A DNA stretch of 64,000 bases from Isurus oxyrinchus (lineage: Eukaryota). Shown here in pieces: positions 1 to 64,000 of this stretch. The notes beneath the pieces were generated by a model. That model saw only the letters and a program-made list of their open reading frames with translations. It was not told where the DNA came from and ran no database searches. Position 1 is the first letter of the stretch, and every line of letters begins with the position of its first letter. The stretch lies in NCBI GenBank assembly GCA_026770705.1, contig JANJGN010000013.1, positions 57,660,001-57,724,000 of the forward strand, read 5' to 3'. The translations under genes and the position numbers were made by a program.

Positions 1-41
1 AATTCCATAGTGTGACTGGTCAATAATTATTATTTCACCAG

Positions 42-383
42 GCACAAACGCGGATCCCGTCCTGACTCAACCGGGATCCATCTCAACCTCCCTGGGGAAA
101 ACCGTCAAGATCACCTGTACCATGTCCGGAGGCAGCATTGGCAGCTACTACACCAGCTGGTACTGGCAGAAACCCGGCAGTGCCCCTGTACTTGTCTGGA
201 ACGAGAACGATGGTACAGATTCGGGTATTCCAGATCGATTTACCGGGGCTGTGGAATCATCGACTAACACGATGCATTTAACCATCACCAACGTGAAATC
301 GGAGGACGCCGCCGATTATTACTGTGCTGTAGCTACGGATGGAATAGTGACCTTCGGGAGAGGAACCAAGCTGAACGTGGACA
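42..383 (+). CDS. Ig light chain type II (lambda) germline-joined VJ exon, cluster 1, intact
   Basis: Acceptor TTTCACCAG ends at 41. Frame reads (G)TNADPVLTQPGSISTSLGKTVKITC...WYWQKPG...GIPDRFTG...EDAADYYCAVATDGIVTFGRGTKLNVD, then phase-1 donor A|GTAAGT at 384. V and J (FGxG) are fused in frame with no RSS. The DPVLTQPGS and WYWQ signatures match shark type II L chains. The leader exon is outside the window. Confidence 0.97.
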
Positions 384-3157
384 GTAAGTAAATTATTTGC
401 TGCGGGCACTCTTTAAAAACACTAAAACTATCGGTTTGGTAGGTTGAATTAGAGCAAAGCAAGATTATAGTTCTTAAAATACATTTATACAGGGCTTAGT
501 GAGTGAGTGTCCTGTGACATACAAAAGATAGTCAGGCATAAATGTGGCCAATTTTAAGGAGAGTGTGCAGGCTTTAAAGAGGCAACAAGGCTAATCCTTT
601 CTCAGATGAAGCCATACTGCCAGGTTTTAAGTTGAGAGAGCGGGAGTGGAGTTCGGTCCACTGGAAGCTGCCCCGAATGGCCTGGCGGAAATTTGCAGGG
701 TCATGTTCCGTATTCTTATAACAAGATGGAAACAGATAATTTCATCTTCCCGTCAGTCGGTAGCCTGAGGGCATCAGTTGAATGTCAATGCTAGAAGGAT
801 AGGGTAGGATATATTCTTCAACGAAGGGACTGTTCGGACTGCTGAGTCCCAGCCTTAATGATGGGGCGAGAGGAACCATCATGGTGTTTAAATGGAAAGT
901 GGAGAAGCATTTAAAGAAGGAAAACCAAATGTTTGAGAAACAGACACTGTGCACGGGCCTTTCAAAAGGCGCGATTGGCCTCGTTCTGTGCTGTGTAATT
1001 CTAAGGCGCGATTCTTCTGTGCTCTATAATCCTAAAATTCCATGAATCCCACACGGTTTTTAGATTGGCAGCCCCGGCGCTGATTGCCTCGCTCAAAAGC
1101 CTAAAATGCACATTCAAAACTTTAATTCCACTCAGCTTTAATCCCCATTTTTGGATTGAGAAAGTTAGTGTGGCAAGTTGCTGCAACTGAATCTCGTCTT
1201 CAAACTCAGTGGAAAACGTTCAAAGCAAGATGCTCAATCCCCCATTTCACCATAATCCCCTTTGACTACAATAAGAAAACTGGTATCAGCTAGTGATAAT
1301 GATCAACACCCATCCAGTTTCCGCACAACTCAATAACAAACATCAGTATTCAACATGACATCTATTTCCGTAACACGTCAATGGATCATTATCTTCCACC
1401 CGATGAACTGTGTGTGCGTATCTCGGAGTAGTGTTCAGATTGTTGTACCTGCTTCTTTTATTCACTCAATTGCACTTTGCTGCTAATTCTGCGATTAGCC
1501 TGAGAGGAGGGATATTACTGAAAACTTGGGGACTGTATTGCCATTTTAACTTGGTTTTTCGGCGGCATCGAAATGAAATGGACTGAGATGAGATAGAAAA
1601 TAGAAAATGCTCTTTCATATTTTCAGTTAGTCCTCTAATAATAGAATTTTACTACAAATATTGGTGTAAAAACAGTCCGATTAAAAACACTCGTTTAGCC
1701 AATAATAGAAACTGATGGCAAAAGCTGCTCAATTAACCCACGAGATTTCAGATATTTCAGTATCATGGTGTTCAGCTAAACTCCGGGTAACGTAGGGAGA
1801 TCATAATACTCTGATGAAAGGGCTGTCAGAATACCCGGTGCGTCAGCCCCCAAATTACAATGTCAGAAAAGTAAAGCGACCTTGTGTGTTCCGACTCTCA
1901 GAACGGCAGGAGATCGTTAAGCCGGCACGGGCAGGTCTGGTACTGCTGAGACCGGTACAACTGACACCACATCTCAATGCCGCAACCAATTGTGGTGGTC
2001 CAGCCTTTAGTTCTAGAATTGAACAAAAGAGTAATGCTTCAGCCCTTTCTTCGTTGTTTTACATGAGATAAGAACTGTAGTGCATGGTACAGCGGCCAGT
2101 TAAAGAAGCAAGAAATTGTTATAGTTTGTCTTCCATCTTCTTTCACTGGGCGATCTTTTATTGTGACAATCATGGAATTATTTCTGTTTAACAATAAGAT
2201 AGAAAGAACTTGCATTGGAATAGCGCCTATCACGACCTCAGGACATATGAGAGCGCTTCACAGTTAAGTAGGTATATCTTGTTTTCAGGACAATCACATG
2301 ATCATTAGAAATATTGCAGCTAACTTGGTTGAGCGATAAATATTGGCCAAGTCACGTTTAGTCTTATTACTTTTATATATTGAGGTTGTTGGGTTATTAG
2401 TATATAATATAGGTATAATTGGCTGCATAGCAAACGTTGTTTGATGGAAAAAGTTTTATGTTTAATGAAAATGTATCATTGTGACACCAAAGAGAGTATT
2501 TTGAATGTGATAGAATAGTTATCTTAAGTGTTACACATTAAATTATAGTCGGGAGGGGTGGGGCTTGTAGGGATTTTGTGCGGGGTGGGGAGTGCGTGAG
2601 TGAGGACTGGTGAGAAACATTCTGCAAGCCAGTGGGGAGCAAAGTGGCTTCGCCACTTATTGTGCCGAAATCCAACTATTAGCCCAGTATTTACTACTAA
2701 CGTGAAAAGAAATGCAAACTGGAAATTGCTTAACACTTCGTTAATATATTTTTTTAACAGGAAGTTGTTTGGACTCGAGTGTTCTGAGGTAGATCTTGCA
2801 GAATCTTTGCTCTCAATTTTGTTCCAAGATTTATTCCGAATACCGATTAATTGCTTTTTCAATCCTTACATTATTTTCTGTCCTCGTTGTTTCGCTTTGA
2901 TTCATTTTCCTCTTAAGAATTTGCATGTGTTCCTTGTCGTGCAGAAAAAGTAGGAATATCTTCACAGGTAATATATATTGTCCAGGACCGCCGGCCCCAG
3001 GAGTTGTGCAGTTAACACCAATGAGGTTCCGTTGTGCTAAATTCCTCATAGCTTTGTAGAGTAACGTGTAATTTCCAAAGATTGCACAATGTAAGACATT
3101 GATTCCGACTTTTATGTCAATGAAGAGTGAATCTTCTTTGTCTTATCCACTTTCCAG

Positions 3158-3480
3158 ATCCACGGGTCCCCTCTGTCTCCCTCCTTCCGCCTTCATCGGA
3201 TCAAATCACAGCGAAGAACAAGGCGACCCTGGTGTGTTTGGTGAGCGGTTTTAACCCTGGAGCTGTGGAGATTGAATGGACTGTAGATGGCAGTGTCAGG
3301 GGCAATGGGGTTGAGACCAGTCGGATCCAGCAGGAGAGGGACAACACGTTCAGTGTGAGCAGTTATCTGACTCTGTCAGCCTCAGACTGGAACTCACACG
3401 AGCTTTACTCCTGTCTGGTTAAACACGAAACTCAGGCAAACCCGTTCCGATCAAGCATCTCAAGATCCAGCTGTGTGTGA
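3158..3480 (+). CDS. Ig light chain constant exon, cluster 1, intact
   Basis: Acceptor TTTCCAG ends at 3157, phase-compatible with the VJ donor. Reads PRVPSVSLLPPSSDQ...ATLVCLVSGF...IEW...SSYLTLSASDWNSHELYSCLVKH...SSCV*, with both intradomain Cys and the penultimate interchain Cys. Confidence 0.97.
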
Positions 3481-3664
3481 TTCAAACATGTTTTGAGCTG
3501 ATTTGTTATGCCAGTAGTGTAGTTTTAACAAGTGCTGTAAAGTGGAACATTTTAAATCAAAACAAGTTACAGTTTGTTGGCTCGGTCTCGCTGTCTGTAT
3601 TTTACAATGTGTCCGCTCTGAACTGATCAAAGTTTCAGTGTAATGTTGCAAATACTCGCAGTTT

Positions 3665-3670
3665 AATAAA
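3665..3670 (+). terminator. polyadenylation signal of cluster 1
   Basis: AATAAA 185 nt after the stop; positionally conserved in the paralog (40035-40040). Confidence 0.8.
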
Positions 3671-4159
3671 GTGACTTCCGTTATCTTAGGCGTTATTGTT
3701 ATTTTCTGTCTGCTCCCTCTGCAACAATTCATAGCAATTTTCTAATCGTGGCAAATCGTGAAGTTTTATTTTTTGCTGCATTCTGCGCATTTATGTAAAG
3801 GCAGTGACATCAGTGGGAATAATGAAATGATGTACCAGTACACATGAAGGAGATCTTGAAACATATTTTTAAAGATAGACCATGAGGGGATAGAGCTGGT
3901 CGCTATGTCCGTGCTTATGACAAGAAGTCACAGCACTTAGCGCTTCTAAATCACTAGTTTACAGAATTTCAGAGTAAATTTCGTGACCGCCTATCTTTTG
4001 GATGCCGGGGCCAAACGCCGTGCATTTGTTTTTTCAAAACTGTCAGATAACTTTAATTGTTTAGCAAAGCATATTTTGGCGCAGTTTCGATTAGTCTCAA
4101 TCAGATAGCCGCAACTTTAGATTGGGTGAAGCCTTTGACCGAAAACTGCCCAGATCACA

Positions 4160-4402
4160 TAAAATCAAAATACTGCGGAGGCTGGAGATCTGAAATAAAA
4201 TCAGAAAGTACTGGAAAAGCTCAGCAGCTCCGGTATCAGATGTGGAGAAAAAAACAGAGTTAACCTTTCGAGTCCAATATGACTCTCCTTCCAACATGAC
4301 CCTGGGAAATAGAGTCATACAGACATGAAACGTTAACTCTGTTTCTCTCTCCACAGATGCTGCCGGAACTGAGTTTTACCATTATTTTCTGTTTATATTT
4401 CA
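4160..4402. mobile_element. old Penelope-like terminal fragments arranged as an inverted pair
   Basis: aatactgcggaggctggagatctgaaat...gttaacctttcgagtc is followed by the inverted gaaacgttaactctg...cagatgctgcc...ctgagtttt, a diverged version of the termini at 28865-28976. Confidence 0.7.
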
Positions 4403-5584
4403 GCTGAGACAAGATTCACGCTTTTAAAATTCAGCGTCACGCTAATCGTAAACTCGGTAAAGTTTCCCTTCAGTAAATTGTCTTCCTTATTCCGACTGAT
4501 TTAGGACTACAATAAATAAATAAGGCCATAAAGAATGCAAACTGTAAGTAACTTAATACCGGCCTAAAATTATTGAATAAACTGACAGGGGCAAAGGGGG
4601 CCATCTTAGAAGTGAGATGTGGTTTCCTGACAGCAACCATTTCATGCGTTGTTACGCTGACAATGAATTAGGCAAGCTGCCAAGAAATAGTTTTATTGCA
4701 GTGAACCTCAACTGTTTTTAATTGAAGACTTTAAACGAATCAATAGCTATTTTAAAAGATTTAACTAAATTAGAACTCCTCAAAAATTATTCTTTTAAAC
4801 ATATATGACACAGCAAATTTGAAAAAGTACAACCTTCTGTTCAGTTCAACATAATTACTGGATCTACTTTGTAACAATGCAATGTATAACTATGTAGTGA
4901 AACGTGTGTCTGTAACATCAGGTTGCAAGCTGTATGTCTTGGTTATGACTCAGATTTCAAGTCAAAGGTTTGACCCTTGATAATTAAAAGCACTGACATT
5001 ATTTCACCTTTTATAAGTATATATATCCCAAGCTGTATTATGTTACATGTTTAAGTCATTACATTTAAATAAGATCAATTCTTTCGAACCCATTTATGGT
5101 TATTTATTCAAAAGAATGACCCTAGAATTTAATAACAATCAGGACAAGCCTGCACCATTGGAATGTTCGTGGCTGTGGTAACAATAGATAAAGACCAGAC
5201 AGCTTACATGAATAGTTGGATACCAGCCCAGAAACAGGCAGTTAAGTAAGATGGTCCTCAATTATAATATAAGTAAAAATATATTAATTAATCCATAGTT
5301 TTGTCATAGGATTGGCTTTTAAACTCATGCAAATTAATACTAAAGTTCCCAAAGGAATTTTGCATTAAAGATTAGCATAAAGCCTTCTTACATACTTTAA
5401 GTAAAAATACAGACACAAAATGGCTATAAAGAGTGCATTTAAATCTGATTTGAACAAAAGCTCATGCAAATTATGGAAAGACGTGTGTCCAAAATCAGAT
5501 TGAAAAAAATTGCTCCATTATCAATATTAATTATGCACAAAGGCCAAGACCAATTAAGCTAAATTAAAGAATACGTCAGCTAAT

Positions 5585-8500
5585 TTTTTTTCATAAAATG
5601 TGCTTTATTCATAAAAATATCTGAAGAAAATTACAAAGCATTTCAAACTGGTCATCACAAAAAGTGCGATCATATTCAACTTTTCCACATGGATCATGAG
5701 GTGCTTCAAAACAATCAACGAATGTTACAAGCATTTCAAAATGATCATTCCAGACAATCAGACAATGCAATGGTGTTCAAGTTATCAACATCGATCATGT
5801 TGCACTTTGAGGAACTTCAATACAATTATGATCCATTTATTATTCAGTGCAACATTCATTGTGGGTCATGCAGCCTGAGGGGTCGATACAATTCCCAGTC
5901 CATCGGTGCACTATGGCAGTCAGGTCTTAGACAGTGACCTTTCGCCATTGCACCTTTGTGGCTGCTGCCCCAAGCTTTAGTGCGTCACTCAGCAGGTAGT
6001 CCTGGACCTTGGAATGTGCCAGTCTGCAACACTCAGCTGCGGGCAGTTCCATGCACTGGAAGACCAACAAGTTGCGGACAGAACAAAGACCATCTTTCAT
6101 GAGTTGATTATCCTCCAGCTGCAGTTGGTGTTTGTCTCGGGGTGTGACCCTGAGAACAATCTGTACAGCATAGAGTCCTGTGTCACAGCACTGCTCAGGA
6201 TGAACCTTGACAAAAACCGCTGCATCTCTCTCCAGACCTTCTTTGCAAAGGTACATTCCACAAGGAGATGAACAACGGTCTCTTCCCCAACACAGCCACT
6301 TCGAGGGCAACATGGGGAGGGGGTGAGACTCCTGGCATGTAGAAAGGGTCTGACAGGGAGGGCCTTTCTCACCACCAACCAAGCTACATCTTCGTGCTTA
6401 TTGGAAAGTTCTGGTGATGAGGCATTCTGCCATATGGCTTTGTCCAGTCTGCCTGGGTACCGTACAACAGGATCCACCATCTCCTTTTCCCTCAGGGTCT
6501 CTAGGACGTTATATGCCCATCACCGTCTGATGGACTTGTGGTCAAAAGTGTTTCTCTGCATAAATTTTTCCAAGGGGGTACAGAAGGTACAGCAAAGTCC
6601 AAATGCTTGGAGCGTTCTGTGGCAGCGTGGTCAGACCCATCCTTCACAATACCAGGGTCAGGTAGAATCTCAGCATGCAGTGACATTTGGTGTTTGCATA
6701 CCGAGGGCCTACGCATAGCTTGATGCAGCCACACACAATATGGCCATCAGGATGAAGGCAATGTTGGGAATATTTTTCCCCTTCAGTTAGAGGTTTATAC
6801 ATTGTGTCCCTGCAAATATGATCGATTTGCAGCCTCCAGATAAAGCGAAAGATGACTTAGGTGATCGCCACTGCGCAGGAGTGAGAAATGGGCCAGACCT
6901 GCGCCTCATACAGTTACAGCAAGAGTACCTCACACCTGATGACCAGGTTCTTACTTGCAATGGACAGGGAGCATTGCTGCTACATGCCCAGTTTTAATTT
7001 CATCATAGTCACTCGGTCCTTCCAATTTCTAACACATACCCTGGTCCCTCCAAACCATATCCCCAGCACTGCTAGGCCATCTGACCTGATGTTGAAGTAG
7101 TCAAAGGATTGGTCAGCCCAGCTCCCAAAGGACATGGCTTCACTCTTGCCACAATTTACCTTGACTCCTCAGGCCAGTTCAAAATGGTTGCAGATGTTGA
7201 TCAGCCTGCACGCTGACATGAGATCCGAGAAGAAGCTGGCAACATCGGCCATGTACAGGGAGGCTTTGACCTGAGTGTCTGCACTGCCTGGGATCATCAC
7301 TCCTCTTATGCCCGGATCCTTCCTGATGGACTCAGCAAAGGGTTCTATGCAACACACAAACAGGACATGGGAGAGAGTGTAGACCTGCCTGACACCAGAT
7401 TTAATTGGCAAGAATTCTGTTTCCCACCCATTGATTGAGACTGCGCTACATATGTTTGTGAAGAGCAGTTGGATCCAGTTAGAGGTTTGGGAGAGCACAT
7501 CCACCATGTAGGTGTGCAATACTCTGTTAAAGGCCTTTTTCTGGTCCAGGCTGATGAGGAAGGTGTCCACTCTCCTGCTCCATACATAGGCAGTCATATT
7601 CCTGAGTAGCACAAAGCTGTCCTGCTGGGTACAGTGCAGGTCTGGTCAAGGTGGATCACCAACTCCAGAGTGGACTTGACCCGATCTGCGATGATGTTGG
7701 ACAAAATCTTATGGCTGACATTCAACAGTGAGATGGGTCGCCAATTTCTAATTTCCCCCCTTTCCCCCTTGTGCTTGTAGATGAGGGTGATGATGCATTT
7801 AGTCATGGATTCTGACATGCAGCCAGGCAGGATCATACTCTTGTACACTTCTAGCAGGCCTGGGCCGATGTAGACCCACAGAGCTGAATACAACTCAGCC
7901 GGCAAGCCATCGCTTCTGGGAGTTTTACTCTTCTTGAAGGACTCAAGGGCCTTAGTCAGTTTGTCAGGAGTTAGCAGTTTGTCCAGCCTCTCTCGAGTAC
8001 TGTCATCTAAGACCTCCATGTTAGAGGGCAGGAAGGCCTGGGAGGCCGTGCTGTATGTGGGCTTCACGCCATACAATCCGACATAATAGGATTTGCTGAC
8101 GCTCAAAATGTCAGACTGCAATGACTTTACTGAGCCATCTTCTTCCTTCAGGCTGCTGATCACAGGGCTCTCTCTGTGTACCTGTTGGAAGAAGAAACAT
8201 GAACACGTCTCATCCTGCTCCACACACAGGGCTCTGGACCGCAAGATGAACCTGGAGGTCTCCGAGGCAAAGAGCGAGTCTTGCTGGCTCTTCACAGCTT
8301 GGAGTTGCTCCTTGACATCGACCCCCATTGACTGCAGTCAGAACAGGTTCTGCATGCTTTTCTGGAGTCGGGACATTTCCCTCTAGCTTTATGGACACCT
8401 TTGAGGGTAAAAAAACATCTTGATGTTCTCCTTAATCGCTTCCCACCATGTGCCACAAACTCAAGGAGGGTTTTCACAGATTGCCAACCCTTGTAATACC

Positions 8501-9180
8501 TTTTGAGTTCCCCAATGTTCTCTGGGGTCAGCAGTTGCACTTTCAGCTTCCATGAGCCCCTGCCAACCCTCTGGCCTTCCTGTAAGTGACAGTCAGTCAG
8601 TAGGAGACAGTGGTCAGAGAAGAACACCGGCTTGACGTCGGTGGATCTGACGGTGAATGCAGAGGACACAGAGGGGAAGTCTTTCCTGGAACGGCTGGAC
8701 CCGTCTGGCCATGACCAGGTGTATCTCCGCTGCGCTCCGTCTGCAGGGTTGCTGAAAGTGACGTGCAGCTTGGCATCCTTTACTGTTTCCATCAGGAGTC
8801 TGGACGTGGCATCCGGTCTGCTTTCGGCCCTGCTGGATCGTCCAGCTGCGTGGATGATACAGTTGAAGTCATCGCCCAGAATGACCAGCCTGGAAGACGC
8901 CAGCAGCGTTAACGTACCGTCAGCCACTCGCTGTTTTGAGCTGGGGCATACACATTAATTAACTGGAGCGGAGCATTCTTGTATAATACGTCTGCCACGA
9001 GGAGGCGTCCGCCCACCACCTCGTCAGCCTCGGAGACGGTGAAGTTGTCTCCCCGCAGCAGACTACCCAGGCCGGTGGAACGTGGGTCGTTTCCTCCCGA
9101 CCAGATCGATGGCCTATGGGGCTACCATCGTGACTACTTCATTTAGGGATTGAGGTGCAGTATCGCACAGTCCTGCAGAA
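5585..9180 (-). mobile_element. Tx1-like (L1 clade) non-LTR retrotransposon, ORF2 with frameshifts, 5' truncated
   Basis: Minus-strand ORF pieces: AP endonuclease (ILGDDFNC, YTW, SDH), RT (KTPRSDGLPAELY, WRPISLLN, LISLDQKKAF, SGVRQ, LYMADV), and C-terminal CPRSGC..EETVVHLLVEC zinc knuckle. Poly(A) signal and tail are seen as T-run/TTTATT at ~5585-5610. Confidence 0.9.
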
Positions 9181-9182
9181 TA

Positions 9183-9695
9183 TGTCAGCGAATGAAATGT
9201 TGACAACACCTCTTTACCACGTGGAGGGTTTTGCATCTTCTCCGGTGGTTACAAAAGCCCATCTCGAGAGACACCTTTTGCTAGCCGTAGCCTGACAAGG
9301 ATACTTGTTCGAAAGTCTTCAAGGGCTATTGGAAGTGATTCGTAGACTTATGTTTCTTCCCGGGCTATGTGTTTACAAATTAGACCAGGCTAGAGAGAAG
9401 ACAGAGAATGATTTCGATTACAGACTCATGTTCTGTCTATTAAAACTGAGAGGATTTATTTGTATGGACGTATGATTCTTATACATTTGGACTTAACTAA
9501 TTCTGCATTATAACCTTGTACTAATTCATATTTCGCTTCGAATAAAACGTCTTTTTATTTACTATCCGAAGAGTCTGGCCTTATTTTGTAGGTCCACCTC
9601 TCGTTCGAACCTGAGAGTGAAAAATAATTTTTGGTGAATTGGGATGATTTCAAATGGGCATCCATCCAAACATTCTTGCACATTGGCGGCCACGA
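9183..9695 (+). mobile_element. probable LTR (TGT...ACA, 9183-9682) with primer-binding site
   Basis: Starts with TGT exactly where LINE endonuclease homology stops. Has TATTAAAA at ~9438 and AATAAA at 9541, ends ACA, and is followed after 1 nt by TGGCGGCCACGA (PBS-like). Confidence 0.55.
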
Positions 9696-10339
9696 TATCA
9701 GGGGCGGGATAAAAGAATTGATATCCAGATAACTGAATTTAAAGTCTGTAAAAAGAGAATGGGTGTTTTAAGCCGTTGGTGCAACTGCTTTGACCTTGAA
9801 AGAGACAGAGAGAATGGAACCAGAGATCTACTCTTGGTGCATTAGTAACTGAATTTAGCAAATAGAATAGTTCAGCAAGTAGAAATACTGCTGCTGCGTC
9901 GACTGATGTGTCAGCGCCGCAGATAAACCAAATTGCAGTGCCTCGAGTCTCCCCCCACCATCACCACCGCCACACGACAGAAAACTAAGTTGTTAACTCT
10001 TTGCTGCCTGGTTTTAAGTATGTTGCTACTCATTGCTGTCTGGTTTTAAGTATGTTGTTACTTTTAATGTGGGTATACCTTGTACTTGAATTGACTTAAG
10101 CGCAGTAAAAGGTTTTGAGAGAGAGAGGTTAGACATCATTACTGACACACACTGTCCTGTAGTAGAACTGCTTGGTTACTAAAACAGCGCCACACCACGT
10201 TGGCGTGCAAAGGTTCTGGTAGAACAAACAGGGACAACGTGGACAGCTAAACCAAGCTAAAAACAAGCTTATGTATCACGATCAGAAAATCCAGGCAACC
10301 GAAATTTGTTAGAATAAAATCCATTTCAATCCAGTATCA

Positions 10340-11757
10340 TGTGAAGTTGGACGCCATGTCTAGTCCAGCAGAGGTGGCTGTAAGGGATATTGGGTGCATT
10401 GGTTGTGGTCTTCCAAAATTACATAAATTCTGGAATGGTGCCTGCAGATTGGAAAGTAGCAAATGTATCCCCACTTTTTTAAGAAAGGAGAATGTTAGAA
10501 TCCATTACATCGAATGTGATAATTGGGCACTTTGAAAATGGTGGTAGGATTGAGCAGAGTCAAAAATCAAGCTTGATAAACCTGTTGGAGTTTTTTGAGG
10601 ACACGACTAGCAGAATAGATAAGGGAGAGTGGTGGATGTAGTACATTTTGATTTTCTGAAGACTTTTGATGAGGTCCTACACAGGAGGTTAGTAAGCAAA
10701 AATAGAGGACATGGGGCATTGGGCATGATGTACTGGCATCGATTGAGGATTGGTTAACAGACAAAAAACAGAGTGGGAATAAACGGCTCATTCTCAAGTT
10801 CGCAGGCTGTGACTAGTGGGGTACCTCAAGGATCGGCGCTTGGTGCCCAGATATTCACAATCCATATCAATGAGTTGGATGTGGGACCAAATGTAATATT
10901 TCCAAGTTTGCTGTAGGTAAGAATGAGTTGTGAGGAGGATGCAAAGAGGCTTCAAAGCAGGTTAAGTGACAGGGCAAGAACATGGTGGATGGAATGTAAT
11001 TTGGAACAGAAGTGAAGTTATCTATTTTGGTGGTAGAAATAGAAATGCAGATTACTTGTAAATGGCGAGAGATTGGGTTGTGTTTGTATCCAAAGGGATT
11101 TAGGTATCCTTGCTCATAAGTCACTGGGAGTTAACATGCAGGTGCAGCAAGCCATTGAGAGGCAAGTGGTATGCCGGCCCTTATTGCAAGAGAATTTGAG
11201 TACAGGAATAAAGAATTTGCAGAATTGCATGGTGCCTTGATGAGACTACATCTGGACTACTGTGCACAGTTTTGATCTCGTTACCCAAGGAAGGATATAT
11301 TTGCCATCGAGAGAATGCAACCAATAATTCATCAGACAGATTCCTGTGGTGGCGACATTGTCCTATGAGGAATGATTGAGGGGTCTGGTCCTGTATTCTC
11401 TACAATTTGGAAGAATGAGAGGTGACCTCATTGAAGCATAAAAAATTGTTGCAGGGCTGGACGGCCAATATGCAGGAAGAATGTTTGCCCTTGCTTGGGG
11501 ATGGAGAGGGGGAGGGGTGGTGTTCTGGAACCAGGGGACACAGTTTCAAAATAAGGGGCAGGCCAATTAGCTGTGGTGGAGGAAAATTCAACTGAAGCGT
11601 CCAAATGGAAATTAGACTGTTATTTGAAGAGGATAAAAGTGCTGGGGTTTTGGGAGTAGGCAGTAAAAGGGCACTAAGATACATTCGGAGAGCTGGTGCA
11701 GGTGTGATGGGCTGAATGGCCTCCTTGTGCACTGTAAAAATTCTGTGATTCTGTGAC
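10340..11757 (+). mobile_element. CR1-type LINE RT/3' fragment, degenerate
   Basis: Remnant W..ANV.P.F.KG and SGVPQGS.LG motifs, R.RGDLIE.YK C-terminus, and (ATTCTGTG)n tail at ~11740. Confidence 0.85.
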
Positions 11758-12854
11758 AGAGGGATCATCACCTTACCACCCCCACTGCAACCACCCCCAC
11801 CCCCACCCCCCAACCAGCAAGCAAGAAGGAAGGCACCCTGCCTAATCAGACAGTCAGCTCAGCAATGAGGAGAGGGGCAATTGTTTTTCACCTGCAATAT
11901 TATACTTCTTCTCTAAGGGAGATAAAGCACAATTTCATATGAAAACCAAGAAACTCCCAACTTTCGGTTATTCTCAAAGAACCAGGAGGGGGAAAGCCTT
12001 CAGGCATGCAACGTTTTGATCTTAAAGGACTGATTAAGGTCACACTGCGTGCTAGTCTGTTAACAATCTAAGTGCATGTGCCTTCTCTAGATTTCATCTT
12101 TTCTTGTGTGTATGTGTCTGTGTGTTTGAGGGGGCGATTGTTTCGTTGCGTTCGCATTTCGGGTGTTTTTCAAATAAATGCTTATTCATCTTTTTGATTT
12201 AAACTTATCAGAAAGCCTGCTTGTGTCTATCGGTTAAAGTCGCAGCACACAAATGTTTAAAATACTCCTTCTGGAATTGTGTTTCGTTGCAAACATTCGA
12301 GAGTTGAGGAAAAAAGGGGAAAGTAGTCGAGAGAAGAATGACCGACTGCCGCCCGGTACCAAGTTAAGATTTGCTACCTCCTCCATTGCTGCGTCATCCA
12401 GTAAGGAAGAGGATGTTGTCAATGTCATAATAAAGGAGCAGGTACGGGAGAAATTGAAAAGGTTAAGATAAAGAGGGTGCATATAAAGGTTGGCAGTGCT
12501 CAAATTGCAAATGTTACCCGGTCCAGTGGGTTGACTCCAAGGTAGATGAAAGAGGAAGAGTGGAAACGTTTAAGGTACTAGCCACAGTTTTCCAGCCCTT
12601 CCTTAGATATGGAGGTGTTCCTAGAGGACTAGAAGTGCAAATGTTGCATCCCTGCTCACAAAAGAGAAGAGGATTAAATCTGACACTAACAGGCCAGATG
12701 GACAATTAACAGTGGCTGGAAAACTTTGAGAGAAAACAAACTGCGCTAAAATTCAAAAGGTTGATAAATGAAATCCAGCCAGCGGGCTTGTTTAAAGGAT
12801 GTGTGATTGACTAACGTGATTGTGTTTTCTTTACTGAAAAATTGGAGGCAGTTC

Positions 12855-13325
12855 TTTTTTATTCATTCATGAGATGTGGGATTCACTGGCTGAGCCAGCG
12901 TTTATTGCTCATCCGTGGTTGCCCCTGAGAAGGTGGTGGTGAGCTGCCTTCTTGAACAGTTGCATCCATGTGGTGTAGGTACACACACACAAGTGTTAAG
13001 AAGGGAATTCCGGGGTTTTGACACAGCAACAGTGAAGGAATGGCAATATATTTCCAAGTCAAGATGGTGTGTGACTTGGAGGGGAACTTCTAGATATTGG
13101 TGTTCCCTTCCATCTGCTGCGCTTGTCTTTCTAGATGGTAGTGGTCATGGGTTTGGAAGGTGCTGTTGAAGGAACCTTGGTGAATTCCTGTGGTGCATCT
13201 TGTAGATGCTGCTACTGTGCGTCGGTGGTGGAGAGAGTGAATGTTTGTGGATGTGGTGCCAGTCAAGCGGACGGTCCTGGACGGCGTCAAACTTCTTGAG
13301 TGTTGTGGCAGCTGCACACATTCAG
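12855..13325 (-). mobile_element. 3' end of a second CR1-like LINE family
   Basis: Reverse complement of the 3' end at 62450-62920. Other copies lie at ~33175-34210, 38785-39095, 47845-48065 and 54105-54955. Confidence 0.8.
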
Positions 13326-13877
13326 GCACTGATCCAGTTACATTTATATCAGTTGGATGTAAGGTGCAAGGAGGCATTATTATAAATCCATTCTACAGTG
13401 ATCCAAAGACAATAATTAGAGAATCGTCAGCGAGAAAAAGGCAAAGATTTGTCTCAGTAACCTCTTTGAAGTCTATGTAACAGTCACCATGTTTGTGGAT
13501 GATTCTATATCTTCATTTCCAGAAACACCCTTCAATACACTGACGATTTGTAAGTACAGCCTCGAGCTTTTTAAGTGGTCCTCGGGTTTAAAAGTTAACA
13601 GCAAATTGTTTGCAAATTGTTGGCACAGAATAGCACTTAATGGAAGTTACTCCTCATGTAGGGTTCCTCAGGGATCCATGTTGGGGCCATTGTTCTTAAG
13701 CATCTTCGTCAACGGTTTGAGTCTATCCTCAAAAGAGGTCACGCCATAAACATATTTGCATGTATTAGGAACGTAGATCAAACATGTTAGCTGATTTAAA
13801 TACTTTAGGTGGCCGATTTTCTTCAACTACATAAATGTAGTTTGAGGTAATTAGGCCCGGTTCATACAAGGCTCATC

Positions 13878-14284
13878 TTACAGTAGTACTAGCTTGGCCT
13901 AAATAGCCAAGTGGTTCTGGTACTGGGTTTGTAACCCCAAGATCGAGAGTTCAAATCTCACAATGGCAAACTATGAAACAATGTAACTTCATCTGAAACA
14001 GATGGAAATGGGTTTGTACTCGAAAGAGTATCAAGAGTTCAAATCTCACAATGGCAAACTATGAAACAATGTAACTTCATCTGAAATAACAGATGGAAAC
14101 GGGTTTGTACTCGAAAGAGTTACAGTAGTACTAGCTTGGCCTAAATAGCCAAGTGGTTCTGGTACTGGGTTGTAACACCAAGATCAAGAATTCAAATCTC
14201 ACAATGGCAAAACTATGAAACAATGTAATTTCATCTGAAACAGATGGAAACGGGTTTGTACTCGAAAGAGTTACAGCAGTACTA
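13878..14284 (+). mobile_element. tRNA-derived SINE array (two full units plus one partial) with triplicated 14-bp target
   Basis: Unit head GGCCTAAATAGCCAAGTGG (A box)...TTTGTAA...GAGTTCAAATC (B box) resembles tRNA-Thr(TGT). TTACAG(T/C)AGTACTA occurs at 13878, 14120 and 14271. Confidence 0.8.
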
Positions 14285-15069
14285 ATTAAACGTGACGGAA
14301 CAGGAGAGAAAATTGGGGTGGGGTCACAGTGGAAAAACGTTGAAGGTTTAGAACCACTGCCCTGTTAGGATATTAGAGTCCGTTGCCAAGACAGTGCAAT
14401 ATGAAGCTAAAGTCACAACACTTAGCTTGTATACAATGCCCTGATATCAGCGCATTTAAGTACTATAGTCACATTTGGCCCTATCACAGGGATGGAGATA
14501 CAGAGGACCCGGAAGATTTCGAGAGTAACAGAGGCAAGAAAGACCCGATGTCATCGGGCTGTTAGCTGTCAGAAAAGACTAAAGGATTTGTTTCCATAAG
14601 TGAATGTAGACGTAGAAAAGATATTACTGTCATTTTTAAAAGGCAAAATGGAATAAATTATTTCTGGCCAGAGGGAGAGATTATGCCAGATGGATAGGAA
14701 TAAAACAAGAGGTGTGAATATAAATTTCCAAAACAGGAAATTGAGACCAGGAAAATGATTATTAATTGTGAGAGACAAATCGATCTCTGGGACTCATAAC
14801 AGTGCTGGCCCGTATGGGTTCCGCATTGACAGTTAATTGGAAGATGAACAGATTAAGAGAGATAAAAGCAGAATGCTGCGGATGCAGAAAATTTGAATTA
14901 GAAACATAAAATGCTGGAAATACAAAGCAAGACAGACATCACCTGTGACGAGACAACCCGAGAAAACGATGCAAGTTACAGAATAGGGAGAGACGAATGG
15001 AACTAGTCTACGAAATACCAAGGCATTAGCTACCGTCAGAGTAAGAGGCAGTACAATAAAATCTAAATT

Positions 15070-15350
15070 GCTTTTGCACTGCATGTATGTGAACGCACGG
15101 AGTGTGGTTAATAACATTGGTGAACTTCAGGCACAGGCAGACACCAGAGGGCATGATGTTAAGCACTTAACGGAGACCTGGCCGACAAAAGGGCAGGACT
15201 AGATACTAAATATTCCTGGGTGCAAAGTATTCAGGCAAGGTAGGAAAGGAGAGAAAGGCGGAGTGGTAGCAATATTGATTCAGGAGAACCTTACCGTCCT
15301 GTAGAGAGATGTCCCAAACCGGTCAGGGACAAAATCGATTTGGCATAATA
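15070..15350 (+). mobile_element. CR1 ORF2 endonuclease N-terminus fragment
   Basis: Translates LHCMYVNARSVVNNIGELQAQ...LTETW (NARS and TETW motifs of the APE domain). Confidence 0.8.
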
Positions 15351-15539
15351 TAGACTGAAATACTAATAGGAAAATGGCAGAGAAAAAGAGAGAGAGAGCA
15401 AAGCCTCTGAAGTGTATTCAGAGGAAATTTTGAGATCAGTATATTTGTGGCCGAAGGAGGAAGGAGATGCTGCAGTATCTGATTCTAGGGAATGAGGGAG
15501 CATTAAAGAGACAGTAATCATAACATCATATAAGAAGAT

Positions 15540-15792
15540 CTTGTGCCTCATTTCCGAACTTGATGGCCATAGTTCATTATGTGACCAAATAGGTTAACGA
15601 CCAACGACCAGCCTGTAAATGCTTCCAATACGCCTGATGGCAGTCGGTAAGAACTGGGGAGCTTCGTCGTCAGCCATTCAGCAGAAGGCAATGGCAAAAC
15701 ACTGCAGTACTTTTCCAAGCAACATCATAGTCCTATCCAGTGAAAGTTCGTGGTCGCCAACTCTTCTTAGGGCATCGTATCTGGAGGAGGAG
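15540..15792 (+). mobile_element. RTE-associated SINE remnant
   Basis: AGAAGGCAATGGCAAAACACTGCAGTACTTTT resembles the GAAGGCAATGGCAAACCACTCCAGTA motif of RTE LINEs and their partner SINEs; GAGGAGGAG tail. Confidence 0.5.
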
Positions 15793-15799
15793 CATCATA

Positions 15800-18560
15800 T
15801 TACCGTAAGGTTAGGCAAAGAGAAGGGCGAGCAGAAATCCAGAAGATAATTCATTAGGGCTGAGAAGGCCCACGAAGTTTGGAATCCGTGGATACTGAGG
15901 GGTATACGGGAAGGGAATTGTGGAGGCACTGGCCACAACCTTCCTATCCTCCTTTGATACAAGAGTGGTGCCAGAGGACTAGAGAATTGCAAATGTTACT
16001 TGTACAAACAGGTGTAAGGATAAGCGCAGCAGCCACAAACAGAACAGTTTAAACTCAGTGGGGAAAAGCTTTTAGAAGCGGTAGTACAGGACATAATTAA
16101 CAGTTACTTCAACAAATGTGGATTCATTAAGAAAAAGCCACCACAGATTTTTTTTAAGCAAATTGTGTTTAATTAATTTGATTGAGCTTTTTGATCAGGT
16201 AATTGCGATGGTTGATTAGGGTAATGCAGCTGTTGTGGTGTACAGGTACTTCCAAAAGACGTTTGATAAAGTGCCACAGTACAGGTTTGCCGGCAGACAT
16301 AGAGCCGGTGGGGGAAAAAAGGGACAGCGGCAGCCTGAATACGAAGTTGGCTGGGTGACAAGAAACGAAAGGCGTTGTGAACGGTTGATTTCCGGAAGCC
16401 AGGAAGTTTTATACTGAGGTTCCTTTGAGGTCGGTAGTAAAACAACTGAGCTTGTTGATGTCTATTATTGACTTGGACCTGGGCACAGATTCAATATTTC
16501 CAGCTGACACAAAATGTTGAAGTATTGTGAACTATGAGGAGGATATGATAGGCTTCAGGTGGACATGGACAGGTGCAATGGACGAATATGTGGCAGGTGG
16601 AAATTGAGGCAGAGAATTATCCAGTGCTGCATTTTAGAAGGAAAATGAAGGGAGGCGATAGAAAATAAAGGATACGCTCTAAAAGCAGGTGCAGGAGCAG
16701 GGGTATGGGTTTGTATTTGCACACATCATAGAAGGCGGAAAAGTCGGGTGAGAAAATAAGACAGTCAGGATCACGGGCTTCGTAAATCGAAGCATGGAAT
16801 CCAAACGCAGGGGAGTCATGGTGACCTTCTTAAAACAATGTCAAACGTTCAACTGGAGTATTGTGTCACACAACCGACTTGTGAGAAAAGTTATTGCTCA
16901 TGGAATAAAAGGGACAGTAGCAACGTGAACGCAAAATTACCTGAAAAATGGGAAGCAGAGCGTGATGATCAATGGGTATTTTTCGGGCTCGAGGAAGCTT
17001 TGCAGTGAAATTCCCCAGGGATCGGCATTGGGATCCTTGCTTTTCCTGATATGTATTAATGATGTAAATTTGGTGCGCAGGGAGCAATTTCAAAGTTTGT
17101 AAATGACACAGCTTGGGGGTGTAAAGAACTGCGAGGAGGACGATGTGGAACTTTAGGAGGGAATAGGCAAGCTAGTGGAGTGGGAAGATAGGTGGCATGT
17201 GAAGTTCAATGTGAAGAAGTTTGAGGTGATGGGTTTTGATAGGAAGAACATGGGCAGGCCTTATAAAGTAAGGGGTGAAATTTTGAAGGGAGTGCAGAAG
17301 CAGAAAAACTTGGGTATAAGACAAAACAAAACTGCGGATGCTGGAAATCCAAACTTGGGTATATATGTGCATTGATCATTGAAGGTGGCAGGGCAGGTGG
17401 AGACTGCGGTTAATAAAGCATATAGTAACCTGGGCTTTATTAATAGGGGCAGAAAGTGCAAGAGCAGGGAGGTTATGCTGAATTCACATAAGACCCTCGT
17501 TAGACCTCAGCTGGAATATTGTGTACAGTTCTGGCACCATATTACAGGAAAGATGTGAACACATTGGAGAGAGTGCAGAAGACGTTTACAAGAATGGTTG
17601 CAGGGATGAGAAACTTCAGCTATGAGGAGAGATTGGAGAGGTTGGAACTGTTCTCCTTGGAGAGAAGAAGGCTGAGAGGAGATTAGATAGAGATGTTCAA
17701 AATTATGAAGGGGCTGGGCAGAGTAGATAGGGAGAAGCTGTTCCCACTAGTAAAAGGATCAAGAACGGGAGGAAGTGATTTAAAGTGAGTTACAAAAGAA
17801 ACAAGTGTGCTGTGAGAAAACAAAACTTACTCACACAACAAGTGCTTCGTGTCTGAAATGCACTGCCTGAAAGTATGGTGAAGGCAGGCTCAATCGAGGC
17901 ACTCAAGAGGACACTAGGTGATTATTTGAATAAAACGATGTGCAAGGGTGCCAGGAAAAGGCAGGTCAATTGAATGAAGTCATAATACTCATTTAGAGAG
18001 CCAGTGCAGACATGATGGGCCGAATGGCCTCTTTCTGTGCTGTTACGATTCTGTAATTTTGTGTCTAATTCTGGGCAGCACTATTTATGAAGAATCGAGG
18101 TTGATGATAGAAAGTGCAGAAAAGATTTACATTAATGGCTCCAGAGCCGTGCAATCTCCGTTATGTGGATAGATAAGATAACCTGCAGTTGTTCTACTTA
18201 GAAAAGAGAAGGTTGAGAGGAAATTTCTTAGAGATATTCAAAATCATAATGAATCTGGACAGAGTAGATAGGGAGATAGCGTTCCCATTGTTATGGTTGA
18301 GAACCAGGAGATCTCTATTTAATGCAAGAGGCAAAAGAAGCAAAGGTGGCCTGAGGAAAAACATTCTTTGCAGCGATTTGTTCAGAGTTAAATGCAATGG
18401 CTGAGATTGTGGTAGAGTCAAATATAATCGTGCCTTTCCAAAGGGAATTGAATAATTATTTGAAAATGCGAAATGTGTAGACCTACAGGGAAAAGGTGTG
18501 GGAACACGACTTGCTGAGTTGCTTATTTAGAAATCGGAGCAAAACAATAGGAGCAATAGA
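15800..18560 (+). mobile_element. stack of nested CR1-type RT fragments
   Basis: Repeated DFQK.FDKVP, PQGS.LG, W...FNV.K..VM and RR.RGDLIE.FKI motifs with many frameshifts. Confidence 0.85.
17306..17363 (-). mobile_element. 32-bp Penelope 3'-tip insertion with 13-bp TSD
   Basis: AAACTTGGGTATA at 17306-17318 and 17351-17363 flanks AGACAAAACAAAACTGCGGATGCTGGAAATCC. Confidence 0.85.
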
Positions 18561-19819
18561 TTCAATCCGATAGCATTGATCTAACTGTCCTGTATTTAAG
18601 CTTCATGGAAAGCAGGGCATATCCAATGTTAGGCGAGACGAGAATAGCAGAAACGAATGATTTCCGTAAATATTAGAACCTGCCTTCACTTACTTGGTTA
18701 CATTTGCAAATCGGAGAGAAGTTTCTCATCCTTAAAATTGGCCTCACTTTTTCCCTAGTTCTTTCTTCATGCTTCTCTCAGTAGATTGCTTGACAGGTTG
18801 ATGATGGGTAATGATAATGTTGGTGAACTGCTTCATGACTAGATCGAATGGACTTGGTGAACCAGATGTGCTTCTTGGCCTTATCTTCATTATGTCTGTA
18901 CAACCGATTTCACAGTTGTTTTGATGTATTCCCAAGAACGAACAAAAGGAGATAATAAGGGTTTAATTGTGACAAGGATGATTGTTAGCCCCAGATTTCG
19001 CAATTGCTCAGTTAACCAGAATTCTTATATCGTTTTGGTGCATTTAACGTCCTACAAAGTCCTACAAGGGCCCTCATAAAATTGTTATATAAAACACAGC
19101 TAACCATATAAGGAGATTTGAGGACAGATGATACAAAGCTCCGTCAAAGAGGTGTGTTTAAGGAGCAATTTAAAGGAATAGATGGAAGGGAAAAAGCAGA
19201 TTCGTTCATGGGGAAATTGCAGAACGAGGGCCAAGACAGCTGAAGGCATAGATCCAATGATTGAACGCTTAAAGTAGGGAATGCAAAATACGGCAGAATT
19301 GGACGAATGGAGACACCGCAAACGTTTGCAGTCTGTATGTGATAGCAGAGACATGAAGGAATTTGGGACGAGGATGAGCACTTCAGAATCAAGGGGCTTT
19401 CACTTTTGTTTTCGATATCAATAGAAGAGTGTCACAGGAATCAAAAATTGCATTTATGCAGCAACTCTAATTTAGGAAACAACCCCCGGCGCTTTAGAAG
19501 ACAGCGAACAGGCCACAATTGTACTGAGGCAAAGAAGCAGACAATAGGTCATGCACCGAAACACCTAGGCAAAGTGTTAGGTTGCAAATAGGGTGTTAAA
19601 GGAGGACAGGTGGACTCACAAAGATGTTTGCTGGGAGAGTGGGTGGGGGGAGGTGGATGGGGGAGGGGGATGGCCGTGGGGTGTGGGGAGGAATTCCACG
19701 GCGTAGGTTCCAAAGTGGCGGGGTGAAGGAAGTGGGAGATACACAGATTCCCAGGGTTAGAACTCCATAGCAGTTCGAGAGGGTTGTACGGCTGAAGGAT
19801 ATGAAAGGGATAAGGAAGG

Positions 19820-20915
19820 ACCAGCCCGTCGAAGGGTTCCAACTCCGCTGGTTGGAGTTATACCTAGCACAAAGGAAGATGGTTGTGATTGTTAGAGGTC
19901 AATCATCTCAGTTCAGGACATCACTGCAGTTTAGTGTATTCTGGTGTAGAGTATTCAGAATAGTGTCCTTGACGCAACCATATTCAGCTGCTTCATCAAT
20001 TACCTTCCCTCCACATAACATCAGCAGTGGGGATATTTGCGGATAGTTGCACAGTGACTCCTCAGATACTGAAAAAGTCCATGTCCAAATGCTGCAAGAT
20101 CTGAACAATATCCAGGCTTGGGCTGAGAAGTGGCAAGTAACATTCACACCACACAACTGATCAACTCCAACAAGGGAGAATGTAACCATCGCCCCTTGAT
20201 ATTAAATGGTATTATCATTGCTAAATCTGCCACTATCAAAATCCTAGGGATTACCATTGACCAGAAATTGAACCGAACATGCCATGTAAATACTGTGACT
20301 GCAAGGGCAAAGCAGGAGCTAGGGAGCCTGCGGCGAGTAACTCACCTCCTCACCCCCCAAAGCCTGTCCACCATCTACAAGGCACAAGTCAGGAGTGTGA
20401 AAGAATATTCTCCACTGGCCTGCATGAGTGCAGCTCTCAAGACACTTAAGAAACTTGACACCATCCGGGATAAAGCAGCCATTTGCTGGCACCCCATCCA
20501 CAAACATTCACTCCCTCCACCACGGATGAACAGTGGCAGCAGTGTGTACCATCTACATGATGCACTGCAGGAATTCACCAAGGCTCCTTAGGCAGCATCT
20601 TCCAAACCCAAAACAAAAACAGAATTACCTGGAAAAACTCAGCAGGTCTGGCAGCATCGGCAGAGAAGAAAAGAGTTGACGTTTCGAGTCCTGACGTTTT
20701 GAGGACTCGAAACGTCAACTCTTTTCTCTGCCGATGCTGCCAGACCTGCTGAGTTTTTCCAGGTAATTCTGTTTTTGTTTTGGATTTCCAGCATCCGCAG
20801 TTTTTTTGTTTTTATCTTCCAAACCCAAGGCCAGTACCATCGGGAAGGGCAAGGGCAGCACGTACATGGGAACATGACCACCTGGAAATTCCCCTCCAAG
20901 CCACCCACAATTCCA
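19820..20915 (+). mobile_element. CR1-like LINE RT C-terminus and 3' region
   Basis: ORF 20130-20591 (LGITIDQKLN...IYKAQVRSVKEY) is paralogous to 62089-62631. Confidence 0.85.
20597..20828. mobile_element. palindromic Penelope-terminus insertion with 15-bp TSD
   Basis: ATCTTCCAAACCCAA at 20597-20611 and 20814-20828; the interior is two inverted copies of the PLE terminus. Confidence 0.9.
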
Positions 20916-23341
20916 TCAATGAATAAAAAAGAAGTGGCACCTATTCAAATCCCTTTTCGAAATCCAAATACACTGCATCTCATGTTTCCCCTTTATCCAC
21001 CTGCTTGTTACATGCTCAAAGAATTCTATTACATTTGTCACGCACGATTTCCCTTTCATATAACCATGGTGACTCCTCTTGATTGCATTATGATAGTCTA
21101 AATGTCTTGCTACTACTTCCTTAATTATGCACTTCAGCATTTTCCCAATGAGGTTATCTGGTGAAAAAACTGGAAGTCAGCTCACAGAAATACTTGAGTC
21201 TGTTGTTACCTATCGGCTGAATTTATCAATGGTGGAAAATATATTTTTCAGGATATAAATAACTATGCCAAACTTAATGTTAACTAATATGAGCTCTATA
21301 AAGGGTTTACACTTTCAAGAGCGGGGATGTAAAGAGGCGGAGCCGCCCGGACAATTCTAGAGTCCAGTATCACCGAGAAATGTAAAACAAAAAAGTGCAG
21401 TCGACAAGTTACAGGTATGGCCTTGTTTCGAACTTCAGTCTCTGAGAGTGACTGCTTAATCCTGTTTACTACTGATTGAATCTTCATTTAGGTGTAAGAA
21501 ATGCCCTTTTTGAGTTTGTCGCCCTGTCGTGTCACCTTGTTTGCCAGTTAGGGGAACCTGGCTCATGTAGCCGCAGATTGCAATCAATGTTACCGCCCAT
21601 TACTCCGAGTCTTCACCCAAGCCTGACACAATGAAGTTCAAGCTTGTGAGCTTTCCAGTTGTTTCTCGCCTGCCTATATTTGCTTCATTCGATATGTCCT
21701 GGCAAGATTATTTACCCAACTGCATCAGAGCCTCTGTCCAATGTTTAATGACTCAAGTTGGCCCCTGTTACTCCATTTCCTCCTCCTTAACAGGTCTTTT
21801 TAATTTCACAGAATTACAGAACTTTAACAGTACAGAAGGAGGCCATTCGGACCATCGTGTCTGCACCGGCTTCCCAAATGAGCATTATGACCCAGTGCTA
21901 TTACCCTGTCTTTTCCCCGTATGCCTGCACGTTGTTTCTATTCAAATTATTATCTAACGCCCTCTTGAATGCCTCCATTGAACCAGCACCACACTTCCAG
22001 ACAGTATATTCCAAACAAGAGTCACTTCTGGGGTGAAAAAGTTTTTTCTCACGTGACATTTGCAATTTCTGTGATTCTGGTTCTGTGATTCTGTGATATT
22101 CGTTTATAAAAGTACAAGTAGACTTTATATTCGTGGTGATGCTGCCCGTGTCAGTTTGCAGAGCTAAGACTAATCTTTGTTACTACTTATTCAGATTTGT
22201 AGAGTTTAACTTCCAGCAATATCGCTGCAGGGCAGCTGGCGCACCGAGTATGGGGGCTCACGAACGAAACTACCACCTCGGGAATGTGTGGCGCGGGATG
22301 TGAGGGAAATATGTCTCCACGTAAAATCGAGCCCTTCAGCTCAGATCCGAACACTAAGCTGTACAAAGCTGAGCTGTGTCCTGGTAATTCTGCACTTGGA
22401 TCGCCCTCTCAACTGCTGTCTTTGCATTCCTATTACTGTCCTCATGTCTAACAAGTCTTTTGGTTCCAGATCTAATGAACCTGTCTTTTTAAAAACATAG
22501 TTTCAATGAGATCATTCATGTGCTTTGCATTATCCCTAAACTAGTTTCTTTCAGAGTGATATTAAAATTCACAATAATGCATTCATAATGCATTCTCCTC
22601 ATGTCGAGTTAGCGGTTATCTAGGTACATCTAAAACTCCAAAGAGTGATGGTTCAATCTACCTTGTGTACAGGAAAATAACATTTATTCTACTGTTCCTT
22701 TTCATATGCCTCTTCTCAATGGAATAATATTGAATTCAAAATGCGCTGTACAATGTGGATCCTTCATATGATCAGGAATTAGGAATTTTAACTTGGCAGC
22801 ATGAACTCTGGGACGACCATTCAGCATTTGAATTGGAAAATACGGCAAGAAAATGGCAAAAACCGGGGGATAGGATAATTTGGGAACCTCTTCGAAACAA
22901 CTGGAAGGAGCGAATAGATTTCTTTTGTGCAGAAAAATCTAGGATTAGTGCGTACATTTTTCAGCCCGGGTTACGTAATCATTTTACTTGATTCTGACTA
23001 AGATTTATATTTTCCAACGAACATGCTACCATATTTGGCCCGAATATAGTTTCTCACCGAGATCACACAGCACAAGCGCGAATGAACAATGCAATCGCAG
23101 GCGCAGTGTATTTCAATCAATTTACAGACCTCAGTTAGCCAATGAAGCATTTAAGAAGATAGATTATTACCAAATGATCACACATTCATTTTGTAAAATG
23201 GTTATTTCGCCCAAGTGTTAGACGGCCTTATGTAAATTTGCAAAAGGTTAGGACTCGCGATTTGACTGTTTTAAATTGCTCATAAGTTCAAAGATAAGCA
23301 AGAAAAGAATAGCACCAGCTGAGACAATGAAAGAAAAATTT

Positions 23342-23347
23342 TTTATT
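23342..23347 (-). terminator. polyadenylation signal of cluster 2
   Basis: TTTATT (AATAAA on -) ~205 nt downstream of the C2 stop. Confidence 0.7.
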
Positions 23348-23553
23348 GTACTGCAATGGCACGGAGAAGGTGAGATGATACCAGAGTCAGCACACCCTCG
23401 CGATACACTCAATGGAATCAAACAAACAATATGGGAATTTTTGTTATAATTTCAAATAGAGCGATTAAAATAAAAAATCCAGCCTTTAAGTTCGAATTGC
23501 TCACTAATGATTTTTACTATTGATATCATAGAGTATTACCCAGGATTGTTGCA

Positions 23554-23871
23554 TCAGATACAATTGGACTTCTCTATACTTTTTTTTAGCCGGTTTGCTA
23601 GAGCCTCGTGTTTAACCAGACAGGAGTAAAGCTCGTGTGTGTTCCAGTCTGAGGCTGACAGAGTCAGATAACTGCTCACGCTGAAAGTGTTGTCCGTCTC
23701 CTGCTGGATCCGACTGGTCTCAACCCCATTGCCTCTGACACTGCCATCTACAGTCCATTCAATCTCCACAGCTCCCGGCTTAAAACCGCTCACCAAACAC
23801 ACCAGGGTCCCTTTATCCTTTTCTTTGATCCGACAAAGGCGGAAGGAGGGAGACCGAGGGCGCCCGCGGCT
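23554..23871 (-). pseudogene. Ig light chain constant exon, cluster 2, frameshifted
   Basis: Acceptor TTTCTAG, then PRAPSVSLLPPLSDQ followed by a 5-nt deletion giving TAA at 23813-23815. The downstream frame KDKGTLVCLVSGFKPG...YSCLVKH...SNCI* is otherwise intact. Confidence 0.93.
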
Positions 23872-26352
23872 CTAGAAAATGTCGAAACAACGTGTGACGA
23901 TATGGTGCAAATTAGATACAGTCGAAATCCAACGATTTACATTTTCATGTTTTATTTTTATCTAACTGTGCAAGTTATGTGTTGTAGAATGAAAGCTTCA
24001 TGTTCCTTAAATAATTACATTGAGTCAGCGATGCAGTAACCTATGTAACGACCTGAACAATTTCAGAGGGCACCGCGCATTTCGAAAAAGGGTGACTGAC
24101 AGATTTTAATTCTTAATTAGATTAACTCCTGGAGATCACGATTTTGCTTTTCTCCGATTCTCCTTTCATGTTCAGTGCAAACTAATTGCGAGCATTGCGA
24201 TGTAAATTCAATAACGCTCAGCGGCGACAACCTTTGTCGGATTATTAGATACAATTTGCAACAGAGAAACATGCCGTTCTCTCCAACTGGTCTATGCCCA
24301 TACTACTGCTCCAGCGGAGTCTCCTCTCACCCTACTTCATCTAATTCTGTCCGCAAAGCCCACTATCCATTTCTCCCTCGTGTATCCAATTTCCCCCTAA
24401 AGACACTGGCGCTGCTCTCCCTAATTACTCCATGTGGTCGCAAACTACACATTGTAAGCACTCTGTGTAAAGAGCTTTCTCTCTGATTCTTTACTGGTTT
24501 TATTAATGGCCATGTAAATATTTATAAACTGACTATTTGGATGAGCACGAAAGTGGACATATCTTTTCTATATCTATGCTATCAAACACTTCCGGAATTT
24601 CACAGTGTGTAATCGGCCATTCCTCAGCTCTCTCTTTTGCAGAGTAAAATGCCCCAGTCCGTTTAATCTTTCAGAGCAACAGTCTGGCTAGTTTGTTTTT
24701 CAGTCGCTTATGAGTTGAGTGCTGGAACCACTGTTGCACCCGGGAAAAGACAGGCTCGAGACACTGTTTGATCCAAACGCTCTCAATTAGTTCAGATTTT
24801 AGCTGCCCAGTCACACGAAAGCTCAGCTATTTCTACTCGTATATATTACATTAAAGGAATAATGAGCAGCATCACATAGCATCAAATCAGGTCACACACT
24901 TAACACCTTGAAGCGCGGTGATCGTAAACAAAGCAAGAAGCTAGACATGCCAATCCGTGTCTTTTCAGGCAATGGTTGAGGCAGGAGTCGGGGGGAACTG
25001 TGGCATTACGGACTGCGACTTGGGTGGGAATGGAGACCGACTGCGACTTTTTGCTGTTCCTCGAATAGCGCCAAGAGATTGTGAACACTCGCTTGAATCT
25101 GGGATACCGATTTATGACCTCATCCGAAGGAAGGCACTTATGACAATGCTGCACTCCCTCAGTATCACTGTTTCCTTTGTTGGGGGAATCCAGGCAAGGA
25201 GGCAAGGTCTTAAAAATGGATCGAGACAATGAAGGAGTAAAATCAGGAAGCAGGTTATCACAAACAGGGTGGTACAAATCTGAAACTGCCTGCCCCAGTA
25301 CCGTTGTGGAAATTTGGTAATTTGAAGTTTTGAGGACTCAGGTCAATAGATTTTTTCGAGGAAAAATTTAGGAAGGTTAAAGGGAGCGAAGGGAGTGGAG
25401 CCGAGCGTTGATCCAATAGAAAGGTGGAACCGGCTGAAGGTGATCCTGTTCCTGTTCCACTGTATCTCCTGGAAAGGCGATTACATCGAATATGTTCTGA
25501 TACAAATGTAAGGAAGTTATTACCTGACATAAGCCAACCGCCAGGCGGGTAGAAAGTTTGAAGTTGTAATCTCCTGCTCTGATCCAAAGGAGTGTCAGGC
25601 CATATGGCAGAGGAGCTCCAGCCCTGCACCCTCACGTACACCAATCTTCTTATGAAACAGAAAAGTGAATAACATGTGCCCAACTGCAGGAAATATTTCC
25701 CAGAGTTCGTGACGGCGATCAACCAAGCTCTCGTAGATCACAATTACCCAGGGCGATTTATTTGTTCGAATCGAGCTAATCTCTTCTGAAAATATTTTCT
25801 AGTTTATTTAAAACCATTGAATCACACTAAACATGAATCGCCGCCTCCATCCATAAATTCCCTCTAAAGACAACAAATCACTACTTCCATTTTATCTCTG
25901 ACAATCTCAACACACCGTCTCCAAAAAAGAACATCAACTTCATAAAATGTGCAATTTAACTTAAAAGTTCCAAGCGAATCAGGATGCATTATTGTTAGTC
26001 ATTACTTACTAATGAAGTTATGAAAAATGACTAACAAGAAACACAGTGTTGAAATAGTCACAATATCTGAACTATTTCAGCGGAATATATGTATTATAAA
26101 TAAACTGGCCCATGCCCAGTTCCGCCCTGGATCCCCATAAACAAATATTCCGAAGATTTCAGAATGCCTATTTTAGTGTAACATTTTCTGCAGCATTTGG
26201 CAAAATAGAAACGCATTTCCTTCTAAACACCAAGAGATAATGCATGAATTATCAGCTTTTATTCAAAGCATTTCTCTGCTACTGGATGAAGTCACAATTT
26301 CAGAACTCGAAATTCAAAAATCTCAGATGTACATAGTGAAAATTGCACTTAC

Positions 26353-26702
26353 CGTCTACATTCAGGTTAGTTCCTTTCCCGAAAGTGAATCCCAGCACTG
26401 CTATCCCAGGCGCTGCAATAATAATCAGCGACATCCGCGGCCTGTACATTGGAGATGGTTAATCGCATAACGTTCCGCGACGTGTCCCTGGATCCAGTGA
26501 ACCGATCAGGAATTCCTGAATCTCTGCTGGAATCATAGCCGTTCCAAACATATACAGGGGCACTGCCTCGTTTCTGCCAGTACCAGTTCGTGTAGTTAGC
26601 TGCCCATGCTGCCTCTGGACATGGTGCAAGTGACTGCGACTGTATTTCCCAATAAAGTTGAGATGCTCGCTGGCTGAGTTAGTACAGGACCAGCGTTGGT
26701 AC
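26353..26702 (-). pseudogene. Ig light chain type II germline-joined VJ exon, cluster 2, two +1 frameshifts
   Basis: [34 protein letters not shown] (TAA at 26596-26598); shifted frame [17 protein letters not shown]...GIPDRFTGS...[14 protein letters not shown]; second shift at ~26391; then [13 protein letters not shown]|GTAAGT. Acceptor TTTCACCAG. Missed by the ORF track. Confidence 0.95.
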
Positions 26703-26847
26703 CTGGTGAAATAAAAAGTTACAGTTTAGCGACCCTTCTGTAAACAGTGGGGAATGAGTGTAATTCAGATCTAACCAGCTCAACGACTGCGCCCGATCAG
26801 CTGAACACAAAGAAAATTTTGAAAAAAGATCACAGCCTCGCACTTAC

Positions 26848-26896
26848 ATTGCAAACAAAGCACCAGGGCGGCAAGAACGCGAAGCCACACACACAT
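26848..26896 (-). CDS. leader (signal peptide) exon of cluster 2
   Basis: AAAATG, MCVWLRVLAALVLCLQ, then phase-1 donor T|GTAAGT and a 145-nt intron to the VJ exon. Confidence 0.9.
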
Positions 26897-26970
26897 TTTG
26901 TAGGTTATTATCAAGGTCAGAACAAAGTGTTACCCTACTCGAACCTAATAGTTCGGCAGCTTCCAAACCT

Positions 26971-27041
26971 CTTTTTAAGAACATTTACAACACCGGATAT
27001 CACGTCGCAACTATCATGTATGCAAATTTGTATCACGTCGC
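26971..27041 (-). promoter_or_regulatory. light-chain promoter: octamer and TATA-like box
   Basis: ATTTGCAT on the transcribed strand (27020-27027), the canonical L-chain orientation, ~125 nt upstream of the ATG; TTAAAAA at ~26972-26978. Confidence 0.85.
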
Positions 27042-27381
27042 GGCTATTTATTGGATCCTCGGAATTCTTCTGATTGACGTTTGTAAAAGTGAATCTTAGG
27101 CATTTTTAATACCAAATTAATTCATGACATGCTGACGCTGTTGCGGACAAATTACGTTGTCCATCTTGCCAAGGGGACACTGACTAAGCTCACATGTAAT
27201 TCCATTGGTTCATTATTAACATAGATATTAGGCTATTTAAAATCTATTATATTAATGACCAACTGAAATTCGTGCAAACCTCAAATTGAAAACTACACAT
27301 TACCATTTCACCGAATGGGCTTCCAAAGAATTGAACATTATTCAATTGAAGGAAAGATCAAGCTACAGTGTTAAGTAGGCT

Positions 27382-28976
27382 GCGATGATTACTTCGGTGC
27401 TGCCTCATGCTCTCTCGGGACTTGGAAAAATTTATTAATTTTGCTTCCAATTTCCACCCCTCCATTATTTTCACGTGGTCCATCTCTGACACTTCCCTTC
27501 CCTTCCTTGACCTCTCTGTCTCAATCTCTGGTGATAGACTGTCCACCGATATCCACTACAAACCCACCAACTCCCACAGCTACCTCGACTACAGCTCCTC
27601 ACACCCGGCTTCCTGTAAGGACTCCATCCCATTCTCTCAGTTCCTTCGCCTCCGTCGCATCTGTTCCGATGATGCTACCTTCAAAAACAGTTCCTCTGAC
27701 ATGTCCTCCTTCTTCCTTAACCGAGGTTTTCCACCCACGGTCGTTGACAGGGCCCTCAACCCTGTCCGGCCCATGTCCCACGCATCCGCCCTCACGCCTT
27801 CTCCTCCCTCCCAAAAACATGATAGGGCCCCCCTTGTCCTCACTTTTCACCCCACCAGTCTCCGCATTAAAAGGATCATCCTACACCATTTCCGCCAACT
27901 CCAGCATGATGCCACAACCAAACACATCTTCCCTTCACACCCCCTGTCGACATTCCATAGGGATCGTTCCCTCCGGGACACCCTGGTCCACTCCTCCATC
28001 ACCCCTACTCCTCAACCCCCTCCTATGGCACCACCCCATGCCCACACAAAAGATGTAACACCTGCCCCTTCGCTTCCTCTCCCCTCACCGTCCAAGGGCC
28101 CAAACACTCCTTTCAAGTGAAGCAGCATTTCACTTGCATTTCCCCCAACTTAGTCTACTGCATTCGTTAATCCCAATGTGGTCTCCTCTCCATTGGAGAG
28201 ACCAAACGTAAACTGGGCGACCGCTTTGCAGAACACCTGCGGTCTGTGCACAAGAATGACCCAAACCTCCCTGTCGCTTGCCATTTTAACACTCCACCCT
28301 GCTCTCTTGCCCACATGTCTGTCCTTGGCTTGCTGCATTGTTCCAGTGAATCTCAATGCAAACTGGGGAACAGCACCTCATCTTCCGACTAGGCACTTTA
28401 CAGCCTTCTGGACTGAATATTGAGTTCAACAAGTTTAGATCTTGAACTCCCTCCTCCATCCCCACCCCCTTTCCGTTTCTTCCCCCTCCCTTGTGTTTTT
28501 TTTTTCCAATAATTTATATAGATTTTTCTTTTCCCAGCTATTTCCATTATTTTTAAATATTTTAAAATCTTTTATGCTCCCCCACCCCCACTAGAGCTAT
28601 ACCTTGAGTGCCCTACCATCCATTCTTAATTAGCACATTCGTTTAGATAATATCACCAACTTTAACACCTATGTGTTCTTTTTTTCTGTTGCCTGTGACA
28701 TCTTTTGATGATCTGCTTCTATCACTGCTTGTTTGTCCCTACAAACATACCATCCCCCCCCCCCCCCCCACATCTCTCTCCCCACCCAAACCAGCCCCCC
28801 ATCTCCCGCCCCCACACACGCACCTTAAACCAGCTTATATTTCACCCCTTCCTTGGATTCACCTAGTTCTGTTGAAGGGTCATGAGGACTCGAAACGTCA
28901 ACTCTTTTCTTCTCCGCCGATGCTGCCAGACCTGCTGAGTTTTTCCAGGTAATTCTGTTTTTGTTTTTGTTTTTGT
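27382..28976 (+). mobile_element. Penelope-like element (RT C-terminus, GIY-YIG endonuclease, terminal repeat), 5' truncated
   Basis: Begins at DDYFGA (RT active site). Contains LPFLDL, TDIHYKPTNSHSYLDYSSSHP..CKDSIPFSQFLRLRRICS and NLVYCIR*SQCGLLSIGETKRKLGDRFAEH (GIY-YIG, with a stop). Confidence 0.93.
28865..28903 (+). ncRNA. minimal type I hammerhead ribozyme-like motif in PLE terminus (variant core)
   Basis: AGTT-CTGTTGA-A-GGGTC-ATGAG-GACTC-GAA-ACGT-C-AACT: stem I AGTT/AACT, stem II GGGTC/GACTC, palindromic ACGT stem III, GUC triplet. Confidence 0.7.
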
Positions 28977-30069
28977 TTGCGAGAAGGCTGTTGCATGTCG
29001 CGTATTTCCTTATTAAAGCATCAGTGATTTCGATTCCCTTTCATTTTTATGATTCATTACTCCCTAAGGCGTAATTGATTTTTGAAATCAACCGGGTAAA
29101 TAGCACAATCCTTGATGACATTGTTCTCACGAATAGCGTTTTATTTCATGTTTGAATGGAGAGCGCATTTTGACGAGAATAAATGACATCAGTTTCAATG
29201 TAGTACTGTGGCAGGGGGTGGGATAACAGGTTATTCATTATAGAGGCCTTGGAATCACCAGCTCGCGCGTCCCGCGCTGCTCACAAGCTGCCGTCTCGGA
29301 CCGAGATGATGGAGACTTTCGAGGAGCATTGAGGATTGACTTGTGTCATTGCACAAAGAGCGGGAAATCTGTGAACCAACAAGTTTCGTTCACTTTGAGC
29401 ACGAAGAATGATATTGAAGTGAGTCGCTGCTACTTAGGGCAGTTGGCATTAGAACATTCCATTCCATTCTGCTGTTTCTGCTGCGAGGGAAACATAATAA
29501 GAAGATCTCCAATTGAGCGCGACATTATCATTGTTCAATCATTAAATAATATCATCAGTGAACTCCACAAATCGTTCCAGGTAACATTTCTTAAACCAGC
29601 GATGGGTGTTAAATTTTATATTTCGTCACTTTCTCGCTGTAGAGGGGAAGCTTCCAAATGTTTGACACTCAGGACAGCTGGTCCAATGGAAATTCCGGCA
29701 TCCTTTCACTTACCTACTCTGTCCAAGCACACAGGACCCACCCACGGCTCTAAAGTAGTTATCACACCCTTGCCTCACATACGTACACCACACCGCACAA
29801 TCTCACGCCACACACACATAAATAAACCCCAACCCCCAGCCAACACAGCCCCCTCCACAAAAACCCTCTCCCACACATACCTACTCACAGACAAACTCCT
29901 CTGCACATTACCCTGCCACCGCTCCTCCCCGCACCCTCCGACGCATTCTCCCCAACGCACAACAGCCCCACACAAATTCGCCTCTCACACACCATCACTC
30001 CCATGTATGCTTCACACAAACTATAGTGCTCGCACACACATTTCAGGTTTGCGCGCAACCAGGCAAACT

Positions 30070-31024
30070 TCATCCCCACCACACACTAAGCCACACATGC
30101 ACACTCCCACGCAAAACCATGAAAGCTGCCCCATACATACACACCCCAACGCACCACCCCTCCACACTCTGTCGCCCAACGGACATCAATCCCCTCCCCC
30201 TCCCCCTCAGCCCCTCCACCAGGAACTCTCCCCACCACCCCCAATCCAAGCACACACACCACCCTCCAAGCACACCACCATGCATACCACCATGCACATA
30301 CACTTCCCTTTCACACAGACACATACACAGACACACACACACACACGCATAATCCATCATCACTCATACCCTAACAAGAAGCCAAGGAAAAACAGACAGA
30401 AAAACAGAATATTCACACAATACCAAATTAATTTACCCGCACCCCCATGCACCTCAAACACTGAAAATATGCCAGCCTCCCAAGACGTGCCTACATACAT
30501 ATTTTTTGTCTTGTCCTGTTATCCTACTCTTTTACCTTGTATAACTCATCCCCACCACACACTAAGCCACACATGCACACTCCCACGCAAAACCATGAAA
30601 GCTGCCCCATACATACACACCCCAACGCACCACCCCTCCACACTCTGTCGCCCAACGGACATCAATCCCCTCCCCCTCCCCCTCAGCCCCTCCACCAGGA
30701 ACTCTCCCCACCACCCCCAATCCAAGCACACACACCACCCTCCAAGCACACCACCATGCATACCACCATGCACATACACTTCCCTTTCACGCAGACACAT
30801 ACACAGACACACACACACACGCATAATCCGTCATCACTCATACCCTAACAAGAAGCCAAGGAAAAACAGACAGAAAAACAGAATATTCACACAATACCAA
30901 ATTAATTTACCCGCACCCCCATGCACCTCAAACACTGAAAATATGCCAGCCTCCCAAGACGTGCCTACATACATATTTTTTGTCTTGTCCTGTTATCCTA
31001 CTCTTTTACCTTGTATAACTCATC
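30070..31024. repeat. ~476-bp near-perfect tandem duplication of C/A-rich sequence
   Basis: TCATCCCCACCACACACTAAG at 30070 and 30546; only a few differences; TCATC at all three junctions. Confidence 0.95.
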
Positions 31025-32589
31025 AAAGCATTCAATAAACGAACACATTTTAAGGAGCAGTAGCCCGAACGTGCAGATGTTCTGGCATGTTGTAGTGGGC
31101 ACTTGCTCGCGTTCTTAAGCAAAATTAACCTGTTTCCAATGTATAATGAGACATGAAAGACAGTGTACTGAGGCCACGAGAGTCATTGTGGAGAATGTTA
31201 TCAGAAAGTTTCAAGTGGAGTCGATTATCCCCTAAAGGGCTACAAGGTAAATTTGCTATGTTGAATGTGGAAACTGATTCAGGATAGTGAAGGTTAAAGC
31301 AATGGTATCCTCGGGTGCACAGAGGCACAACAAAGAGTCTGCGAACAATCTCTTAGCTTGGAGTTCATAATGGCAACATGAAAGTTGCCATCTATTTAGT
31401 GGTATAGTCGAATTAACGTTCAATGTCCCGTATGGATATGAGGCATCTGGATGAAAAGATTCGGACACTTTTCCGAACTATCTGCATTCTGTAGTATGCA
31501 GAATATTACTGACCTCAAGCACGTGGTCATAAAGGCCTCTAACCCCAGTATCAACACTTTCAGAAACAGAAATGGTGACCACAGGTACAGAATCTAGAAA
31601 GTCATTTCCACAATTTTGCACGGCTTTATGTGGGGATCCAGGATTGTCAGAGGTGTATTAAAAGGGGAAATTAGGTAAGAATATGAATGAGAAGGAAATA
31701 AGGGAATGAGCAGATAGTGTTCCATGAAGTAGGGATGGGACGTTCATGTGCAACATTATCTCAACTTTCCCACCTGCTCCCATAACTATTGACTCCCTTG
31801 TTGACCTATAAACGGTCAAACTCAACCTTCAATGTAATCAATAACCCAGCCTCCCCCGTTCTATTGTGCACAGAATGCCAACATGAACGATATTCTGAGA
31901 GAATACATTCTCCTTACCTCTGTCTTAAATTGGAGACCCCTTATTTTAAAATGTGTCTCCTAGTTCAAAGCTCTCCACGAAGGGAAAACCTAGCAACATC
32001 CACCCTGTCAATCCCCCTCTGAATCTTATATGCTTCAATGTGATCATTCCCCCATTCTTCTAAACATCCAAAGAGTATAGGCCCAGTCTGCTCAACCTTT
32101 CCTCAGAAGTTCACCTCGTTATCGCAGAAATCAGCCTCGTGAACGTTCACCAAATTGCCTCCAGTGCAGGTATATAACTATTTAATTAAGGAGACCAAAA
32201 CTGTACACAATATTCTAAGTGTGCGTTTACCAATGTTCTGTACAGTTGTAACAAGACTTCGCTACCTTTATACCACAATAAAGGGACCATAGGGAATGTG
32301 AGTTGCGAGGAGAATGCAAAATGGCTTCAAGGCGAAGCAGGCAAGCTAAGAGAATTAGCAAGAACATGGCAATTGGACAATCATTTGGAACACGTGAAAT
32401 TAGCCACTTTGGTCGGAAACAGACTGGTAGGTTCACTAGACTAATCGCAGAGATGGCGGGATTGTTCTATGAGGAGTGATTGAGGACCGCGGGCCTGTAT
32501 TCTCCAGAGTTTAGAAGAATGAGAGGTGATCTCATTGAAGCATACAAAATTCTCACTGGGTTCCACAGGGTAGATGCAGGATGGATGAT

Positions 32590-32742
32590 TCCCCTGGCTA
32601 GTGGATCTAAAAGCAGTGGACTTCCGCCTCCGCTTGCCGCTTGGATCATGCGATCCCGCCGAAAGTCAAAAGGTTATTGGCTGTGCCACCAAATCGCCCA
32701 CGGTAGGTCCCGCCAGTACGGGACCGGAAAATCCCGGCCACA
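32590..32742. mobile_element. GC-rich MITE-like insertion within a CR1 fragment
   Basis: Interrupts CR1 3' sequence. Right end GGACCGGAAAATCCCGGCC is imperfectly complementary to the left end. A related longer element lies at ~52047-52574 (GGAGTGGAATTTT...AAATCCTGCCC). Confidence 0.5.
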
Positions 32743-34393
32743 ATATCAGAAAAACAGGCCGGCCATTTAGCAGTGAGATCAGAAAGGACGTCTTTACTCA
32801 GACGATGGTGAATATTTGAAACTCTCTAATCTAGAGGCTGCGGAGGCTCAGTCATTCAGTATGTTCAAGTCAGAGATCAGAGTTTTTTGCTTAACATTAA
32901 AGATAACAAGCGATATGGAGATAGTGCAGGAACATGGCGCTGACATTGATCAGCCATGATCTAGTTGAATGGTGAAGCAGGATCGAGAGGCCGAATGGTC
33001 TAATCATACTCCTATTTCCTATGTTCATATTTTCCTTCGTATCTGAGAAATAAAATCAAAACATTTCTTTCTGCTGAGAGAATAGCGGTTATTGCAGGAA
33101 CAAAGGGATTCTTGCTTTTGTTTTCGTTCTTGGCATTTCAGCGTCGCGAGTGAAGCGAGGGTTTTTTGCCCAACCTCTTGAGGTCGTAGAGGTTGCAGGT
33201 TTGAAAGCTGCTGTAAGAGGAAACTTGGCGAGTTACTGCAGTGCATTTTATAGATGGTACACACTGTCGGCACTGTACACTGGCACGAGAGGGTGTAAAT
33301 ATTTAAGATCGTAACTGGGGCGCCAGTCTAGTGAATTGCTTCATCCTAGCTAATGTTGAGATTCTGGATTGTTGCTGTGGAGGATATTCTACCACATTCC
33401 TGACTGTGCCTTCTAGATTTTGGGCAAGCTTTGGGGAGTCAGGAGGTAAGCGAGTCGCCACTGAATACTCAACCTCTGATCTGCTCTTCTAAACCTCAGT
33501 ATTTATATTGTTGGTGCAGTTAAATTACTGGCTAATGAAACACACCGAATGATGTTGTTGGTTATTCAGGTGAATGTCGAGGAAAAAAGGTTAGATTATG
33601 TCTTGTTGGAGATACTCGTTTCCTTGCATTTTGTAGTAATTGTTAATTACCACTTAACAACCCAAATCTGAATCCAAGTTTGCTGCATGTGGGCATGGGT
33701 GGCTTCAGCATCTGAGGAGTTATGAATGGTACAGAACACAATGCAATCATTAGTGGAACACCCGGATTCTGATTTTATGTTAAATTCATTTACGGAGCAC
33801 GTGAAGATGGTTGGCCGAGGACACAGCCATTGTGGACTATTGTAGCAATATCCTGGACCTGGGGCCATTGGCATCATCCACCCACAACCATTATCCTTTG
33901 TGCTGGGTACGTTTCCAATCAGTAGAGATTCCCCCCCCCCCCCCACAACCCAACCCACCCCAACCCCCACCCCCACCCCTTTCCCCCACTTCATTGCCAT
34001 TGACTTCCATGATGCTTGGGCTCCCTCTAAGAAAAGCAGCCTTCATGTCAAGGGCAGTCGTTCTCACTTAATCTCTGGAATTCAGCTCTTCTTCAAAATC
34101 ATTGGACTGAGGAAGCAATGAGCTGTGAGCTACGTGGCCTCAGCAGAACCCAACTGAGCATCAGTGAACAGATTGTTCAACTGTAAGTGCCACAGGGTAG
34201 CACTGTAGTACATTTTTACACTCAAAAGTGTTATATCAATTGGCAATTATGAGCTGATAGATCGTCATCTTGAATGTCCACCCGTCCTCAACCTCAATGT
34301 TATCTATACATCTGCTGAGTAATTTCAAAGCAGCAACAAGTAACTTGGAACTTGGTTGGTATCGATCAGCTCGAAGACGATGATCATATCATC

Positions 34394-34520
34394 TTTTTTC
34401 GAAAAATATACTTTATTCATAAAATATCTGAAAGAACATTACAGAACATTTCTAAATGGCCATCACAAAAAGTACAATCAGATTCAACGTTTGCACATGG
34501 ATCACAAGGCGCTTCAATCC
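34394..34520 (-). mobile_element. short 3'-end copy of the Tx1-like LINE
   Basis: CTTTATTCATAAAATATCTGAA...CATCACAAAAAGT...CACATGGATCA matches 5603-5710. Confidence 0.85.
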
Positions 34521-35117
34521 AATCAATGTGTCATTTGCTTCTGCACCAGTAGATGGAATAGTTGCACTGCATATGTTTGGTATAAAAAGGAACGTGAGTG
34601 ACATTTCTTTCCCAGTAAAAATAGGAAAAAGCTGTGGTTAAATAAGTTACTGTTTTTCAAAATAAAGCAATCAAACAGCTAATTTGTATCCACATTAGCT
34701 ATAATTTTTCACATAACTCACTGAAACATCATAAATTGTCTTTCATTAATATTCCCTGTTGCTTAGGTTTGGCCTGTGCCATAACGACAGAATCTAAGCC
34801 ATGTATTGATCTGAATCACACTAAATTAATCTATAATAGTAAGACATCATCTTGTACTTTAAGTTATTCATCATTGTTTTATATAGGAAGTTCTACAGGT
34901 TCGACACGTAACGTCCAATATGAAGCTGCTATCTCTAAATTTGCTCCCTTACTGTTGCCTCTATACTAATCAGCGCAAAATACAGATTAATCATGCCAAC
35001 CGGTTAATGTATTATATTCAACTTGGCCCTATATTATCAAACAATCAGCAGGCGTGAGTCTATTTTTTACTGGATAACATCGCGCGAAGGAAATTTTACG
35101 CCAAACTCTGTTTTTCA

Positions 35118-35965
35118 CAGTATCACAGGATTTTTACAGTGTAGAAGGGAACCATTTGGCCCTTGCGTCTGCACTGGCTCTCTAAAAGTGCATTCCATCT
35201 CGTGCCACTCCCCTGCCTTATCCCTATAACCTCACACATTCTTTCTTTTCAGATAGCAATCCAATTTCTTTTTGAATACCTGGATCAAATCTGCCTCCAC
35301 CACCCTCTAAGGAAGTTCATTCCATACTCCAGCCATACTCTGTGTGATAAATGTTTTCTTCACATCACTTTTACTCCTTTCGCCAATTATTTAGGATTTG
35401 TGCTCTCTAGTTCTTGATGCTGTCTTAAGTGGGAAAATGTTCTCACTATTTGCCCTGTCCATACCCCTCAGGATCTTGAATACCTCTATCAAGTCTCCTC
35501 TCAGCCTTTTCTCCAAGGAAAACAATTCCAACCCCTCCAACCTATCTTCATAGCTACAGTTCTTTATCACTGGAATTGTAATTGTGAATCTCCTCTGTAC
35601 TCCCTCCAATGCCTTGACATCCTTCCTCAAGTATGGTGCCAGGAACTGAATGGAATACAGAAGATGAGGCCTAACTCGTGACTTAAACAAGTTCAACATG
35701 ACCTCCTTACTCTTGTATTCAATACCCCTATAAATAAAACCTAAGATAATATATGCTTTATTAACTGTTCTCTCAACATGCCCTGCCATCTTCAATGGCC
35801 TATGTATGTGTACACCGAGGTCCCTCTGTTCCTGCACCTGCTTTAGGGCTCCCTTTATTTTATGCTGCCTCTCCATATTCTTCCTGCCAAAATGAATCAC
35901 CTCACATTTCTCTGTCTTGGATTCCACTTGTTGTATGTCTGCCCAATCCACCAATATGTCTCTGT
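35118..35965 (-). mobile_element. CR1-type LINE 3' fragment
   Basis: ORF 35391-35954: KCEVIHFGRKN...RDLGVH...LRGDLIEVFKI. Confidence 0.9.
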
Positions 35966-36246
35966 CTTTGAAGGAGTCAGGGCCCCAAAACCGACCCCTG
36001 CAGAACTCTACTATAATCCTCCCTTCAATCCGAAAAACAACAATTTATGAACATAAGAACATTAGAAATAGGAGCTCAAGTAGGCCATTCGGCCCCTCGA
36101 GCCTGCTCCACCATGCAATAAGATTTTGGTTGATCTCTTTGTGTTTCGGATTCCACATTCCCATCTACCCGGATAACCTTTATTTTCCTTGCCTAACAAG
36201 AATCTATCTACCTTCACCTTAAAAATATTCAATGACCGCGCATACA

Positions 36247-36248
<2 letters not shown>

Positions 36249-36295
<47 letters not shown>
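36249..36295. repeat. (GT)n microsatellite followed by a G-run
   Basis: Seen directly. Confidence 0.98.
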
Positions 36296-36297
<2 letters not shown>

Positions 36298-36469
36298 GGG
36301 GGGGGGGGGTGGAGGGTGGGTTGGGGGGGTGTGAGTGAAAAGGAGCAATTTATTATAATGATACCAGTGCTGTGAGATTTTAGTTACGACTGAACAAGGA
36401 TAAATTTCGTTCCACAAGAAACTTATGGAATTTTCTGATGAAAATGTCAGAATTATAAACCATTCTAAC

Positions 36470-39400
36470 GCAGCAAGATGAAAAGAAATAATTTGGTTAT
36501 CCAGTAACTTGAGGAAATAAGTTGAATGTCATTGCTAAAAGGGTGAAGAGACAGGAAATAATACTTATATTACCAAAAGAACTGATAGGACTGCAGTGTC
36601 CTAGCTGTAAGACTGAGGCCCATTTAATCTGGGCAGGTGGTGGTGGCATAGTGGTAGTATTCACTAGACTAGTAATCTCAGGGACCCCGGGTAATGCTCT
36701 GGGGTACCTGGGTTCAAATCCCACCACAGCAGATGGATTCAATAAAAATCTGGAGTTAAAAGTCTGGTGATGACCACGAAACCGTTGCCAATTGTAAGAA
36801 CCATCTGGTTCATTAATGCCCTTTAGGTAATGAAACCTGCTGTCCTTACCTAGCCTACATGTGACTCCAGAACCACAGACCCTTATACACCCTCTAAACA
36901 TGGCCTAGCCAGCGACGCTCACATCCCATCTCCAAGAACGGGAAAAAAAAACATAAAAGTGAAGTATATTAGGCTTTGAAAAAGCGAAGCAAATGAATGA
37001 AGTGGACAGGTCTTTCAAAGGGTGCAGTCGGCCTCCTCATGTGCTCTGAGATTCTATGGTCATTTGAATCCCAAAGGGTTTATTAGATTGGAGTATACCC
37101 TGCCCTCATAGCCCCGCTCACAGGCTAAACGCGTAAATCCATTTCTTTCACACGATGCTGCTTTCATTCAACTGAAAGTACGACCGTGATTTGATTAGGC
37201 TGCAGGATAGTGTGGCGATTTGCTGCAACTCTGGCTCCGTCTTCAAATTTCATGAAGCATCTCAGTTCTACCTTAATCCCCGGTGACTACAGTAACCACG
37301 ATGTTGCACTAGCCTCAGCTGTTGATAATGATCAACACTGAGAGAATTTCTGCATCAGCGAAGTCCATTTTCTTAATAAGTCACGGGTCCATTACTGTCC
37401 GCCCAATTGTGCGGCCATATATCGGAATGGGTTTTCAGATCTTCGTCCCTGTTTTTGTGCTCACTCAGTTGCACTTTGCTGCTGAACCTGTGGTTAGTGT
37501 CAGTGAGAGGGGTAATATACAGAAAAGCTGACACTGTCCCTCTTTAACTTCGTTATTCCGCTGCATCAGAGTGAAATTGGCCAAGCTGCGGGATGCAACA
37601 GAAAAATACAGGAAAACGCCCTTTTTTGTTACTTGTTTCATCAGAGTATGTCTTGTACAAATGCCAATCGAAAGCATTCGTGTTTTGACAATATTGTAAA
37701 TTGATAATTTACGGTATCGCTCTATAACTCCACGGGACTCCAGATATTTCGGTGTCACAATTTTCAGCTAAAATCCGTATTATTCCGGGCGATTTTCCTA
37801 ATGGGAGCTGACTGATTACTGGCACTTTCAGCCTCCAAATTTTAATGCAAGGGAAAGCAAGGCGGCGTTGTATTATCCGAGGCGAAACCCTTAGGATGTC
37901 TTTAGTGTGTTAGACAGGCAAACCTGGCATTGGTGAGACACACCGATGTGGCTGACACCGTATCTCACCGCTAGAATTCATTGTAGAGGCTCAAACTCTA
38001 TCTAATTGAGAATAAATGCTTTAGTCCTTACGGCAGATTACGTAATCCATTTTACCGAGTGTTTGCAAGTGGTGCTTCGCGGTGCGAACGGTTATTTAAA
38101 AGTACAAGAAATGTTGGCAGTCAGTCCTGCTTCGATATTCTTACACTGGGTTATATTTCATTGTCACTCTCATGAGAACAATTTTTGTAATAAAAACAAT
38201 AAAAAAGGAACAAGATTGCGTTGGTATAGCACCCACAACAACCTTCTGACACCTGAAGTGCTTCTCAGTCAGTAAGTACTTTGTAAGTACAGTCAAAGTA
38301 CGAAAGCTGGCATCTTGGTTGAACACAGGGCTAGAGTCCCACAAACAGCAATGTGGTAATCAGCAGTTTGCTTTAGCGATGTCGGTTAAGGGATACCTAT
38401 AGGCCATGATAGGTTTGGATTTATTATTTGCATATTGAGGTTACTGTTGGGATATTATTATCCAATATGGAGCAAATCGTTTACAATAGCAGAAGTTATT
38501 TGGTGAAAACCATTTCTTTCTCGCGAAAACGTATCTTTTGTCTGACACTAGAGATGTCTCCAAACAGCATACTTCGGATGTGATACAAGAGTCTTCTGAG
38601 ATTTTTCACTTTATCCTCTGCGCCTTATGCGCGGGAAATGTGCAAACTTTAACTGGGCTAAGCGGCCGCGGTAGAAAATGTGCAGAAATACAAATATTAA
38701 TCTAATTACTACCTCCGCCAAAAGGAGTGCAAAACAGCAGAGAACAGCAGCAACGAAGGTTAATAACAGATTGATTCGAATCGAGTTTATTTTATTCGTT
38801 CGTTAGATGTGGGCGCCGCTGGCAGGGCCAGCATTTAATGCCCATCCCTATTTGCCCTTGAGAATGCGGCGGTGAACTGTGTTCTTGAACTGCTGCAGTC
38901 CAGGTGTTGTAGGAACACCCACACTGCTGTTAGGGTGGGCGTTACAGGATTTTGAACCAGCGACAGTGAAGGTGCGTCGATATAGTTCCAAATCAGCATG
39001 GTGAGTGGCTTGGAGGGCAACTTGCAGGTGGTGGTGTTCCCATGCATCTGTTGCCCTTGTCTTGCTAGGTGTCAGAGGTCGCGGGTTTGGAAGGTAAATA
39101 TTGTAAAAATCCTTGCTGTCAGCATTGGCTCTAAACTTGTCCCAAGTTCTGATTTATTGGTTTTTACATTCAGTTCCTGTGACAGACTGCACCAGACGAG
39201 TTTATTTGGATACAAGACTGTACTTCCGTTTTTTTTTTGTGTGACGTGTTTAATATTTTCTGACTTTAAGACTTTTCATCTGTTCTCTTGCATAAAAAAT
39301 ACAAGCACCTTCTCTGGCTGCAAACTCCCTAGAGTTGTGGATCTCAGTTCTTGTTCAATTTAGACTAATAATGTTCAGTTCAATTAAAACCCTCACAGGT

Positions 39401-39505
39401 TTGAAGGGTGACGCTGTATTTTAAGGGAATTCAAGAAAGTAAAATATTCAATCCAGTTTTTAGACTATTAAGATTGGACCTTTTTCATTGTTTTATATTT
39501 TTTAG
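36470..39505 (+). other. paralogous J-C intron of cluster 3 (collinear with ~720-3157)
   Basis: Collinear matches, e.g. GTTGAATGTCA(A/T)TGCTA at 777/36521, AGTGTGGC...TTGCTGCAACT at ~1167/37209, TTGCACTTTGCTGCT at ~1470/37469, and CAGATATTTC at ~1749/37741. Confidence 0.85.
36632..36950 (+). mobile_element. tRNA-derived SINE with CR1-like tail
   Basis: A box TGGCATAGTGG, B box GGTTCAAATCC, 3' CCAGCGACGCTCACATCCC plus A-tail. A second, decayed copy lies at ~46230-46440. Confidence 0.85.
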
Positions 39506-39797
39506 ACCCACGGAGTCCTTCCACCATCATCGGATCAAATCACAGCAAAGAACACGGCGACTCTGGTGTGTTTGGTGATCTGTGGAAATTGAATGGATAA
39601 TAGATGGTAGTATCAGAGAGAATGGTATTGAGCCCAGTCGGATCCAGAAGGAGACGGACAACACTTTCAATGTTAGCAGTTATCCGACGCTGTCAGCCTC
39701 AGAGTGGAACTCACACGAGCTTTACTCCCTTCTGGTTACGTACGAGACTCAGGCAAACCAGCTTTAAAGAACTATTGCCATATGCAGATGTATCTGA
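39506..39797 (+). pseudogene. Ig light chain constant exon, cluster 3, decayed
   Basis: Acceptor TTTTAG, then PR..LPPSSDQITAKNTATLVCLV [deletion] VEIEWIIDGS...SEWNSHELYSLLV (second Cys lost). Premature TAA at 39765, ancestral TGA at 39795; AATAAA at 40035. Confidence 0.93.
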
Positions 39798-42700
39798 TTT
39801 AAGACTTTTATGCATTTATCTGTTGTATTATTAGAGAAGCTTCTTTAAAACTAAATCCTTGAATCTTTAAAACTAAATCCTTGAATCAGCTGTTGCATGT
39901 TGGATTTTAAATGGAACATTTCAAATCACGATAGTTGTACCGTTTTGTCGGCTGCAACCCGCTTTCTGTATTTTTCAGTGTGTTCACCTTGAAATCGTCA
40001 AAGCTTCAGTGTAATGTTACAAATATCGCATTGCAATAAACTATCTGTTCCATTATCTCAGGTGCCGACATTCCTTTCTGCCCGATATCCCTGAAGCCAT
40101 TCATGGCAACGTTCTAAATTTAACTAAAGAGTTACGTTAATTCCTTATGACATTCGATACACTTCTTGTGCATTCAGTGTCATTAGGCGGAATAGAGAAA
40201 TTATATACAAGATTCATGGCTTTAATGTAACATTTCGTGAAAGTAATCTTACAATATATATTTTTAAATAGACCTAACGGGTTTGTGCCCGTACAGGAAA
40301 GGAGCTGAATGCTGTGTCCGTGCTTATGGCAAGAATTCAAGGCATGTTGGGAAAATAGTTCGAAATCATCTGGCTATACAAATTCAGAGTAAACACTGTA
40401 CTTGCCACATTTTTGGACACCCAGGACCTAATCCCGTGGTGCAGTTTCCAACATTGCATGACTTTATTTTTCCAAAACTATCCGACAATTTTAATCATTG
40501 TTCATCATGGTTATATTGAAATAAGTGCCATGATAGTCAGTGGAACGATCTGAACTACAGATTATGTAGAGCCTTTAATTGAAACCAACTCAGATAAGAA
40601 ATGTGTTTTTAAAATTCTGCTTTCACTGATCACGAACTCAATACAGCATCCCTTAAGTATATATTCCTCCTTCTTCGGACTGATTGTGGAATACAAAATA
40701 TAAATCGCTAAAAGTCGCAACACAAGTTGCGAAGGCCATCTCAAGTGCAAAGAAAAGAATACGTTCGTTAATTTCTAATGACCTAGCACACAAGGTAGGG
40801 TTTTTAGTGAGATTTATATGCTATCCACAATGCGAAAATTACAGTGAAGGACTGGAGAAGGTTTGGACAATATTTGCAAATTTGTTACCAGAATTGGGAT
40901 GACGTATCTGACAGGTAAATCGAGCAGGTTGGATGGATTCTTCTCTGGAAAAGTGGTGACTGTGGACCTTTAATCGGGAGCTTTACTATTATGAGAAACT
41001 GCGAAGCGGCGGACATAGAAAAACAGTTTACATTGTTGGGGAGTCCCGACCAAGGATTGACAAAGCAACGATAGCCACCTACGCATTAAAATAATTTGTT
41101 TAGGTGAAACAATGTGTTGGTATTTGGATGGGAGGTAGAGAGAGAAGGAAGTGACTGAAGTTTCATCTTCTGATTACCTGGATGTGGCAAATGGATTTCT
41201 GAAGGATCAGTTCATGCCCCTCAGTTTTTTACCATGGTTTGGATGAAGGCCGAGAGCGTTGTACATGGATCGCTACAGATGGTGCAATGTTAAGAGTCGC
41301 AGTGAGTTGCGTGACTCCACGGTGGAAATCCCATGGATAGATGAAGTAAATTTTCAAGATTATGGCAGGCGCCGTTCAACGGGGAGGAGGGAGGAGCGAT
41401 ACATTTGGGGGTGGGGGCGGATGAACTCCTCCAGTTTGAACCTAAAATAAAGAAATCTTTACTTAATGTTGAGAGACCAGGAACTGTGGATCAGAGAACG
41501 GATTTGGCTGTTCATATAAGCAAAACGCCGAAAACTAGCCGACAGATGCAAACAGTAAACAAAACGGTAAATATAATGTTGGCGTTTATTACAAAGGGGT
41601 TGGAACTAAAATGCGAGGAAGTAATGCTTCTCCTTCACAGAATCTCAGCCAGATTACATCCGGAGTTTGGCATTCAGTTTTCGGCGCCAAAACAGATGAA
41701 ATATATATTGGTCTTTGAAAGGATCCAGTGCAAATTCATTAAAAGTTATCTTTATTTTAAGTGCTGAACTGTGAGGACAGATTTCAAAGACGTGGCTGGA
41801 GCTTCTTGACTTTTAGGCTGGAGGATTGATCTAATCCAAGTATTTAAAATGATTAACCAATGAGTGTTACGGAGACTATTTCTACTCCGTGACGCGATCC
41901 AAAAAAAGAGGGATGAAATTTAAATATACTGTGAAATCAGGAAGTACTCACAGACACATGGTAGGTGAAATCTGAAGTGCCTCCCGCAAAGGCTATGGAT
42001 AATGGGTCAATGGACTGAACTCAGTAGATCTTTATTACGTTAAGAGTATCAAGAGATATAGAACAAAGAAATGAAAGAGAGCTTCAGATCAAACATGATT
42101 GAACGGCGAATGCGGAGCTGAATTGCTTGTTTCCACGCTGCGAATTCTCTGCATTTGCATACAACGAGAATCTATTTCAATAACAGAATAGCATCACATT
42201 CTATTCAGTGCCAATAATCCGTATTGATCTGCACTTAGGTGTGGACATACACGAATCTTGAGAGTTGTTTTCAATCATAATTCAATTATTCCGCCCCCAT
42301 CTGAAATAAACCGGAAATGCACTCGAGATATTTTTGTGGCTCATTTGGCTGCCATCCACAGGTGCAGCAACACAGCCAACAATTTAATCGGGTCGCCGTG
42401 GGGCCACACCTGGAGTACTGTGCATATTAGTTTTGGTCTCCTTACCTAAGGAAAGATGTACCTGACTCACAGGGAGATAATAGAGTTTCAACAGATGTAT
42501 CCCAGGATTTAAAGGATTGTCCTATAAGGAGTGATTGTGTAGATTTAGCCTGTATTTTCTAGTATTTAGATGAATGAGAGGTGATCTCATTGAAACATTT
42601 AAAATGTTTAAGCTGCTTGAAAGGTAGGTGACAGGAGGCTTTCTCATTTCTGCTGAGTCTAGAAAGAGCAGGCCGTTTAGACTGAGATGAAGAGAAATTT

Positions 42701-43274
42701 CGTCACTCAACGAGTAGTGGTCTTTAGGCTGCTTTATCCCAGGACGCTAAGAATGCTTAGTAGTTGAATATATTCAAGGCAGGGAGCGATAGATTTTTAC
42801 ATACTGGAGGAATCATGGGATTGGGGATAGGACGCGAAAATGGAATTGAGGTAGAATATCCACGATGCTACCCAATGGCGGACCAGGCTTGAGGGTCTGA
42901 ATGGCCCACTTTCTAACATTTAAAATAATTGGCAAACCTTTGATTTACTACTGAGGACAAATCTTTCCACCTGTGCGCGTTGCCAAATATAAAGGCCTGA
43001 AATATAATGTAGCTATTCATAAATCCAATAAAAGATTTTAGGACGAACTTCACAGAGTACTTAGAACGCTGCATTAGTTAACACGTTTAGACGAAAAAAA
43101 AGGTGCATGATGCACGTGAGGTCGATGCTCCTCGCGAGAACTAGCCGAAATGCATAAGTTAAGAGGGGAATAAGCCCACTCGGGCTTATATTTTTTCAGT
43201 TCCTAATTATACTTTGAATCCCGTATGCATGTATTTCAGCTGGTGAGAAAGACTCACTTTCTCCTTCATCAATA

Positions 43275-43585
43275 TATAAGAAATGAAAAAACAAAAACAG
43301 AATTACCTGGAAAAACTCAGCAGGTCTGGCAGCATCGGCGGAGAAGAAAAGAGTTGACCTTTCGAGTCCTCATGACCCTTCGAAAGAACTTGATTTCGAG
43401 TCCAAGAAAGAGTTTCAACTCTTGGACTCGAAATCAAGATCTGTCGAAGGGTCATGAGGACTCGAAAGGTCAACTCTTTTCTTCTCCGCCGATGCTGCCA
43501 GACCTGCTGAGTTTTTCCAGGTAATTCTGTTTTTGTTTTGGATTTCCAGCATCCGCAGTTTTTTTTTGTTTTTATAAGAAATGAA
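43275..43585. mobile_element. palindromic Penelope-terminus insertion with 13-bp TSD
   Basis: TATAAGAAATGAA at 43275-43287 and 43573-43585; ~115-bp inverted arms. Confidence 0.9.
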
Positions 43586-44015
43586 TCCGGATTTATCTTC
43601 GCTTCTAGATGTTATGAATAATTTAATCTGATTTGGATATTCTAACAAAAGGGCTCATTCTGTGTGAATGGTTCATTGTAAATAAAAAGGCTGAGTAAGT
43701 TAAGCAGATATATCGTCAAATATTTTAATTGATTTTCTCAAACTACAAATGTAGTTCCCTATAAATGAATCAACTGATTTGGCCGCTGCGAAATGACCAA
43801 TATTTAGCAATGTTCAGTTGAATGTATATTGGTACAGCTTGTCTTGATCGTGGGTATCACAATGGCGAATTTCCAAATCTCTAGCACTTCCCCTGTATTT
43901 AGACAAAATTGGGAGAGTACCTCAAGCCCTTCGATATCTCCACCCCTAATTCCCTTAGCAACATGGGGTGCAAGCCGTTCGGAGCAGGTGACTTATTCAC
44001 TCTATGCACAACCAG

Positions 44016-44228
44016 CCTTTCCAGTACATAAAAACAAAGAAAACTGCGGATGCTGGAAATCCAAAACAAAAACAGAATTACCTGGAAAAACTCAGCAGGT
44101 CTGGCAGCATCGATGGAGAAGAAAAGAGTTGACGTTTCGAGTCCTCATGACCCTTCGACAGAGACATGAGGACTCGAAACGTCAACTCTTTTCTTCTCCA
44201 TCGATGCTGCCAGACCTTTCCAGTACAT
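44016..44228. mobile_element. palindromic Penelope-terminus insertion with 14-bp TSD
   Basis: CCTTTCCAGTACAT at 44016-44029 and 44215-44228. Confidence 0.9.
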
Positions 44229-46519
44229 CCTGCCTATTAGTTGTCACCCCAACCATCACCTTCCCCATCTCTGCATCTACTGACATTTTCTCCTTCTTAG
44301 CAAACAGAAGGATAAAGTATTCATCAACTTTTCTAGCCGTGCTCTGGGCCTCTAGGCATATATCACCTTCTTTATCTATAATAGGCCTCACCCCACCTCC
44401 TACTACCCCCTAGTGTTTGCACACCTTTAGGTGATTCTTCGGTTACCTTTTTGTTAATTGCCATTGTATCCTCATGTTCTGTCCCTGCTTTTCCTCTTCA
44501 CTTCCCCTCTCAACTTAAACATTTGGCTCTCGCTAGGAGAATCGACCTCACGTGCATTGCATCCCCTGTTTTTCGTCTAAATGTGTTAATTAGTGCAACA
44601 TTCTAAGTAATTGCTGAAGTTCGTCCTAAAAGTTTTATTGGATGTATGAATAACAACATTATATTTAAGACTTTAGAATTGGCATCGCGCACAAGTGGAA
44701 AGATTTGCCCCAGTAGTAACTCAAAGATTTGTCAATTATTTTAAATGCCAGAAAGGCATTACGGCTGCACTGAACCTATGAATGCTTTGGTGCAACGCTC
44801 ATTGTTGAAACAATCAATTATACAAACATGCGAACATACGAATTAGGAGCAGGGATAGGTCACTCGGCCCCTCGAGCCTCCTCCGCCATTCAACCCCTTA
44901 TTTTTAAACAGTGGCCCCAATTTCTAGATTCTCCCACAAGAGGAAACATCCTTTCCACATCCATCCTGTCAAATCCTCTCAGGACCATATATGCTTCAAT
45001 CAAACCGCCTCTTAGTCTTCTTAACTCCAAGACTAGCCCGACCAGCCTTTCCTCATAAGACAACCCGCCTATTCCAGGTATTCATCCAGTAAACTTCTGA
45101 ACTGATTCCAATGCATTTACATCTTTCTTTAAATAAGGAGGCCAATACCATACACAGTGCTCCCGATGTGGTCTCACCAGTGTCCTATATAACTGAAGCA
45201 TAATCTCCCTACTGTCATATTCAATTTCCTTTGCGATAATTGATAACATTCTATTAGCTTTGCTAATTACTTGTTGCACCTGCATACCAACCATTTGCGA
45301 TTCATGCACTAGGACACCCAGATCCCTCTGCCTCTCAGAGTTCTGCAATCTCTCGTCATCTATATAGTATGATTCTTTTTCACTCGTCCTGCCAAAATGG
45401 ACAACCTCACATTATATTAGTCAAAACATATAAATTTGGACGCCAGAGATAAATTAATTTAGTGGTTATATTAACATAGTTCAAAGTCATATTCATCTAT
45501 TTTCTTCTTGTAGGATATTCCTGGTGTCCACGCAAGATTAACTAAGCCCGGCGAGTTCTCAGCATGTAATACCAAATAATTAGTAAAAGCGAACATAATG
45601 ATGCAGCTGGATGCAGAACGCTTGGAACCTATTAATTCGGACATTATGTGACATACGCTATTTTACCAGTATGTGGCAATGCCCCACAGCCATCATTCAA
45701 TATTCTCTTTAATGTGGCTTTCTTCATGAAAATAATAAGTAACATTTCTTGATTATTAATTCGCAGGCGTAACAACTGAAACTCGGGTATGTGGGCTCCA
45801 AACTAGCTATGATTCTTACATAAACCTTGTGATACTTTTGAAACTGTATTTGACTGACACGGCCTGGCCATTTCTCCTTCTCCTGCGGCGTTCGAACGGC
45901 CGAATCTGAACCATGTGGTAAACCTCTATCACAGAGAACATATTCTCATAATGCACAGATATTTGTACTGATATGCATTATTAAACTAATTTCGTGTTAA
46001 TTTATACACTATCCTACATTTAGTACTTAAAAAGAACATGTTACTAAAATACGTTCCCACTGTTTTCACTGATAAAGGTATTGCTAACGTGACCCTTATC
46101 ATTGTTAGCATTACTCCAAAGATTGATCCCAGTAAAGATACTGCGGAAATTATATTTGTCAGGATGAGGGCGGTTATGGCTGTTCGCCGTGCTGGGCCTG
46201 ACTTTATCCAACTCTGTTAATAAGAGTAGACGGTGGCGTAGTGGTATTAACACTGGAATTGTAATCTAGATTCCCAGAGCAATAGTCTAGGGACGCGAGT
46301 TCGATGGTGGAATTTGAATTCAAATTGATCTGGGATCGACTAGTCCTTAACTGGTCTGGCCAGTTGATGTGACTCCAAATCCGCCATAATGTGGTCGATG
46401 CTTAAATAGCCGAGCAAACCACTCAGTTAAAATCGGACAGCCCATCTGCCAAGTCACCTGTCGACCTTGTCCCAAAATTGGGAGGACTAGTCAAGCAACA
46501 GCCTGTCCTAGTCGTATTT

Positions 46520-47840
46520 CTATAGCAGAAGCAAAACAGTCAGATTAGCTTCGTTAGGGAGAGATCGTGTTTTACTAATTTAAAAGAATTTTTTGAGGAA
46601 GTAACAAGGAGGATGGATGAGGGTAGTGCAATGAATGTTGTCTACATGGATTTTAGTAAGGCATTTGACAAGGTCCCACATGGCAGATTGGGTCAGAAAA
46701 GGGAGATCTCATAGGATGCATGGGAAGGTGGCAGGTTGGATCCAAAGTTGGCTTAGCGACAGGAAACAAAGGGCGATTGTCAATGGATGTTTTTGCAAAT
46801 GGAAAAAAGTTTCCAATGGGTGTTCCACAGGGCTCAGTGTTGGGGTCTTTGCTGTTTGTTGCATATATTAATGATTTGGATATAAATGTGGAAGGTATGA
46901 TTGGGAAATTTGCAGATGGCACAAAAATTGGCTGTGTAGTTGATAGTGAAGAGGATAGCTGTTGTCTCCAGTATGATATCAATGGTGTGGCTGAGTGAGC
47001 GCAGGAAAGTGGTAAATGGAATTCAATCTGGAAAAGTGTGAGATAATACATTTGGGGAGAACAAACAAAGCAAGGGAATACTCAATTAACGGGAGGATAT
47101 TGAGAAAGGTTGAGGAATTGAGAGGCTTTGAAGTACATGTCCACAGGTCCATGAAGGTGTCAGGGCAGGTGGATAAGCTGGTAAAGAAAGCATATGGAAT
47201 GCTTTCCTTTATTGGATGTGGTATTGATTACAAGAACAGGTATAATAATGGAACTATATAAAATGCTGGAAAGGGCACAGCTGGAATTTTGTGTACAGTT
47301 CTGGTCATCACATTACAGGAGGGACATAATTGATCTGGAGACAGTACAAAGAATATTTACAAAAATGCCGCCAGAGCTTGAAAATTGCAACTATGAGGAG
47401 AGATTGGATAGGCTAGGGTTGGTTTCCTTTGAATAGAGGAGGCTGGTGATTGACCTAAATGAGGCTTACAAAATTATGAGGGCCTGGATAGGGTAGACAG
47501 GAAAGACTTATTTCCCTTAGCTGAGAGGTCAATTACCAGAGGACATAGATTTAAGCTGATTGGTAGAAGGAATAGAGGGGACATGAGGAAAACGTTTTCA
47601 AACAGTGGACAGTGGACATCTGGAATTCACTGCCTAAATTGGTGGTTGAGGCTGAAACACTCAACTCATTTAAACGTTACCTGGATCTGCATTGAAGCAC
47701 TGTAACCTGCAAGGCTTACAGATCAGGTATTGGAAAGTGGAGTTAAAATGAGCGGCTAGTTTTTTTCTGGCTGGCTCAGATATGATGGGCTGAATGGTCT
47801 CTATCTGCACCATGCCTTTTCTATATTCTATGGTTCTATG
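46520..47840 (+). mobile_element. CR1-type LINE RT/3' fragment
   Basis: YMDFSKAFDKVPH, GVPQGSVLG, FADGTK, MEFNLEKCEIIHLG, and (TTCTATG)-type tail. Confidence 0.9.
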
Positions 47841-50800
47841 GTCCTGGATGATGTAGAATTTCTTGAGTGTTGTTGAAGCTGTACTCATCTCGGCAAGCGG
47901 AGAGTATTCCATTGCACTCCTGACTTCTGCTGTGTAGATGGTGGACAGGCTTTGAGGAGTCAAGAGTTGAGTTACTTGCCGCAGGATCCCTAGACTCTGA
48001 CCTGCTCTTCTAGACACAATATTTATTTGGTTAGCCCTGATCAGTTTCTGGTCAATGGTCAAGTAGCGTGTTAAAGGAGTACAGAGAAGTGGAGTCATGA
48101 AGAGGTTTGTGGAAAGAGTTCCAAAGCTTCTGAACTAGATGTGTTTGAGTGAAGGAAGTAGGAGATGCCCATGTGCTCAGAGTTGGGGCACTGCAGCATT
48201 TCTACAGGGTTGTATGGCTTGAGGAGATTACAGGACTAATTAAGGGTCAGGCCATGGAAGCGTTTCAACATGAGCATAAGAATTTTAACTTCAAGGCATT
48301 GGCGAACCAGTGGTCAGATTATGTCGGCGACCACAAGAGTCATGTGAAATGCTCCAGTTTAAGAGACAGTTAATAAAAATTAGAGCAAATGCAAATGCAG
48401 GTAACATATTTTATTCGATAGGGAAATGGTTAGGAGAGAGCAGACAGAGATTTGAGATCATGGACACACATTTAAATTAGCAGAATGAGGCAATTGGTGT
48501 CCACCAGGTGTCTGTATAGAGGCTGCAACTTTTCACTATAAGTAAAAATGACTTAGTGTTGTCAGCAAATTTAAATACACAGCTCTGTCTATTCCTCCAC
48601 CTATGTTTGTTGGCACAGCATATGGGAGAAGAAAGTTGAAAACCGGCACTGATAGATTATTTGATTGGGCAGAATGCTGAATGATGCAATTTAACATGTG
48701 AAAGTCTTAGAACATCGGCATAGAAAGAAATATCAGAGTATTGTCTCAATGCAGGAAGGGCGAATTAAGAAATATGGAGTTGTGTCCTGCTCTGGGCACC
48801 TCAGAAAGGATATATTGAACTAAGATGTGATGCAATGAAGGTTCACCATAATGATACCAGGGCTTACATATTACACGATTAAGGAATGCTGCACAGCCAG
48901 TTAAGAATATTATGAGGCGATCTAATTCAGGTGTTTATGATGATTAAAAGAGCCACGAAGAAGGGGGAAAATCCGAAACTTTCAGCCAGGCCATTCAGAA
49001 GTGAAGTTTGAAAACAGTTAGTGGAATAAAGTGAAGTGAAACTCTAGAACCATTTCCACCAAAATGCTATTCAGGCAAGATAGTTTGTTTGCTTTAAAAG
49101 AGACCTGTGGATTTTTGTGAGGCAAGGTTATAAAAGATTATGGAACCAAAGTGGGTCAATGGAGTGAAGATTCAGATCAGCCATGATCTATTGATTGGTG
49201 CATCAAGGTGGCCTACTAACTTAAAAGCATTAGAAATAAGAGCAGGAATAGGCCATTTACCACCCCCCCCCCCCCCCCACCCCCCCCCCCCCCCCCCCCC
49301 CCCCCCACCCCGGAAGCACGCTCTGCCATTCAATAAGATCATGGCTGATCTGATTGTGGCTTTAACTCCACTTTCCTGCCTACCGCCTGTAACCTTTGAC
49401 TCATTTGCAGATTAAAAATTTGCCTACTTCAGACTTGAATGACTCAGTCTCCAGTATTCTCTGCAATAGCAAATTCCAAAGGTTAACAATCCTCTCAGAG
49501 TTGAAATATTTCTTCATTTCTGTCTTAAATGGGAGATCCCTTATTTTTAAACTGTGCCCCTAGTTATAGATTCCCCAGGAGGGAAGAAATCCTCTCAGCA
49601 TGCACTCTGCCAATCCCCTCAGAATTGTATACATTTCAATATAATCCTCTCTCCTTCTAAACTCCAGTGTGTGTAGGCCCCACTTGCTCATAAAACGACC
49701 TTTCATCCTCGGAATGAAGCCTGCGAGCCTTCTCTGTACTGGCTCGAATGAAAGTTTTTTGCTCCTTAAGTAAGGAGGCTAGGCCACGGAAAGGTTCTCT
49801 AGGTATGGTCTCTACAATGCCCTGTACAACCGTACTAAGACTTCCTTACTTTTATTTTCCATGCCTTTTCTATTAAAAGCTAAAATATCATTTATCTTCC
49901 AAATTACTTGATGAACCTACATGCTAACTTTTTAAGTTTCATGTACGTGGACACCTGGATCCTACTGTATCGCAGCATTAGGCAGGTTCTCTCCATTTAT
50001 ATAATATTCTGTTCTTCTGTTTCACCCACCAAAATGTGCATCCTCACATTTTCTAACATAATATTCCATCTAACGAATTTTTGCCCACTCAGTTAACCTA
50101 CATATATCCTTTTGCAGTCTCTTTGCATCCTCCTCACAATTTGCTTCCGTGCTTATCTTTGTATCGTCAGAAAATTTGGCGACAAGGCAAACGGTCCCTT
50201 CACCCATGTTATTAACATAGATTGTAATAAGCTGAAGTTCCCTGTGGCACTCTACTAGTTAAAATTTGTCAATCTCAAAATGACCCATTTATCCTGGCCC
50301 TCTGATTCCTATTTGTTAGCTAATCATTTATCCATGCTAATATACTATCCTCAAATTCCTAAGCTCATATCTTGTGTAGTAAGCTTCTATGAGGCATCTT
50401 TTTGAATCCCTTTGAAAATCCAAATACACTACCTTTGCTGGTTCCCATGTATCCAACCTGTCTGTTCCATCCTCAAAGATTCCAATAACTTTATCAAGCA
50501 TGATTTCCCTTTCATATAACCATGGTGACTCCGCTTGATTGTATTATGATATTCTAAATTCCTGTGACTACTCAATGTGTCCAGGTGAGATTTTTAACCC
50601 AACTGCATCACAGTCTCTCTCTAATGTATCATAACTTACATTGTCCCCTGTTACATCCCTACACAACTCCCTTTAAGTTAACATTATGTTTTCAGCACTA
50701 CCCCAATTATGCTATTGCTTCCTGCCAGGTTATGCATGTGCCTTGTTGTGTCTGCTCCTCCACTCTGAATTTCTTATTTTCATCTACAACTACCTCAGCA

Positions 50801-53299
50801 CCAAAAAAGATTTGCGCCACCACTCTTTGGTCTTACTTTTCTGTTTCTTTTCGAATTCTTTTGGGTGAAAGAACTCTTTCTGTAGCATTTGAACCAACTC
50901 GCTCAGGGGGTTGCTGTTCACCATCAATAACCCTGCTGCCAGACGGTAACCGATGTGGTTGGAGTTGCATGTGCGCATATTCTCCTAAATTACACTCGTT
51001 TCCAGAGTTTCCTTCAACTTAGTTCAATTCTTGTTCCAAATTCTCTCTAATACACTTTGGGCTTAGCTCAGGGGTGATCAGTTCTGGAATCGCTGGTCAA
51101 GTTTCCACTGCTTAGGCTAAAGGATCGTTCTACATATGCTGCCAGAATGTTGAGTTTTCCAACATTTTCAGTTTTTATCCACTGCTTAGGATACTGTCAC
51201 AGCTTGTCAATACTATTCTTCCAAAAATAATTAACAGATTTGAAGGGGATGTGTAATATAAAGAGGGCCTCCTTCCCAAAACCTCTCCTAAAACACTCTT
51301 GTCCCTCTGTCCTTGCAAACTACTGCTCCATCTTCAAATATCTTTTCTTCTTCAAACTGCTTGAAGGTATAGTCATCTGCCATATCCATGCCTATCTTAC
51401 CAGGAGGAATTCCATGTCTGAATTCATCCAATCACGTTTCTGCTACTGCCAACAGAACTGAGACAACCCTTATTTATATCAAAAGTTGCATTCTCTTCAA
51501 CTGTAACAGTGGTACGCTACCATTCCTCATAGTTTTTGGCCTGTCTTTAGCCATTGACATGGTTGATCACACCATCCAACGACTCTCCACCATCCATCTG
51601 TTGCCTGGGCTTGGCCTCACCTATCTTCATCCTTATTTATTAAGTAACAGCCAAAGAATTACTTGCAATGACATCTCTTCCTACTCCTATGCTATCACCT
51701 CAGGAGTACGCTAACAGTATATCCTTGCCCATCTCCCCCGCCGCCACCACTCCCCACCCCCATTCCGCCCCACTTTAATTTCCCTGCTCCCCCTTGGTGA
51801 CATCACCTGAAAGCACATCAGGTTCTGTATGTACGTTGAAACCACACAGCTCCACCTCAACATTGGATTCCTTTACTATGCTGAGTGACCAGAAATCTCT
51901 TCCAACTATTGGAAAGAACAAAGCTGTTGCTTTTGCTCCCATCATGAATTTCATTCTCTAGTCACCAACTTCATCCCTCTCACAGGCAACTCCCTGAGGT
52001 TAAGCCAAATTGTTCTCATCCTTGCTGTCGTCTTTGAGCCCTAGATATGGAGTGGAATTTTATGGTTACCCTCCAGCCTTTGAATCTATTGAGGCCCTTA
52101 AGTGACTAATCGATAGCCATGAAAGTGCCTCATCCTGCTCGCTGCCATTCTTGTCCATACCAAGTTGCTAACCTAGCAGCTTTAGCTGTGTGGGCTGGTG
52201 TCGGGAAAGGGGAGGGTACCTCTGTTGGGGGACCCCTGCACATCAGAGGCACCCTTTCACCAAGATTATACCCTCCTTTATCCCCATCACTTCTCCTGCT
52301 GGGGCCTGCCAAGCAGGCCTTACCATATCCACAATTATTTACTTCAACCTGGATCTATTAGATTTCTTCTTTGGGGACCAGTTTTAGTCCAAGTAGCGGG
52401 CACCGCTCAAACCTACACAGTTGCTGGGCGTCGAATTGGCCGGCAGCCCTCCTAGGCAGGAATGCTCCCCAGATGGGTGTGCAAGTCGTGCCCTCAGCCA
52501 GTTTTCACCCCAGTGAATGTTAAATGGACGCGGAGGCATTCCACAACTGGTGGGGCAGGCAAGAAATCCTGCCCTTGCAACTGTAAAGTCTAACCTGATG
52601 TTTCCCCTGGCTGTGGTATCTAAAACACGGGGGATAAGACTCAAGATGGGTGGCCGATTACTCAGGACTGAGACGAAGAAGTGTAAAGCTGTCCCATTCA
52701 TCCCAGACCGCAGCTGTTTCTCAATAATCCTCAAATTTTCAAGTATAAATTCTATTCACTTTTGGAAGTGGCTACTGAGTATGCTCCATCATCCTTTGAA
52801 ACCTTGCATTGCAGATCATAGCAACTGACTACATAGTATTTTGTCACCAGCTAAAGAAAAGAGGTGCGCACAGAAGAGGTAAGCATATGGCATTGAAATT
52901 ATTAGTGGCTAACCTTGCATTGTGCTCACTTTCTAACACATCATAGAAGAATGCAATGCCAAGTGGTCACTTGGCCCATCATCATGCTCTTTGAAAGAGC
53001 TAAACTATTATTCCCACTTCACTACTTGACCTGCATTACCATGCAGATGTCTCAACTTCATAAAAGTATCCAATTTCCCCCTTTAGAGATTTAATTGAAT
53101 CTGTTTCCTGCACCCTTTCAGGCAGTGAATTCCAGACCCTCACAACTCGCTGCCTGTGTTTTCCTTATGCCGCCTTTGGACTCAAAATGTTAACTCTGTT
53201 TCTCTCTCCACAGGCGCTGCCAGAGAAGTTGAGGTATCTGGCATTTTCTATTTTTATTTCAGGTGATTCTTCCCTATTTAATAAAGAGAATAGCTTAAT

Positions 53300-55880
53300 A
53301 AAATAAGCGTTGGTCTATAGAAAGTGAGTCTGGGGAATTAATAATGGAAAATAGGGAGATGGCAGATGAATTAAACAGATAGTTTGCATTGGTCTCCATG
53401 ACAGTAGACAAGTAACATTGCAGAAGTAGCTGCAAGTCAGGAAATGGAAGGGATGAAGGAGCTGAAGAAAATTATAATCATCAGGGAAATGGTACTGAGC
53501 ATATTGCAAGCTGACAATTCCCTGGGTCCTGATGGACTTCATCCTAGGGTTTTAAAAGAAGTGGCTAGTGAGGTAAATGATGCATGGGTTTGAATTTTCC
53601 AAAATTCCCTTGGTTCTGGAAAAGTTCCATTAGATTGGAAAATACTGGATGTAACTCCTTTATGGAAAAAGGGAGATAGACAGAAAGCAGGAACTACAGG
53701 CCAATTAGCTTTTAACACCTGCCATAGGAAAATGTTGGAAGCTATTATTAAAGATGGTATAGCCCAGCACTTAGAAAAATTGGAGGCAGCCAGGCAGAGT
53801 CAACATGGTTTTGTGAAAGGGAATTCATGTTTAACCAATTTATTGAAGTTCTTTGAAGAAGTAACATATGCTGTGGATAAAGGGGATGCACTGTACTTAG
53901 ATTCCCAGAAAGCAATTGATAAGGTGTCACACCAAAGATTATTGTGGAAATTAAAAGCTCATGGTGTAGGGGACAACTTATTAGCATGGATAGAAGATTG
54001 GCTAGTTGACAGAAAACAGAGAGTAGGCATAATTGGGCCATTTTCTGGTGGACATGATGTAACGAGCGATGTGCCACAGGGATCAGTCCTGGAGAATCAA
54101 TGTTTTACATTCTTTTATCCATTCATACAATGTGGCATCAATAGTTAGGCCAGTATTTATTGTCCATCCATAACTGCCCTTGAGAAGGTAGGGGTGAACT
54201 GCCTTCTTGAACTTCTGCTGTCCATGTGATGTAGATACACCCACAGTGCTCTTAGAGAGGGAGTTCCAGAGTTTTGACCCAGCAACAGTGAAGGAACAAT
54301 GATATATTTCCAAATCAGGGTGGCAAGTGGTTTAGAAGGGAACTTGCAGGTGGTGGAGTTCCCATGTGTCTGCTGCCCTTTTCCTTCTAGATGGTGGTTA
54401 TTGTGGGTTTGGAAGGCAATGCCTAAGGAGGCTTGATAAATTCCTGCAGTGCATCTTGTAGATGGTACATGCCGCTGTCATTGTGCACCGGTGGTGGAGG
54501 GTGTGAATGTTTGTGGATGGGTTGCCTATCAATTGGCCTGCTTTTTCCTGGGTAGCGTCAAGCATCTTGAGTGGCGTTGGAACTGCACATTCAGGCAAGT
54601 AGAGGACATTCCATCACACTCCTGATTTGAACCTTGTAGATAGTGGACAGGCTTTGGGGAGCCCGGAGTTAAATCACTCACCACAGAGTTCCCAGTATCT
54701 AACCTGCTCTTGTAGCCACAGTATTTATATGGCTAGTCCAGTTCAGTTTCTAGTCAATGGTAACCCCAAAGTGTTGATAATGGGAGTTCACTGATGGTAA
54801 TGCCATTGAATGTCAAGGGGAGATGGTTAGATTGTCTCTTGTTGGAAGTGGTCGCTGCCTGACACTTGTGCGGCACAAATGTTACTTTTCATTTATCAGC
54901 CCAAGCCTGGATATTATCCAGGCCTAGCTGCATTTGGGCATGGACTGCTTTAAATTTATTTTAATGACTTGAATGGGGGAACTAAAGTTATGGTCACTAA
55001 ATTTGATGATGACACAAAGATAGGTAGGAAAGTAAATTGTGACGAGGGCTTAAGGAAGCTACAAAGGGATATTGATAGGTTTGCGAGGCGGTAAATATCT
55101 GGCAAATGGAATATAATGTGGAAAAATGTGAAATTGTCCATTTTGGCAGCGAGAATAAAAGGAAGTATTTTACTTAAATGGTGAGAGATTGCAGAGCCCT
55201 GAGGTGTAGAGGGATCTGCATGCCCAATTGCACGAAGCACAAAAGGTTAGTATGCATATACAGCAAGTAATTAGGAAAGCTAATAGAATGTTATTGTTTA
55301 TTGCATGGGGAAATTGAAAGTAAGGAGGGTATTCTTCAGTTATACAAGGCATTGGTGAGACTACATTTGGAGTACAGTGTACAGTATTGGTCTCCTTATT
55401 TAAGGAAGGATGCAATTGCGTTGGAAGCAGTTCAGAGAATGTTTACAAGAGTAATACCTGGAATGGGCAAGTTGTTTTATGAGGAACGGTTGGACAAGCT
55501 AGCCGTCTATCTAGTTGGCGTATAGAAGAGTGAGAGGCGACTTGATTGAAACATACGAGACCCGGAGTTGTCTTGACAGGGTGGATGTAGGCTTAAAAAT
55601 AAGGGATCGTCCATTTAAGACAACCATGAAGAGAATTTTTTCTCTCAGCGGGTTGTGAGTCTTTGGAACTCTCTTCCTCAAGGGGCGGTGGAAGCAGAGT
55701 CTTGAATATTTTTAAAGCAGTGGTAAATAGATTCTTAATAAGCAATGGGTGAAGGTTATTGGGGGTAAGCAGGAATGTGGAGTTCAGGTTACAATCAGAT
55801 CAGCCATGATCTTATTGAATGGGCGAGCAGGCTTGCGAAGCCAAGTGGCCCACACCTGCTCCTAATTCGTATGCCCGTAT
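53300..55880 (+). mobile_element. CR1-type LINE ORF2 remnant interrupted by an antisense CR1-like 3' fragment (~54105-54955)
   Basis: PGPDGLHPRVLKE, SQHGFVKGNSCLTNLL, DVPQGSVL; the sequence resumes ...INDL...KFDDDTK after the insertion. Confidence 0.88.
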
Positions 55881-57070
55881 GCCTATGCCCATTTTGGAAG
55901 TTTGCCTCTATCCACCTGATGTCTGTTACAATCCTCCTTATTGCTTACTACGTTTCTGAATTCTGTGCCATCTATAAACTTTGACATTATACATTATGCC
56001 AAGTCCATGTTGTTAATAGATATTAAGAAATGAGGTGGTCACAACCGAACCCTGGGAGCACCACTGCCCAATTACCCCTAGTCTAAATAAAACACCGTTC
56101 ACTTCTACTCTACGTTTCCTGTCCAATTTTATATCTCCGCAACCAATGCCCCTTTAATTTTCATTTTCATTTGCTGGCAAGTCTATTATCTCGCACTTTT
56201 TGTAAATTCGTATGCACAGCATCAACTACTCCATTATTTTATGAAATAACTCAGCGAGGCTATTGACGCACATTTTGCCTTCAGTAAATACTTGTTGACT
56301 CTCAATTATTGATCTATATTTTGTCATGTGTCGAATAATTCAAATTAATTATGATAAATTTTGGGGAAACGCATGAATTAATATGACGTCAAAATCTGAG
56401 AGAAATTGAATAAACTAATCGCATTTGACATCTTGTGCGAGGGAAATAAAGGTGAGGGAGCACTATTTTGTACCTTTAACCCCCGCTCCGGTTGCTTCCA
56501 CGATATGTTTTCCATAATTCATCGCTCATTCTGCCCTAACACAGTGACATTTTTTATATAGAGCGAGCAATTATACAAACCGCTACTAAATATCTTTAAC
56601 ATCTTTGGCACCGTCCCAACGTTGTAGAGAGACCCAATAAATGGACCCAATATTAATAATAGGTTTGAACCAGACCTTGGGGAGTCTATATCAATTGATT
56701 TGATCTCTGTTGTAGCGAAGATGTCGGAAGGCACTATTATTAATGTATTAAATCAATTACTAACTGAGAGATCGACAATATTATAATATGAATGGGAGAA
56801 CTGAGGTTTGGGTATTAACTTCCAAAGTAATATTTTGTGTTCGACACAAGAAAGTTAATTATTTTCTCCGAGACATGTCGACATCTGGGACTGATTACTG
56901 AGATATATGGTCAGTATGGGTTCCTCATTGATGTCAAAGGTAAACTGAAAAGATCCAGAGTTATATAGCTAAATTCTACGAGGCGCCTTATTCCCCGTTC
57001 CTCACTAAGAAGCCGGGGGCGCGGCCGCCGACTGTAATACCAGCTGCCCATGTTGTGGATTTTCGATGGG

Positions 57071-57132
57071 GGGGCGGGGCAGGAATCAGAGAGCTAACGG
57101 CCAATCAGAGAATGGCAGCTCTCCGGAACTTC
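57071..57132. promoter_or_regulatory. promoter-like motif cluster (GC box, CCAAT box, ETS-like site)
   Basis: GGGGCGGGGC at 57071, GGCCAATCAG at 57099, CCGGAAC at 57123, in a locally CpG-rich patch. Confidence 0.45.
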
Positions 57133-58300
57133 GGGGCGTTCATAATTCTCAAGGCACCTTCTCATAATGCATTCTCCTCACTTCGAGTTATCTGATTTAT
57201 CATGTATGTACACCAAACACTTTAAATTGTTACTTTTGGTTCGCGATGCTTTTGATTCACTCAACTTCATGTGCAGGAGAAGAATGTTTGCGCTGCTCGT
57301 CTTCATACGCCACTTGTTAATGCAGTTACGATGAATTTAAAATACACTCCAGGCTTTGGGAATTTTAACAACGGTGCATGAATTCCGGGGCGACCATTCA
57401 ATATTTGAATGGGAATAATTGCAAGGCTATGACAAAGAGCACGGATGTGGGACAATTTGGAAACCTCTTTCAAACAGCCGGCACAAAGCGGGTGGATCGA
57501 ATTGACTCCTTTCTGCGGAAACGTTCTATAATTATTGCTTCTTTTTTCCGTTCATTTTACATTCCCCTTCTACTGGACTTCTAATTAAGATTTATACTTT
57601 CCAACAAGCTTACGACGACGTTATATGGTAGCAATATAGTTTCTCACTGAGGTCACACAGAACAAGGGCGAATGAACCCACCCAAGCACAGACACAATGT
57701 ATTTCAATCAGTATACAAACCTAATTTAGCAAATGTAGCATTTGATAGGTTATATTATTAGCAAGCGTTCACCCATTAATTTTGTAAAATCGTTGTTTCC
57801 ACCAAGTGTTAGAAGTTTTGTATAAATTTGTAAAGGTAACAAAGAACAGAGAGCGTAATTTGGACGTTTTAAAATGGTCATAAATCAATGATAATTAATG
57901 TAAGAAAAGAATAGCATCAATTGAGACAATGAAAGAATGATTGTATTATACTGCAATTACACAAAGAATGTGTGATGATTGCAGAGTCAGCACACTCTCG
58001 CATTACACCCAATCAAACAAACTAAATAACTGGACAGTTTTGTTATAATTTCAAATAGAGCAGTTAAAACAACTGGCGATTTGATTGAAATATATAAGAT
58101 CCTGAGGTGTCTTGTCGGGTGGATGTGGAGAGGATGATTGTGGGAGAATCTAGAACGAGGGGTCACTGTTTAAAAATGAAGGGCCACCCACTTAAAACAG
58201 AAATGAGGCAACAAAAAACAAAAAAACAACCTTTAAATTCGAGTTTTGCTCTGTTGACGTTCCCTATTGATATAATAGAGGTACACCCAAGATTCTTGCA

Positions 58301-58357
58301 TCAGATACAACTGGGCCTCTCTATACCTGTTTTAAGTGGGTTTGCTAGAGCATCTTG
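58301..58357 (-). pseudogene. 3' remnant of a fourth light-chain C exon (cluster 4)
   Basis: Reads QDALANPLKTGIERPSCI* versus C2 HEALANRLKKSIEKSNCI*. The flank 57160-58300 is collinear with 22580-23553. Confidence 0.88.
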
Positions 58358-58364
58358 TTGTGGA

Positions 58365-60520
58365 TCCTGTGGATGCCAGACGTCTAAAGTTAAAACAGAA
58401 AATACATGGCTGGCCAAGCATCATCTGTGGAGTGGAATACAGAGTTAACGCTTCAGTCGCTGACCGTTCATCAGAACTGAGAAAAGTTAGAATTGTAATA
58501 GGTTTTAAACAAGTGAAAGTGGGAGAGCGGGAAATAGGACAAAACGGAAGGTCTGTGATATGATGAAAGACAGGCGGGATTAAATGGCTAAAGAGTGGGT
58601 GATGCAGGGTCAAAGGAAATGGTAACCGGCCAATTAAGGAAATAAAAGGTGTAACTGGAGGAAGTCTGTATGGCAGAACGGTGAACAGCTGACGTCCAAA
58701 AGCAAGGACAACAAGGAAAAAACAGTTAAAAACAAAGACTGCTAAAAGAAAATAAAACACAAGGAGCAAAGGTTACAATTATTGTTGAACTCAATGTTGA
58801 GTCCAGAATGTTATTAAGTTCTTAATCAAAAGATGAGATTCTGTTCCTCGAACATACGTTGAGTTTCATTGGAAAACAAAGCGGAAGGCCGAGAACCGAG
58901 AGATTAGCATACGAACAAGGAGCAGGAAATCTGCATCCCACGTACCCCCGATAACCTATCGTTCCCTTGCTTACCAAGGATCTACCCGCCTCTGCCTTAA
59001 AAATATTCAAAGCCTCTGCTTCCACCACCTTTTCAGGAAGAGAGTTCCAAAGACTCACTACCCTCTGAATAAAAAAAAATAGCCTCATCTCTGTTTTAAA
59101 TGGGAGATCTCTTATTTTTAAACAGTGGCCCCTAGTTCTAGATTCTCCACCCTGTCAAGACCTCTCAGGATCTTATACATTTCAATCAAATTGCCTCTTA
59201 CTCTTCTAAATTCCAACCTGGTCTGCCCAACCTTGCCTCATAAGACAACCCACCCATTCCAGGTAATAGTCTGGTAAATACTCTCTGAACTGCTTCCAAC
59301 GCATTTACATCCTTCCTTAAATAAGGTGACCAAGACTGTACACAGTAGTCCAAATGTGGTCCCACTAACGCCCTGTACAACTGAAGCATAACTTCCCTAC
59401 GTTTGCATTCAATTCCCCTTGCACTATATGATAACATTCTATTAGCTTTCCTAATTGCTTTCTGTACTTGCACACTATTCCTTTGGGATCGGCGGTGACA
59501 TTGTAAAATGTCAGACGACCAGAAGCTCGGGTCGTGCTTGCTGACTGAATAGAATTGTGCTGCAAAGCTTTTACACAATCTTCGTTTGGTCTCCCCAGTG
59601 CAGAGTAGACTTTGTGAGCATTGTGAGCAGTGAACATGATATACTAAGTTGAAAGAAGTCCACGTAAATAATTATTTCACCTGAAAGTTTTTGGTCTTGG
59701 ATGGTAAAGCACAGCGGAGGTTAAAGGACATGTGTTCTATCTCCGATGTTTGCATAGAAAGTGGCCATGGGAAGGGGAGGGATTGTTAGTGGTTTAAAAG
59801 TGGACCAGGGTGTCGCAGAGGGCACGGCTCCTTCAGAATGCTGAAAGCGAACTGGATGGGTGGTACTTTCATGAACAAGGTGGTGGAAATGTTGGAGGAT
59901 AATCCGTTGAATACGGAGGCTGGTGGGTGGAAGGTACTGACACGGGGAACCCTATCGTTATTTTTTAAGAGTTGAAGGGTGAGAGCAGAATTGTGGGAAA
60001 TGGGGCGGAACAGGTCCAGGTTCCTGTCAACCACGATGGGCATCCTTGGTTTATGAAATAGGAAGACATTTCAGAAACGCTGGTATGGAAAGTTATGCAT
60101 TCAGAACGAATGTAACAGAGATAGAGAAATTGCAAGGATGGAATGGGGCACTTACGGAAGCAAGGCATGAGTAAGTTTTTTCAAGGCAGCTGTTGGAGTG
60201 GGGTAGCGTTATAGTAAATATTTGTGACACTTTATCATTGGAAATGGAGGCAGCGCAGGGAAGGAAAGAGTTGGAGGTGGATCATGTGTAGGCGAGAGAA
60301 GCATGGATATTGGAAGCAGTGTTGATGAAATTTTCCAGTCCGGGGTAATAGCAAGAAATGGAATCATCAATTATTGGAAAAGGAGGTGAGGGAGGGAATC
60401 TGAATAGGACCGGAGCAGGAAAAGTTCCACATATTCAACAAAAGGACAGGCACAGCCAGGATCCATACTCACTACAACACTTATCATTTGGAAGAAGTGA
60501 GTGAAATTAAAGGAGAAGCT
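58365..60520 (-). mobile_element. older Penelope-like element with a nested CR1 fragment (~58925-59480)
   Basis: Minus-strand remnants PIPSLQFL and LLCTGETKRRL (GIY-YIG); terminus with AGTT-CTGATGA...AACT at 58443-58478. Confidence 0.85.
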
Positions 60521-60709
60521 GACAGAGAGTGAATGGTCCTCGAAGTCCTGAAAGGGAGTGGAGAGTATGATGGGCTTGGTGATGGTTCCTCGCTGGAGGT
60601 GCCAGAAATGGCAGAGGATAATATTTGCTAAAGATATCTAGTATTTGGTTAATTTGATTGAATTCTTTGATAAACTAACAGAGAGAGTTGTTAATCCTAA
60701 TGGCATATT

Positions 60710-61095
60710 TCGATCCCTTCCCCGCTCCCCCCCTCCCCCCACCCCACCCCCATTAGAGCTATCTGTACCTTTATTATCACATTCCTTAGATAATATCACC
60801 AGCTTCAACACCTCTTTTTCCTTTTGTCAATGACATCTTTTGGTTATCTCCACATATCACTGGCCCTCTATCCAGCTCTATCTGTCCCACCTCCACGCCC
60901 CACCCCCCCCCAACCCCCCAAACTAGCTTATATTTCACCTCTTTTCTATTTTTCATTAGTTCTGTTGAATAGTCATACGGACTCGAAACATTAACTGTGT
61001 TCGTCTCCACAGATGCTATTAGGCCTGCTGAGTTTTTCCAGGTATTTTTGTTTTTGTTTTGGATTTCCAGCATCTGCAGTTTTTTGCTTTTATTT
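60710..61095 (+). mobile_element. Penelope terminal repeat fragment
   Basis: Matches 28580-28976; hammerhead-like AGTT-CTGTTGA...GACTCGAAACATTAACT at 60958-60996. Confidence 0.85.
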
Positions 61096-61894
61096 TAGTA
61101 GAATGGTGTCGTGGATAATAGACTTCAGTTGCACAGAGAGACTAGAAAAATGGGGCTGTTCTCTTTACATCAGAAAAGTTTAAGGGGTGATTTTATAGAG
61201 GTGTTCTTGCAGGAATTCAATAGAACAAACAAAAGGGAACTGTCTCCAGTGACTGAAGGATTGGTGGTTGTGAATTACAGTTCACATGGCAACATGCACT
61301 TTGTAGCCTGGAGCTATGAATAGTGATGGGAGAGTCTCCAACGCACTTTCCATCACATGGCTGACCAGGAATCTGTCCCGCACATTATTATAAAATGGAA
61401 CAAACTGCCTGAAATGATGGTGGAAAAAGTCTCAAAGTAACCTTCAAAGGGAAATTGATTAAATAGTTGAAGTTGGAAAACATGCACTGCTATGTGGCAA
61501 GCGCTGGGCAGTGGTTGAAATTGGATAGCTCCTTCAGAGAGCTGACATAAACACAATGGGCCAAAGAGATTCCTTCTGTGCTGCGTCTTTCTATCATTCC
61601 ATGTGCTTTCAAACCCTTATCTAATCTCATGATCGCCAGTCCTTTCAGTTCAATGATTGAATCATTACATCTTGTCCCCTTCTGCGCCCTTCAGCTTGAC
61701 AATGAAAAGCTCACTTCTTTCAATTCTTCAAAGGCATTTATAGTAAAATCATACAGTAAATAATTTATCAACATTTAAAGTATTTGTGTCATTTTTGGTA
61801 CTTAATTTAAAACAGAAAGCAATAACATTTCATACAATAGCATTGCCCAGGGTGATCTCACTTTGCTGTTTCCATATTTAACACAAGTCTAATA

Positions 61895-62920
61895 AAGGTC
61901 AATCATATCAGCTCCAGAGCATCACTGCAGGAGTTCCTCAGGGTAGTGTCCTAGGCCCAACCATCTTCAGCTGCTTAATCAATGAACTTCTTTGCATCAT
62001 AAGGTCAGGAGTGGGGATGTTCACTGATGATTGCACAATGTTGAGCACCATTCGAGGCTGCTCAGATACTGAAGCAGTCCATGTCTAAATGCAGCAAGGC
62101 CTGGACAATATTCAGGCTTGGGCAGATAAGCTGCAAGTAACATTTGCGCCACACAAGTGCCAGGCAATGATCAACTCCAATGAGAGAGAATCCAACCATT
62201 TTCCCTTGACATTCAATGGCATTACCATCACTGAATCCCCCACCAGCAACAACTTGGGAGCTACCATTGACCAGAAATTGAACTGGACCAGCCATATAAA
62301 TACTGTGGCTACAGGAGCACGTCAGATACTGGGAATTCTGCGGAGAGTAACTCACCTCCTGACTCCCCAAAGCCTATTCACTATCTACAAGGCAGGAGTC
62401 AGAAGAGTGATGGAATACTCTCCAATTTCTTGGATGAGGGAAACTCCAATAACACTCAAGAAGCTTGACCCCATCCAGGATAAACCAGCCCACTTGTTTG
62501 GCACGTCTTCCAAAAGCTTCAGCATCCACTCCCTCCACAACCGATGCACAGTTGCAGCAGTGTGTACCATCTACAAGATGCACTGCAGGGACTCACCAAG
62601 ACACCTCGGACAGAACCTTCCAACCCGGTGACCTCTACCCCTAGAAGGGCAAAGGCAGCAGATACTTGGCCACACCACCATCTGCAAGTTCCCTTCCAAG
62701 CCACTTACCATCCTGACTTGAGACTGTATTACTATTCCTTCTCTGTCGTTGTGTCAAAGTCCTGGACTTCTTTCCCTAACAGCATTGTCAGTGTACCTAC
62801 ACCACCTGGACTGCAGCGGTTCAAGAAGGCAACTCACCACCACCTTCTCAAGGAAAAGTGAGAACGCGCAATAAATGATGTCCCAGCCAGCGATACCCAC
62901 ATCCCGTGAAAGAATAAAAA
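61895..62920 (+). mobile_element. CR1-like LINE RT C-terminus and 3' UTR
   Basis: GVPQGSVLGPTIFSCLIN..FTDD; ORF 62089-62631; 3' end CCAGCGATACCCACATCCCGTGAAAGAATAAAAA. Confidence 0.9.
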
Positions 62921-64000
62921 TAACAGCTGTTACATTTGACTCATTCGTTTTCCACCCTTCAATCCATTGACAGTTTAAACCTCAATTTCCTGTGACCTCA
63001 AATATTTCTCCAAAATCCTCTATCAAAGTCATAATTAACATCTTATGTGATTATGATGAAGGTAAATTGTCACCCCTCTTCCTTCTTCACTTGTCTGCTG
63101 CCTTTGACACATATCACACCATCCTTCAGCAGCATATCTGCGCCATATTCCGCCTGGTTAGGACTGACCTCCTCTGATTCCATTCTTATATATGTGAATC
63201 ATAGCCAGAGTATCACTTCCAGTGGTTTCTTTCCGTTGCCACACCATTGCCTCCGGTGCCTTCCAGGGGTTTGCCTTGACCCTCCCTAAGTCTATAATCT
63301 CCACCAGCCTCGCAATCCTCCAGGATACCTTCTCCCCTCTAATTCTGCCTCCCGAGCACCCCTGGTTATAATTGCTCCATCACTTGCCCTTTTACTTGCC
63401 GTGCCTTCTGTTACCTATGCCCTAAACTCTGGAATTCTCTTCATAACCCTCTCCGCCCCACTTTCCTCCTTTAAGATGGTCTTTAAATCCTACCTCCATG
63501 ACTAAGCTTTTGAACGCCCTAACATCGGCGCATGTGGTTTAGTATCAAATTTTGATCTAATAACGGCCTTGTGAAGGACATTGATTACATTAAAATCGCT
63601 ATATTAATGCAAGTTGTTGTTGTATAAACCTGTTTCCTTATCCGTTTATTTCTCACAACGTTTTACTAAGACTTGAATGTTTCTCCCAGGTCATTTGTGA
63701 TAGCTCGCTCACATTCCAGGACAGGATAGAAGCAAAGTGTCTTGTGTTTGTCCATCCTTGACTTAGCTCCAATACATATCATTGCTCAGATGCCAACAAA
63801 GTCAATGCTCAATCCCCTTAACTATTCGCTGTGTACAAATCAGGTCGGGACTCGCACACCGCTCTGCTAATCAAATTCGTGCTTGCCGATTACGTCGCCG
63901 CTATTAAACCGCTCACTCCCAGCAACACCACACCAACCACACACCCCCCCCCCCCCCCCCCCCCCCCCCGCCCGCACCTCAGCTTTCCCTCTCGTTGACA

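Follow-up and report, generated by a model that had tools for sequence, protein, structure and literature searches.

Four lambda light-chain copies in a mixed-orientation array of Isurus oxyrinchus: one intact, three broken, with constant exons likely kept similar by gene conversion and a cassette origin unproven

Immunoglobulin lambda genes of cartilaginous fish (type II, NS3; sandbar-shark lambda) occur in clusters that each carry a single V, a single J and a single C, with a germline VJ joint, and two reviews describe every lambda gene of cartilaginous fish as joined in the germline (PMC5192425, section 5.1; PMC4279169). Shark light-chain genes evolve by birth and death, and the NS4/type III expansion has proceeded species by species through cluster duplication and loss (PMC2193156). 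Gene conversion has been described for the C domains of shark UrIg2, whose tandem exons within one gene are homogenised within species (PMC12227049). Teleosts possess a rearranging, low-copy lambda-2 light chain with lambda-type recombination signal sequences (RSSs), and that study found no lambda-2 in cartilaginous fish (PMC5985310).

The window, meaning the whole 64,000-nucleotide stretch analyzed here, covers the middle of a shark Ig-lambda array, in which germline-joined VJ-C clusters follow one another in the order A2+ C1+ C2- C3+ C4- A7+ A8+, and the contig carries two such lambda cluster groups approximately 0.87 Mb apart. Four lambda copies lie in the window, one intact and three broken. 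Pfam places a V-set and a single C1-set domain in a V-J-C layout, as expected of lambda, and V1 and V2 read straight into FGxGT and a splice donor, with a germline VJ joint and no RSS. The window V sequences fall in a 96/90 clade with sandbar-shark lambda V, separate from this genome's C16, C36 and C12 light-chain types, which we take to be kappa, sigma-2 and sigma, respectively. A sigma-2/NS5 identity was excluded by the match to named lambda chains and by this grouping. Chilo_1 and Cmilii_77 (mis-annotated C), among 82 named matches, and P0083 were omitted from the trees, and deeper group-B V types were left out of the cross-species V search. The features are as follows.

1..11570 (+): right half of a ~24-kb single-cluster unit common to C1 and A2, from alignment
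42..383 (+): V1-J1, intact germline-joined lambda VJ exon (Pfam V-set)
760..4521 (+): intron and 3′ flank of C1, with homologues at C3 (36504-40705) and, beyond the window, at A7, from alignment blocks
3158..3480 (+): C1, intact C-lambda exon, with a poly(A) signal at 3665
19680..23553 (-): C2 3′ UTR/flank blocks matching C4 (19680-19843, 20936-21117, 21689-21771, 22773-23553)
23554..23871 (-): C2 (C-lambda exon, 5-nt deletion), matching C1 at 94% in the core and 61% over the last 19 codons
26353..26896 (-): leader and joined V2-J2, with frameshifts in CDR1 and CDR3/J and an octamer near 27027
36333..40724 (+): C3 unit, comprising intron remnant, broken C exon (39506-39797) and 3′ UTR
48104..58299 (-): C4 3′ UTR/flank blocks, repeat-interrupted (48104-48269, 50393-50654, 57350-58072, 58201-58299)
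58301..58360 (-): C4 stump, what is left of a C2-type exon (its final 19 sense codons plus stop); 82% to C2, 61% to C1
61137..63857 (+): A7 upstream region, matching C1 upstream (-3236..-557), E to 1.8e-22

The first-pass annotation had listed four C exons in the order + - + -, and these were recovered (C1 3158-3480, C2 23871-23554, C3 39506-39797, C4 58360-58301). It had also described a stepwise gradient of decay; the four states are as claimed, but they represent independent losses with no demonstrated temporal order. Immediately left of the window are the V1-J1 leader exon and octamer, and V1-J1 itself is 93% identical to a Carcharodon protein and 75-77% to sandbar-shark lambda chains. An 877-nt contig from run X15 links V1-specific with C1-tail sequence, and C1-specific V+C contigs occur in X15 and X17, both presumed RNA runs; among runs recorded as RNA, none was listed as containing the C1 stretch. 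The C2 cluster has frameshifts in V, J and C in the assembly, and reads from a second individual (X21) cover the C2 indels at a depth of about 1-2. V2-J2 is 92% identical to an intact Carcharodon protein (P0064) and belongs to a V lineage common to several sharks. Among the contigs examined from X15 and X17 none was C2-specific, which says nothing on C2 silence. The C3 unit contains no remnant of V, J, leader or promoter, and its C exon has 14- and 17-nt deletions and stops. The C4 stump adjoins repeat sequence. A7, a third C1-type cluster, has lost its C exon and has its VJ 1.8 kb beyond the right edge of the window (window-equivalent 65776).

Both pairwise similarities of the first-pass annotation were reproduced. 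Nine collinear blocks, 60-82% identical, link the intron, C exon and 3′ flank of C1 with those of C3 (760-4521 versus 36504-40705; offsets 35.7-36.4 kb), and the C2 3′ flank matches C4 at 72-77% (22773-23612 versus 57350-58359; offset 34.6-34.7 kb). The main blocks have E values of 1e-68 to 1e-108, and pair identity is 67-76% versus 56-58% in unrelated or shuffled controls with the same aligner. The C2/C4 match extends further than had been noted, to 20936-21117 and 21689-21771 versus 50393-50654; the block at 21689 has two matches genome-wide, itself and 50572, and the flank block at 19680 is an old repeat and weaker than the others. In a tail-plus-UTR tree, (C2,C4) and (C1,A2) each form a 100/100 clade, and C3 stands beside A8 without a resolved placement. 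No closer partner of the C3 intron or the C4 flank was found genome-wide. C3 belongs to the C1 type and C4 to the C2 type. Collinear LINE pieces at 10588-11732 and 46586-47810 (offset 36.0 kb) were rejected as shared insertions, having better matches elsewhere; block 19723-19843 is an old, weak repeat for which a genome search gave only adjoining repeat; and gene order taken from accession numbers, which carries no orientation, was not used.

The first-pass annotation was right that these are Ig light-chain clusters undergoing birth-and-death decay; its further proposal, a single ~35-kb duplication of a tail-to-tail two-gene unit, was not supported. It had expected similar divergence of both pairs. 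Non-coding K was 0.44 (0.38-0.51) for C1/C3 versus 0.29 (0.25-0.34) for C2/C4 with one aligner and 0.53-0.55 versus 0.32 (0.27-0.36) with a second; although C1/C3 K depends on the aligner (0.43 versus 0.53), the ranges of 0.43-0.55 and 0.29-0.32 have disjoint intervals. Three levels of divergence are apparent, with K of about 0.45-0.5 among C1, C3 and A7, about 0.3 for C2/C4 and about 0.11 for C1/A2, although unequal K provides no strict dating, since the C2/C4 flank may have been reset by later conversion or rates may vary locally. A cassette would also make the partners reciprocal closest paralogs, which is true of C2/C4 only. The closest paralog of C1 is A2, which lies 30 kb to the left, copies one cluster and is 84-90% identical across ~24 kb (3402-11570 versus window-equivalent -24805..-16535 at 83.7%; 3082-3412 at 90%), and the A2/C1 unit stops 11 kb before the flank of C2. 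C3 stands equally far from C1 and from A7, and the three comparisons are star-like (K 0.527, 0.520 and 0.521; two-versus-one sites 269/275/276; bootstrap shares 0.23/0.41/0.36). The C-exon tree that had been proposed as a test of the cassette is uninformative because the C core is nearly star-shaped, with C1-C2 at 94% versus C1-C3 at 86%. Closer paralogs and unequal divergence had both been named beforehand as arguing against a cassette; such an origin, while possible, is unproven on these alignments, and the idea would add little to known birth-and-death evolution.

Separate, mostly single-cluster duplications of differing age, combined with independent losses and gene conversion of the C core, probably produced the array. 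C1, C3 and A7 would have separated first and almost simultaneously, the C2/C4 split would have come afterwards, and A2 would be the latest, having arisen in tandem from C1 alone. The process was likely driven by unequal crossing-over between direct C1-type repeats on either side of a C2-type gene in inverted orientation. Conversion tracts appear to end near codon 88, so that history would be kept in tail, UTR and intron only. Conversion of C3 may have ceased long ago, and breakage of C2 may be recent, since the Carcharodon orthologue is intact.

An unlikely alternative places the duplicated unit in another phase, either as a head-to-head pair, (C2,C3) giving (C4,A7), or through an unequal crossover in C1-type repeats that made C3 an A7/C1 hybrid. 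The order of the array, + - + - +, does not set the phase of the unit, and a crossover of this kind would be predicted to yield it. C3 and A7 share 3′ flank past the match to C1 (40843-41039 versus 76837-77025), their first intron block is 66% identical versus 58% and 63% for the other pairs (33 versus 18 and 16 sites), and their 3′ K of 0.39 (0.30-0.49) overlaps the C2/C4 interval. However, taken over every shared block, K for C3/A7 is 0.52, the same as for C1/C3 and much higher than for C2/C4, the head-to-head spacers have no mutual homology, and there is no clear switch point along C3.

We regard as improbable a single event that copied C1 and C2, as a tail-to-tail pair, into C3 and C4, with the spacer erased later and the C2/C4 flank refreshed by conversion or slow-evolving. 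The observations that count against separate duplications are those that suit one cassette: blocks are collinear, in the same order and orientation in both units as a cassette requires, with similar offsets; C2/C4 homology reaches 4 and 10 kb into the spacers; and no nearer partner of C3 or C4 turned up elsewhere. Against this stand the unequal K of the pairs, the equal nearness of C3 to A7 and C1, and the best-resolved duplication of C1, which involved one cluster. In addition, neither blastn nor nhmmer --max found homology across the spacers of 15 kb and 7 kb; these spacers are old and about half repeat, and the LINE pieces inside them match better elsewhere.

Separate duplications with C-core conversion also accommodate the constant exons. 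The core (codons 18-88) is 89-95% alike among clusters whose introns and UTRs fail to align. Fourfold sites are identical at 28/30 core positions versus 12/29 in V for C1/C2 (p=1.9e-5), 30/31 versus 23/34 for C1/A8, and 29/33 versus 9/26 for C1/B6, and C exon identity drops from 200/213 in the core to 35/57 in the tail (p=7e-9). This is a bounded tract with raised synonymous-site identity, the pattern by which gene conversion is recognized. Species-specific C residues occur across old V lineages. In the V2 lineage (10 rows, 8 species; clade support 100/98), C cores are nearer to same-species paralogs than to orthologues in 8/10, at the protein level only; the other two are Mustelus V2 genes without within-species homogenisation, whose C exons cluster with Scyliorhinus torazame V2 orthologues in a protein C tree much of which lacks resolution. 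Orthology to C2/C4 is conceivable for V2-type genes of Mustelus (two) and S. torazame (two), in a part of the V tree that lacks resolution. Gene conversion has likely kept the constant exons similar, judging from the sequence comparisons. C domains must pair with heavy chains, and strong purifying selection with a slow shark clock on the same duplication history could also be invoked, together with the Mustelus grouping, but this is very unlikely given that fourfold sites are 88-97% identical in the core but 35-68% in V, with flanks no more alike than the controls, and given old V lineages that carry common species-specific C residues.

Lambda-type RSSs have spacers of 23 at V and 12 at J. A split lambda-family cluster, A1, lies 55-59 kb left of the window and has both a V-23 RSS and a 12 RSS-J. 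One contig, from 1/4 putative RNA runs, contains an A1 coding joint at the RSS, in frame and with junctional change; the joint was not among the X17, X18 and X19 contigs examined, an absence that is uninformative. Support for A1 in the V tree is 90/89 and 87/80 (not starred), in a tree set without lambda-2 sequences; the C tree gives it no resolved position, and its next-best matches are all lambda-like at ~50%. A1 appears to be a lambda-like gene that still rearranges.

We tentatively picture the locus as a mosaic in which V and intron lineages older than the main shark radiation sit on a conversion-uniform C core, in inverted and megabase-distant clusters, and in which a RAG-rearranging lambda cluster at the edge, conserved from sevengill to carpet sharks, likely retains the unjoined ancestor state of joined lambda genes. 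If C-lambda cores convert within species, C-exon trees would misdate light-chain clusters, whose history would survive only in introns, tails and UTRs, and conversion could be a way to hold one heavy-chain-pairing surface beneath very old V lineages. A rearranging lambda cluster would contradict the statement in reviews that all are germline-joined and would serve as a split reference for testing the origin of joined lambda genes.

Like type II/NS3 lambda genes, the clusters described here have one V, J and C and a germline VJ joint; they differ in that their orientation varies, pseudogenes are numerous, ~0.87 Mb separates two groups, old V lineages lie over a common C core and one neighbouring cluster is split (PMC5192425, PMC4279169). 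Clusters are duplicated and lost as in NS4/type III, whereas V lineages here predate the split of the major shark groups and C cores group by species (PMC2193156). For UrIg2 C domains, within-species homogenisation by conversion is likewise reported, among tandem exons of one gene; here it would act among separate inverted clusters up to ~1.1 Mb apart (PMC12227049). A1 resembles teleost lambda-2, as described, in apparent rearrangement, low copy number and RSS type, but its place is inside the lambda array, and in the V tree its grouping is with lambda genes (PMC5985310).

V1, the joined VJ exon of C1, encodes a protein with 93% identity to one from Carcharodon and 75-77% identity to named sandbar-shark lambda chains; the locus is therefore shark Ig-lambda (type II/NS3). 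In the 4.98-Gb source genome, C1-like exons occur on contig C13 in two groups, at 57.60-57.75 Mb, spanning the window (G000:C13:57660001-57724000), and at 58.61-58.78 Mb. Regions of 344 kb and 320 kb surrounding these groups were analysed, and 200 kb of other sequence served as the background against which repeats were masked.

Lambda-family clusters of contig C13 (window coordinates run negative to the left)
G000:C13:57601182-57605450 (L035:1182-5450), 55-59 kb left of the window, C at -58.5 kb in window coordinates, minus: A1, split cluster, left group
-27.5 kb in window coordinates, plus: A2, left group; element-interrupted copy at L038:2757-5194
Inside the window, in the order C1, C2, C3, C4; plus, minus, plus, minus: left group
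VJ at 65776 in window coordinates, plus: A7, C lost, left group
VJ 81381 and C 84317 in window coordinates, plus: A8, left group; element-interrupted copy at L043:570-1965
G000:C13:58.61-58.78 Mb (L053-L069): right group, nine C exons, B1-B9
G000:C13:58751078-58751508: B8, element-interrupted copy

The joined V exons of the right group are of three divergent types, 40-50% identical to V1. The C cores of B3-B9 are 89-94% like that of C1, and B6 and B8 form a single-cluster pair with 87% identity. One young element family interrupts three C-lambda copies (A2, A8 and B8) at an identical site that follows the ELYS codons, and the target duplication is 10-13 nt; the copies in A2 and A8 differ in length and are opposite in orientation. 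The shared site suggests a recurrent insertion target. The A2 copy is likely Penelope-like, because it gives weak RT and GIY-YIG matches, below Pfam cut-offs. The A8 VJ (81381-81683, window coordinates, L042) has a very short CDR3 and ends after FGKGT without a splice donor; several sharks have short-CDR3 relatives of it. Germline-joined light-chain-like genes on L117 (C326), L118 (C783) and L119 (C26) form long branches outside the four sampled types.

The first-pass annotation of C1-C4 is confirmed for exons, strands and offsets as well as for the four states, and the flank matches are real (67-76% identity versus 56-58% in controls). C2/C4 homology reaches beyond the annotated blocks to 21689/50572, in a block with two matches genome-wide. 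An 877-nt contig from the putative RNA run X15 joins V1-specific to C1-tail sequence, which suggests that C1 is transcribed. At window 30070-31024 lies a 476-bp tandem duplication (99.2% identity), either very recent or an assembly artefact.

The same annotation proposed a single ~35-kb tail-to-tail duplication of (C1,C2) into (C3,C4), followed by stepwise decay. The order of matching blocks fits this proposal, but the two pairs are unequal in divergence, and only C2 and C4 are reciprocal closest paralogs. Non-coding divergence (K) in repeat-free 3' sequence was 0.44 (0.38-0.51) for C1/C3 and 0.29 (0.25-0.34) for C2/C4, with 0.43 (0.39-0.46) for the C1/C3 intron; MAFFT alignment likewise placed C1/C3 (0.53-0.55) above C2/C4 (0.32; 0.27-0.36). 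Organism B differs from the window at 70 of 1391 letters of the C2 5' region; assuming equal rates, the C2/C4 split would be roughly six times, and the C1/C3 split about nine to ten times, as old as the organism B split. C1 pairs with A2, sharing a ~24-kb unit of 84-90% identity that contains one cluster and ends at 11570. A7 is homologous to C1 and C3 in upstream, V, intron and 3' flank, and the three are mutually equidistant (0.527, 0.520 and 0.521 over 1851 columns), so that C3 is as near A7 as C1. A tail (last 19 codons) and UTR tree firmly grouped only (C1,A2) and (C2,C4). No unique homology was found between spacers 4522-19679 and 40706-48103, or between the head-to-head spacers. A genome-wide search found no closer partner of the C3 intron or C4 flank elsewhere, which favours the two-gene duplication. 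Such a duplication could still hold if C2/C4 were reset by conversion at a later time, although a simpler reading exists; a multi-gene unit, if there was one, may have had either phase.

What the sequence itself shows is cluster order, lesions, three levels of divergence and bounded high identity. The likelier history is one of separate duplications, with direct C1-type repeats that flank an inverted V2-type gene as the probable substrate of unequal crossing-over. Clusters would have died independently by deletion, frameshift and retroelement insertion, and the C core would have undergone germline gene conversion, from which C3 would have dropped out early. The supposed decay gradient is a series of states and not a time series: C2 appears to have broken recently, since its Carcharodon orthologue is intact (V 92%, C 97%). 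Two Mustelus V2-type proteins, P0069/P0089, have a tail (IERSSCI) that resembles the C4 tail (window 58301-58360) more than the C2 tail, and a C4 orthologue may perhaps be intact in Mustelus.

Across the core (codons 18-88), C1 is 94% identical to C2 and 89-95% identical to A8 or the seven exons B3-B9, with C3 at 86%; intron ends and UTRs of clusters with alike cores do not align. Identical fourfold sites numbered 28/30 in the core versus 12/29 in V for C1/C2 (p=1.9e-5), and 29/33 versus 9/26 for C1/B6, two clusters that lie ~1.06 Mb apart and whose V sequences differ greatly. The V2 clade (support 100/98) includes Heptranchias, Pristiophorus, Heterodontus, Mustelus, two Scyliorhinus species and Carcharodon. 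In eight of its ten proteins the C core is nearer same-species paralogs (85-99%) than V2 orthologues (78-84%), two Mustelus genes being the exceptions. As judged from sequence, this pattern is a signature of concerted evolution with a putative tract end near codon 88, and gene conversion is very probably its cause; the C-exon tree proposed as a check would therefore mislead.

A1 comprises an octamer, leader, V, RSS pair and J. Its V-side RSS is CACTGTG-23-ACCAAAACT and its J-side RSS is GGTTTTTAT-12-CACCGTG, then J; the V-side spacer of 23 sets A1 apart from the sampled split clusters of C16, C36 and C12, which have 12 there. A 732-nt contig carries A1 V up to the exact heptamer border, three extra letters and J minus three bases, joined in frame, with J spliced to C. 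This is one junction from contigs of one run (X15, putative RNA), whose organism code is that of the best-matching DNA runs. Orthologues (72-89%; automatic names only) occur in at least six genera: Mustelus, Hemiscyllium, Chiloscyllium, Heptranchias, Stegostoma and Rhincodon. Trees group A1 with lambda-locus genes at moderate support and do not firmly fix its isotype.

Two reviews describe all lambda genes studied as germline-joined. No report of a rearranging shark lambda cluster or of C-lambda conversion was found in the available text of PMC5985310, PMC5192425, PMC4279169, PMC2193156, PMC12227049 and PMC13433984; earlier descriptions elsewhere are possible. The array is of a known kind, with probable C-core conversion as its modestly new feature, and its neighbour A1 is the more interesting.

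Follow-up and report, generated by a model that had tools for sequence, protein, structure and literature searches.

The window, i.e. the whole stretch of 64,000 nt of the Isurus oxyrinchus genome that was analysed, contains at 27383-28973 (+) a 5'-truncated and decayed copy of a Penelope-like retrotransposon (PLE), likely of the Neptune type, which is 90.9% identical along 1598 nt with the intact unit of locus L052 and which carries the spacer and tail of the subfamily denoted S8. It comprises the broken 3' part of an ORF for an RT thumb, a CxxC linker and a GIY-YIG domain (27389-28445; the frame is open from 27389 to 28120 and the family stop lies at 28443-28445), and a pseudo-LTR (pLTR) plus tail (28446-28973). 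A Pfam search of the broken ORF fragment returned zero matches. A TATA-like box with a putative promoter role is found at 28836-28842, 29 nt upstream of the presumed transcription start, and the segment 28949-28973 includes the first of the two positions at which 3' ends preferentially fall (about +103; the second is +135) together with a possible donor site of a 5'-UTR intron (CAG-GTAATT), where splicing may occur. In loci L052, L298 and L306 this possible intron would measure about 87 nt and extend from CAG-GTAATT to a weak AAG directly in front of the AUG (+85 to ~+172); genomic copies retain it.

Both in the window copy and in tandem units of the family, the hammerhead sits on the sense strand in the pLTR. 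The tandem units are about 3.34 kb long and each have an ORF of 918 codons, the product of which matches RVT_1 (E 7e-8) and, below the cut-off of Pfam, GIY-YIG (E 9e-4); YIDD and YIGET motifs are found in the element protein, and in that of L052 a CX4CxxC linker separates RT and EN. Three full-length ORFs were recovered from 13 targeted loci (97.9-99.0% identical, with U6 at both ends), and pLTRs, tandem and inverted copies and an optional tail were all encountered in the family. These features resemble those of the Neptune EN+ PLEs as far as these are described in the accessible part of Craig et al. 2021 (PMC8557442), namely a single ORF for RT plus a GIY-YIG domain at the C-terminal end, a CX2-5CxxC linker, pLTRs, tandem and inverted insertions and an optional tail of 30-40 nt. 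The element is therefore likely a Neptune-type EN+ PLE, an assignment by features and not by tree, and the linker is also found in Nematis (PMC8557442); it differs from the described Neptune elements in its non-canonical hammerhead core.

The hammerhead itself occupies 39 nt at 28865-28903 (+) and has, as read from the sequence, a minimal type I layout. The 5' arm of stem I (AGTT, 28865-28868), whose A is the putative transcription start (+1), is followed by the core CTGTTGA (28869-28875, i.e. C3-U4-G5-U6-U7-G8-A9, with A6U at 28872), an extra A between the core and stem II (28876), and a stem II of 5 bp (28877-28891), in which GGGTC (28877-28881) pairs with GACTC (28887-28891) around the loop ATGAG (AUGAG), with G10.1-C11.1 and one G.U pair. 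Then come GAAA, i.e. G12-A13-A14-A15.1 (28892-28895), the palindrome ACGT (28895-28898), which would form an intermolecular stem III, a GUC site (segment 28892-28899) where the hammerhead model predicts a cut after C17 at 28899, and the 3' arm of stem I (AACT, 28900-28903). Core position 6 is normally fixed as A in hammerheads. The first-pass annotation had proposed a hammerhead with a U6 core at this position, and this proposal holds: all elements could be located, and a search of the 4.98-Gb genome for CTGNNGA with the family stem fixed gave 80,057 exact matches, as against 0 for the reversed pattern. Judged by its sequence, the A6U motif is a real variant of the minimal type I hammerhead of PLEs. 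In all of S5-S10 the change to the loop AUGAG has introduced an upstream AUG at +18, out of frame, which opens a uORF of 18 codons (28882-28938 in the window), and a cut at +35 would take off this AUG.

Five cores in the window had been named in the annotation and all five are present, at 28869, 43441, 44161 (-), 60962 and 58443-58478 (-), but the rest of the motif is intact only at 28869. At 43288-43572, two short S9 copies form an inverted pair with a plus-strand core CTGTCGA at 43441 and a minus-strand core CTTTCGA; C15.2G is found in both, and in the copy at 43441 GAAAGGTC breaks the palindrome and stem I reads AGAT. The minus-strand copy with a short inverted partner at 44031-44217 has the core CTGTCGA at 44161-44155 and has lost the 5' arm of stem I at the inversion junction; likewise, in an inverted pair of tails at 20604-20812 the junction has removed the 5' core box. 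The copy at 60769-61083 (+), with its hammerhead at 60958-60996 (core CTGTTGA at 60962, ACAT-T, G10.1T), had been taken for a young one, but belongs to an older U6 subfamily (S2/S3) and is partly decayed. The supposedly canonical older element at 58443-58478 (-) does have the core CTGATGA (CUGAUGA), but with GAAG instead of GAAA and a loop of 3 nt; it is an old hammerhead of a different PLE family that falls outside the U6/A6 subfamily ladder described below. An Rfam scan of the window yielded zero hammerhead model matches at E <= 5, and the miRNA matches from Rfam were rejected as inverted-repeat artefacts.

Apart from these copies, the window contains an older PLE ORF remnant with 65% identity to the young family (59529-60517, -), pieces of a non-LTR element (5927-8954, -), presumably of the Tx1/L1 type, whose frames resemble an APE endonuclease and an RT, and about 475 nt duplicated in tandem with 97-100% identity at 30070-31024 within a low-complexity open frame (29227-31038). 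In the wider set of loci, an unrelated repeat ending in AAAAT-N3-GSCC borders on old PLE tails at a single position, which precedes RTTAAC in the hammerhead (GAAACGTT). This repeat, present in L269, L272, L288, L290, L293, L294 and L296 and in about a quarter of the 100 old-tail matches listed, is presumably the end of a DNA transposon or MITE with a preferred target at RTTAAC.

The genome-wide counts indicate how general the substitution is. Among the 80,057 matches, 61,428 have CTGTCGA and only 141 (0.18%) have an A at position 6 (CTGANGA); with stem II left free, U6 accounts for 105,728 and A6 for 12,673 matches, where exact-pattern counts underestimate old families. Since 0.18% is the level expected of transversions that follow insertion, U6 is the inherited state, and the 20 A6 loci of the young family that were fetched, which lie in flanks from several young subfamilies, fit separate back-mutations. 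The family thus lacks the A of CUGANGA, and because A6 is limited to 141 of the 80,057 matches we file the motif as a variant of the PLE hammerhead and not as a canonical member. The subfamily consensus cores are CUGUUGA (older U6) and CUGUCGA (youngest) and not CUGAUGA, which lends strong support to the earlier suggestion of an inherited A6U: some nine subfamilies in succession, intact autonomous units included, have U6 as their master state. The sequencing runs considered numbered 23, all of them assembled contigs and most merely guessed to be RNA; in two comparisons with such contigs no A6 was seen at 5% or 1%, where contigs are uninformative on ends, strand and expression. An origin of U6 by CpG decay can be ruled out, since S2-S8 have U6 U7 as their ancestral state. 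The idea that U6 triggered the burst of the family is unsupported, the early U6 subfamilies being small (3,913 and 924 exact matches).

To order the subfamilies we used 303 hammerhead-like copies from 268 sequences, of which the 170 with a native promoter were clustered; these loci were mostly selected by pattern, the unselected portion being just 600 kb. As the divergence of copies from their consensus (0.034-0.059) gave no clean dating of subfamilies, the order of the ladder rests on shared diagnostic changes. It starts with S0 (A6 A7) and S1 (A6 U7), the latter with a side branch S1b (G10.2 and C17), and continues with S2/S3 (U6 U7, U17), S4 (stem II A-U to G.U, loop AUUCG), S5-S7 (loop AUGAG, C17), S8 (the window copy), S9 (C7) and a sub-master with the loop AUGAA. 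In the consensus of S0 (L083, L073), the oldest A6 subfamily, stem I has a C.A mismatch (AGCT/AACT) that is U-A in S1. From S2 to S9 the ORF shows a dN of 0.028 and a dS of 0.18 over 325 codons, while the pLTR differs at 34/264 sites and the tail at 7/62. U6 is already present in S2, i.e. about a dS of 0.18 before the youngest subfamily, and therefore predates the young burst. From S7 to S9 (L029:1470-1500), the sequence separating the TATA-like box from +1 stepwise became a near copy of the downstream TCAACTCTTT and GGACTCGAAA. On inspection, the upstream GGACTCGAAA copy in S9 was rejected as a permuted second hammerhead: it has no stem III and many S9 copies read GAAC.

The changes that followed A6U are unevenly spread over the motif. 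Free sites changed in 5 of 8 cases (N7, three loop sites and H17) and constrained sites in 1 of 31 (Fisher p = 0.0005), the sole constrained-site change being the pair-keeping transition of a stem II A-U to G.U. Of the five free sites that changed, three belong to the loop, where any hairpin would tolerate change; with the loop left out, 2 of 3 free sites (N7 and H17, both U to C) changed versus 0 of 14 core sites (p = 0.022). C3 U4 G5, G8 A9, G12 A13 A14 A15.1, U16.1 and H17 are retained in every subfamily consensus. For stems I and II, G10.1-C11.1, the extra base after A9 and the palindromic 15.2-16.2, 96.5% of 144 cells were paired, versus 1-48% in slid controls. C17 is the preferred cleavage base, and U17C is found in the A6 side branch S1b as well. 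Variants of G5 number 453 (0.7% of exact copies) and their spectrum is mixed and neutral-looking (72 A, 19 T and 9 C in the 100 matches listed), which argues against an amplified master with a mutated G5; in contrast, a sub-master with the loop-II variant AUGAA, which was picked for this test after it had been noticed, was amplified to 6,752 matches (G to A in 99 of the 100 matches listed). It had been held that a lack of stem covariation would speak against the hammerhead, and in this respect the outcome is mixed: among 16 distinct, closely related rows, 0/9 pairs vary on both sides and one changes between A-U and G.U. Moreover, the tail has changed slowly too (7/62), and much of the core conservation could reflect a general constraint on the 5' UTR or the promoter. 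As the 5' arm of stem I is also the putative initiator, its conservation says little about pairing. Taken together, the sequence comparison provides moderate evidence for a catalytic constraint.

The ends of genomic copies provide clues regarding the RNA from which they were made. Of 193 copies of the U6 lineage, 122 have the native promoter and 71 have a non-native 5' junction. Eighteen of these 71 junctions lie exactly at the A of AGTT (6/25 among the non-inverted ones) and 52 lie within 7 nt of C3, where starts inside the core are undercounted as many loci were anchored at C3. A6 copies likewise peak at +1 (6/17), and a TATA-like box is located 28-32 nt upstream of +1 in 11/11 subfamily consensuses, which points to transcription starting at the first base of the hammerhead. 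A splice acceptor (TTAG-TT) was rejected as the cause of this pile-up, given that the junctions include the A of AG and that the preceding sequence varies. The 3' ends cluster at +103 (20/99 copies) and at +135 (23/99).

Starts at the predicted cut site are comparatively rare. In the U6 family, 13 were found among the 100 matches listed of 1,303 junction matches, which corresponds to an estimated ~0.6% of copies; when 14 internal indels are set aside, 13 of the remaining 86 junctions coincide with the cut site, another 15 lie three bases before it, and several of the junctions near the cut site show microhomology to the inverted copy (all judged by eye). In old A6-type tails, about 2 among the 100 matches listed begin at the cut site, again by eye. 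The genomic junctions thus have no clear peak at the cut site in either the U6 or the A6 family, and this footprint cannot tell A6 from U6. No sign of cut ends emerged from the genome or from the putative RNA contigs. Because copy ends pile up at +1 and not at the cut site in both families, it is likely that nearly all copies were made from uncut RNA.

Folding gave no discrimination between A6 and U6 either. In six natural copies, A6 and U6 alike, the double-hammerhead fold was predicted at 7-12 kcal/mol above the co-fold minimum. The combination U6 U7 permits an inactive helix of 4 bp across the core (U4-U7 with A14-G16.2), which is weakened by C7, and the gap between the double hammerhead and two monomers decreases from 7.8 (S8) to 5.8 kcal/mol (S9), the A6 copies ranging from 5.4 to 9.1.

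With regard to what the motif does, we give about an even chance to the reading that the A6U hammerhead is a weakened, dimer- or protein-assisted candidate self-cutter, where copying would be independent of cutting and selection likely still constrains the sequence. A capped RNA would begin at the A of stem I (+1), and reverse transcription would initiate at about +103 or +135 and extend back across the uncut site at +35. Cutting would strip the first 35 nt together with their cap, or reduce read-through transcripts of tandem arrays to unit length, and it would shorten the template; a slow ribozyme may therefore cost little and be tolerated or favoured. The choice that the first-pass annotation had offered, i.e. 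either a functional core variant or a family that no longer needs self-cleavage, was too sharp, since both halves find support: the templates were likely uncut, but the motif kept evolving at positions where hammerheads tolerate change. The main rival reading, which is on the unlikely side, is that A6U abolished catalysis and that the sequence has been kept as an overlap of initiator and downstream promoter, or as a hairpin bound by the RT-EN protein. The position of stem I at the putative start, 29-32 nt from the TATA-like box, would fit such a role, as would the conservation of the tail, the apparent derivation of copies from uncut RNA and, as far as the available part of the source goes, the downstream element of the internal promoter of Drosophila Penelope (PMC2377424); yet a dead motif does not predict that the junction changes after U6 are limited to N7 and H17 (p = 0.022), nor that U17C recurs in the A6 branch S1b.

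We consider it improbable that the U6 core is fully functional natively, with protein, dimer geometry or the N7/C17 changes restoring the activity of the A6 ancestor. More than 85,000 exact young copies with intact ORFs would be in line with full function, and U7C removes one pair of the inactive U6-created helix, with the gap going from 7.8 (S8) to 5.8 kcal/mol (S9), but C7 also creates a UCGA that is able to mispair, the A6 copies occupy an equal energy range (5.4-9.1), and changes at position 6 slow cleavage in Mg in the published data that could be consulted (PMC3088659, PMC7151607, PMC9901934). A poor prospect, too, is that the motif is a neutral relic for the decay of which there has been too little time since A6U. 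Core invariance by itself is indeed not significant (the probability of no change in 14 core sites being 0.11-0.21 at local rates) and two-sided covariation is absent (0/9), but seven later events in the 39-nt motif all hit tolerated positions, and one change or fewer in 31 sites would have a probability of 0.04 if the motif changed at the synonymous rate, though of 0.09-0.15 if it changed at non-coding rates. Trans-cleavage by A6 relatives was rejected because it leaves the retention of the enzyme half unexplained. A further-reaching reading, also on the unlikely side, is that U6 would be a working natural core and the ribozyme at +1 a slow, dimer- or protein-gated switch for cap removal, that the genome would hold the complete series of masters between A6 and U6 along with subsequent tuning changes (C17, C7), and that position 6 may be a recurrent tuning point of PLEs in several animals.

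The survey of Lunse et al. is reportedly the largest one of PLE hammerheads. A search of the literature returned no natural A6U and no shark PLE hammerhead, and that survey (RNA Biol 14:1499) or its supplement may list such variants. In the accessible part of Cervera and de la Pena 2014 (PMC4209133), the minimal hammerheads of metazoan PLEs agree with the motif in their pLTR position, the extra base between A9 and stem II, G10.1-C11.1, the GAAA-C-G-U-H palindrome without loop III, the short stem I and the U-rich flanks. They differ from it in having A6 in 44/44 of the Fig. S3 rows examined (56 in total), rows which include no cartilaginous fish, and the sole core variant named in the text is U3-A8. 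The hammerhead of the anole Poseidon element PAc, as described in the available sections of Frangieh et al. 2024 (PMC11167929), cuts only with protein, while cutting is dispensable for insertion in vitro. PAc likewise has two nearby internal RT start sites downstream of the hammerhead (compare the 3' ends at ~+103 and +135 here), uncut RNA as template (which is our inference for the present family) and no ends at the cut site, whereas no position-6 variant is reported in those sections and its start codon lies within the hammerhead. In the present family, about 140 nt separate the cut site from the start of the ORF, which lies beyond it, and the linker is of the Neptune type (CX4CxxC).

A known natural variant at position 6 is the A6C hammerhead of phage Bcep176 (Perreault 2011, PMC3088659; Naghdi 2020, PMC7151607), which, according to the portions of these papers at hand, has low activity in Mg and good activity in Mn, A6C lowering the rate sharply in Mg (PMC7151607). 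The two cases share a natural substitution at position 6, but in the phage it is a C in one sequence with measured activity, whereas here it is a U known by sequence from more than 100,000 retroelement copies, with A6 ancestors that persist in the same genome. Deep mutational scanning found low activity for every single mutant of CUGA and, in the part of the report available, only the C3-G8 swap was rescued (PMC9901934). The literature compared, in part, further includes PMC6765202, PMC11014351 and bioRxiv 10.64898/2026.07.22.740005.

PLE hammerheads cut poorly in vitro, insertion proceeds without cutting in the one reconstituted system, and Naiads thrive without hammerheads. As PLE hammerheads were known beforehand to be weak cutters whose cutting can be dispensed with in vitro, the surprise of a substituted core is modest. 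The genome nevertheless amounts to a natural experiment, with ordered masters before and after the core substitution and intact autonomous proteins, in which the cleavage rate is measurable step by step. If the U6 core is active, A6U would become one of the few natural cores that work, and searches based on CUGANGA would miss very large families (105,728 matches versus 12,673 canonical ones); if it is inactive, a PLE would retain the shape of a dead ribozyme for another job.
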